The translations under genes were made by a program, and so were the position numbers. Of a DNA stretch of 64,000 bases, positions 1 through 64,000 are shown piece after piece. The DNA is from Eledone cirrhosa (Eukaryota). How positions within the stretch are numbered: position 1 is the first letter of the stretch; every line of letters begins with the position of its first letter. The notes under the pieces were generated by a model that was given only the letters and a program-made list of their open reading frames with translations, did no database searches and was not told the DNA's origin. The stretch covers positions 26,412,001 to 26,476,000 of the forward strand of contig OZ024748.1 of assembly GCA_964016885.1 (NCBI GenBank). Direction: 5' to 3'.

Positions 1-3000
1 CACAAGTTGCTAGCACAATGCATACATCACCTGAAACAACAGTTGTTTCATCTCCAGAACACACCTCTTTGACACCTACAGATGAACTTACTAGTATTGA
101 ATATTCAACTGAGACATCAACTAAAAAACCACTACCTATAAAGACACCTACAAGCACAGCAGAAAAGATCAATGAAACTAGAACAGACACAACAGCAACA
201 ACATCACAGCTTCCTTCAACAAGTGAAATCCATATAGAAACTCCTAAATCTACATCTGAACTGCCTCATATAACTGACATTGAAACAAGTACAGTGGAAA
301 GAACAACACAAATTACAGATATTGAAACTGAACGCACAACTCAGACAGAAATTACACCACAACTAACAACATCTCCTGAAGAAACAACTCTGTCTACTCA
401 GGTAGAGGACATCGAAAAGGTGACACCAACACAAGTTGTTAGCACAATGCATACATCACCTGAAACGACAGTTGTTTCATCTCCAGAACACACCTCTATA
501 ACACCTACAGATGAACTTACTAGTATTGAATATACAACTGAGACATCAACTGAAAAACCACTACCTATCAAGACACCTACAAGCACAGCAGAAAAGATCA
601 CTGAAACTAGAACAGACACAACAGCAACAACGTCACAGCGTCCTTCAACAAGTGAAATCCATATAGAAACTCCTAAATCTACTTCTGAACTGCCTCATAT
701 AACTGACATTGAAACAAGTACAGTGCAAAGAACAACACAAGTTACAGATATTGAAACTGAGCGCACAACTCAGACAGAAATTACACCACAACAAACAACA
801 TCTGAAGAAACAACACTGTCTACTCAGGTAGAGGACATCGTAAAGGTGACACCAACACAAGTTGCTAGCACAATGCATACATCACCTGAAACAACAGTTG
901 TTTCATCTCCAGAAATCACCTCTATAACACCTACAGATGAACTTACTAGTATTGAATATACAACTGTGACATCAACTCAAAAACCACTACCTATAAAGAC
1001 ACCTACAAGCACAGCTGAAAAGATCACTGAAACTATAACAGACACAACAGCAACAACATCACAGCTTCTTTCAACAAGTGAAACCCATATAGAAACTCCT
1101 AAATCTACTTCTGAACTGCCTCATATAACTGACATTGAAACAAGTACAGTGGAAAGAACAACACAAATTACAGATATTGAAACTGAACGCACAACTCAGA
1201 CAGAAATTACACCACAACTAACAACATCTCCTGAAGAAACAACTCTGTCTACTCAGGTAGAGGACATCGAAAGGGTGCCACCAACACAAGTTGCTAGCAC
1301 AATGCATACATCACCTGAAACAACAGTTGTTTCATCTCCAGAACACACCTCTATAACACCTACAGATGAACTCACTAGTATTGAATATACAACTGAGACA
1401 TCAACTGAAAAACCACTACCTATCAAGACACCTACAAGCACAGCAGAAAAGATAACTGAAACTATAATAGACACAACAGCAACAACATCACAGCTTCCTT
1501 CAACAAGTGAAATCCATATAGAAACTCCTAAATCTAGTTCTGAACTGCCTCATATAACAGACATTGAAACAAGTACAATGGAAAGAACAACACAAATTAC
1601 AGATATTGAAACTGAACGCACAACTCAGACAGAAATTACACCACAACTAACAACATCTCCTGAAGAAACAACTCTGTCTACTCAGGTAGAGGACATTGAA
1701 AAGGTGACACCAACACAAGTTGCTAGCACAATGCATACATCACCTGAAACAACAGTTGTTTCATCTCCAGAACACACCTCTTTGACACCTACAGATGAAC
1801 TTACTAGTATTGAATATTCAACTGAGACATCAACTGAAATACCACTACCTATCAGGACACCTACAAGCACAGCAGAAAAGATCAATGAAACTAGAACAGA
1901 CACAACAGCAACAACATCACAGCTTCCTTCAACAAGTGAAATCCATATAGAAACTCCTAAATCTACTTCTGAACTGCCTCATATAACTGAAATTGAAACA
2001 AGTACAGTGGAAAGAACAACACAAATTACAGATATTGAAACTGAACGCACAACTCAGACAGAAATTACACCACAACTAACAACATCTCCTGAAGAAACAA
2101 CTCTGTCTACTCAGGTAGAGGACATCGAAAAGGTGACACCAACACAAGTTGTTAGCACAATGCATACATTACCTGAAACGACAGTTGTTTCATCTCCAGA
2201 ACACACCTCTATAACACCTACAGATGAACTTACTAGTATTGAATATACAACTGAGACATCAACTGAAAAACCACTACCTATAAAGACACCTACAAGCACA
2301 GCAGAAAAGATCACTGAAACTAGAACAGACACAACAGCAACAACATCACAGCTTCCTTCAACAAGTGAAATCCATATAGAAACTCCTAAATCAACTTCTG
2401 AACAGCCTCATATAACAGACATTGAAACAAGTACAATGGAAAGAACAACACAAATTACAGATATTGAAACTGAACGCACAACTCAGACTGAAATTACACC
2501 ACAACTAACAACATCTCCTGAAGAAACAACTCTGTCTACTCAGGTAGAGGACATCGAAAGGGTGACACCAACACAAGTTGCTAGTACAATGCATACATCA
2601 CCTGAAACAACAGTTGTTTCATCTCCAGAACACACCTCTATAACACCTACAGATGAACTTACTAGTATTGAATATACAACTGAGACATCAACTGAAAAAC
2701 CACTACCTATAAAGACACCTACAAGCACAGCAGAAAAGATAACTGAAACTATAATAGACACAACAGCAACAACATCACAGCTTCCTTCAACAAGTGAAAT
2801 CCATATAGAAACTCCTAAATCTACTTCTGAACTGCCTCATATAACAGACATTGAAACAAGTACAATGGAAAGAACAACACAAATTACAGATATTGAAACT
2901 GAACGCACAACTCAGACAGAAATTACACCACAACTAACAACATCTCCTGAAGAAACAACTCTGTCTACTCAGGTAGAGGACATTGAAAAGGTGACACCAA

Positions 3001-6000
3001 CACAAGTTGCTAGCACAATGCATACATCACCTGAAACAACAGTTGTTTCATCTCCAGAACACACCTCTTTGACACCTACAGATGAACTTACTAGTATTGA
3101 ATATTCAACTGAGACATCAACTAAAAAACCACTACCTATAAAGACACCTACAAGCACAGCAGAAAAGATCAATGAAACTAGAACAGACACAACAGCAACA
3201 ACATCACAGCTTCCTTCAACAAGTGAAATCCATATAGAAACTCCTAAATCTACATCTGAACTGCCTCATATAACTGACATTGAAACAAGTACAGTGGAAA
3301 GAACAACACAAATTACAGATATTGAAACTGAACGCACAACTCAGACAGAAATTACACCACAACTAACAACATCTCCTGAAGAAACAACTCTGTCTACTCA
3401 GGTAGAGGACATCGAAAAGGTGACACCAACACAAGTTGTTAGCACAATGCATACATCACCTGAAACGACAGTTGTTTCATCTCCAGAACACACCTCTATA
3501 ACACCTACAGATGAACTTACTAGTATTGAATATACAACTGAGACATCAACTGAAAAACCACTACCTATCAAGACACCTACAAGCACAGCAGAAAAGATCA
3601 CTGAAACTAGAACAGACACAACAGCAACAACGTCACAGCGTCCTTCAACAAGTGAAATCCATATAGAAACTCCTAAATCTACTTCTGAACTGCCTCATAT
3701 AACTGACATTGAAACAAGTACAGTGCAAAGAACAACACAAGTTACAGATATTGAAACTGAGCGCACAACTCAGACAGAAATTACACCACAACAAACAACA
3801 TCTGAAGAAACAACACTGTCTACTCAGGTAGAGGACATCGTAAAGGTGACACCAACACAAGTTGCTAGCACAATGCATACATCACCTGAAACAACAGTTG
3901 TTTCATCTCCAGAAATCACCTCTATAACACCTACAGATGAACTTACTAGTATTGAATATACAACTGTGACATCAACTCAAAAACCACTACCTATAAAGAC
4001 ACCTACAAGCACAGCTGAAAAGATCACTGAAACTATAACAGACACAACAGCAACAACATCACAGCTTCTTTCAACAAGTGAAACCCATATAGAAACTCCT
4101 AAATCTACTTCTGAACTGCCTCATATAACTGACATTGAAACAAGTACAGTGGAAAGAACAACACAAATTACAGATATTGAAACTGAACGCACAACTCAGA
4201 CAGAAATTACACCACAACTAACAACATCTCCTGAAGAAACAACTCTGTCTACTCAGGTAGAGGACATCGAAAGGGTGCCACCAACACAAGTTGCTAGCAC
4301 AATGCATACATCACCTGAAACAACAGTTGTTTCATCTCCAGAACACACCTCTATAACACCTACAGATGAACTCACTAGTATTGAATATACAACTGAGACA
4401 TCAACTGAAAAACCACTACCTATCAAGACACCTACAAGCACAGCAGAAAAGATAACTGAAACTATAATAGACACAACAGCAACAACATCACAGCTTCCTT
4501 CAACAAGTGAAATCCATATAGAAACTCCTAAATCTAGTTCTGAACTGCCTCATATAACAGACATTGAAACAAGTACAATGGAAAGAACAACACAAATTAC
4601 AGATATTGAAACTGAACGCACAACTCAGACAGAAATTACACCACAACTAACAACATCTCCTGAAGAAACAACTCTGTCTACTCAGGTAGAGGACATTGAA
4701 AAGGTGACACCAACACAAGTTGCTAGCACAATGCATACATCACCTGAAACAACAGTTGTTTCATCTCCAGAACACACCTCTTTGACACCTACAGATGAAC
4801 TTACTAGTATTGAATATTCAACTGAGACATCAACTGAAATACCACTACCTATCAGGACACCTACAAGCACAGCAGAAAAGATCAATGAAACTAGAACAGA
4901 CACAACAGCAACAACATCACAGCTTCCTTCAACAAGTGAAATCCATATAGAAACTCCTAAATCTACTTCTGAACTGCCTCATATAACTGAAATTGAAACA
5001 AGTACAGTGGAAAGAACAACACAAATTACAGATATTGAAACTGAACGCACAACTCAGACAGAAATTACACCACAACTAACAACATCTCCTGAAGAAACAA
5101 CTCTGTCTACTCAGGTAGAGGACATCGAAAAGGTGACACCAACACAAGTTGTTAGCACAATGCATACATTACCTGAAACGACAGTTGTTTCATCTCCAGA
5201 ACACACCTCTATAACACCTACAGATGAACTTACTAGTATTGAATATACAACTGAGACATCAACTGAAAAACCACTACCTATAAAGACACCTACAAGCACA
5301 GCAGAAAAGATCACTGAAACTAGAACAGACACAACAGCAACAACATCACAGCTTCCTTCAACAAGTGAAATCCATATAGAAACTCCTAAATCAACTTCTG
5401 AACAGCCTCATATAACAGACATTGAAACAAGTACAATGGAAAGAACAACACAAATTACAGATATTGAAACTGAACGCACAACTCAGACTGAAATTACACC
5501 ACAACTAACAACATCTCCTGAAGAAACAACTCTGTCTACTCAGGTAGAGGACATCGAAAGGGTGACACCAACACAAGTTGCTAGTACAATGCATACATCA
5601 CCTGAAACAACAGTTGTTTCATCTCCAGAACACACCTCTATAACACCTACAGATGAACTTACTAGTATTGAATATACAACTGAGACATCAACTGAAAAAC
5701 CACTACCTATAAAGACACCTACAAGCACAGCAGAAAAGATAACTGAAACTATAATAGACACAACAGCAACAACATCACAGCTTCCTTCAACAAGTGAAAT
5801 CCATATAGAAACTCCTAAATCTACTTCTGAACTGCCTCATATAACAGACATTGAAACAAGTACAATGGAAAGAACAACACAAATTACAGATATTGAAACT
5901 GAACGCACAACTCAGACAGAAATTACACCACAACTAACAACATCTCCTGAAGAAACAACTCTGTCTACTCAGGTAGAGGACATTGAAAAGGTGACACCAA

Positions 6001-6122
6001 CACAAGTTGCTAGCACAATGCATACATCACCTGAAACAACAGTTGTTTCATCTCCAGAACACACCTCTTTGACACCTACAGATGAACTTACTAGTATTGA
6101 ATATTCAACTGAGACATCAACT
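1..6122 (+). repeat. Higher-order repeat, period 3000 bp (7 units: 6x429 + 426)
   Basis: Lines 1-3000 appear identical to 3001-6000, including rare variants (cag cgt cct ~638/3638, act caa aaa ~978/3978, aca tta cct ~2169/5169). The match continues to about 6122, where aaa becomes gaa. Confidence 0.93.
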
Positions 6123-9100
6123 GAAAAACCACTACCTATCAGGACACCTACAAGCACAGCAGAAAAGATCAATGAAACTAGAACAGACACAACAGCAACA
6201 ACATTACAGCTTCCTTCAACAAGTGAAATCCATATAGAAACTCCTAAATCTACTTCTGAACTGCCTCATATAACTGACATTGAAACAAGTACAGTGGAAC
6301 GAACAACACAAGTTACAGATATTGAAACTGAGCGCACAACTCAGACAGAAATTACACCACAACAAACAACATCTGAAGAAACAACACTGTCTACTCAAGT
6401 AGAGGACATCGTAAAGGTGACACCAACACAAGTTGCTAGCACAATGCATACATCACCTGAAACAACAGTTGTTTCATCTCCAGAAATCACCTCTATAACA
6501 CCTACAGATGAACTTACTAGTATTGAATATACAACTGTGACATCAACTGAAAAACCACTACCTATAAAGACACCTACAAGCACAGCTGAAAAGATCACTG
6601 AAACTATAACAGACACAACAGCAAGAACATCACAGCTTCCTTCAACAAGTGAAATCCATATAGAAAATCCTAAATCTACTTCTGAACAGCCTCATATAAC
6701 TGACATTGAAACAAGTACAGTGGAAAGAACAACACAAATTACAGATATTGAAACTGAACGCACAACTCAGACAGAAATTACACCACAACTAACAACATCT
6801 CCTGAAGAAACAACTCTGTCTACTCAGGTAGAGGACATCGAAAGGGTGACACCAACACAAGTTGCTAGCACAATGCATACATCACCTGAAACAACAGTTG
6901 TTTCATCTCCAGAACACACCTCTATAACACCTACACATGAACTTACTAGTATTGAATATACAACTGAGACATCAACTGAAAAACCACTACCTATAAAGAC
7001 ACCTACAAGCACAGCTGAAAAGATCACTGAAACTATAACAGACACAACAGCAACAACAACACAGCTTCCTTCAACAAGTGAAATCCATATAGAAACTCCT
7101 AAATCTACTTCTGAACTGCCTCATATAACTGACATTGAAACAAGTACAGTGGAAAGAACAACACAAATTACAGATATTGAAACTGAACGCACAACTCAGA
7201 CAGAAATTACACCACAACTAACAACATCTCCTGAAGAAACAACACTGTCTACTCAGGTAGAGGACATCGTAAAGGTGACACCAACACAAGTTGCTAGCAC
7301 AATGCATACATCACCTGAAACAACAGTTGTTTCATCTCCAGAACACACCTCTATAACACCTACAGATGAACTTACTAGTATTGAATATACAACTGAGACA
7401 TCAACTGAAAAACCACTACCTATAAAGACACCTACAAGCACAGCAGAAAAGATCACTGAAACTATAACAGACACAACAGCAACAACATTACAGCTTCCTT
7501 CAACAAGTGAAATCCATATAGAAACTCCTAAATCTACTTCTGAACTGCCTCATATAACTGACATTGAAACAAGTACAGTGGAAAGAACAACACAAGTTAC
7601 AGATATTGAAACTGAGCACACAACTCAGACAGAAATTACACCACAACAAACAACATCTCCTGAAGAAACAACACTGTCTACTCAGGTAGAGGACATCGTA
7701 AAGGTGACACCAACACAAGTTGCTAGCACAATGCATACATCACCTGAAACAACAGTTGTTTCATCTCCAGAACACACCTCTATAACACCTACAGATGAAC
7801 TTACTAGTATTGAATATACAACTGAGACATCAACTGAAAAACCACTACCTATAAAGACACCTACAAGCACAGCAGAAAAGATCACTGAAACTAGAACAGA
7901 CACAACAGCAACAACATCACAGCTTCCTTCAACAAGTGAAATCCATATAGAAACTCCTAAATCTACTTCTGAACAGCCTCATATAACAGACATTGAAACA
8001 AGTACGATGGAAAGAACAACACAAATTACAGATATTGAAACTGAGCGCACAACTCAGACAGAAATTACACCACAACTAACAACATCTCCTGAAGAAACAA
8101 CTCTGTCTACTCAGGTAGAGGACATCGAAAAGGTGACACCAACACAAGTTGCTAGCACAATGCATACATCACCTGAAACAACAGTTGTTTCATCTCCAGA
8201 ACACACCCCTATAACACCTACAGATGAACTTACTAGTATTGAATATACAACTGAGACATCAACTGAAAAACCACTACCTATAAAGACACCTACAAGCACA
8301 GCAGAAAAGATCACTGAAACTAGAACAGACACAACAGCAACAACATCACAGCTTCCTTCAACAAGTGAAATCCATATAGAAACTCCTAAATCTACTTCTG
8401 AACTGCCTCATATAACTGACATTGAAACAAGTACAGTGGAAAGAACAACACAAGTTACAGATATTGAAACTGAGCGGACAACTCAGACAGAAATTACACC
8501 ACAACAAACAACATCTCCTGAAGAAACAACACTGTCTACTCAGGTAGAGGACATCGTAAAGGTGACACCAACACAAGTTGCTAGCACAATGCATACATCA
8601 CCTGAAACAACAGTTGTTTCATCTCCAGAACACACCTCTATAACACCTACAGATGAACTTACTAGTATTGAATATACAACTGAGACATCAACTGAAAAAC
8701 CACTACCTATCAAGACACCTACAAGCACAGCAGAAAAGATCACTGAAACTAGAACAGACACAACAGCAACAACATCACAGCTTCCTTCAACAAGTGAAAT
8801 CCATATAGAAACTCCTAAATCTACTTCTGAACTGCCTCATATAACTGACATTGAAACAAGTACAGTGGAAGGAACAACACAAGTTACAGATATTGAAACT
8901 GAGCGGACAACTCAGACAGAAATTACACCACAACAAACAACATCTCCTGAAGAAACAACTCTGTCTACTCAGGTAGAGGACATCGTAAAGGTGACACCAA
9001 CACAAGTTGCTAGCACAATGCATACATCACCTGAAACAACAGTTGTTTCATCTCCAGAACACACCTCTATAACACCTACAGATGAACTTACTAGTATTGA

Positions 9101-12100
9101 ATATACAACTGAGACATCAACTGAAAAACCACTACCTATCAAGACACCTACAAGCACAGCAGAAAAGATCACTGAAACTAGAACAGACACAACAGCAACA
9201 ACATCACAGCTTCCTTCAACAAGTGAAATCCATATAGAAACTCCTAAATCTACTTCTGAACTGCCTCATATAACTGACATTGAAACAAGTACAGTGGAAG
9301 GAACAACACAAGTTACAGATATTGAAACTGAGCGGACAACTCAGACAGAAATTACACCACAACAAACAACATCTCCTGAAGAAACAACACTGTCTACTCA
9401 GGTAGAGGACATCGTAAAGGTGACACCAACACAAGTTGCTAGCACAATGCATACATCACCTGAAACAACAGTTGTTTCATCTCCAGAACACACCCCTATA
9501 ACACCTACAGATGAACTTACTAGTATTGAATATAGAACTGAGACATCAACTGAAAAATCACTACCTACGATAACACCTACAAGCACAGCAGAAAAGATCA
9601 CTGAAACTATAACAGACACAACAGCAACAACATCACAGCTTCCTTCAACAAGTGAAATCCATATAGAAACTCCTAAATCTACTTCTGAACTGCCTCATAT
9701 AACTGACATTGAAACAAGTACAGTGGAAAGAACAACACAAATTACAGATATTGAAACTGAACGCACAACTCAGACAGAAATTACACCACAACTAACAACA
9801 TCTCCTGAAGAAACAACTCTGTCTACTCAGGTAGAGGACATCGAAAAGGTGACACCAACACAAGTTGCTAGCACAATGCATACATCACCTGAAACAACAG
9901 TTGTTTCATCTCCAGAACACACCTCTATAACACCTACAGATGAACTTACTAGTATTGAATATACAACTGAGACATCAACTGAAAAACCACTACCTATAAA
10001 GACACCTACAAGCACAGCTGAAAAGATCACTGAAACTATAACAGACACAACAGCAACAACATCACAGCTTCCTTCAACAAGTGAAATCCATATAGAAACT
10101 CCTAAATCTACTTCTGAACTGCCTCATATAACTGACATTGAAACAAGTACAGTGGAAAGAACAACACAAGTTACAGATATTGAAACTGAGCGGACAACTC
10201 AGACAGAAATTACACCACAACAAACAACATCTCCTGAAGAAACAACACTGTCTACTCAGGTAGAGGACATCGAAAAGGTGACACCAACACAAGTTGCTAG
10301 CACAATGCATATATCACCTGAAACAACAGTTGTTTCATCTCCTGAACACACCTCTATAACACCTACAGATGAACTTACTAGTATTGAATATACAACTGAG
10401 ACATCAACTGAAAAATCACTACCTGCGATAACACCTACAAGCACAGCAGAAAAGATCACTGAAACTAGAACAGACACAACAGCAACAACATCACAGCTTC
10501 CTTCAACAAGTGAAATCCATATAGAAACTCCTAAATCTACTTCTGAACTGCCTCATATAACTGACATTGAAACAAGTACAGTGGAAGGAACAACACAAGT
10601 TACAGATATTGAAACTGAGCGGACAACTCAGACAGAAATTACACCACAACAAACAACATCTCCTGAAGAAACAACACTGTCTACTCAGGTAGAGGACATC
10701 GTAAAGGTGACACCAACACAAGTTGCTAGCACAATGCATACATCACCTGAAACAACAGTTGTTTCATCTCCAGAACACACCTCTATAACACCTACAGATG
10801 AACTTACTAGTATTGAATATACAACTGAGACATCAACTGAAAAACCACTACCTATCAAGACACCTACAAGCACAGCAGAAAAGATCACTGAAACTAGAAC
10901 AGACACAACAGCAACAACATCACAGCTTCCTTCAACAAGTGAAATCCATATAGAAACTCCTAAATCTACTTCTGAACTGCCTCATATAACAGACATTGAA
11001 ACAAGTACAATGGAAAGAACAACACAAATTATAGATATTGAAACTGAACGCACAACTCAGACAGAAATTACACCACAACTAACAACATCTCCTGAAGAAA
11101 CAACTCTGTCTACTCAGGTAGAGGACATCGAAAAGGTGACACCAACACAAGTTGCTAGCACAATGCATACATCACATGAAACAACAGTTGTTTCATCTCC
11201 TGAACACACCTCTATAACACCTACAGATGAACTTACTAGTATTGAATATAGAACTGAGACATCAACTGAAAAATCACTACCTACGATAACACCTACAAGC
11301 ACAGCAGAAAAGATCACTGAAACTAGAACAGACACAACAGCAACAACATCACAGCTTCCTTCAACAAGTGAAATCCATATAGAAACTCCTAAATCTACTT
11401 CTGAACTGCCTCATATAACTGACATTGAAACAAGTACAGTGGAAAGAACAACACAAATTACAGATATTGAAACTGAACACACAACTCAGACAGAAATTAC
11501 ACCACAACTAACAACATCTCCTGAAAAAACAACTCTGTCTACTCAGGTAGAGGACATCGAAAAGGTGATACCAACACAAGTTGCTAGCACAAAGCATAAA
11601 TCACCTGAAACAACAGTTGTTTCATCTCCAGAACACACCTCTTTGACACCTACAGATGAACTTACTAGTATTGAAGATTCAACTGAGACATCAACTAAAA
11701 AACCACTACCTATAAAGACACCTACAAGCACAGCAGAAAAGATCAATGAAACTAGAACAGACACAACAGCAACAACATCACAGCTTCCTTCAACAAGTGA
11801 AATCCATATAGAAACTCCTAAATCTACATCTGAACTGCCTCATATAACTGACATTGAAACAAGTACAGTGGAAAGAACAACACAAATTACAGATATTGAA
11901 ACTGAACGCACAACTCAGACAGAAATTACACCACAACTAACAACATCTCCTGAAGAAACAACTCTGTCTACTCAGGTAGAGGACATCGAAAAGGTGACAC
12001 CAACACAAGTTGTTAGCACAATGCATACATCACCTGAAACGACAGTTGTTTCATCTCCAGAACACACCCCTATAACACCTACAGATGAACTTACTAGTAT

Positions 12101-15100
12101 TGAATATAGAACTGAGACATCAACTGAAAAATCACTACCTACGATAACACCTACAAGCACAGCAGAAAAGATCACTGAAACTATAACAGACACAACAGCA
12201 ACAACATCACAGCTTCCTTCAACAAGTGAAATCCATATAGAAACTCCTAAATCTACTTCTGAACTGCCTCATATAACTGACATTGAAACAAGTACAGTGG
12301 AAAGAACAACACAAATTACAGATATTGAAACTGAACGCACAACTCAGACAGAAATTACACCACAACTAACAACATCTCCTGAAGAAACAACTCTGTCTAC
12401 TCAGGTAGAGGACATCGAAAAGGTGACACCAACACAAGTTGCTAGCACAATGCATACATCACCTGAAACAACAGTTGTTTCATCTCCAGAACACACCTCT
12501 ATAACACCTACAGATGAACTTACTAGTATTGAATATACAACTGAGACATCAACTGAAAAACCACTACCTATAAAGACACCTACAAGCACAGCTGAAAAGA
12601 TCACTGAAACTATAACAGACACAACAGCAACAACATCACAGCTTCCTTCAACAAGTGAAATCCATATAGAAACTCCTAAATCTACTTCTGAACTGCCTCA
12701 TATAACTGACATTGAAACAAGTACAGTGGAAAGAACAACACAAGTTACAGATATTGAAACTGAGCGGACAACTCAGACAGAAATTACACCACAACAAACA
12801 ACATCTCCTGAAGAAACAACACTGTCTACTCAGGTAGAAGACATCGAAAAGGTGACACCAACACAAGTTGCTAGCACAATGCATATATCACCTGAAACAA
12901 CAGTTGTTTCATCTCCTGAACACACCTCTATAACACCTACAGATGAACTTACTAGTATTGAATATACAACTGAGACATCAACTGAAAAATCACTACCTGC
13001 GATAACACCTACAAGCACAGCAGAAAAGATCACTGAAACTAGAACAGACACAACAGCAACAACATCACAGCTTCCTTCAACAAGTGAAATCCATATAGAA
13101 ACTCCTAAATCTACTTCTGAACTGCCTCATATAACAGACATTGAAACAAGTACAATGGAAAGAACAACACAAATTATAGATATTGAAACTGAACGCACAA
13201 CTCAGACAGAAATTACACCACAACTAATAACATCTCCTGAAGAAACAACTCTGTCTACTCAGGTAGAGGACATCGAAAAGGTGACACCAACACAAGTTGC
13301 TAGCACAATGCATACATCACATGAAACAACAGTTGTTTCATCTCCTGAACACACCTCTATAACACCTACAGATGAACTTACTAGTATTGAATATAGAACT
13401 GAGACATCAACTGAAAAATCACTACCTACGATAACACCTACAAGCACAGCAGAAAAGATCACTGAAACTAGAACAGACACAACAGCAACAACATCACAGC
13501 TTCCTTCAACAAGTGAAATCCATATAGAAACTCCTAAATCTACTTCTGAACTGCCTCATATAACTGACATTGAAACAAGTACAGTGGAAAGAACAACACA
13601 AATTACAGATATTGAAACTGAACACACAACTCAGATAGAAATTACACCACAACTAACAACATCTCCTGAAAAAACAACTCTGTCTACTCAGGTAGAGGAC
13701 ATCGAAAAGGTGATACCAACACAAGTTGCTAGCACAAAGCATAAATCACCTGAAACAACAGTTGTTTCATCTCCAGAACACACCTCTATAACACCTACAG
13801 GTGAACTTACTAGTATTGAATATACAACTGAGACATCAACTGAAAAACCACTACCTATCAAGACACCTACAAGCACAGCAGAAAAGATCACTGAAACTAG
13901 AACAGACACAACAACAACAACATCACAGCTTCCTTCAACAAGTGAAATCCATATAGAAACTCCTAAATCTACTTCTGAACTGCCTCATATAACTGACATT
14001 GAAACAAGTACAGTGGAAAGAACAACACAAGTTACAGATATTGAAACTGAGCGCACAACTCAGACAGAAATTACACCACAACAAACAACATCTCCTGAAG
14101 AAACAACACTGTCTACTCAGGTAGAGGACATCGTAAAGGTGACACCAACACAAGTTGCTAGCACAATGCATACATCACCTGAAACAACAGTTGTTTCATC
14201 TCCAGAACACACCTCTATAACACCTACAGATGAACTTACTAGTATTGAATATACAACTGAGACATCAACTGAAAAACCACTACCCATAAAGACACCTACA
14301 AGCACAGCAGAAAAGATCACTGAAACTAGAACAGACACAACAGCAACAACATCACAGCTTCCTTCAACAAGTGAAATCCATATAGAAACTCCTAAATCTA
14401 CTTCTGAACAGCCTCATATAACAGACATTGAAACAAGTACGATGGAAAGAACAACACAAATTACAGATATTGAAACTGAGCGCACAACTCAGACAGAAAT
14501 TACACCACAACTAACAACATCTCCTGAAGAAACAACTCTGTCTACTCAGGTAGAGGACATCGAAAAGGTGACACCAACACAAGTTGCTAGCACAATGCAT
14601 ACATCACCTGAAACAACAGTTGTTTCATCTCCAGAACACACCCCTATAACACCTACAGATGAACTTACTAGTATTGAATATACAACTGAGACATCAACTG
14701 AAAAACCACTACCTATAAAGACACCTACAAGCACAGCAGAAAAGATCACTGAAACTAGAACAGACACAACAGCAACAACATCACAGCTTCCTTCAACAAG
14801 TGAAATCCATATAGAAACTCCTAAATCTACTTCTGAACTGCCTCATATAACTGACATTGAAACAAGTACAGTGGAAAGAACAACACAAGTTACAGATATT
14901 GAAACTGAGCGGACAACTCAGACAGAAATTACACCACAACAAACAACATCTCCTGAAGAAACAACACTGTCTACTCAGGTAGAGGACATCGTAAAGGTGA
15001 CACCAACACAAGTTGCTAGCACAATGCATACATCACCTGAAACAACAGTTGTTTCATCTCCAGAACACACCTCTATAACACCTACAGATGAACTTACTAG

Positions 15101-18100
15101 TATTGAATATACAACTGAGACATCAACTGAAAAACCACTACCTATCAAGACACCTACAAGCACAGCAGAAAAGATCACTGAAACTAGAACAGACACAACA
15201 GCAACAACATCACAGCTTTCTTCAACAAGTGAAATCCATATAGAAACTCCTAAATCTACTTCTGAACTGCCTCATATAACTGACATTGAAACAAGTACAG
15301 TGGAAGGAACAACACAAGTTACAGATATTGAAACTGAGCGGACAACTCAGACAGAAATTACACCACAACAAACAACATCTCCTGAAGAAACAACACTGTC
15401 TACTCAGGTAGAGGACATCGTAAAGGTGACACCAACACAAGTTGCTAGCACAATGCATACATCACCTGAAACAACAGTTGTTTCATCTCCAGAACACACC
15501 CCTATAACACCTACAGATGAACTTACTAGTATTGAATATACAACTGAGACATCAACTGAAAAACCACTACCTATAAAGACACATACAAGCACAGCTGAAA
15601 AGATCACTGAAACTATAACAGACACAACAGCAACAACATCACAGCTTCCTTCAACAAGTGAAATCCATATAGAAACTCCTAAATCTACTTCTGAACTGCC
15701 TCATATAACAGACATTGAAACAAGTACAATGGAAAGAACAACACAAATTACAGATATTGAAACTGAACGCACAACTCAGACAGAAATTACACCACAACTA
15801 ACAACATCTCCTGAAGAAACAACTCTGTCTACTCAGGTAGAGGACATCGAAAAGGTGACAGCAACACAAGTTGCTAGCACAATGCATACATCACCTGAAA
15901 CAACAGTTGTTTCATCTCCTGAACACACCTCTATAACACCTACAGATGAACTTACTAGTATTGAATATAGAACTGAGACATCAACTGAAAAATCACTACC
16001 TACGATAACACCTACAAGCACAGCAGAAAAGATCACTGAAACTATAACAGACACAACAGCAACAACATCACAGCTTCCTTCAACAAGTGAAATCCATATA
16101 GAAACTCCTAAGTCTACTTCTGAACTGCCTCATATAACTGACATTGAAACAAGTACAGTGGAAGGAACAACACAAGTTACAGATATTGAAACTGAGCGCA
16201 CAACGCAGAGAGAAATTACACCACAACAAACAACATCTCCTGAAGAAACAACACTCTCTACTCAGGTAGAGGACATTGAAAAGGTGACACCAACACAAGT
16301 TGATAGCACAATGCATACATCACCTGAAACAACAGTTGTTTCATCTCCAGAACACACCTCTATAACACCTACAGATGAACTTACTAGTATTGAATATACA
16401 ACTGAGACATCAACTGAAAAACCACTACCTATCAAGACACCTACAAGCACAGCAGAAAAGATCACTGAAACTAGAACAGACACAACAGCAACAACATCAC
16501 AGCTTCCTTCAACAAGTGAAATCCATATAGAAACTCCTAAATCTACTTCTGAACTGCCTCATATAACAGACATTGAAACAAGTACAATGGAAAGAACAAC
16601 ACAAATTATAGATATTGAAACTGAACGCACAACTCAGACAGAAATTACACCACAACTAACAACATCTCCTGAAGAAACAACTCTGTCTACTCAGGTAGAG
16701 GACATCGAAAAGGTGACACCAACACAAGTTGCTAGCACAATGCATACATCACATGAAACAACAGTTGTTTCATCTCCTGAACACACCTCTATAACACCTA
16801 CAGATGAACTTACTAGTATTGAATATAGAAATGAGACATCAACTGAAAAATCACTACCTACGATAACACCTACAAGCACAGCAGAAAAGATCACTGAAAC
16901 TAGAACAGACACAACAGCAACAACATCACAGCTTCCTTCAACAAGTGAAATCCATATAGAAACTCCTAAATCTACTTCTGAACTGCCTCATATAACTGAC
17001 ATTGAAACAAGTACAGTGGAAAGAACAACACAAATTACAGATATTGAAACTGAACGCACAACTCAGACAGAAATTACACCACAACTAACAACATCTCCCG
17101 AAAAAACAACTCTGTCTACTCAGGTAGAGGAAATCGAAAAGGTGATACCAACACAAGTTGCTAGCACAATGCATAAATCACCTGAAACAACAGTTGTTTC
17201 ATCTCCAGAACACACCTCTATAACACCTACAGGTGAACTTACTAGTATTGAATATACAACTGAGACATCAACTGAAAAACCACTACCTATCAAGACACCT
17301 ACAAGCACAGCAGAAAAGATCACTGAAACTAGAACAGACACAACAGCAACAACATCACAGCTTCCTTCAACAAGTGAAATCCATATAGAAACTCCTAAAT
17401 CTACTTCTGAACTGCCTCATATAACTGACATTGAAACAAGTACAGTGGAAAGAACAACACAAGTTACAGATATTGAAACTGAGCGCACAACTCAGACAGA
17501 AATTACACCACAACAAACAACATCTCCTGAAGAAACAACACTGTCTACTCAGGAAGAGGACATCGTAAAGGTGACACCAACACAAGTTGCTAGCACAATG
17601 CATACATCACCTGAAACAACAGTTGTTTCATCTCCAGAACACACCTCTATAACACCTACAGATGAACTTACTAGTATTGAATATACAACTGAGACATCAA
17701 CTGAAAAACCACTACCTATAAAGACACCTACAAGCACAGCAGAAAAGATCACTGAAACTAGAACAGACACAACAGCAACAACATCACAGCTTCCTTCAAC
17801 AAGTGAAATCCATATAGAAACTCATAAATCTACTTCTGAACTGCCTCATATAACAGACATTGAAACAAGTACAATGGAAAGAACAACACAAATTACAGAT
17901 ATTGAAACTGAACGCACAACTCAGACAGAAATTACACCACAACTAACAACATCTCCTGAAGAAACAACTCTGTCTACTCAGGTAGAGGACTTCGTAAAGG
18001 TGACACCAACACAAGTTGCTAGCACAATGCATACATCACCTGAAACAACAGTTGTTTCATCTCCTGAACACACCTCTATAACACCTACAGATGAACTTAC

Positions 18101-21100
18101 TAGTATTGAATATAGAACTGAGACGTCAACTGAAAAATCACTACCTACGATAACACCTACAAGCACAGCAGAAAAGATCACTGAAACTATAACAGACACA
18201 ACAGCAACAACATCACAGCTTCCTTCAACAAGTGAAATCCATATAGAAACTCCTAAATCTACTTCTGAACTGCCTCATATAACTGACATTGAAACAAGTA
18301 CAGTGGAAAGAACAACACGAATTACAGATATTGAAACTGAACGCACAACTCAGACAGAAATTACACCACAACTAACAACATCTCCTGAAGAAACAACTGT
18401 GTCTACTCAGGTAGAGGACATCGTAAAGGTGACACCAACACAAGTTGCTAGCACAATGCATACATCACCTGAAACAACAGTTGTTTCATCTCCAGAACAC
18501 ACCTCTATAACACCTACAGATGAACTTACTAGTATTGAATATACAACTGAGACATCAACTGAAAAACCACTACCTATCAAGACACCTACAAGCACAGCAG
18601 AAAAGATCACTGAAACTAGAACAGACACAACAGCAACAACATCACAGCTTTCTTCAACAAGTGAAATCCATATAGAAACTCCTAAATCTACTTCTGAACT
18701 GCCTCATATAACTGACATTGAAACAAGTACAGTGGAAGGAACAACACAAGTTACAGATATTGAAACTGAGCGGACAACTCAGACAGAAATTACACCACAA
18801 CAAACAACATCTCCTGAAGAAACAACACTGTCTACTCAGGTAGAGGACATCGTAAAGGTGACACCAACACAAGTTGCTAGCACAATGCATACATCACCTG
18901 AAACAACAGTTGTTTCATCTCCAGAACACACCCCTATAACACCTACAGATGAACTTACTAGTATTGAATATACAACTGAGACATCAACTGAAAAACCACT
19001 ACCTATAAAGACACATACAAGCACAGCTGAAAAGATCACTGAAACTATAACAGACACAACAGCAACAACATCACAGCTTCCTTCAACAAGTGAAATCCAT
19101 ATAGAAACTCCTAAATCTACTTCTGAACTGCCTCATATAACAGACATTGAAACAAGTACAATGGAAAGAACAACACAAATTACAGATATTGAAACTGAAC
19201 GCACAACTCAGACAGAAATTACACCACAACTAACAACATCTCCTGAAGAAACAACTCTGTCTACTCAGGTAGAGGACATCGAAAAGGTGACAGCAACACA
19301 AGTTGCTAGCACAATGCATACATCACCTGAAACAACAGTTGTTTCATCTCCTGAACACACCTCTATAACACCTACAGATGAACTTACTAGTATTGAATAT
19401 AGAACTGAGACATCAACTGAAAAATCACTACCTACGATAACACCTACAAGCACAGCAGAAAAGATCACTGAAACTATAACAGACACAACAGCAACAACAT
19501 CACAGCTTCCTTCAACAAGTGAAATCCATATAGAAACTCCTAAGTCTACTTCTGAACTGCCTCATATAACTGACATTGAAACAAGTACAGTGGAAGGAAC
19601 AACACAAGTTACAGATATTGAAACTGAGCGCACAACGCAGAGAGAAATTACACCACAACAAACAACATCTCCTGAAGAAACAACACTCTCTACTCAGGTA
19701 GAGGACATTGAAAAGGTGACACCAACACAAGTTGATAGCACAATGCATACATCACCTGAAACAACAGTTGTTTCATCTCCAGAACACACCTCTATAACAC
19801 CTACAGATGAACTTACTAGTATTGAATATACAACTGAGACATCAACTGAAAAACCACTACCTATCAAGACACCTACAAGCACAGCAGAAAAGATCACTGA
19901 AACTAGAACAGACACAACAGCAACAACATCACAGCTTCCTTCAACAAGTGAAATCCATATAGAAACTCCTAAATCTACTTCTGAACTGCCTCATATAACA
20001 GACATTGAAACAAGTACAATGGAAAGAACAACACAAATTATAGATATTGAAACTGAACGCACAACTCAGACAGAAATTACACCACAACTAACAACATCTC
20101 CTGAAGAAACAACTCTGTCTACTCAGGTAGAGGACATCGAAAAGGTGACACCAACACAAGTTGCTAGCACAATGCATACATCACATGAAACAACAGTTGT
20201 TTCATCTCCTGAACACACCTCTATAACACCTACAGATGAACTTACTAGTATTGAATATAGAAATGAGACATCAACTGAAAAATCACTACCTACGATAACA
20301 CCTACAAGCACAGCAGAAAAGATCACTGAAACTAGAACAGACACAACAGCAACAACATCACAGCTTCCTTCAACAAGTGAAATCCATATAGAAACTCCTA
20401 AATCTACTTCTGAACTGCCTCATATAACTGACATTGAAACAAGTACAGTGGAAAGAACAACACAAATTACAGATATTGAAACTGAACGCACAACTCAGAC
20501 AGAAATTACACCACAACTAACAACATCTCCCGAAAAAACAACTCTGTCTACTCAGGTAGAGGAAATCGAAAAGGTGATACCAACACAAGTTGCTAGCACA
20601 ATGCATAAATCACCTGAAACAACAGTTGTTTCATCTCCAGAACACACCTCTATAACACCTACAGGTGAACTTACTAGTATTGAATATACAACTGAGACAT
20701 CAACTGAAAAACCACTACCTATCAAGACACCTACAAGCACAGCAGAAAAGATCACTGAAACTAGAACAGACACAACAGCAACAACATCACAGCTTCCTTC
20801 AACAAGTGAAATCCATATAGAAACTCCTAAATCTACTTCTGAACTGCCTCATATAACTGACATTGAAACAAGTACAGTGGAAAGAACAACACAAGTTACA
20901 GATATTGAAACTGAGCGCACAACTCAGACAGAAATTACACCACAACAAACAACATCTCCTGAAGAAACAACACTGTCTACTCAGGAAGAGGACATCGTAA
21001 AGGTGACACCAACACAAGTTGCTAGCACAATGCATACATCACCTGAAACAACAGTTGTTTCATCTCCAGAACACACCTCTATAACACCTACAGATGAACT

Positions 21101-24100
21101 TACTAGTATTGAATATACAACTGAGACATCAACTGAAAAACCACTACCTATAAAGACACCTACAAGCACAGCAGAAAAGATCACTGAAACTAGAACAGAC
21201 ACAACAGCAACAACATCACAGCTTCCTTCAACAAGTGAAATCCATATAGAAACTCATAAATCTACTTCTGAACTGCCTCATATAACAGACATTGAAACAA
21301 GTACAATGGAAAGAACAACACAAATTACAGATATTGAAACTGAACGCACAACTCAGACAGAAATTACACCACAACTAACAACATCTCCTGAAGAAACAAC
21401 TCTGTCTACTCAGGTAGAGGACTTCGTAAAGGTGACACCAACACAAGTTGCTAGCACAATGCATACATCACCTGAAACAACAGTTGTTTCATCTCCTGAA
21501 CACACCTCTATAACACCTACAGATGAACTTACTAGTATTGAATATAGAACTGAGACGTCAACTGAAAAATCACTACCTACGATAACACCTACAAGCACAG
21601 CAGAAAAGATCACTGAAACTATAACAGACACAACAGCAACAACATCACAGCTTCCTTCAACAAGTGAAATCCATATAGAAACTCCTAAATCTACTTCTGA
21701 ACTGCCTCATATAACTGACATTGAAACAAGTACAGTGGAAAGAACAACACGAATTACAGATATTGAAACTGAACGCACAACTCAGACAGAAATTACACCA
21801 CAACTAACAACATCTCCTGAAGAAACAACTGTGTCTACTCAGGTAGAGGACATCGAAAAGGTGACACCAACACAAGTTGCTAGCACAATGCATACATCAC
21901 CTGAAACAACAGTTGTTTCATCTCCAGAACACACCTCTATAACACCTACAGATGAACTTACTAGTATTGAATATACAACTGAGACATCAACTGAAAAACC
22001 ACTACCTATAAAGACACCTACAAGCACAGCTGAAAAGATCACTGAAACTATAACAGACACAACAGCAACAACATCACAGCTTCCTTCAACAAGTGAAATC
22101 CATATAGAAACTCCTAAATCTACTTCTGAACTGCCTCATATAACTGACGTTGAAACAAGTATGATGGAAAGAACAACACAAATTACAGATATTGAAACTG
22201 AACGCACAACTCAGACAGAAATTACACCACAACTAACAACATCTCCTGAAGAAACAACTCTGTCTACTCAGGTAGAGGACATCGAAAAGGTGACACCAAC
22301 ACAAGTTGCTAGCACAATGCATATATCACCTGAAACAACAGTTGTTTCATCTCCTGAACACACCTCTGTAACACCTACAGATGAACTTACTAGTATTGAA
22401 TATACAACTGAGACATCAACTGAAAAATCACTACCTACGATAACACCTACAAGCACAGCAGAAAAGATCACTAAAACTATAACAGACACAACAGCAACAA
22501 CATCACAGCTTCCTTCAACAAGTGAAATCCATATAGAAACTCCTAAATCTACTTCTGAACTGCCTCATATAACTGACATTGAAACAAGTACAGTGGAAGG
22601 AACAACACAAGTTACAGATATTGAAACTGAGCGCACAACGCAGAGAGAAATTACACCACAACAAACAACATCTCCTGAAGAAACAACACTGTCTACTCAG
22701 GTAGAGGACATTGAAAAGGTGACACCAACACAAGTTGCTAGCACAATGCATACATCACCTGAAACAACAGTTGTTTCATCTCCAGAACACACCTCTATAA
22801 GACCTACAGATGAACTTACTAGTATTGAATATACAACTGAGACATCAACTGAAAAACCACTACCTATCAAGACACCTACAAGCACAGCAGAAAAGATCAC
22901 TGAAACTAGAACAGACACAACAGCAACAACATCACAGCTTCCTTCAACAAGTGAAATCCATATAGAAACTCCTAAATCTACTTCTGAACTGCCTCATATA
23001 ACTGACATCGAAACAAGTACAGTGGAAAGAACAACACAAGTTACAGATATTGAAACTGAGCGGACAACTCAGACAGAAATTACACCACAACAAACAACAT
23101 CTCCTGAAGAAACAACACTGTCTACTCAGGTAGAGGACATCGTAAAGGTGACACCAACACAAGTTGCTAGCACAATGCATACATCACCTGAAACAACAGT
23201 TGTTTCATCTCCAGAACACACCTCTATAACACCTACAGATGAACTTACTAGTATTGAATATACAACTGAGACATCAACTGAAAAACCACTACCTATCAAG
23301 ACACCTACAAGCACAGCAGAAAAGATCACTGAAACTAGAACAGACACAACAGCAACAACATCACAGCTTCCTTCAACAAGTGAAATCCATATAGAAACTC
23401 CTAAATCTACTTCTGAACTGCCTCATATAACTGACATCGAAACAAGTACAGTGGAAAGAACAACACAAGTTACAGATATTGAAACTGAGCGGACAACTCA
23501 GACAGAAATTACACCACAACAAACAACATCTCCTGAAGAAACAACACTGTCTACTCAGGTAGAGGACATCGTAAAGGTGACACCAACACAAGTTGCTAGC
23601 ACAATGCATACATCACCTGAAACAACAGTTGTTTCATCTCCAGAACACACCTCTGTAACACCTACAGATGAACTTACTAGTATTGAATATACAACTGAGA
23701 CATCAACTGAAAAATCACTACCTACGATAACACCTACAAGCACAGCAGAAAAGATCACTGAAACTAGAACAGACACAACAGCAACAACATCACAGCTTCC
23801 TTCAACAAGTGAAATCCATATAGAAACTCCTAAATCTACTTCTGAACTGCCTCATATAACTGACATTGAAACAAGTACAGTGGAAGGAACAACACAAGTT
23901 ACAGATATTGAAACTGAGCGCACAACTCAGACAGAAATTACACCACAACAAACAACATCTCCTGAAGAAACAACACTGTCTACTCAGGTAGAGGACATCG
24001 TAAAGGTGACACCAACACAAGTTGCTAGCACAATGCATACATCACCTGAAACAACAGTTGTTTCATCTCCAGAACACACCTCTATAACACCTACAGATGA

Positions 24101-27100
24101 ACTAACTAGTATTGAATATACAACTGAGACATCAACTGAAAAACCACTACCTATCAAGACACCTACAAGCACAGCAGAAAAGATCACTGAAACTAGAACA
24201 GACACAACAGCAACAACATCACAGCTTCCTTCAACAAGTGAAATCCATATAGAAACTCCTAAATCTACTTCTGAACTGCCTCATATAACAGACATTGAAA
24301 CAAGTACAATGGAAAGAACAACACAAATTATAGATATTGAAACTGAACGCACAACTCAGACAGAAATTACACCACAACTAACAACATCTCCTGAAGAAAC
24401 AACTCTGTCTACTCAGGTAGAGGACATCGAAAAGGTGACACCAACACAAGTTGCTAGCACAATGCATACATCACATGAAACAACAGTTGTTTCATCTCCT
24501 GAACACACCTCTATAACACCTACAGATGAACTTACTAGTATTGAATATAGAACTGAGACATCAACTGAAAAATCACTACCTACGATAACACCTACAAGCA
24601 CAGCAGAAAAGATCACTGAAACTAGAACAGACACAACAGCAACAACATCACAGCTTCCTTCAACAAGTGAAATCCATATAGAAACTCCTAAATCTACTTC
24701 TGAACTGCCTCATATAACTGACATTGAAACAAGTACAGTGGAAAGAACAACACAAATTACAGATATTGAAACTGAACGCACAACTCAGACAGAAATTACA
24801 CCACAACTAACAACATCTCCTGAAAAAACAACTCTGTCTACTCAGGTAGAGGACATCGAAAAGGTGATACCAACACAAGTTGCTAGCACAATGCATAAAT
24901 CACCTGAAACAACAGTTGTTTCATCTCCAGAACACACCTCTATAACACCTACAGGTGAACTTACTAGTATTGAATATACAACTGAGACATCAACTGAAAA
25001 ACCACTACCTATCAAGACACCTACAAGCACAGCAGAAAAGATCACTGAAACTAGAACAGACACAACAGCAACAACATCACAGCTTCCTTCAACAAGTGAA
25101 ATCCATATAGAAACTCCTAAATCTACTTCTGAACTGCCTCATATAACTGACATTGAAACAAGTACAGTGGAAAGAACAACACAAGTTACAGATATTGAAA
25201 CTGAGCGGACAACTCAGACAGAAATTACACCACAACAAACAACATCTCCTGAAGAAACAACACTGTCTACTCAGGTAGAGGACATCGTAAAGGTGACACC
25301 AACACAAGTTGCTAGCACAATGCATACATCACCTGAAACAACAGTTGTTTCATCTCCAGAACACACCTCTATAACACCTACAGATGAACTTACTAGTATT
25401 GAATATACAACTGAGACATCAACTGAAAAACCACTACCTATCAAGACACCTACAAGCACAGCAGAAAAGATCACTGAAACTAGAACAGACACAACAGCAA
25501 CAACATCACAGTTTCCTTTAACAAGTGAAATCCATATAGAAACTCCTAAATCTACTTCTGAACTGCCTCATATAACTGACATTGAAACAAGTACAGTGGA
25601 AGGAACAACACAAGTTACAGATATTGAAACTGAGCGCACAACGCAGAGAGAAATTACACCACAACAAACAACATCTCCTGAAGAAACAACACTGTCTACT
25701 CAGGTAGAGGACATTGAAAAGGTGACACCAACACAAGTTGCTAGCACAATGCATACATCACCTGAAACAACAGTTGTTTCATCTCCAAAACACACCTCTA
25801 TAACACCTACAGATGAACTTACTAGTATTGAATATACAACTGAGACATCAACTGAAAAACCACTACCTATCAAGACACCTACAAGCACAGCAGAAAAGAT
25901 CACTGAAACTAGAACAGACACAACAGCAACAACATCACAGCTTCCTTCAACAAGTGAAATCCATATAGAAACTCCTAAATCTACTTCTGAACTGCCTCAT
26001 ATAACTGACATTGAAACAAGTACAGTGGAAAGAACAACACAAGTTACAGATATTGAAACTGAGCGGACAACTCAGACAGAAATTACACCACAACAAACAA
26101 CATCTCCTGAAGAAACAACACTGTCTACTCAGGTAGAGGACATCGAAAAGGTGACACCAACACAAGTTGCTAGCACAATGCATATATCACCTGAAACAAC
26201 AGTTGTTTCATCTCCTGAACACACCTCTGTAACACCTACAGATGAACTTACTAGTATTGAATATACAACTGAGACATCAACTGAAAAATCACTACCTACG
26301 ATAACACCTACAAGCACAGCAGAAAAGATCACTGAAACTAGAACAGACACAACAGCAACAACATCACAGCTTCCTTCAACAAGTGAAATCCATATAGAAA
26401 CTCCTAAATCTACTTCTGAACTGCCTCATATAACTGACATTGAAACAAGTACAGTGGAAGGAACAACACAAGTTACAGATATTGAAACTGAGCGGACAAC
26501 TCAGACAGAAATTACACCACAACAAACAACATCTCCTGAAGAAACAACACTGTCTACTCAGGTAGAGGACATCGTAAAGGTGACACCAACACAAGTTGCT
26601 AGCACAATGCATACATCACCTGAAACAACAGTTGTTTCATCTCCAGAACACACCTCTATAACACCTACAGATGAACTAACTAGTATTGAATATACAACTG
26701 AGACATCAACTGAAAAACCACTACCTATCAAGACACCTACAAGCACAGCAGAAAAGATCACTGAAACTAGAACAGACACAACAGCAACAACATCACAGCT
26801 TCCTTCAACAAGTGAAATCCATATAGAAACTCCTAAATCTACTTCTGAACTGCCTCATATAACAGACATTGAAACAAGTACAATGGAAAGAACAACACAA
26901 ATTATAGATATTGAAACTGAACGCACAACTCAGACAGAAATTACACCACAACTAACAACATCTCCTGAAGAAACAAGTCTGTCTACTCAGGTAGAGGACA
27001 TCGAAAAGGTGACACCAACACAAGTTGCTAGCACAATGCATACATCACATGAAACAACAGTTGTTTCATCTCCTGAACACACCTCTATAACACCTACAGA

Positions 27101-30100
27101 TGAACTTACTAGTATTGAATATAGAACTGAGACATCAACTGAAAAATCACTACCTACGATAACACCTACAAGCACAGCAGAAAAGATCACTGAAACTAGA
27201 ACAGACACAACAGCAACAACATCACAGCTTCCTTCAACAAGTGAAATCCATATAGAAACTCCTAAATCTACTTCTGAACTGCCTCATATAACTGACATTG
27301 AAACAAGTACAGTGGAAAGAACAACACAAATTACAGATATTGAAACTGAACGCACAACTCAGACAGAAATTACACCACAACTAACAACATCTCCTGAAAA
27401 AACAACTCTGTCTACTCAGGTAGAGGACATCGAAAAGGTGATACCAACACAAGTTGCTAGCACAATGCATAAATCACCTGAAACAACAGTTGTTTCATCT
27501 CCAGAACACACCTCTATAACACCTACAGGTGAACTTACTAGTATTGAATATACAACTGAGACATCAACTGAAAAACCACTACCTATCAAGACACCTACAA
27601 GCACAGCAGAAAAGATCACTGAAACTAGAACAGACACAACAGCAACAACATCACAGCTTCCTTCAACAAGTGAAATCCATATAGAAACTCCTAAATCTAC
27701 TTCTGAACTGCCTCATATAACTGACATTGAAACAAGTACAGTGGAAAGAACAACACAAGTTACAGATATTGAAACTGAGCGGACAACTCAGACAGAAATT
27801 ACACCACAACAAACAACATCTCCTGAAGAAACAACACTGTCTACTCAGGTAGAGGACATCGTAAAGGTGACACCAACACAAGTTGCTAGCACAATGCATA
27901 CATCACATGAAACAACAGTTGTTTCATCTCCAGATCAGACCTCTATAACACCTACAGATGAACTTACTAGTATTGAATATACAACTGAGACATCAACTGA
28001 AAAACCACTACCTATAAAGACACCTACAAGCACAGCAGAAAAGATCACTGAAACTAGAACAGACACAACAACAACAACATCACAGCTTCCTTCAACAAGT
28101 GAAATCCATATAGAAACTCATAAATCTACTTCTGAACTGCCTCATATAACAGACATTGAAACAAGTACAATGGAAAGAACAACACAAATTACAGATATTG
28201 AAACTGAACGCACAACTCAGACAGAAATTACACCACAACTAACAACATCTCCTGAAGAAACAACTCTGTCTACTCAGGTAGAGGACTTCGAAAAGGTGAC
28301 ACCAACACAAGTTGCTAGCACAATGCATACATCACCTGAAACAACAGTTGTTTCATCTCCTGAACACACCTCTATAACACCTACAGATGAACTTACTAGT
28401 ATTGAATATAGAACTGAGACGTCAACTGAAAAATTACTACCTACGATAACACCTACAAGCACAGCAGAAAAGTTCACTGAAACTATAACAGACACAACAG
28501 CAACAACATCACAGCTTCCTTCAACAAGTAAAATCCATATAGAAACTCCTAAATCTACTTCTGAACTGCCTCATATAACTGACATTGAAACAAGTACAGT
28601 GGAAAGAACAACACGAATTACAGATATTGAAACTGAACGCACAACTCAGACAGAAATTACACCACAACTAACAACATCTCCTGAAGAAACAACTGTGTCT
28701 ACTCAGGTAGAGGACATCGAAAAGGTGACACCAACACAAGTTGCTAGCACAATGCATACATCACCTGAAACAACAGTTGTTTCATCTCCAGAACACACCT
28801 CTATAACACCTACAGATGAACTTACTAGTATTGAATATACAACTGAGACATCAACTGAAAAACCACTACCTATAAAGACACCTACAAGCACAGCTGAAAA
28901 GATCACTGAAACTATAACAGACACAACAGCAACAACATCACAGCTTCCTTCAACAAGTGAAATCCATATAGAAACTCCTAAATCTACTTCTGAACTGCCT
29001 CATATAACTGACGTTGAAACAAGTATGATGGAAAGAACAACACAAATTACAGATATTGAAACTGAACGCACAACTCAGACAGAAATTACACCACAACTAA
29101 CAACATCTCCTGAAGAAACAACTCTGTCTACTCAGGTAGAGGACATCGAAAAGGTGACACCAACACGAGTTGCTAGCACAATGCATACATCACCTGAAAC
29201 AACAGTTGTTTCATCTCCTGAACACACCTCTATAACACCTACAGATGAACTTACTAGTATTGAATATAGAACTGAGACATCAACTGAAAAATCACTACCT
29301 ACGATAACACCTACAAGCACAGCAGAAAAGATCACTGAAACTAGAACAGACACAACAGCAACAACATCACAGCTTCCTTCAACAAGTGAAATCCATATAG
29401 AAACTCCTAAATCTACTTCTGAACTGCCTCATATAACTGACATTGAAACAAGTACAGTGGAAAGAACAACACAAGTTACAGATATTGAAACTGAGCGGAC
29501 AACTCAGACAGAAATTACACCACAACAAACAACATCTCCTGAAGAAACAACACTGTCTACTCAGGTAGAGGACATCGTAAAGGTGACACCAACACAAGTT
29601 GCTAGCACAATGCATACATCACCTGAAACAACAGTTGTTTCATCTCCAGAACACACCTCTATAACACCTACAGATGAACTTACTAGTATTGAATATACAA
29701 CTGAGACATCAACTGAGAAACCACTACCTATAAAGACACCTACAAGCACAGCAGAAAAGATCACTGAAACTAGAACAGACACAACAACAACAACATCACA
29801 GCTTCCTTCAACAAGTGAAATCCATATAGAAACTCATAAATCTACTTCTGAACTGCCTCATATAACAGACATTGAAACAAGTACAATGGAAAGAACAACA
29901 CAAATTACAGATATTGAAACTGAACGCACAACTCAGACAGAAATTACACCACAACTAACAACATCTCCTGAAGAAACAACTCTGTCTACTCAGGTAGAGG
30001 ACTTCGAAAAGGTGACACCAACACAAGTTGCTAGCACAATGCATACATCACCTGAAACAACAGTTGTTTCATCTCCTGAACACACCTCTATAACACCTAC

Positions 30101-33100
30101 AGATGAACTTACTAGTATTGAATATAGAACTGAGACGTCAACTGAAAAATTACTACCTACGATAACACCTACAAGCACAGCAGAAAAGATCACTGAAACT
30201 ATAACAGACACAACAGCAACAACATCACAGCTTCCTTCAACAAGTGAAATCCATATAGAAACTCCTAAATCTACTTCTGAACTGCCTCATATAACTGACA
30301 TTGAAACAAGTACAGTGGAAAGAACAACACGAATTACAGATATTGAAACTGAACGCACAACTCAGACAGAAATTACACCACAACTAACAACATCTCCTGA
30401 AGAAACAACTGTGTCTACTCAGGTAGAGGACATCGAAAAGGTGACACCAACACAAGTTGCTAGCACAATGCATACATCACCTGAAACAACAGTTGTTTCA
30501 TCTCCAGAACACACCTCTATAACACCTACAGATGAACTTACTAGTATTGAATATACAACTGAGACATCAACTGAAAAACCACTACCTATAAAGACACCTA
30601 CAAGCACAGCTGAAAAGATCACTGAAACTATAACAGACACAACAGCAACAACATCACAGCTTCCTTCAACAAGTGAAATCCATATAGAAACTCCTAAATC
30701 TACTTCTGAACTGCCTCATATAACTGACGTTGAAACAAGTATGATGGAAAGAACAACACAAATTACAGATATTGAAACTGAACGCACAACTCAGACAGAA
30801 ATTACACCACAACTAACAACATCTCCTGAAGAAACAACTCTGTCTACTCAGGTAGAGGACATCGAAAAGGTGACACCAACACGAGTTGCTAGCACAATGC
30901 ATACATCACCTGAAACAACAGTTGTTTCATCTCCTGAACACACCTCTATAACATCTACAGATGAACTTACTAGTATTGAATATAGAACTGAGACATCAAC
31001 TGAAAAATCACTACCTACGATAACACCTACAAGCACAGCAGAAAAGATCACTGAAACTATAACAGACACAACAGCAACAACATCACAGCTTCCTTCAACA
31101 AGTAAAATCCATATAGAAACTCCTAAATCTACTTCTGAACTGCCTCATATAACTGACATTGAAACAAGTACAGTGGAAAGAACAACACAAGTTACAGATA
31201 TTGAAACTGAGCGGACAACTCAGACAGAAATTACACCACAACAAACAACATCTCCTGAAGAAACAACACTGTCTACTCAGGTAGAGGACATCGAAAAGGT
31301 GACACCAACACAAGTTGCTAGCACAATGCATACATCACCTGAAACAACACTTGTTTCATCTCCAGAACACACCTCTATAACACCTACAGATGAACTTACT
31401 AGTATTGAATATACAACTGAGACATCAACTGAAAAACCACTACCTATCAAGACACATACAAGCACAGCAGAAAAGATCACTGAAACTAGAACAGACACAA
31501 CAGCAACAACATCACAGCTTCCTTCAACAAGTGAAATCCATATAGAAACTCCTGAATCTACTTCTGAACTGCCTCATATAACTGACATTGAAACAAGTAC
31601 AGTGGATAGAACAACACAAATTACAGATATTGAGACTGAACGCACAACTCAGACAGAAAGTACACCACAACTAACAACATCTCCTGAAGAAACAACTCTG
31701 TCTACTCAGGTAGAGGACATCGAAAGGGTGACACCAACACAAGTTGCTAGCACAATGCATACATCACCTGAAACAACAGTTGTTTCATCTCCAGAACACA
31801 CCTCTATAACACCTACAGATGAACTTACTAGTATTGAATATACAACTGAGACATCAACTGAAAAACCACTACCTATAAAGACACCTACAAGCACAGCTGA
31901 AAAGATCACTGAAACTATAACAGACACAACAGCAACAATATCACAGCTTCCTTCAACAAGTGAAATCCATATAGAAACTCCTAAATCTACTTCTGAACTG
32001 CCTCATATAACTGACATTGAAACAAGTACAGTGGAAAGAACAACACAAGTTACAGATATTGAAACTGAGCGCACAACTCAGACAGAAATTACACCACAAC
32101 AAACAACATCTCCTGAAGAAACAACACTGTCTACTCAGGTAGAGGACATCGTAAAGGTGACACCAACACAAGTTGCTAGCACAATGCATACATCACCTGA
32201 AATAACAGTTGTTTCATCTCCTGAACACACCTCTATAACACCTACAGATGAACTTACTAGTATTGAATATACAACTGAGACATCAACTGAAAAACCACTA
32301 CCTATCAAGACACCTACAAGCACAGCAGAAAAGATCACTGAAACTAGAACAGACACAACAGCAACAACATCACAGCTTCCTTCAACAAGTGAAATCCATA
32401 TAGAAACTCCTAAATCTACTTCTGAACTGCCTCATATAACTGACATTGAAACAAGTACAGCGGAAAGGACAACACAAATTACAGATATTGAAACTGAACG
32501 CACAACTCAGACAGAAATTACACCACAACTAACAACATCTCCTGAAGAAACAACTCTGTCTACTCAGGTAGAGGACATCGTAAAGGTGACACCAACACAG
32601 GTTGCTAGCACAATGCATACATCACCTGAAACAACAGTTGTTTCATCTCCAGAACACACCTCTATAACACCTACAGATGAACTTACTAGTATTGAATATA
32701 CAACTGAGACATCAACTGAAAAACCACTACCTATAAAGACACCTACAAGCACAGCTGAAAAGATCACTGAAACTAGAACAGACACAACAGTAACAACATC
32801 ACAGCTTCCTTTAAGAACAACACAAGTTACAGATATTGAAACTGAGCGCACAACTCAGACAGAAATTACACCACAACAAACAACATCTCCTAAAGAAACA
32901 ACACTGTCTACTCATATAACTGACATTGAAACAAGTACAGTGGAAAGAACAACACAAATTACAGATATTGAAACTGAACGCACAACTCAGACAGAAATTA
33001 CACCACAACTAACAACATCTCCTGAAGAAACAACTCTGTCTACTCAGGTAGAGGACATCGAAAAGGTGACACCAACAACAGTTGTTTCATCTCCAGAACA

Positions 33101-36100
33101 CACCTCTATAACACCTACAGATGAACTTACTAGTATTGAATATACAACTGAGACATCAACTGAAAAACCACTACCTGTCAAGACACATACAAGCACCGCA
33201 GAAAAGATCACTGAAACTAGAACAGACACAACAGCAACAACATCACAGTTTCCTTTAACAAGTGAAATCCATATAGAAACTCATAAATCTACTTCTGAAC
33301 TGCCTCATATAACTGACATTGAAAAAAGTACAGTGGAAAGAACAACACAAATTACAGATATTGAAACTGAACGCACAACTCAGACAGAAATTACACCACA
33401 ACTAACAACATCTCCTGAAGAAACAACTCTGTCTACTCAGGTAGAGGACATCGAAAAGGTGACACCAACACAAGTTGCTAGCACAATGCATACATCACCT
33501 GAAACAACAGTTGTTTCATCTCCAGAACACACCTCTATAACAGCTACAGATGAACTTACTAGTATTGAATATACAACTGAGACATCAACTGAAAAACCAC
33601 TACCTATGACAACACGTACAAGCACAGCAGAAAAGATCACTGAAACTAGAACAGACACAACAGCAACAACATCACAGCTTCCTTCAACAAGTGAAATCCA
33701 TATAGAAACTCCTAAATCTACTTCTGAACTGCCTCATATAACTGACATTGAAACAAGTACAGTGGAAAGAACAACACAAGTTACAGATATTGAAACTGAG
33801 CGCACAACTCAGACAGAAATTACACCACAACAAACAACATCTCCTGAAGAAACAACACTGTCTACTCAGGTAGAGGACATCGTAGAGGTGACAGCAACAC
33901 AAGTTTCTAGCACAATGCTTACATCACCTGAAACGACAGTTGTTTCATCTCCTGAACACACCTCTATGACACCTACAGATGAACATACTAGTATTGAATA
34001 TAGAACTGAGACATCAACTGAAAAACCACTACCTATAAAGACACCTACAAGCACAGCTGAAAAGATCACTGAAACTATAACAGACATAACAGCAACAACA
34101 TCACAGCTTCCTTCAACAAGTGAAATCCATATAGAAACTCCTAAATCTACTTCTGAACTGCCTCATATAACTGACATTGAAACAAGTACAGTGGAAAGAA
34201 CAACACACGTTACAGATATTGAAACTGAACGCACAACTCAGACAGAAATTACACCACAACTAACAACATCTCCTGAAGAAACAACTCTGTCTACTCAGGT
34301 AGAGGACATCGAAAAGGTGACACCAACACAAGTTGCTAGCACAATGCATACATCACCTGAAAGAACAGTTGTTTCATCTCCTGAACACACTTCTATAACA
34401 CCTACAGATGAACTCACTATTAATGAATACATAACTGAGACATCAACAGAAAAATCACTACCTATGACAACACCTACAAGCACAGCAGAAAAGATCACTG
34501 AAATTAGAACAGACACAGCAGCAACAACATCACAGCTTCCTTCAACAAGTGAAATCCATATAGAAACTCATAAATCTACTTCTGAACTGCCTCATATAAC
34601 TGACATTGAAAAAAGTACAGTGGAAAGAACAACACAAGTTACAAATATTGAAACTGAGCGCACAACTCAGACAAAAATTACACCACAACAAACAACATCT
34701 CCTGAAGAAACAACGCTGTCTACTCAGGTAGAGGACATCGTAAAGGTGACACCAACACAAGTTGCTAGCACAATGCATACATCACCTGAAACAACAGTTG
34801 TTTCATCTCCTGAACACACCTCTATAACACCTAGAGATGAACTTACTAGTATTGAATATACAACTGAGACATCAACTGAAAAACCACTACCTATAAATAC
34901 ACCTACAAGCACAGCTGAAAAGATCACTGAAACTATAACAGACACAACAGCAACAACATCACAGCTTCCTTCAACAAGTGAAATCCATATAGAAACTCCT
35001 AAATCTACTTCTGAACTGCCTCATATAACTGACATTGAAACAAGTACAATGGAAAGAACAACACAAATTACAGATATTGAAACTGAACGCACAACTCAGA
35101 CAGAAATTACACCACAACTAACAACATCTCCTGAAGAAACCACTCTGTCTACTCAGGTAGAGGATATCGAAAAGGTGACACCAACACAAGTTGCTAGCAC
35201 AATGCATACATCACCTGAAACAACAGTTGTTTCATCTCCAGAACACACCTCTATAACACCTACAGATGAACTTACTAGTATTGAATATAGAACTGAGACA
35301 TCAACTGAAAAATCACTACCTACGATAACACCTACAAGCACAGCAGAAAAGATCACTGAAACTAGAACAGACACAACAGCAACAACATCACAGCTTCCTT
35401 CAACAAGTGAAATCCATATAGAAACTCCTAAATCTACTTCTGAACTGCCTCATATAACTGACATTGAAACAAGTACAGCGGAAAGGACAACACAAATTAC
35501 AGATATTGAAACTGAACGCACAACTCAGACAGAAATTACACCACAACTAACAACATCTCCTGAAGAAACAACTCTGTCTACTCAGGTAGAGGACATCGTA
35601 AAGGTGACACCAACACAAGTTGCTAACACAATGCATACATCACCTGAAACAACAGTTGTTTCATCTCCAGAACACACCTCTATAACACCTACAGATGAAC
35701 TTACTAGTATTGAATATACAACTGAGACATCAACTGAAAAACCACTACCTATAAAGACACCTACAAGCACAGCAGAAAAGATCACTGAAACTAGACCAGA
35801 CACAACAGCAACAACATCACAGCTTCCTTCAACAAGTGAAATCCATATAGAAACTCCAAAATCTACTTCTGAACTGCCTCATATAACGGACATTGAAACA
35901 AGTACAGTGGAAAGAACAACACAAATTACAGATATTGAAACTGAACGCACAACTCAGACAGAAGTTACACCACAACTAACAACATCTCCTGAAGAAACAA
36001 CTCTGTCTACTCAGGTAGAGGACATCGAAAAGGTGACACCAACACAAGTTGCTAGCACAATGCATACATCACCTGAAACGACAGTTGTTTCATCTCCAGA

Positions 36101-39100
36101 ACACACCTCTATAACACCTACAGATGAACTTACTAGTATTGAATATACAACTGAGACATCAACTGAAAAACCACTACCTATAAAGACACCTACAAGCACA
36201 GCTGAAAAGATCACTGAAACTATAACAGACACAACAGCAACAACATCACAGCTTCCTTCAACAAGTAAAATCCATATAGAAACTCATAAATCTACTTCTG
36301 AACTGCCTCATATAACAGACATTGAAACAAGTACAATGGAAAGAACAACACAAATTACAGACATTGAAACTGAACGCACAACTCAGACAGAAATTACACC
36401 ACAACTAACAACATCTCCTGAAGAAACAACTCTGTCTACTCAGGTAGAGGACATCGAAAAGGTGACACCAACACAAGTTGCTAGCACAATGCATACATCA
36501 CCTGAAACAACAGTTGTTTCATGTCCAGAACACACCTCTATAACACCTACAGATGAACTTACTAGTATTGAATATAGAACTGAGACATCAACTGAAAAAT
36601 CACTACCTACGATAACACCTACAAGCACAGCAGAAAAGATCACTGAACCTAGAACAGACACAACACCAACAACATCACAGCTTCCTTCAACAAGTGAAAT
36701 CCATATAGAAACTCCTAAATCTACTTCTGAACTGCCTCATATAACTGACATTGAAACAAGTACAGTGGAAAGAACAACACGAGTTACAGATATTGAAACT
36801 GAGCGCACAACTCAGGCAGAAATTACACCACAACAAACAACATCTCCTGAAGAAACAACACTGTCTACTCAGGTAGAGGACATCGTAAAGGTGACACCAA
36901 CACAAGTTGTTAGCACAATGCATACATCACCTGAAACAACAGTTGTTTCATCTCCAGAACACACCTCTATAACACCTACAGATGAACTTACTAGTATTGA
37001 ATATACAACTGAGACATCAACTGAAAAACCACTACCTATAAAGACACCTACAAGCACAGCTGAAAAGATCACTGAAACTAGAACAGACACAACAGTAACA
37101 ACATCACAGCTTCCTTTAAGAACAACACAAGTTACAGATATTGAAACTGAGCGCACAACTCAGACAGAAATTACACCACAACAAACAACATCTCCTAAAG
37201 AAACAACACTGTCTACTCATATAACTGACATTGAAACAAGTACAGTGGAAAGAACAACACAAATTACAGATATTGAAACTGAACGCACAACTCAGACAGA
37301 AATTACACCACAACTAACAACATCTCCTGAAGAAACAACTCTGTCTACTCAGGTAGAGGACATCGAAAAGGTGACACCAACAACAGTTGTTTCATCTCCA
37401 GAACACACCTCTATAACACCTACAGATGAACTTACTAGTATTGAATATACAACTGAGACATCAACTGAAAAACCACTACCATTCAAGACACATACAAGCA
37501 CCGCAGAAAAGATCACTGAAACTAGAACAGACACAACAGCAACAACATCACAGTTTCCTTTAACAAGTGAAATCCATATAGAAACTCATAAATCTACTTC
37601 TGAACTGCCTCATATAACTGACATTGAAAAAAGTACAGTGGAAAGAACAACACAAATTACAGATATTGAAACTGAACGCACAACTCAGACAGAAATTACA
37701 CCACAACTAACAACATCTCCTGAAGAAACAACTCTGTCTACTCAGGTAGAGGACATCGAAAAGGTGACACCAACACAAGTTGCTAGCACAATGCATACAT
37801 CACCTGAAACAACAGTTGTTTCATCTCCAGAACACACCTCTATAACACCTACAGATGAACTTACTAGTATTGAATATAGAACTGAGACATCAACTGAAAA
37901 ACCACTACCTATAAAGACACCTACAAGCACAGCAGAAAAGATCACTGAAACTAGAACAGACACAACAGCAACGACATCACAGCTTCCTTTAACAAGTGAA
38001 ATCCATATAGAAACTCCTAAATCTACTTCTGAACTGCCTCATATAACTGACATTGAAACAAGTACAGTGGAAAGAACAACACAAATTACAGATATTGAAA
38101 CTGAACGCACAACTCAGACAGAAATTACACCACAACTAACAACATCTCCTGAAGAAACAACTCTGTCTACTCAGGTAGAGGACATCGAAAGGGTGACACC
38201 AACACAAGTTGCTAGCACAATGCATACATCACCTGAAACAACAGTTGTTTCATCTCCAGAACACACCTCTATAACACCTACAGATGAACTTACTAGTATT
38301 GAATATACAACTGAGACATCAACTGAAAAACCACTACCTATGACAACACGTACAAGCACAGCAGAAAAGATCACTGAAACTAGAACAGACACAACAGCAA
38401 CAACATCACAGCTTCCTTCAACAAGTGAAATCCATATAGAAACTCCTAAATCTACTTCTGAACTGCCTCATATAACTGACATTGAAACAAGTACAGTGGA
38501 AAGAACAACACAAGTTACAGATATTGAAACTGAGCGCACAACTCAGACAGAAATTACACCACAACAAACAACATCTCCTGAAGAAACAACACTGTCTACT
38601 CAGGTAGAGGACATCGTAGAGGTGACAGCAACACAAGTTGCTAGCACAATGCATACATCACCTGAAACGACAGTTGTTTCATCTCCTGAACACACCTCTA
38701 TGACACCTACAGATGAACATACTAGTATTGAATATAGAACTGAGACATCAACTGAAAAACCACTACCTATAAAGACACCTACAAGCACAGCTGAAAAGAT
38801 CACTGAAACTATAACAGACATAACAGCAACAACATCACAGCTTCCTTCAACAAGTGAAATCCATATAGAAACTCCTAAATCTACTTCTGAACTGCCTCAT
38901 ATAACTGACATTGAAACAAGTACAGTGGAAAGAACAACACAAATTACAGATATTGAGACTGAACGCACAACTCAGACAGAAAGTACACCACAACTAACAA
39001 CATCTCCTGAAGAAACAACTCTGTCTACTCAGGTAGAGGACATCGAAAAGGTGACACCAACACAAGTTGCTAGCACAATGCATACATCACCTGAAACAAC

Positions 39101-42100
39101 AGTTGTTTCATCTCCAGAACACACCTCTATAACACCTACAGATGAACTTACTAGTATTGAATATACAACTGAGACATCAACTGAAAAACCACTACCTATA
39201 AAGACACCTACAAGCACAGCTGAAAAGATCACTGAAACTATAACAGACACAACAGCAACAACATCACAGCTTCCTTCAACAAGTGAAATCCATATAGAAA
39301 CTCCTAAATCTACTTCTGAACTGCCTCATATAACTGACATTGAAACAAGTACAATGGAAAGAACAACACAAATTACAGATATTGAAACTGAACGCACAAC
39401 TCAGACAGAAATTACACCACAACTAACAACATCTCCTGAAGAAACCACTCTGTCTACTCAGGTAGAGGATATCGAAAAGGTGACACCAACACAAGTTGCT
39501 AGCACAATGCATACATCACCTGAAACAACAGTTGTTTCATCTCCAGAACACACCTCTATAACACCTACAGATGAACTTACTAGTATTGAATATAGAACTG
39601 AGACATCAACTGAAAAACCACTACCTATAAAGACACCTACAAGCACAGCTGAAAAGATCACTGAAACTATAACAGACATAACAGCAACAACATCACAGCT
39701 TCCTTCAACAAGTGAAATCCATATAGAAACTCCTAAATCTACTTCTGAACTGCCTCATATAACTGACATTGAAACAAGTACAGTGGAAAGAACAACACAA
39801 ATTACAGATATTGAGACTGAACGCACAACTCAGACAGAAAGTACACCACAACTAACAACATCTCCTGAAGAAACAACTCTGTCTACTCAGGTAGAGGACA
39901 TCGAAAAGGTGACACCAACACAAGTTGCTAGCACAATGCATACATCACCTGAAACAACAGTTGTTTCATCTCCAGAACACACCTCTATAACACCTACAGA
40001 TGAACTTACTAGTATTGAATATACAACTGAGACATCAACTGAAAAACCACTACCTATAAAGACACCTACAAGCACAGCTGAAAAGATCACTGAAACTATA
40101 ACAGACACAACAGCAACAACATCACAGCTTCCTTCAACAAGTGAAATCCATATAGAAACTCCTAAATCTACTTCTGAACTGCCTCATATAACTGACATTG
40201 AAACAAGTACAGTGGAAAGAACAACACGAGTTACAGATATTGAAACTGAGCGCACAACTCAGGCAGAAATTACACCACAACAAACAACATCTCCTGAAGA
40301 AACAACACTGTCTACTCAGGTAGAGGACATCGAAAAGGTGACACCAACACAAGTTGCTAGCACAATGCATACATCACCTGAAAGAACAGTTGTTTCATCT
40401 CCTGAACACACCTCTATAACACCTACAGATGAACTTACTAGTATTGAATATAGAACTGAGACATCAACTGAAAAATCACTACCTACGATAACACCTACAA
40501 GCACAGCAGAAAAGATCACTGAAACCATAACAGACACAACAGCAACAACATCACAGCTTCCTTCAACAAGTGAAATCCGTATAGAAACTCCTAAATCTAC
40601 TTCTGAACTGCCTCATATAACTGACATTGAAACAAGTACAGCGGAAAGGACAACACAAATTACAGATATTGAAACTGAACGCACAACTCAGACAGAAATT
40701 ACACCACAACTAACAACATCTCCTGAAGAAACAACTCTGTCTACTCAGGTAGAGGACATCGTAAAGGTGACACCAACACAAGTTGCTAGCACAATGCATA
40801 CATCACCTGAAACAACAGTTGTTTCATCTCCAGAACACACCTCTATAACACCTACAGATGAACTTACTAGTATTGAATATACAACTGTGACATCAACTGA
40901 AAAACCACTACCTATAAAGACACCTACAAGCACAGCTGAAAAGATCACTGAAACTATAACAGACACAACAGCAAGAACATCGCAGCTTCCTTCAACAAGT
41001 GAAATCCATATAGAAACTCCTAAATCTACTTCTGAACTGCCTCATATAACAGACATTGAAACAAGTACAATGGAAAGAACAACACAAATTACAGATATTG
41101 AAACTGAACGCACAACTCAGACAGAAATTACACCACAACAAACAACATCTCCTGAAGAAACCACTCTGTCTACTCAGGTAGAGGACATCGAAAAGGTGAC
41201 ACCAACAGAAGTTGCTAGCACGATGCATACATCACCTGAAACAACAGTTGTTTCATCTCCAGAACACACCTCTATAACACCTACAGATGAACTTACTAGT
41301 ATTGAATATAGAACTGAGACATCAACTGAAAAATCACTACCTACGATAACACCTACAAGCACAGCAGAAAAGATCACTGAAACTATAACAGACACAACAG
41401 CAACAACATCACAGCTTCCTTCAACAAGTGAAATCCATATAGAAACTCCTAAATCTACTTCTGAACTGCCTCATATAACTGACATTGAAACAAGTACAGT
41501 GGAAAGAACAACACAAATTACAGATATTGAAACTGAACGCACAACTCAGACAGAAATTACACCACAACTAACAACATCTCCTGAAAAAACAACTCTGTCT
41601 ACTCAGGTAGAGGACATCGAAAGGGTGACACCAACACAAGTTGCTAGCACAATGCATACATCACCTGAAACAAAAGTTGTTTCATCTTCTGAACACACCT
41701 CTATAACACCTACAGATGAACTTACTAGTATTGAATATAGAACTGAGACATCAACTGAAAAATCACTACCTACGATAACACCTACAAGCACAGCAGAAAA
41801 GATCACTGAAAATATAACAGACACAACAGCAACAACGTCACAGCTTCCTTCAACAAGTGAAATCCATATAGAAACTCCTAAATCTACTTCTGAACTGCCT
41901 CATATAACTGACATTGAAACAAGTACAGTGGAAAGAACAACACAAGTTACAGATATTGAAACGGAACGCACAACTCAGACAGAAATTACACCACAACTAA
42001 CAACATCTCCTGAAGAAACAACTCTGTTTACTCAGGTAGAGGACATTGAAAAGGTGACACCAACACAAGTTGCTAGCACAATGCATACATCACCTGAAAC

Positions 42101-45100
42101 AACAGTTGTTTCGTCTCCAGAACACACCTCTATAACACCTACACATGAACTTACTAGTATTGAATATACAACTGAGACATCAACTGAAAAACCACTACCT
42201 ATAAAGACACCTACAAGCACAGCTGAAAAGATCACTGAAACTATAACAGACACAACAGCAACAATATCACAGCTTCTTTCAACAAGTGAAACCCATATAG
42301 AAACTCCTAAATCTACTTCTGAACTGCCTCATATAACTGACATTGAAACAAGTACAGTGGAAAGAACAACACAAGTTACAGATATTGAAACTGAGCGCAC
42401 AACTCAGACAGAAATTACACCACAACAAACAACATCTCCTGAAGAAACAACACTGTCTACTCAGGTAGAGGACATCGTAAAGGTGACACCAACACAAGTT
42501 GCTAGCACAATGCATACATCACCTGAAACAAAAGTTGTTTCATCTGAACACACCTCTATAACACCTACAGATGAACTTACTAGTATTGAATATACAACTG
42601 AGACATCAACTGAAAAACCACTACCTATGACAACACGTACAAGCACAGCAGAAAAGATCACTGAAACTAGAACAGACACAACAGCAACAACATCACAGCT
42701 TCCTTCAACAAGTGAAATCCATATAGAAACTCCTAAATCTACTTCTGAACTGCCTCATATAACTGACATTGAAACAAGTACAGTGGAAAGAACAACACAA
42801 GTTACAGATATTGAAACTGAGCGCACAACTCAGACAGAAATTACACCACAACAAACAACATCTCCTGAAGAAACAACACTGTCTACTCAGGTAGAGGACA
42901 TCGTAGAGGTGACAGCAACACAAGTTGCTAGCACAATGCATACATCACCTGAAACGACAGTTGTTTCATCTCCTGAACACACCTCTATGACACCTACAGA
43001 TGAACATACTAGTATTGAATATAGAACTGAGACATCAACTGAAAAACCACTACCTATAAAGACACCTACAAGCACAGCTGAAAAGATCACTGAAACTATA
43101 ACAGACATAACAGCAACAACATCACAGCTTCCTTCAACAAGTGAAATCCATATAGAAACTCCTAAATCTACTTCTGAACTGCCTCATATAACTGACATTG
43201 AAACAAGTACAGTGGAAAGAACAACACAAATTACAGATATTGAGACTGAACGCACAACTCAGACAGAAAGTACACCACAACTAACAACATCTCCTGAAGA
43301 AACAACTCTGTCTACTCAGGTAGAGGACATCGAAAAGGTGACACCAACACAAGTTGCTAGCACAATGCATACATCACCTGAAACAACAGTTGTTTCATCT
43401 CCAGAACACACCTCTATAACACCTACAGATGAACTTACTAGTATTGAATATACAACTGAGACATCAACTGAAAAACCACTACCTATAAAGACACCTACAA
43501 GCACAGCTGAAAAGATCACTGAAACTATAACAGACACAACAGCAACAACATCACAGCTTCCTTCAACAAGTGAAATCCATATAGAAACTCCTAAATCTAC
43601 TTCTGAACTGCCTCATATAACTGACATTGAAACAAGTACAGTGGAAAGAACAACACAAATTACAGATATTGAAACTGAACGCACAACTCAGACAGAAATT
43701 ACACCACAACTAACAACATCTCCTGAAAAAACAACTCTGTCTACTCAGGTAGAGGACATCGAAAGGGTGACACCAACACAAGTTGCTAGCACAATGCATA
43801 CATCACCTGAAACAAAAGTTGTTTCATCTTCTGAACACACCTCTATAACACCTACAGATGAACTTACTAGTATTGAATATAGAACTGAGACATCAACTGA
43901 AAAATCACTACCTACGATAACACCTACAAGCACAGCAGAAAAGATCACTGAAAATATAACAGACACAACAGCAACAACGTCACAGCTTCCTTCAACAAGT
44001 GAAATCCATATAGAAACTCCTAAATCTACTTCTGAACTGCCTCATATAACTGACATTGAAACAAGTACAGTGGAAAGAACAACACAAGTTACAGATATTG
44101 AAACTGAGCGCACAACTCAGACAGAAATTACACCACAACAAACAACATCTGAAGAAACAACACTGTCTACTCAGGTAGAGGACATCGTAAAGGTGACACC
44201 AACACAAGTTGCTAGCACAATGCATACATCACCTGAAACAACAGTTGTTTCATCTCCAGAAATCACCTCTATAACACCTACAGATGAACTTACTATTATT
44301 GAATATACAACTGTGACATCAACTGAAAAACCACTACCTATAAAGACACCTACAAGCACAGCTGAAAAGATCACTGAAACTAGAACAGACACAACAGCAA
44401 CAACATCACAGCTTCCTTCAGCAAGTGAAATCCATATAGAAACTCCTAAATCTACTTCTGAACTGCCTCATATAACAGACATTGAAACAAGTACAATGGA
44501 AAGAACAACACAAATTACAGATATTGAAACGGAACGCACAACTCAGACAGAAATTACACCACAACTAACAACATCTCCTGAAGAAACAACTCTGTTTACT
44601 CAGGTAGAGGACATTGAAAAGGTGACACCAACACAAGTTGCTAGCACAATGCATACATCACCTGAAACAACAGTTGTTTCGTCTCCAGAACACACCTCTA
44701 TAACACCTACACATGAACTTACTAGTATTGAATATACAACTGAGACATCAACTGAAAAACCACTACCTATAAAGACACCTACAAGCACAGCTGAAAAGAT
44801 CACTGAAACTATAACAGACACAACAGCAACAACATCAAAGCTTCCTTCAACAAGTGAAACCCATATAGAAACTCCTAAATCTACTTCTGAACTGCCTCAT
44901 ATAACTTACATTGAAACAAGTACAGTGGAAAGAACAACACAAATTACAGATATTGAAACTGAACGCACAACTCAGACAGAAATTACACCACAACTAACAA
45001 CATCTCCTGAAGAAACAAGTCTGTCTACTCAGGTAGAGGACATCGAAAGGGTGCCACCAACACAAGTTGCTAGCACAATGCATACATCACCTGAAACAAC

Positions 45101-48100
45101 AGTTGTTTCATCTCCAGAACACACCTCTATAACACCTACAGATGAACTTACTAGTATTGAATATAGAACTGAGACATCAACTGAAAAATCACTACCTACG
45201 ATAACACCTACAAGCACAGCAGAAAAGATCACTGAAACTATAACAGACACAACAGCAACAACATCACAGCTTCCTTCAACAAGTGAAATCCATATAGAAA
45301 CTCCTAAATCTACTTCTGAACTGCCTCATATAACTGACATTGAAACAAGTACAGTGGAAAGAACAACACAAATTACAGATATTGAAACTGAACGCAGAAC
45401 TCAGACAGAAATTACACCACAACTAACAACATCTCCTGAAGAAACAACTCTGTCTACTCAGGTAGAGGACATCGAAAGGGTGACACCAACACAAGTTGCT
45501 AGCACAATGCATACATCACCTGAAACAACAGTTGTTTCATCTCCAGAACACACCTCTATAACACCTACAGATGAACTTACTAGTATTGAATATAGAACTG
45601 AGACATCAACTGAAAAATCACTACCTACGATAACACCTACAAGCACAGCAGAAAAGATCACTGAACCTAGAACAGACACAACAGCAACAACATCACAGCT
45701 TCCTTCAACAAGTGAAATCCATATAGAAACTCCTAAATCTACTTCTGAACTGCCTCATATAACTGACATTGAAACAAGTACAGTGGAAAGAACAACACAA
45801 ATTACAGATATTGAAACTGAACGCACAACTCAGACAGAAATTACACCACAACTAACAACATCTCCTGAAGAAACAAGTCTGTCTACTCAGGTAGAGGACA
45901 TCGAAAGGGTGCCACCAACACAAGTTGCTAGCACAATGCATACATCACCTGAAACAACAGTTGTTTCATCTCCAGAACACACCTCTATAACACCTACAGA
46001 TGAACTTACTAGTATTGAATATAGAACTGAGACATCAACTGAAAAATCACTACCTACGATAACACCTACAAGCACAGCAGAAAAGATCACTGAAACTATA
46101 ACAGACACAACAGCAACAACATCACAGCTTCCTTCAACAAGTGAAATCCATATAGAAACTCCTAAATCTACTTCTGAACTGCCTCATATAACTGACATTG
46201 AAACAAGTACAGTGGAAAGAACAACACAAATTACAGATATTGAAACTGAACGCAGAACTCAGACAGAAATTACACCACAACTAACAACATCTCCTGAAGA
46301 AACAACTCTGTCTACTCAGGTAGAGGACATCGAAAGGGTGACACCAACACAAGTTGCTAGCACAATGCATACATCACCTGAAACAACAGTTGTTTCATCT
46401 CCAGAACACACCTCTATAACACCTACAGATGAACTTACTAGTATTGAATATATAACTGAGACATCAACTGAAAAACCACTACCTATCAAGACACCTACAA
46501 GCACAGCAGAAAAGATCACTGAACCTAGAACAGACACAACAGCAACAACATCACAGCTTCCTTCAACAAGTGAAATCCATATAGAAACTCCTAAATCTAC
46601 TTCTGAACTGCCTCATATAACTGACATTGAAACAAGTACAGTGGAAAGAACAACACAAATTACAGATATTGAAACTGAACGCACAACTCAGACAGAAATT
46701 ACACCACAACTAACAACATCTCCTGAAGAAACAACTCTGTCTACTCAGGTAGAGGACATCGAAAGGGTGACACCAACACAAGTTGCTAGCACAATGCATA
46801 CATCACCTGAAACAACAGTTGTTTCATCTCCAGAAATCACCTCTATAACACCTACAGATGAACTTACTAGTATTGAATATACAACTGTGACATCAACTGA
46901 AAAACCACTACCTATAAAGACACCTACAAGCACAGCTGAAAAGATCACTGAAACTAGAACAGACACAACAGCAACAACATCACAGCTTCCTTCAGCAAGT
47001 GAAATCTATATAGAAACTCCTAAATCTACTTCTGAACTGCCTCATATAACAGACATTGAAACAAGTACAATGGAAAGAACAACACAAATTACAGATATTG
47101 AAACGGAACGCACAACTCAGACAGAAATTACACCACAACTAACAACATCTCCTGAAGAAACAACTCTGTTTACTCAGGTAGAGGACATTGAAAAGGTGAC
47201 ACCAACACAAGTTGCTAGCACAATGCATACATCACCTGAAACAACAGTTGTTTCGTCTCCAGAACACACCTCTATAACACCTACACATGAACTTACTAGT
47301 ATTGAATATACAACTGAGACATCAACTGAAAAACCACTACCTATAAAGACACCTACAAGCACAGCTGAAAAGATCACTGAAACTATAACAGACACAACAG
47401 CAACAACATCACAGCTTCTTTCAACAAGTGAAACCCATATAGAAACTCCTAAATCTACTTCTGAACTGCCTCATATAACTGACATTGAAACAAGTACAGT
47501 GGAAAGAACAACACAAATTACAGATATTGAAACTGAACGCAGAACTCAGACAGAAATTACACCACAACTAACAACATCTCCTGAAGAAACAACTCTGTCT
47601 ACTCAGGTAGAGGACATCGAAAGGGTGACACCAACACAAGTTGCTAGCACAATGCATACATCACCTGAAACAACAGTTGTTTCATCTCCAGAACACACCT
47701 CTATAACACCTACAGATGAACTTACTAGTATTGAATATATAACTGAGACATCAACTGAAAAACCACTACCTATCAAGACACCTACAAGCACAGCAGAAAA
47801 GATCACTGAACCTAGAACACACACAACAGCAACAACATCACAGCTTCCTTCAACAAGTGAAATCCATATAGAAACTCCTAAATCTACTTCTGAACTGCCT
47901 CATATAACTGACATTGAAACAAGTACAGTGGAAAGAACAACACAAATTACAGATATTGAAACTGAACGCACAACTCAGACAGAAATTACACCACAACTAA
48001 CAACATCTCCTGAAGAAACAACTCTGTCTACTCAGGTAGAGGACATCAAAAGGGTGACACCAACACAAGTTGCTAGCACAATGCATACATCACCTGAAAC

Positions 48101-51100
48101 AACAGTTGTTTCATCTCCAGAACACACCTCTATAACACCTACAGATGAACTTACTAGTATTGAATATACAACTGAGACATCAACTGAAAAACCACTACCT
48201 ATAAAGACACCTACAAGCACAGCTGAAAAGATCACTGAAACTATAACAGACACAACATCAACAACAACACAGCTTCCTTCAACAAGTGAAATCCATATAG
48301 AAACTCCTAAATCTACTTCTGAACTGCCTCATATAACTGACATTGAAACAAGTACAGTGGAAAGAACAACACAAATTACAGATATTGAAACTGAACGCAC
48401 AACTCAGACAGAAATTACACCACAACTAACAACATCTCCTGAAGAAACAACTCTGTCTACTCAGGTAGAGGACATCGAAAGGGTGACACCAACACAAGTT
48501 GCTAGCACAATGCATACATCACCTGAAACAACAGTTGTTTCATCTCCAGAACACACCTCTATAACACCTACAGATGAACTTACTAGTATTGAATATACAA
48601 CTGAGACATCAACTGAAAAACCACTACCTATAAAGTCACCTACAAGCACAGCAGAAAAGATCACTGAAACTATAACAGACACAACAGCAACAACATCACA
48701 GCTTCCTTCAACAAGTGAAATCCATATAGAAACTCCTAAATCTACTTCTGAACTGCCTCATATAACTGACATTGAAACAAGTACAGTGGAAAGAACATCA
48801 CAAATTACAGATATTGAAACTGAACGCACAACTCAGACAGAAATTACACCACAACTAACAACATCTCCTGAAGAAACAACTCTGTCTACTCAGGTAGAGG
48901 ACATCGAAAAGGTGACACCAACACAAGTTGCTAGCACAATGCATACATCACCTGAAACAACAGTTGTTTCATCTCCAGAACACACCTCTATAACACCTAC
49001 AGATGAACTTACTAGTATTGAATATACAACTGAGACATCAACTGAAAAACCACTACCTATAAAGACACCTACAAGCACAGCTGAAAAGATCACTGAAACT
49101 ATAACAGACACAACAGCAACAACATCACAGCTTCCTTCAACAAGTGAAATCCATATAGAAACTCCTAAATCTACTTCTGAACTGCCTCATATAACTGACG
49201 TTGAAACAAGTACGATGGAAAGAACAACACAAATTACAGATATTGAAACTGAACGCACAACTCAGACAGAAAGTACACCACAACTAACAACATCTCCTGA
49301 AGAAACAACTCTGTCTACTCAGGTAGAGGACATCGAAAAGGTGACACCAACACGAGTTGCTAGCACAATGCATACATCACCTGAAACAACAGTTGTTTCA
49401 TCTCCTGAACACACCTCTATAACATCTACAGATGAACTTACTAGTATTGAATATAGAACTGAGACATCAACTGAAAAATCACTACCTACGATAACACCTA
49501 CAAGCACAGCAGAAAAGATCACTGAAACTATAACAGACACAACAGCAACAACATCACAGCTTCCTTCAACAAGTGAAATCCATATAGAAACTCCTAAATC
49601 TACTTCTGAACTGCCTCATATAACTGACATTGAAACAAGTACAGTGGAAAGGACAACACAAATTACAGATATTGAAACTGAACGCACAACTCAGACAGAA
49701 ATTACACCACAACTAACAACATCTCCTGAAGAAACAACTCTGTCTACTCAGGTAGAGGACATCGAAAAGGTGACACCAACACAAGTTGCTAGCACAATGC
49801 ATACATCACCTGAAACAACAGTTGTTTCATCTCCAGAACACACCTCTATAACACCTACAGATGAACTTACTAGTATTGAATATACAACTGAGACATCAAC
49901 TGAAAAACCACTACCTATCAAGACACCTACAAGCACGGCAGAAAAGATCACTGAAACTATAACAGACACAGTAGCAACAACATCACAGCTTCCTTCAACA
50001 AGTGAAATCCATATAGAAACTCCTAAATCTACTTCTGAACTGCCTTATACAACTGACATTGAAACAAGTACAGCGGAAAGGACAACACAAATTACAGATA
50101 TTGAAACTGAACGCACAACTCAGACAGAAATTACACCACAACTAACAACATCTCCTGAAGAAACAACTCTGTCTACTCAGGTAGAGGACATCGTAAAGGT
50201 GACACCAACACAAGTTGCTAGCACAATGCATACATCACCTGAAACAACAGTTGTTTCATCTCCAGAACGCACCTCTATAACACCTACAGATGAACTTACT
50301 AGTATTGAATATACAACTGAGACATCAACTGAAAAACCACTACCTATCAAGACACCTACAAGCACAGCGGAAAAGATCACTGAAACTAGAACAGACACAA
50401 CAGCAACAACATCACAGCTTCCTTTAAGAACAACACAAGTTACAGATATTGAAACTGAGCGCACAACTCAGACAGAAATTACACCACAACAAACAACATC
50501 TCCTAAAGAAACAACACTGTCTACTCATATAACTGACATTGAAACAAGTACAGTGGAAAGAACAACACAAATTACAGATATTGAAACTGAACGCACAACT
50601 CAGACAGAAATTACACCACAACTAACAACATCTGAAGAAACAACTCTGTCAACTCAGGTAGAGGACATCGAAAAGGTGACACCAACAACAGTTGTTTCAT
50701 CTCCAGAACACACCTCTATAACACCTACAGGTGAACTTACTAGTATTGAATATACAACTGAGACATCAACTGAAAAACCACTACCTGTCAAGACACATAC
50801 AAGCACCGCAGAAAAGATCACTGAAACTAGAACAGACACAACAGCAACAACATCACAGTTTCCTTTAACAAGTGAAATCCATATAGAAACTCATAAATCT
50901 ACTTCTGAACTGCCTCATATAACTGACATTGAAACAAGTACAGTGGAAAGAACAACACAAATTACAGATATTGAAACTGAACGCACAACTCAAGCAGAAA
51001 TTACACCACAACAAACACCATCTCCTGAAGAAACAACTCTGTCTGCTCAGGTAGAGGACATCGAAAAGGTGACACCAACACAAGTTGCTAGAACAATGCA

Positions 51101-54100
51101 TACATCACCTGAAACAACAGTTGTTTCATCTCCAGAACACACCTCTATAACACTTACAGATGAACTTATTAGTATTGAATATACAACTGAGACATCAACT
51201 GAAAAACCACTACCTATCAAGACACCTACAAGCACAGCAGAAAAGATCACTGAAACTATAACAGACACAGCAGCAACAACATCACAGCTTCCTTCAACAA
51301 GTGAAATCCATATAGAAACTCCTAAATCTACTTCTGAACTGCCTCATATAACTGACATTGAAACAAGTACAGTGGAAAGAACAACACAAATTACAGATCT
51401 TGAAACTGAACGCACAACTCAGACAGAAATTACACCACAACTAACAACATCTCCTGAAGAAACAACTCTGTCTACTCAGGTAGAGGACATCGAAAAGGTG
51501 ACACCAACACAAGTTGCTAGCACAATGCATACATCACCTGAAACAACAGTTGTTTCATCTCCAGAACACACCTCTATAACACCTACAGATGAACTTACTA
51601 GTATTGAATATACAACTGAGACATCAACTGAAAAACCACTACCTATAAAGACACCTACAAGCACAGCAGAAAAGATCACTGAAACTAGAACAGACACAAC
51701 AGCAACGACATCACAGCTTCCTTTAACAACTGAAATCCATATAGAAACTCCTAAATCTACTTCTGAACTGCCTCATATAACTGACATTGAAACAAGTACA
51801 GTGGAAAGAACAACACAAATTACAGATATTGAAACTGAACGCACAACTCAGACAGAAATTACACCACAACTAACAACATCTCCTGAAGAAACAACTCTGT
51901 CTACTCAGGTAGAGGACATCGAAAGGGTGACACCAACACAAGTTGCTAGCACAATGCATACATCACCTGAAACAACAGTTGTTTCATCTCCAGAACACAC
52001 CTCTATAACACCTACAGATGAACTTACTAGTATTGAATATACAACTGAGACATCAACTGAAAAACCACTACCTATGACAACAAGTACAAGCACAGCAGAA
52101 AAGATCACTGAAACTAGAACAGACACAACAGCAACAACATCACAGCTTCCTTCAACAAGTGAAATCCATATAGAAACTCCTAAATCTACTTCTGAACTGC
52201 CTCATATAACTGACATTGAAACAAGTACAGTGGAAAGAACAACACAAGTTACAGATATTGAAACTGAGCGCACAACTCAGACAGAAATTACACCACAACA
52301 CACAACATCTCCTGAAGAAACAACACTGTCTACTCAGGTAGAGGACATCGTAAAGGTGACAGCAACACAAGTTGCTAGCACAATGCATACATCACCTGAA
52401 ACGACAGTTGTTTCATCTCCTGAACACACCTCTATGACACCTACAGATGAACATACTATTATTGAATATAGAACTGAGACATCAACTGAAAAACCACTAC
52501 CTATAAAGACACCTACAAGCACAGCTGAAAAGATCACTGAAACTATAACAGACATAACAGCAACAACATCACAGCTTCCTTCAACAAGTGAAATCCATAT
52601 AGAAACTCCTAAATCTACTTCTGAACTGCCTCATATAACTGACATTGAAACAAGTACAGTGGAAAGAACAACACACGTTACAGATATTGAAACTGAACGC
52701 ACAACTCAGACAGAAATTACACCACAACTAACAACATCTCCTGAAGAAACAACTCTGTCTACTCAGGTAGAGGACATCGAAAAGGTGACACCAACACAAG
52801 TTGCTAGCACAATGCATACATCACCTGAAAGAACAGTTGTTTCATCTCCTGAACACACTTCTATAACACCTACAGATGAACTCACTATTAAAGAATACAT
52901 AACTGAGACATCAACAGAAAAATCACTACCTATGACAACACCTACACGCACAGCAGAAAAGATCACTGAAACTAGAACAGACACAGCAGCAACAACATCA
53001 CAGCTTCCTTCAACAAGTGAAATCCATATAGAAACTCATAAATCTACTTCTGAACTGCCTCATATAACTGACATTGAAAAAAGTACAGTGGAAAGAACAA
53101 CACAAGTTACAAATATTGAAACTAAGCGCACAACTCAGACAGAAATTACACCACAACAAACAACATCTCCTGAAGAAACAACGCTGTCTACTCAGGTAGA
53201 GGACATCGTAAAGGTGACACCAACACAAGTTGCTAGCACAATGCATACATCACCTGAAACAACAGTTGTTTCATCTCCTGAACACACCTCTATAACACCT
53301 ACAGATGAACTTACTAGTATTGAATATACAACTGAGACATCAACTGAAAAACCACTACCTATCAAGACACATACAAGCACAGCAGAAAAGATCACTGAAA
53401 CTAGAACAGACACAACAGCAACAACATCACAGCTTCCTTCAACAAGTGAAATCCATATAGAAACTCCTAAATCTACTTCTGAACTGCCTCATATAACTGA
53501 CATTGAAACAAGTACAGTGGAAAGAACAACACAAATTACAGATATTGAGACTGAACGCACAACTCAGACAGAAAGTACACCACAACTAACAACATCTCCT
53601 GAAGAAACAACTCTGTCTACTCAGGTAGAGGACATCGAAAGGGTGACACCAACACAAGTTGCTAGCACAATGCATACATCACCTGAAACAAAAGTTGTTT
53701 CATCTTCTGAACACACCTCTATAACACCTACAGATGAACTTACTAGTATTGAATATAGAACTGAGACATCAACTGAAAAATCACTACCTACGATAACACC
53801 TACAAGCACAGCAGAAAAGATCACTGAAAATATAACAGACACAACAGCAACAACGTCACAGCTTCCTTCAACAAGTGAAATCCATATAGAAACTCCTAAA
53901 TCTACTTCTGAACTGCCTCATATAACTGACATTGAAACAAGTACAGTGGAAAGAACAACACAAGTTACAGATATTGAAACTGAGCGCACAACTCAGACAG
54001 AAATTACACCACAACAAACAACATCTGAAGAAACAACACTGTCTACTCAGGTAGAGGACATCGTAAAGGTGACACCAACACAAGTTGCTAGCACAATGCA

Positions 54101-57100
54101 TACATCACCTGAAACAACAGTTGTTTCGTCTCCAGAACACACCTCTATAACACCTACACATGAACTTACTAGTATTGAATATACAACTGAGACATCAACT
54201 GAAAAACCACTACCTATAAAGACACCTACAAGCACAGCTGAAAAGATCACTGAAACTATAACAGACACAACAGCAACAACATCAAAGCTTCCTTCAACAA
54301 GTGAAACCCATATAGAAACTCCTAAATCTACTTCTGAACTGCCTCATATAACTTACATTGAAACAAGTACAGTGGAAAGAACAACACAAATTACAGATAT
54401 TGAAACTGAACGCACAACTCAGACAGAAATTACACCACAACTAACAACATCTCCTGAAGAAACAAGTCTGTCTACTCAGGTAGAGGACATCGAAAGGGTG
54501 CCACCAACACAAGTTGCTAGCACAATGCATACATCACCTGAAACAACAGTTGTTTCATCTCCAGAACACACCTCTATAACACCTACAGATGAACTTACTA
54601 GTATTGAATATAGAACTGAGACATCAACTGAAAAATCACTACCTACGATAACACCTACAAGCACAGCAGAAAAGATCACTGAAACTATAACAGACACAAC
54701 AGCAACAACATCACAGCTTCCTTCAACAAGTGAAATCCATATAGAAACTCCTAAATCTACTTCTGAACTGCCTCATATAACTGACATTGAAACAAGTACA
54801 GTGGAAAGAACAACACAAATTACAGATATTGAAACTGAACGCAGAACTCAGACAGAAATTACACCACAACTAACAACATCTCCTGAAGAAGCAACTCTGT
54901 CTACTCAGGTAGAGGACATCGAAAGGGTGACACCAACACAAGTTGCTAGCACAATGCATACATCACCTGAAACAACAGTTGTTTCATCTCCAGAACACAC
55001 CTCTATAACACCTACAGATGAACTTACTAGTATTGAATATATAACTGAGACATCAACTGAAAAACCACTACCTATCAAGACACCTACAAGCACAGCAGAA
55101 AAGATCACTGAACCTAGAACAGACACAACAGCAACAACATCACAGCTTCCTTCAACAAGTGAAATCCATATAGAAACTCCTAAATCTACTTCTGAACTGC
55201 CTCATATAACTGACATTGAAACAAGTACAGTGGAAAGAACAACACAAATTACAGATATTGAAACTGAACGCACAACTCAGACAGAAATTACACCACAACT
55301 AACAACATCTCCTGAAGAAACAACTCTGTCTACTCAGGTAGAGGACATCGAAAGGGTGACACCAACACAAGTTGCTAGCACAATGCATACATCACCTGAA
55401 ACAACAGTTGTTTCATCTCCAGAAATCACCTCTATAACACCTACAGATGAACTTACTAGTATTGAATATACAACTGTGACATCAACTGAAAAACCACTAC
55501 CTATAAAGACACCTACAAGCACAGCTGAAAAGATCACTGAAACTAGAACAGACACAACAGCAACAACATCACAGCTTCCTTCAGCAAGTGAAATCCATAT
55601 AGAAACTCCTAAATCTACTTCTGAACTGCCTCATATAACAGACATTGAAACAAGTACAATGGAAAGAACAACACAAATTACAGATATTGAAACGGAACGC
55701 ACAACTCAGACAGAAATTACACCACAACTAACAACATCTCCTGAAGAAACAACTCTGTCTACTCAGGTAGAGGACATCAAAAGGGTGACACCAACACAAG
55801 TTGCTAGCACAATGCATACATCACCTGAAACAACAGTTGTTTCATCTCCAGAACACACCTCTATAACACCTACAGATGAACTTACTAGTATTGAATATAC
55901 AACTGAGACATCAACTGAAAAACCACTACCTATAAAGACACCTACAAGCACAGCTGAAAAGATCACTGAAACTATAACAGACACAACATCAACAACAACA
56001 CAGCTTCCTTCAACAAGTGAAATCCATATAGAAACTCCTAAATCTACTTCTGAACTGCCTCATATAACTGACATTGAAACAAGTACAGTGGAAAGAACAA
56101 CACAAATTACAGATATTGAAACTGAACGCACAACTCAGACAGAAATTACACCACAACTAACAACATCTCCTGAAGAAACAACTCTGTCTACTCAGGTAGA
56201 GGACATCGAAAGGGTGACACCAACACAAGTTGCTAGCACAATGCATACATCACCTGAAACAACAGTTGTTTCATCTCCAGAACACACCTCTATAACACCT
56301 ACAGATGAACTTACTAGTATTGAATATACAACTGAGACATCAACTGAAAAACCACTACCTATAAAGACACCTACAAGCACAGCAGAAAAGATCACTGAAA
56401 CTATAACAGACACAACAGCAACAACATCACAGCTTCCTTCAACAAGTGAAATCCATATAGAAACTCCTAAATCTACTTCTGAACTGCCTCATATAACTGA
56501 CATTGAAACAAGTACAGTGGAAAGAACAACACAAATTACAGATATTGAAACTGAACGCACAACTCAGACAGAAATTACACCACAACTAACAACATCTCCT
56601 GAAGAAACAACTCTGTCTACTCAGGTAGAGGACATCGAAAAGGTGACACCAACACAAGTTGCTAGCACAATGCATACATCACCTGAAACAACAGTTGTTT
56701 CATCTCCAGAACACACCTCTATAACACCTACAAATGAACTTACTAGTATTGAATATACAACTGAGACATCAACTGAAAAACCACTACCTATAAAGACACC
56801 TACAAGCACAGCTGAAAAGATCACTGAAACTATAACAGACACAACAGCAACAACATCACAGCTTCCTTCAACAAGTGAAATCCATATAGAAACTCCTAAA
56901 TCTACTTCTGAACTGCCTCATATAACTGACGTTGAAACAAGTACGATGGAAAGAACAACACAAATTACAGATATTGAAACTGAACGCACAACTCAGACAG
57001 AAATTACACCACAACTAACAACATCTCCTGAAGAAACAACTCTGTCTACTCAGGTAGAGGACATCGAAAAGGTGACACCAACACGAGTTGCTAGCACAAT

Positions 57101-60100
57101 GCATACATCACCTGAAACAACAGTTGTTTCATCTCCTGAACACACCTCTATAACATCTACAGATGAACTTACTAGTATTGAATATAGAACTGAGACATCA
57201 ACTGAAAAATCACTACCTACGATAACACCTACAAGCACAGCAGAAAAGATCACTGAAACTATAACAGACACAACAGCAACAACATCACAGCTTCCTTCAA
57301 CAAGTGAAATCCATATAGAAACTCCTAAATCTACTTCTGAACTGCCTCATATAACTGACATTGAAACAAGTACAGTGGAAAGGACAACACAAATTACAGA
57401 TATTGAAACTGAACGCACAACTCAGACAGAAATTACACCACAACTAACAACATCTCCTGAAGAAACAACTCTGTCTACTCAGGTAGAGGACATCGTAAAG
57501 GTGACACCAACACAAGTTGCTAGCACAATGCATACATCACCTGAAACAACAGTTGTTTCGTCTCCAGAACACACCTCTATAACACCTACAGATGAACTTA
57601 CTAGTATTGAATATACAACTGAGACATCAACTGAAAAACCACTACCTATCAAGACACCTACAAGCACGGCAGAAAAGATCACTGAAACTATAACAGACAC
57701 AGTAGCAACAACATCACAGCTTCCTTCAACAAGTGAAATCCATATAGAAACTCCTAAATCTACTTCTGAACTGCCTTATACAACTGACATTGAAACAAGT
57801 ACAGCGGAAAGGACAACACAAATTACAGATATTGAAACTGAACGCACAACTCAGACAGAAATTACACCACAACTAACAACATCTCCTGAAGAAACAACTC
57901 TGTCTACTCAGGTAGAGGACATCGAAAGGGTGACACCAACACAAGTTGCTAGCACAATGCATACATCACCTGAAACAACAGTTGTTTCATCTCCAGAACA
58001 CACCTCTATAACACCTACAGATGAACTTACTAGTATTGAATATACAACTGAGACATCAACTGAAAAACCACTACCTATGACAACAAGTACAAGCACAGCA
58101 GAAAAGATCACTGAAACTAGAACAGACACAACAGCAACAACATCACAGCTTCCTTCAACAAGTGAAATCCATATAGAAACTCCTAAATCTACTTCTGAAC
58201 TGCCTCATATAACTGACATTGAAACAAGTACAGTGGAAAGAACAACACAAGTTACAGATATTGAAACTGAGCGCACAACTCAGACAGAAATTACACCACA
58301 ACACACAACATCTCCTGAAGAAACAACACTGTCTACTCAGGTAGAGGACATCAAAAGGGTGACACCAACACAAGTTGCTAGCACAATGCATACATCACCT
58401 GAAACAACAGTTGTTTCATCTCCAGAACACACCTCTATAACACCTACAGATGAACTTACTAGTATTGAATATAGAACTGAGACATCAACTGAAAAATCAC
58501 TACCTACGATAACACCTACAAGCACAGCAGAAAAGATCACTGAAACTATAACAGACACAACAGCAACAACATCACAGCTTCCTTCAACAAGTGAAATCCA
58601 TATAGAAACTCCTAAATCTACTTCTGAACTGCCTCATATAACTGACATTGAAACAAGTACAGTGGAAAGGACAACACAAATTACAGATATTGAAACTGAA
58701 CGCACAACTCAGACAGAAATTACACCACAACTAACAACATCTCCTGAAGAAACAACTCTGTCTACTCAGGTAGAGGACATCGAAAAGGTGACACCAACAC
58801 AAGTTGCTAGCACAATGCATACATCACCTGAAACAACAGTTGTTTCATCTCCAGAACACACCTCTATAACACCTACAGATGAACTTACTAGTATTGAATA
58901 TACAACTGAGACATCAACTGAAAAACCACTACCTATCAAGACACCTACAAGCACGGCAGAAAAGATCACTGAAACTATAACAGACACAGTAGCAACAACA
59001 TCACAGCTTCCTTCAACAAGTGAAATCCATATAGAAACTCCTAAATCTACTTCTGAACTGCCTTATACAACTGACATTGAAACAAGTACAGCGGAAAGGA
59101 CAACACAAATTACAGATATTGAAACTGAACGCACAACTCAGACAGAAATTACACCACAACTAACAACATCTCCTGAAGAAACAACTCTGTCTACTCAGGT
59201 AGAGGACATCGTAAAGGTGACACCAACACAAGTTGCTAGCACAATGCATACATCACCTGAAACAACAGTTGTTTCATCTCCAGAACGCACCTCTATAACA
59301 CCTACAGATGAACTTACTAGTATTGAATATACAACTGAGACATCAACTGAAAAACCACTACCTATCAAGACACCTACAAGCACAGCGGAAAAGATCACTG
59401 AAACTAGAACAGACACAACAGCAACAACATCACAGCTTCCTTTAAGAACAACACAAGTTACAGATATTGAAACTGAGCGCACAACTCAGACAGAAATTAC
59501 ACCACAACAAACAACATCTCCTAAAGAAACAACACTGTCTACTCATATAACTGACATTGAAACAAGTACAGTGGAAAGAACAACACAAATTACAGATATT
59601 GAAACTGAACGCACAACTCAGACAGAAATTACACCACAACTAACAACATCTGAAGAAACAACTCTGTCAACTCAGGTAGAGGACATCGAAAAGGTGACAC
59701 CAACAACAGTTGTTTCATCTCCAGAACACACCTCTATAACACCTACAGGTGAACTTACTAGTATTGAATATACAACTGAGACATCAACTGAAAAACCACT
59801 ACCTGTCAAGACACATACAAGCACCGCAGAAAAGATCACTGAAACTAGAACAGACACAACAGCAACAACATCACAGTTTCCTTTAACAAGTGAAATCCAT
59901 ATAGAAACTCATAAATCTACTTCTGAACTGCCTCATATAACTGACATTGAAACAAGTACAGTGGAAAGAACAACACAAATTACAGATATTGAAACTGAAC
60001 GCACAACTCAAGCAGAAATTACACCACAACAAACAACATCTCCTGAAGAAACAACTCTGTCTGCTCAGGTAGAGGACATCGAAAAGGTGACACCAACACA

Positions 60101-63100
60101 AGTTGCTAGAACAATGCATACATCACCTGAAACAACAGTTGTTTCATCTCCAGAACACACCTCTATAACACCTACAAATGAACTTACTAGTATTGAATAT
60201 ACAACTGAGACATCAACTGAAAAACCACTACCTATAAAGACACCTACAAGCACAGCTGAAAAGATCACTGAAACTATAACAGACACAACAGCAACAACAT
60301 CACAGCTTCCTTCAACAAGTGAAATCCATATAGAAACTCCTAAATCTACTTCTGAACTGCCTCATATAACTGACGTTGAAACAAGTACGATGGAAAGAAC
60401 AACACAAATTACAGATATTGAAACTGAACGCACAACTCAGACAGAAATTACACCACAACTAACAACATCTCCTGAAGAAACAACTCTGTCTACTCAGGTA
60501 GAGGACATCGAAAAGGTGACACCAACACGAGTTGCTAGCACAATGCATACATCACCTGAAACAACAGTTGTTTCATCTCCTGAACACACCTCTATAACAT
60601 CTACAGATGAACTTACTAGTATTGAATATAGAACTGAGACATCAACTGAAAAATCACTACCTACGATAACACCTACAAGCACAGCAGAAAAGATCACTGA
60701 AACTATAACAGACACAACAGCAACAACATCACAGCTTCCTTCAACAAGTGAAATCCATATAGAAACTCCTAAATCTACTTCTGAACTGCCTCATATAACT
60801 GACATTGAAACAAGTACAGTGGAAAGGACAACACAAATTACAGATATTGAAACTGAACGCACAACTCAGACAGAAATTACACCACAACTAACAACATCTC
60901 CTGAAGAAACAACTCTGTCTACTCAGGTAGAGGACATCGTAAAGGTGACACCAACACAAGTTGCTAGCACAATGCATACATCACCTGAAACAACAGTTGT
61001 TTCGTCTCCAGAACACACCTCTATAACACCTACAGATGAACTTACTAGTATTGAATATACAACTGAGACATCAACTGAAAAACCACTACCTATCAAGACA
61101 CCTACAAGCACGGCAGAAAAGATCACTGAAACTATAACAGACACAGTAGCAACAACATCACAGCTTCCTTCAACAAGTGAAATCCATATAGAAACTCCTA
61201 AATCTACTTCTGAACTGCCTTATACAACTGACATTGAAACAAGTACAGCGGAAAGGACAACACAAATTACAGATATTGAAACTGAACGCACAACTCAGAC
61301 AGAAATTACACCACAACTAACAACATCTCCTGAAGAAACAACTCTGTCTACTCAGGTAGAGGACATCGAAAGGGTGACACCAACACAAGTTGCTAGCACA
61401 ATGCATACATCACCTGAAACAACAGTTGTTTCATCTCCAGAACACACCTCTATAACACCTACAGATGAACTTACTAGTATTGAATATACAACTGAGACAT
61501 CAACTGAAAAACCACTACCTATGACAACAAGTACAAGCACAGCAGAAAAGATCACTGAAACTAGAACAGACACAACAGCAACAACATCACAGCTTCCTTC
61601 AACAAGTGAAATCCATATAGAAACTCCTAAATCTACTTCTGAACTGCCTCATATAACTGACATTGAAACAAGTACAGTGGAAAGAACAACACAAGTTACA
61701 GATATTGAAACTGAGCGCACAACTCAGACAGAAATTACACCACAACACACAACATCTCCTGAAGAAACAACACTGTCTACTCAGGTAGAGGACATCAAAA
61801 GGGTGACACCAACACAAGTTGCTAGCACAATGCATACATCACCTGAAACAACAGTTGTTTCATCTCCAGAACACACCTCTATAACACCTACAGATGAACT
61901 TACTAGTATTGAATATAGAACTGAGACATCAACTGAAAAATCACTACCTACGATAACACCTACAAGCACAGCAGAAAAGATCACTGAAACTATAACAGAC
62001 ACAACAGCAACAACATCACAGCTTCCTTCAACAAGTGAAATCCATATAGAAACTCCTAAATCTACTTCTGAACTGCCTCATATAACTGACATTGAAACAA
62101 GTACAGTGGAAAGGACAACACAAATTACAGATATTGAAACTGAACGCACAACTCAGACAGAAATTACACCACAACTAACAACATCTCCTGAAGAAACAAC
62201 TCTGTCTACTCAGGTAGAGGACATCGAAAAGGTGACACCAACACAAGTTGCTAGCACAATGCATACATCACCTGAAACAACAGTTGTTTCATCTCCAGAA
62301 CACACCTCTATAACACCTACAGATGAACTTACTAGTATTGAATATACAACTGAGACATCAACTGAAAAACCACTACCTATCAAGACACCTACAAGCACGG
62401 CAGAAAAGATCACTGAAACTATAACAGACACAGTAGCAACAACATCACAGCTTCCTTCAACAAGTGAAATCCATATAGAAACTCCTAAATCTACTTCTGA
62501 ACTGCCTTATACAACTGACATTGAAACAAGTACAGCGGAAAGGACAACACAAATTACAGATATTGAAACTGAACGCACAACTCAGACAGAAATTACACCA
62601 CAACTAACAACATCTCCTGAAGAAACAACTCTGTCTACTCAGGTAGAGGACATCGTAAAGGTGACACCAACACAAGTTGCTAGCACAATGCATACATCAC
62701 CTGAAACAACAGTTGTTTCATCTCCAGAACGCACCTCTATAACACCTACAGATGAACTTACTAGTATTGAATATACAACTGAGACATCAACTGAAAAACC
62801 ACTACCTATCAAGACACCTACAAGCACAGCGGAAAAGATCACTGAAACTAGAACAGACACAACAGCAACAACATCACAGCTTCCTTTAAGAACAACACAA
62901 GTTACAGATATTGAAACTGAGCGCACAACTCAGACAGAAATTACACCACAACAAACAACATCTCCTAAAGAAACAACACTGTCTACTCATATAACTGACA
63001 TTGAAACAAGTACAGTGGAAAGAACAACACAAATTACAGATATTGAAACTGAACGCACAACTCAGACAGAAATTACACCACAACTAACAACATCTGAAGA

Positions 63101-63998
63101 AACAACTCTGTCAACTCAGGTAGAGGACATCGAAAAGGTGACACCAACAACAGTTGTTTCATCTCCAGAACACACCTCTATAACACCTACAGGTGAACTT
63201 ACTAGTATTGAATATACAACTGAGACATCAACTGAAAAACCACTACCTGTCAAGACACATACAAGCACCGCAGAAAAGATCACTGAAACTAGAACAGACA
63301 CAACAGCAACAACATCACAGTTTCCTTTAACAAGTGAAATCCATATAGAAACTCATAAATCTACTTCTGAACTGCCTCATATAACTGACATTGAAACAAG
63401 TACAGTGGAAAGAACAACACAAATTACAGATATTGAAACTGAACGCACAACTCAAGCAGAAATTACACCACAACAAACAACATCTCCTGAAGAAACAACT
63501 CTGTCTGCTCAGGTAGAGGACATCGAAAAGGTGACACCAACACAAGTTGCTAGAACAATGCATACATCACCTGAAACAACAGTTGTTTCATCTCCAGAAC
63601 ACACCTCTATAACACTTACAGATGAACTTATTAGTATTGAATATACAACTGAGACATCAACTGAAAAACCACTACCTATCAAGACACCTACAAGCACAGC
63701 AGAAAAGATCACTGAAACTATAACAGACACAGCAGCAACAACATCACAGCTTCCTTCAACAAGTGAAATCCATATAGAAACTCCTAAATCTACTTCTGAA
63801 CTGCCTCATATAACTGACATTGAAACAAGTACAGTGGAAAGAACAACACAAATTACAGATATTGAAACTGAACGCACAACTCAGACAGAAATTACACCAC
63901 AACTAACAACATCTCCTGAAGAAACAACTCTGTCTACTCAGGTAGAGGACATCGAAAAGGTGACACCAACACAAGTTGCTAGCACAATGCATACATCA
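3..63998 (+). CDS. Giant mucin-like PTS (Thr/Ser/Pro/Glu-rich) tandem-repeat protein, internal fragment; ORF open at both window edges (~21,332 codons)
   Basis: Frame 3 translates caa gtt gct agc aca atg cat aca tca cct gaa... (QVASTMHTSPE...) from position 3 and is still in frame at the end (...atg cat aca tca, 63996-63998). The antisense landmark ORFs keep the same coordinate mod 3 from 398 to 63509, so there is no net frameshift. An in-frame ATG lies at 18-20 and in nearly every unit, yet the ORF track lists no + strand ORF, which fits the absence of any stop. About 50% of the unit is P/T/S, typical of mucin O-glycosylated domains. Confidence 0.88.
14970..21854 (+). repeat. Higher-order repeat, period 3432 bp (8x429), two tandem copies
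   Basis: Rare variants recur at +3432: ctt tct tca (~15216/18648), aga aat gag (16830/20262), gag gaa atc (~17130/20562), cag gaa gag (~17552/20984), gac ttc gta (~17991/21423). Confidence 0.92.
23650..27905 (+). repeat. Higher-order duplication, offset 2574 bp (6x429)
   Basis: tct gta aca at 23655/26229 and gaa cta act at ~24101/26675. The unit order 23984-24413-24842 is repeated at 26558-26987-27416. Confidence 0.8.
27940..31060 (+). repeat. Higher-order repeat, period 1716 bp (4x429)
   Basis: The markers aca aca aca aca (~28071/29787), gac ttc gaa, aaa tta cta, gac gtt gaa aca agt atg atg and aca cga gtt all recur at +1716. Confidence 0.82.
32564..33436 (+). repeat. Rearranged in-frame unit pair (480 bp + 393 bp), copy 1
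   Basis: A 99-bp segment, 32814-32912 (RTTQVTD...TTLST), replaces 48 bp (TSEIHIETPKSTSELP). A 36-bp deletion follows at ~33077 (cca aca|aca gtt gtt). Confidence 0.9.
36869..37741 (+). repeat. Rearranged in-frame unit pair (480 + 393 bp), copy 2
   Basis: Same junctions as copy 1: cct tta|aga aca at 37119, tct act|cat ata at 37217, and the 36-bp deletion at ~37382. Confidence 0.9.
45010..46700 (+). repeat. Higher-order repeat, period 858 bp (2x429)
   Basis: aca agt ctg, gtg cca cca, cgc aga act and gaa cct aga recur at +858 (units 45029/45887 and 45458/46316). Confidence 0.75.
50177..51046 (+). repeat. Rearranged in-frame unit pair (477 + 393 bp), copy 3
   Basis: Same junctions (50427-50525; deletion ~50687), plus an extra one-codon deletion (tct gaa gaa, ~50633). 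Confidence 0.9.
59195..60064 (+). repeat. Rearranged in-frame unit pair (477 + 393 bp), copy 4
   Basis: Junctions at 59445-59543, codon deletion ~59651, 36-bp deletion ~59705. Confidence 0.9.
62639..63508 (+). repeat. Rearranged in-frame unit pair (477 + 393 bp), copy 5
   Basis: Junctions at 62889-62987, codon deletion ~63095, 36-bp deletion ~63149. Confidence 0.9.
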
Positions 63999-64000
63999 CC

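Follow-up and report, generated by a model that had tools for sequence, protein, structure and literature searches.

Several described systems approach the locus studied here, each in one respect. The human VNTR mucins (MUC12, MUC2, MUC4 and MUC5AC/B) each hold one giant PTS-rich repeat exon in which the frame is maintained, and the longest MUC12 allele is reported at 23,080 aa (PMC13345508). Extreme length built from tandem modules is also a feature of PKZILLA-1 (45,212 aa, 17 exons, ~25% larger than titin), titin, the spidroin AgSp1 (42,270 bp, two exons) and the Omnitrophota giants. Among molluscan extracellular proteins, two VWA domains are found in the mussel byssus protein PTMP1 (PDB 4cn8/4cn9/4cnb), which binds collagen according to PMC4754843. 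VWA proteins and mucins in general are described in the octopus skin-mucus proteome (PMC11431876).

The window analysed here is a stretch of 64,000 nt from the + strand of Eledone cirrhosa (C8:26,412,001-26,476,000). It is likely to be the middle of a 299,571-nt exon in an octopod gene, whose mucin-like and probably secreted product would have ~100,260 residues and a VWA fold at each end. This reading draws on direct observations: the open frame with its splice signals, the pair of VWA exons, the purging of stops throughout the array and the splice from the 3' end to the last exon. The predicted chain is ~2.8 times as long as titin and more than 4 times as long as the longest MUC12 allele, but it is not the longest predicted for any organism, since bacterial giants of 85,804 and 147,155 aa have been predicted. 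Unlike the human VNTR mucins, it has VWA ends in place of VWD/CysD/CTCK, SEA or TM regions, and only 7 Cys occur in 100,244 aa, the last exon encoding none. PTMP1 has 454 aa and no giant PTS spacer, and its likeness to the giant protein is one of sequence and fold.

The open frame and gene model

An earlier sequence-only reading had claimed that + frame 3 is without stops over the window and passes both of its edges. Exact translation of the whole window found 0 stops in 21,332 codons, with 466-2,539 stops in each of the five other frames, and outside the window the same frame is still open over C8:26,254,023-26,553,722 (99,900 codons, with zero N). The reading as an animal gene with a single intron-free coding stretch is upheld. 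The proposed size of at least 64 kb was too modest, the one predicted exon measuring 299.6 kb, and the human yardstick used for it (the MUC16 and TTN exons) is outdated, as a 2026 preprint ranks the MUC12 exon first in size among human exons (PMC13345508).

The giant exon follows a VWA exon whose MIDAS is intact and precedes a last exon with a divergent VWA fold. Its acceptor consists of a perfect TACTAAC branch point, a pyrimidine tract and TAG, and its donor is AAG/GTAAGA. The three junctions from exon 2 onward are all in frame, yielding a translation of 100,244 aa in which the maximum 19-residue hydropathy is 1.3 and no TM-like segment occurs. Homology and motif searches did not pin down exon 1, for which one candidate remains. 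The predicted product has ~100,260 aa (10.9 MDa) and no membrane anchor.

Features of the giant gene and of the window. Positions are on contig C8 unless given as window positions.
Feature	Position	Strand	Remarks
Stop-free frame	window 3..63998	+	residues 52,623-73,954 of exon 4 translation
Candidate exon 1	C8:26,173,393-437	+	candidate only
Micro-exon 2	C8:26,239,073-103	+	good fit to one of the family's two small signal-peptide exons
VWA exon 3	C8:26,251,515-26,252,066	+	
Giant exon 4	C8:26,254,135-26,553,705	+	299,571 nt, 99,857 codons, phase 1-1
Thr-rich block	~C8:26,254,470-26,274,630	+	within exon 4, 9-aa repeat
429-nt array	C8:26,275,627-26,552,591	+	277 kb, within exon 4
Thr/Pro insert	C8:26,534,298-26,535,288	+	
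Unique 3' end of exon 4	C8:26,552,592-26,553,705	+	
Last exon, divergent VWA	C8:26,555,818 to stop at 26,556,398	+	
Acceptor-like site, example	window 40..57	+	in-frame, phase 1; at least 356 array units

The repeat array

The satellite-like look of the window is borne out by TRF, which finds a single array of 149.1 copies with a period of 429 nt and 94% matches. Exon 4 encodes a block of 9-aa Thr repeats followed by ~640 copies of a 143-aa Thr/Ser/Glu/Pro unit. Ser and Thr make up 42% of its 99,857 codons (42,432 Ser+Thr), or 51% together with Pro; the protein is thus mucin-like, as had been proposed, and the repeat again matched no named family. Two Pfam candidates, DUF7109 and HPS6, had 0 passing stretches and were dismissed as composition noise. 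Gly is at ~0.1% in the array and at 8%, with period 9, in the Thr block. The peptide TTQITDIETER, named earlier as a proteomics target, is indeed a tryptic product of the consensus unit.

The full array comprises 634 anchor-to-anchor segments, and all 12 classes of unit length are multiples of 3. Among 31 alignment gap classes, the 4 that are not multiples of 3 form two compensating pairs, located in the insert segment, where alignment is poor, and in seven units that are recombinant. AATAAA does not occur in the array, but this is uninformative because only 3 single changes could create it, 2 of which are stops.

Terminal domains and class of the protein

The N-terminal domain matches PF00092 (E 3e-31, above the gathering cut-off), and its MIDAS residues (DxSxS..T..D: D13, S15, S17, T86, D117) are invariant in 12 of 12 rows. 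PTMP1 is its second-best PDB sequence match (E 1.5e-23). For the C-terminal domain, the giant gene's own copy has no Pfam match, and 7 of the 12 family rows match PF00092. Its structural model (pLDDT 79) resembles integrin I domains, vWF A3 and PTMP1, the last of these ranking with the top folds; the best E is 5e-5 and the TM-score reaches ~0.6. Atlas matches of the domain are VWA, and as modelled it has a VWA fold. Its MIDAS is not intact: the Asp is retained and DxSxS is degenerate. The last exon encodes this predicted fold and then a stop, with 77-79% identity to Octopus. A complex prediction for the two domains, exploring a head-to-tail arrangement, scored 0.00 and is evidence neither for nor against it.

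Gel-forming mucins are characterized by VWD/C8/TIL, CysD and cystine-knot domains, and membrane mucins by a TM helix with SEA or NIDO/AMOP/EGF. The giant protein shares with the gel-forming type (MUC2/5AC/5B/6/19) a large central PTS tandem-repeat exon; VWD/C8/TIL, CysD and cystine knot were not found, VWA alone being present in the non-repeat parts scanned. The features of the membrane type (MUC1/4/12/16/17) were likewise not found. By domain content it is neither a gel-forming nor a membrane mucin. Mucins in the wider meaning of the word carry dense O-GalNAc glycosylation and occur in a secretion, which for this protein would be predicted from its composition. The sequence-only reading had expected VWD, CysD, SEA, EGF, CTCK, TM or chitin-binding domains at the ends; these are absent from the non-repeat parts scanned, and the ends are two VWA-fold domains instead. 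Collagen VI/XII, suggested by the automatic names of paralogues, was rejected, as no Gly-X-Y triple helix accompanies the low Gly content of the array. Snail mucus CAMPs were set aside as relatives, their architecture as described in PMC10475054 being different.

Family and orthologues

The gene belongs to an unnamed cephalopod family with the order SP-VWA-Thr linker-divergent VWA: both terminal domains are homologous, exon order and phases are the same, the N-terminal MIDAS is invariant, and a phase 1-1, Thr/Pro-rich linker exon lies between them. The linker exon has 99,857 codons in the giant gene versus ~60-230 where one was found in the family. Ten paralogues in the Eledone cirrhosa genome share both VWA exons and their phases, each within 2.4-15.7 kb, with identities of 36-45% (VWA1) and 28-39% (VWA2); linker exons of ~60-230 codons were found in all but one of them. 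Of the paralogues' Cys residues, the C-terminal one in VWA1 and both in VWA2 are missing from the giant gene. The complete short architecture, hydrophobic N-terminus included, occurs in Logan P0007 and in the 470-aa O. sinensis XP_029635149.1. The latter carries the automatic name 'collagen alpha-1(XII) chain-like', and O. vulgaris CAI9721493.1 is a further member of this family. A search of 1.84 billion proteins with VWA1 returned multi-VWA proteins and P0008, and no full orthologue among the 150 matches listed.

Two Octopus models, O. vulgaris CAI9735081.1 (UniRef 'Mucin-5AC-like', 885 aa) and O. bimaculoides XP_014785251.1 (LOC106879988, 862 aa), share with the giant gene the last exon, its junction with exon 4, the unique 3' region and the repeat, and group with it at 100/100. 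Their 127-aa repeat is homologous to the 143-aa unit (scores of 401 and 439 vs 204+/-14 and 194+/-15 for shuffles), the Eledone unit having an extra internal stretch of ~17 aa. Both models begin inside the repeat, with ~2.5 units and no N-terminal VWA, and are probably partial.

Selection on the frame and splicing of the 3' end

Codon-aware scoring of the 551 ungapped units (of 634) gave 554 distinct single-base variants, none of which is a stop (24.6 expected, P ~6e-17). In a spectrum-matched simulation the number of stops was 19.5 +/- 2.9, with a minimum of 8 in 20,001 draws, and the shifted frames gain stops as expected (40 vs 33.0 and 27 vs 26.6). Private variants likewise include 0 stops (7.5 expected), and when the array is divided into sixths, every one shows the deficit (P from 4.5e-3 to 1.5e-7), the last most strongly. 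The stop-free frame of the array is not a chance event. Of 324 possible synonymous changes 137 were seen, and of 919 possible missense changes 417, which are similar fractions; missense changes in the units are tolerated and nearly neutral. In the Thr block the open frame is weak evidence because a single step could turn only 285 of its 6,720 codons into a stop.

Splicing of the 3' end is documented by contig 17 of run X5, from the same species, which is spliced exactly from giant exon 4 to the last exon. It differs from the genome at 1 position in ~1,990 nt, and its gap is exactly the 2,112 nt of the predicted last intron. X5 is not on record as RNA, a status taken from the splice itself; three unique intron bins have no X5 cover and are covered by the DNA run X2. 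The contig was built from short reads, and a single molecule spanning the array is beyond its reach.

Alternative explanations

The tandem 429-nt unit, concerted evolution and near-neutral missense changes would also suit a non-coding satellite that is stop-free in one frame by happenstance. This is scarcely credible against 0 stops where 19-25 are expected, control frames that do gain stops, and unit lengths that are all multiples of 3 in a frame continuous with conserved coding sequence and in-phase exons on both sides; the X5 splice contig, the codon-aware variant count and the spectrum-matched simulation refute it. A coding array could still be inflated in the assembly, by false tandem duplication or joined haplotypes, with a much shorter true exon. 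False duplication could account for two near-identical neighbouring blocks, one of 26 units (~11 kb) and one of 20 (~9 kb), and 268 units have an identical twin. However, inflation is improbable: 474 of the 634 units are distinct in DNA, the longest exact repeat is 5,333 nt, identical twins stay within 100 units of each other, with no long diagonal, the two doubtful blocks amount to less than 10% of the array, and the genome has a single fully identical copy of each VWA exon.

The gene may be real and most of its mRNAs far shorter, through internal in-frame splicing (exitrons, or the VWA donor joined to an internal acceptor) or skipping of exon 4, with the full form rare. Shorter in-frame mRNAs are possible because a phase-1 acceptor-like site is present in at least 356 units (334+22 copies) and 17 phase-1 donor-like sites lie in the Thr block; the symmetric phases of exon 4 permit skipping, and no molecule spanning the array was seen. 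We regard this as unlikely, since the perfect branch point belongs to the true 5' acceptor, and every sixth of the array, the first included, is without stops, so each part must be translated often enough for selection. Over 300 kb, ribosomes could plausibly drop off and the mRNA break, and a full chain would take ~5-9 h at an assumed 3-6 aa/s. Full-length mRNAs that ribosomes seldom finish, yielding polydisperse fragments, with stops purged via mRNA decay or loss of the C-terminal domain, are nevertheless very doubtful: the conservation of the last exon and the stop deficit of the last sixth argue that ribosomes reach the end of the array.

Proposed origin and significance

In the preferred reading, that of a single full-length product, the ancestral plan would have been signal peptide, VWA, short Thr-rich linker and divergent VWA. 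Growth of the linker exon may have come about through unequal crossing-over, which duplicated in phase and in tandem a unit whose Octopus form has 127 aa. Selection would hold the frame open and leave most residues free to drift, so that length and Thr/Ser/acidic composition would outweigh sequence. To judge from its composition, the chain would enter the secretory pathway during translation and acquire dense O-glycosylation, forming an extended, negatively charged bottlebrush with a contour of up to ~25-38 um. The metal-binding N-terminal and divergent C-terminal VWA domains may fasten it at both ends to collagen, to other proteins of the matrix or to cell surfaces; anchored in this way, it could serve mucus, jelly or extracellular matrix as a non-covalent tether of great length or as a gel-former. 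On balance, we favour a single polypeptide of ~100,260 residues (10.9 MDa before sugars) made from a ~301-kb mRNA. One 299.6-kb exon, a linker exon expanded more than 400-fold, would encode 99.6% of this polypeptide, which would form a bottlebrush measuring tens of micrometres and carrying a VWA clasp at both termini.

Database entries are limited to a 3' fragment of 860-890 aa and, apart from it, a VWA fragment, which illustrates how such genes go missed. If the reading is true, no longer coding exon and no longer animal or eukaryotic protein would stand among the records found; the chain would have more than twice the length of PKZILLA-1, and the known ceiling for coding exons and proteins of animals would rise several-fold. 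The locus offers a test case for the definition of a 300-kb exon, its escape from internal splicing, mRNA export and integrity, the completion of 100,000 codons by ribosomes and the handling of the chain by the secretory pathway, with the short-linker paralogues as built-in controls.

Reading frame and predicted giant exon

On exact translation, frame 3 of the forward strand contains no stop in the 21,332 codons of the window, as the sequence-only reading had claimed, and the other five frames contain 466 to 2,539. The window is a single tandem array with a period of 429 nt (143 aa), 149 copies and 94% matches. The frame had also been said to run past both edges, and once 200 kb of flank was added on each side it proved open from 26,254,023 to 26,553,722 on contig C8, a span of 99,900 codons free of N. 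The flanks had been proposed as the place to seek the ORF ends and splice sites. Just inside the 5' stop there is an acceptor graded strong (TACTAAC branch point, pyrimidine tract, TAG), and just inside the 3' stop a donor (AAG/GTAAGA). The exon predicted from these splice signals has 299,571 nt (99,857 codons) and is phase 1 at both ends. It consists, from 5' to 3', of a short unique start, a block built of a Thr-rich 9-aa repeat (Thr block, ~6,700 codons), ~330 unique codons, the array, and ~370 unique codons. Units downstream of a Thr/Pro insert form their own subtype, with lengths of 414 and 432 nt.

Selection on the frame and assembly of the array

At the DNA level, 474 of the 634 anchor-to-anchor segments in the array are distinct, and each of the 12 segment length classes is divisible by 3. 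Variants were analyzed in the 551 ungapped units, with 83 length variants excluded. There are 554 distinct single-base variants, 417 missense and 137 synonymous, and no stop where 24.6 were expected (P about 6e-17); simulation gave an expectation of 19.5 +/- 2.9 stops, with a minimum of 8 in 20,001 draws. In the shifted frames, the number of new stops matches expectation (40 observed versus 33.0 expected, and 27 versus 26.6). The deficit persists among private variants alone (0 versus 7.5 expected) and in all parts when the array is divided into sixths (P 4.5e-3 to 1.5e-7). The fractions of possible variants seen are alike for missense (45%) and synonymous (42%) changes and stops are absent, thus constraint acts on the frame and not on most residues. 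The array is protein-coding, with its frame under selection along its whole length. The open frame of the Thr block says little, since a single change would turn few of its codons into a stop.

Exact repeats within the giant exon reach 5,333 nt at most. Among near-identical diagonals, the longest correspond to two adjacent blocks, one of 26 units and one of 20, and identical units are never more than 100 units apart. Self-comparison of the array contained no long diagonal as expected from joined haplotypes; this test leaves less than 10% of the array doubtful. Local twins and higher-order blocks suggest that the array may have grown by in-phase unequal crossing-over.

Gene anatomy

Features of the locus and related loci in the Eledone cirrhosa genome (G000, 3.0 Gb)
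Feature	Location	Strand	Description
Candidate exon 1	C8:26,173,393	+	15 codons, hydrophobic; 66 kb above micro-exon, 200-N gap between
Gap	C8:26,223,315		200 N
Micro-exon (exon 2)	C8:26,239,073-103	+	31 nt; 12.4 kb upstream of VWA1 exon
VWA1 exon (exon 3)	C8:26,251,515-26,252,066	+	552 nt, phase 1-1; 2,068 nt upstream of giant exon
Predicted giant exon (exon 4)	C8:26,254,135-26,553,705	+	
Array of 143-aa unit	C8:26,275,627-26,552,591	+	277 kb, interrupted once, by Thr/Pro insert
Window	C8:26,412,001-26,476,000	+	
Thr/Pro insert	C8:26,534,298-26,535,288 (L026:8298-9288)	+	In-frame, microsatellite-like, unique flanks
Last exon (exon 5, VWA2)	C8:26,555,818 to stop at 26,556,398	+	Divergent VWA fold; 2,112 nt downstream of giant exon
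Paralogue loci	C1:280,419,779-280,752,308; C15:8,086,700-8,119,340; C37:53,748-63,148		Ten genes in all
VWA exon series	C107:10,283-152,060	One strand	Dozens of near-identical exons, about 1.6-3.3 kb apart

Exons 2-5 join in frame into a predicted product of 100,244 residues (~100,260 with candidate exon 1), 10.9 MDa and 7 Cys, and their joined translation contains no membrane-spanning segment. The VWA1 exon encodes a VWA domain (Pfam E 3e-31) with an intact MIDAS and is 86% identical to the protein-search matches P0008 and P0161, the latter terminating at the identical donor. The last exon of this gene has no Pfam match, and 7 of 12 family rows match PF00092; the AlphaFold2 model of its domain (pLDDT 79) resembles integrin I domains, mussel PTMP1 and vWF A3. 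The micro-exon is similar to candidates in all six paralogues checked. Long (AT)n-type microsatellites and, recognised by eye, decayed reverse-transcriptase-like fragments lie in the flanks (L001-L003, C8:26,212,001-26,232,400, and L033:2007-3058).

Transcript evidence and possible internal splicing

Four sequencing runs (X1, X2, X5, X7) were compared with the 3' end of the gene. A 2,244-nt contig from X5 runs from the 3' end of the giant exon (1,004 nt, 1 difference) straight into the last exon (985 nt, 0 differences), with precisely the 2,112 nt of the intron missing. X5 leaves three unique intron bins uncovered, whereas X2 has cover there, as DNA (0 differences in its long pieces). Because of the splice in its contig we take X5 to be RNA; it contains 0.32 of the sampled repeat words. 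The 3' end of the giant exon is joined to a conserved VWA last exon. X1 and X7 were compared over window:1-1300 (repeat) and L042:1700-5800 (3' end, on C8). X1 matches the exons at about 90% identity, and its share of the 31-letter words of the repeat is 0.45. For X7 that share is 0.26, and the exons are uncovered. These words may reflect either conservation of the unit in relatives or trace carry-over visible only in high-copy sequence.

The main alternative to a full-length exon is in-frame splicing within it. Most units (at least 356) carry a phase-1 acceptor-like site (e.g. window 40-57, forward strand), matching the phase of the VWA1 exon donor, so that a ladder of splice lengths could arise; there are also 17 copies of a phase-1 donor-like site in the giant exon, placed in the Thr block from their Thr-Gly-Lys reading. 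That a single exon is read at full length appears fairly probable.

Orthologues and paralogues

With the last exon as query, O. vulgaris CAI9735081.1 and O. bimaculoides XP_014785251.1 were found (77-79% identity in that exon), and both cluster with this gene with support 100/100 in a tree with several long branches elsewhere; this marks the genome as that of an octopod distinct from both species. Both models share its splice junction, and their N-termini fall within a repeat of 127 aa that is a homologue of the 143-aa unit (~44% identity; scores of 401 and 439 versus 204+/-14 and 194+/-15 in 200 shuffles). VWA1 as query found the complete short design (hydrophobic N-terminus, VWA, Thr-rich linker and divergent VWA) in O. 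sinensis XP_029635149.1 (470 aa) and in Logan P0007.

Ten paralogues occur in this genome, seven of them within 330 kb on C1, and no description of them was found in the literature searched. Their two VWA exons are separated by 2.4-15.7 kb. Nine have a candidate linker exon (about 60-230 codons), and the tenth yielded none. The corresponding exon of this gene is more than 400 times longer. Octopus counterparts of the paralogues carry an automatic collagen-like annotation. Most paralogues have a C-terminal Cys in VWA1 and two Cys in VWA2. All three are missing from this gene (L041:4515-5066 for VWA1, L042:4818-5398 for VWA2) and from its orthologues, in which VWA1 carries an additional Cys; disulfides could be free or rearranged. 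The VWA exon series on C107 is possibly another giant tandem-VWA gene.

Proposed function and place among giant proteins

The product would be secreted via a split signal peptide, as in the paralogues. It contains 42,432 Ser/Thr, and each unit has 25 acidic versus 7 Lys/Arg residues. This composition suggests dense O-glycosylation of the Ser/Thr, and the acidic, glycosylated chain would form a hydrated bottlebrush with a contour of 25-38 um if extended (assuming 0.25-0.38 nm per residue). Gel-forming mucins polymerise by cystine knot or VWD. In this protein, in contrast, neither was found in the non-repeat parts scanned, and it would therefore be unable to polymerise like them; any network it forms is likely non-covalent. 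Attachment may be by the end domains, VWA1 acting through its MIDAS metal site by analogy with mussel PTMP1, which is reported to bind collagen (PMC4754843).

According to a 2026 preprint, no exon in the human genome is larger than that of MUC12, whose longest human allele is given as 23,080 aa (PMC13345508). PKZILLA-1 is given as 45,212 aa in 17 exons, about 25% above titin (10.1101/2024.01.29.577497), and spider AgSp1 as 42,270 bp in two exons (PMC6553539). The product is not the longest predicted protein overall, since Omnitrophota predictions are reported to reach 85,804 and 147,155 aa (10.64898/2026.06.07.730766). Neither this gene and its accessions nor any eukaryotic exon of similar kind was found described in the literature searched, which covers few subscription journals. 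The gene lies outside the gel-forming and membrane mucin families and is a new extreme variant of the known mucin-like central repeat exon design, in an unnamed VWA-linker-VWA family.
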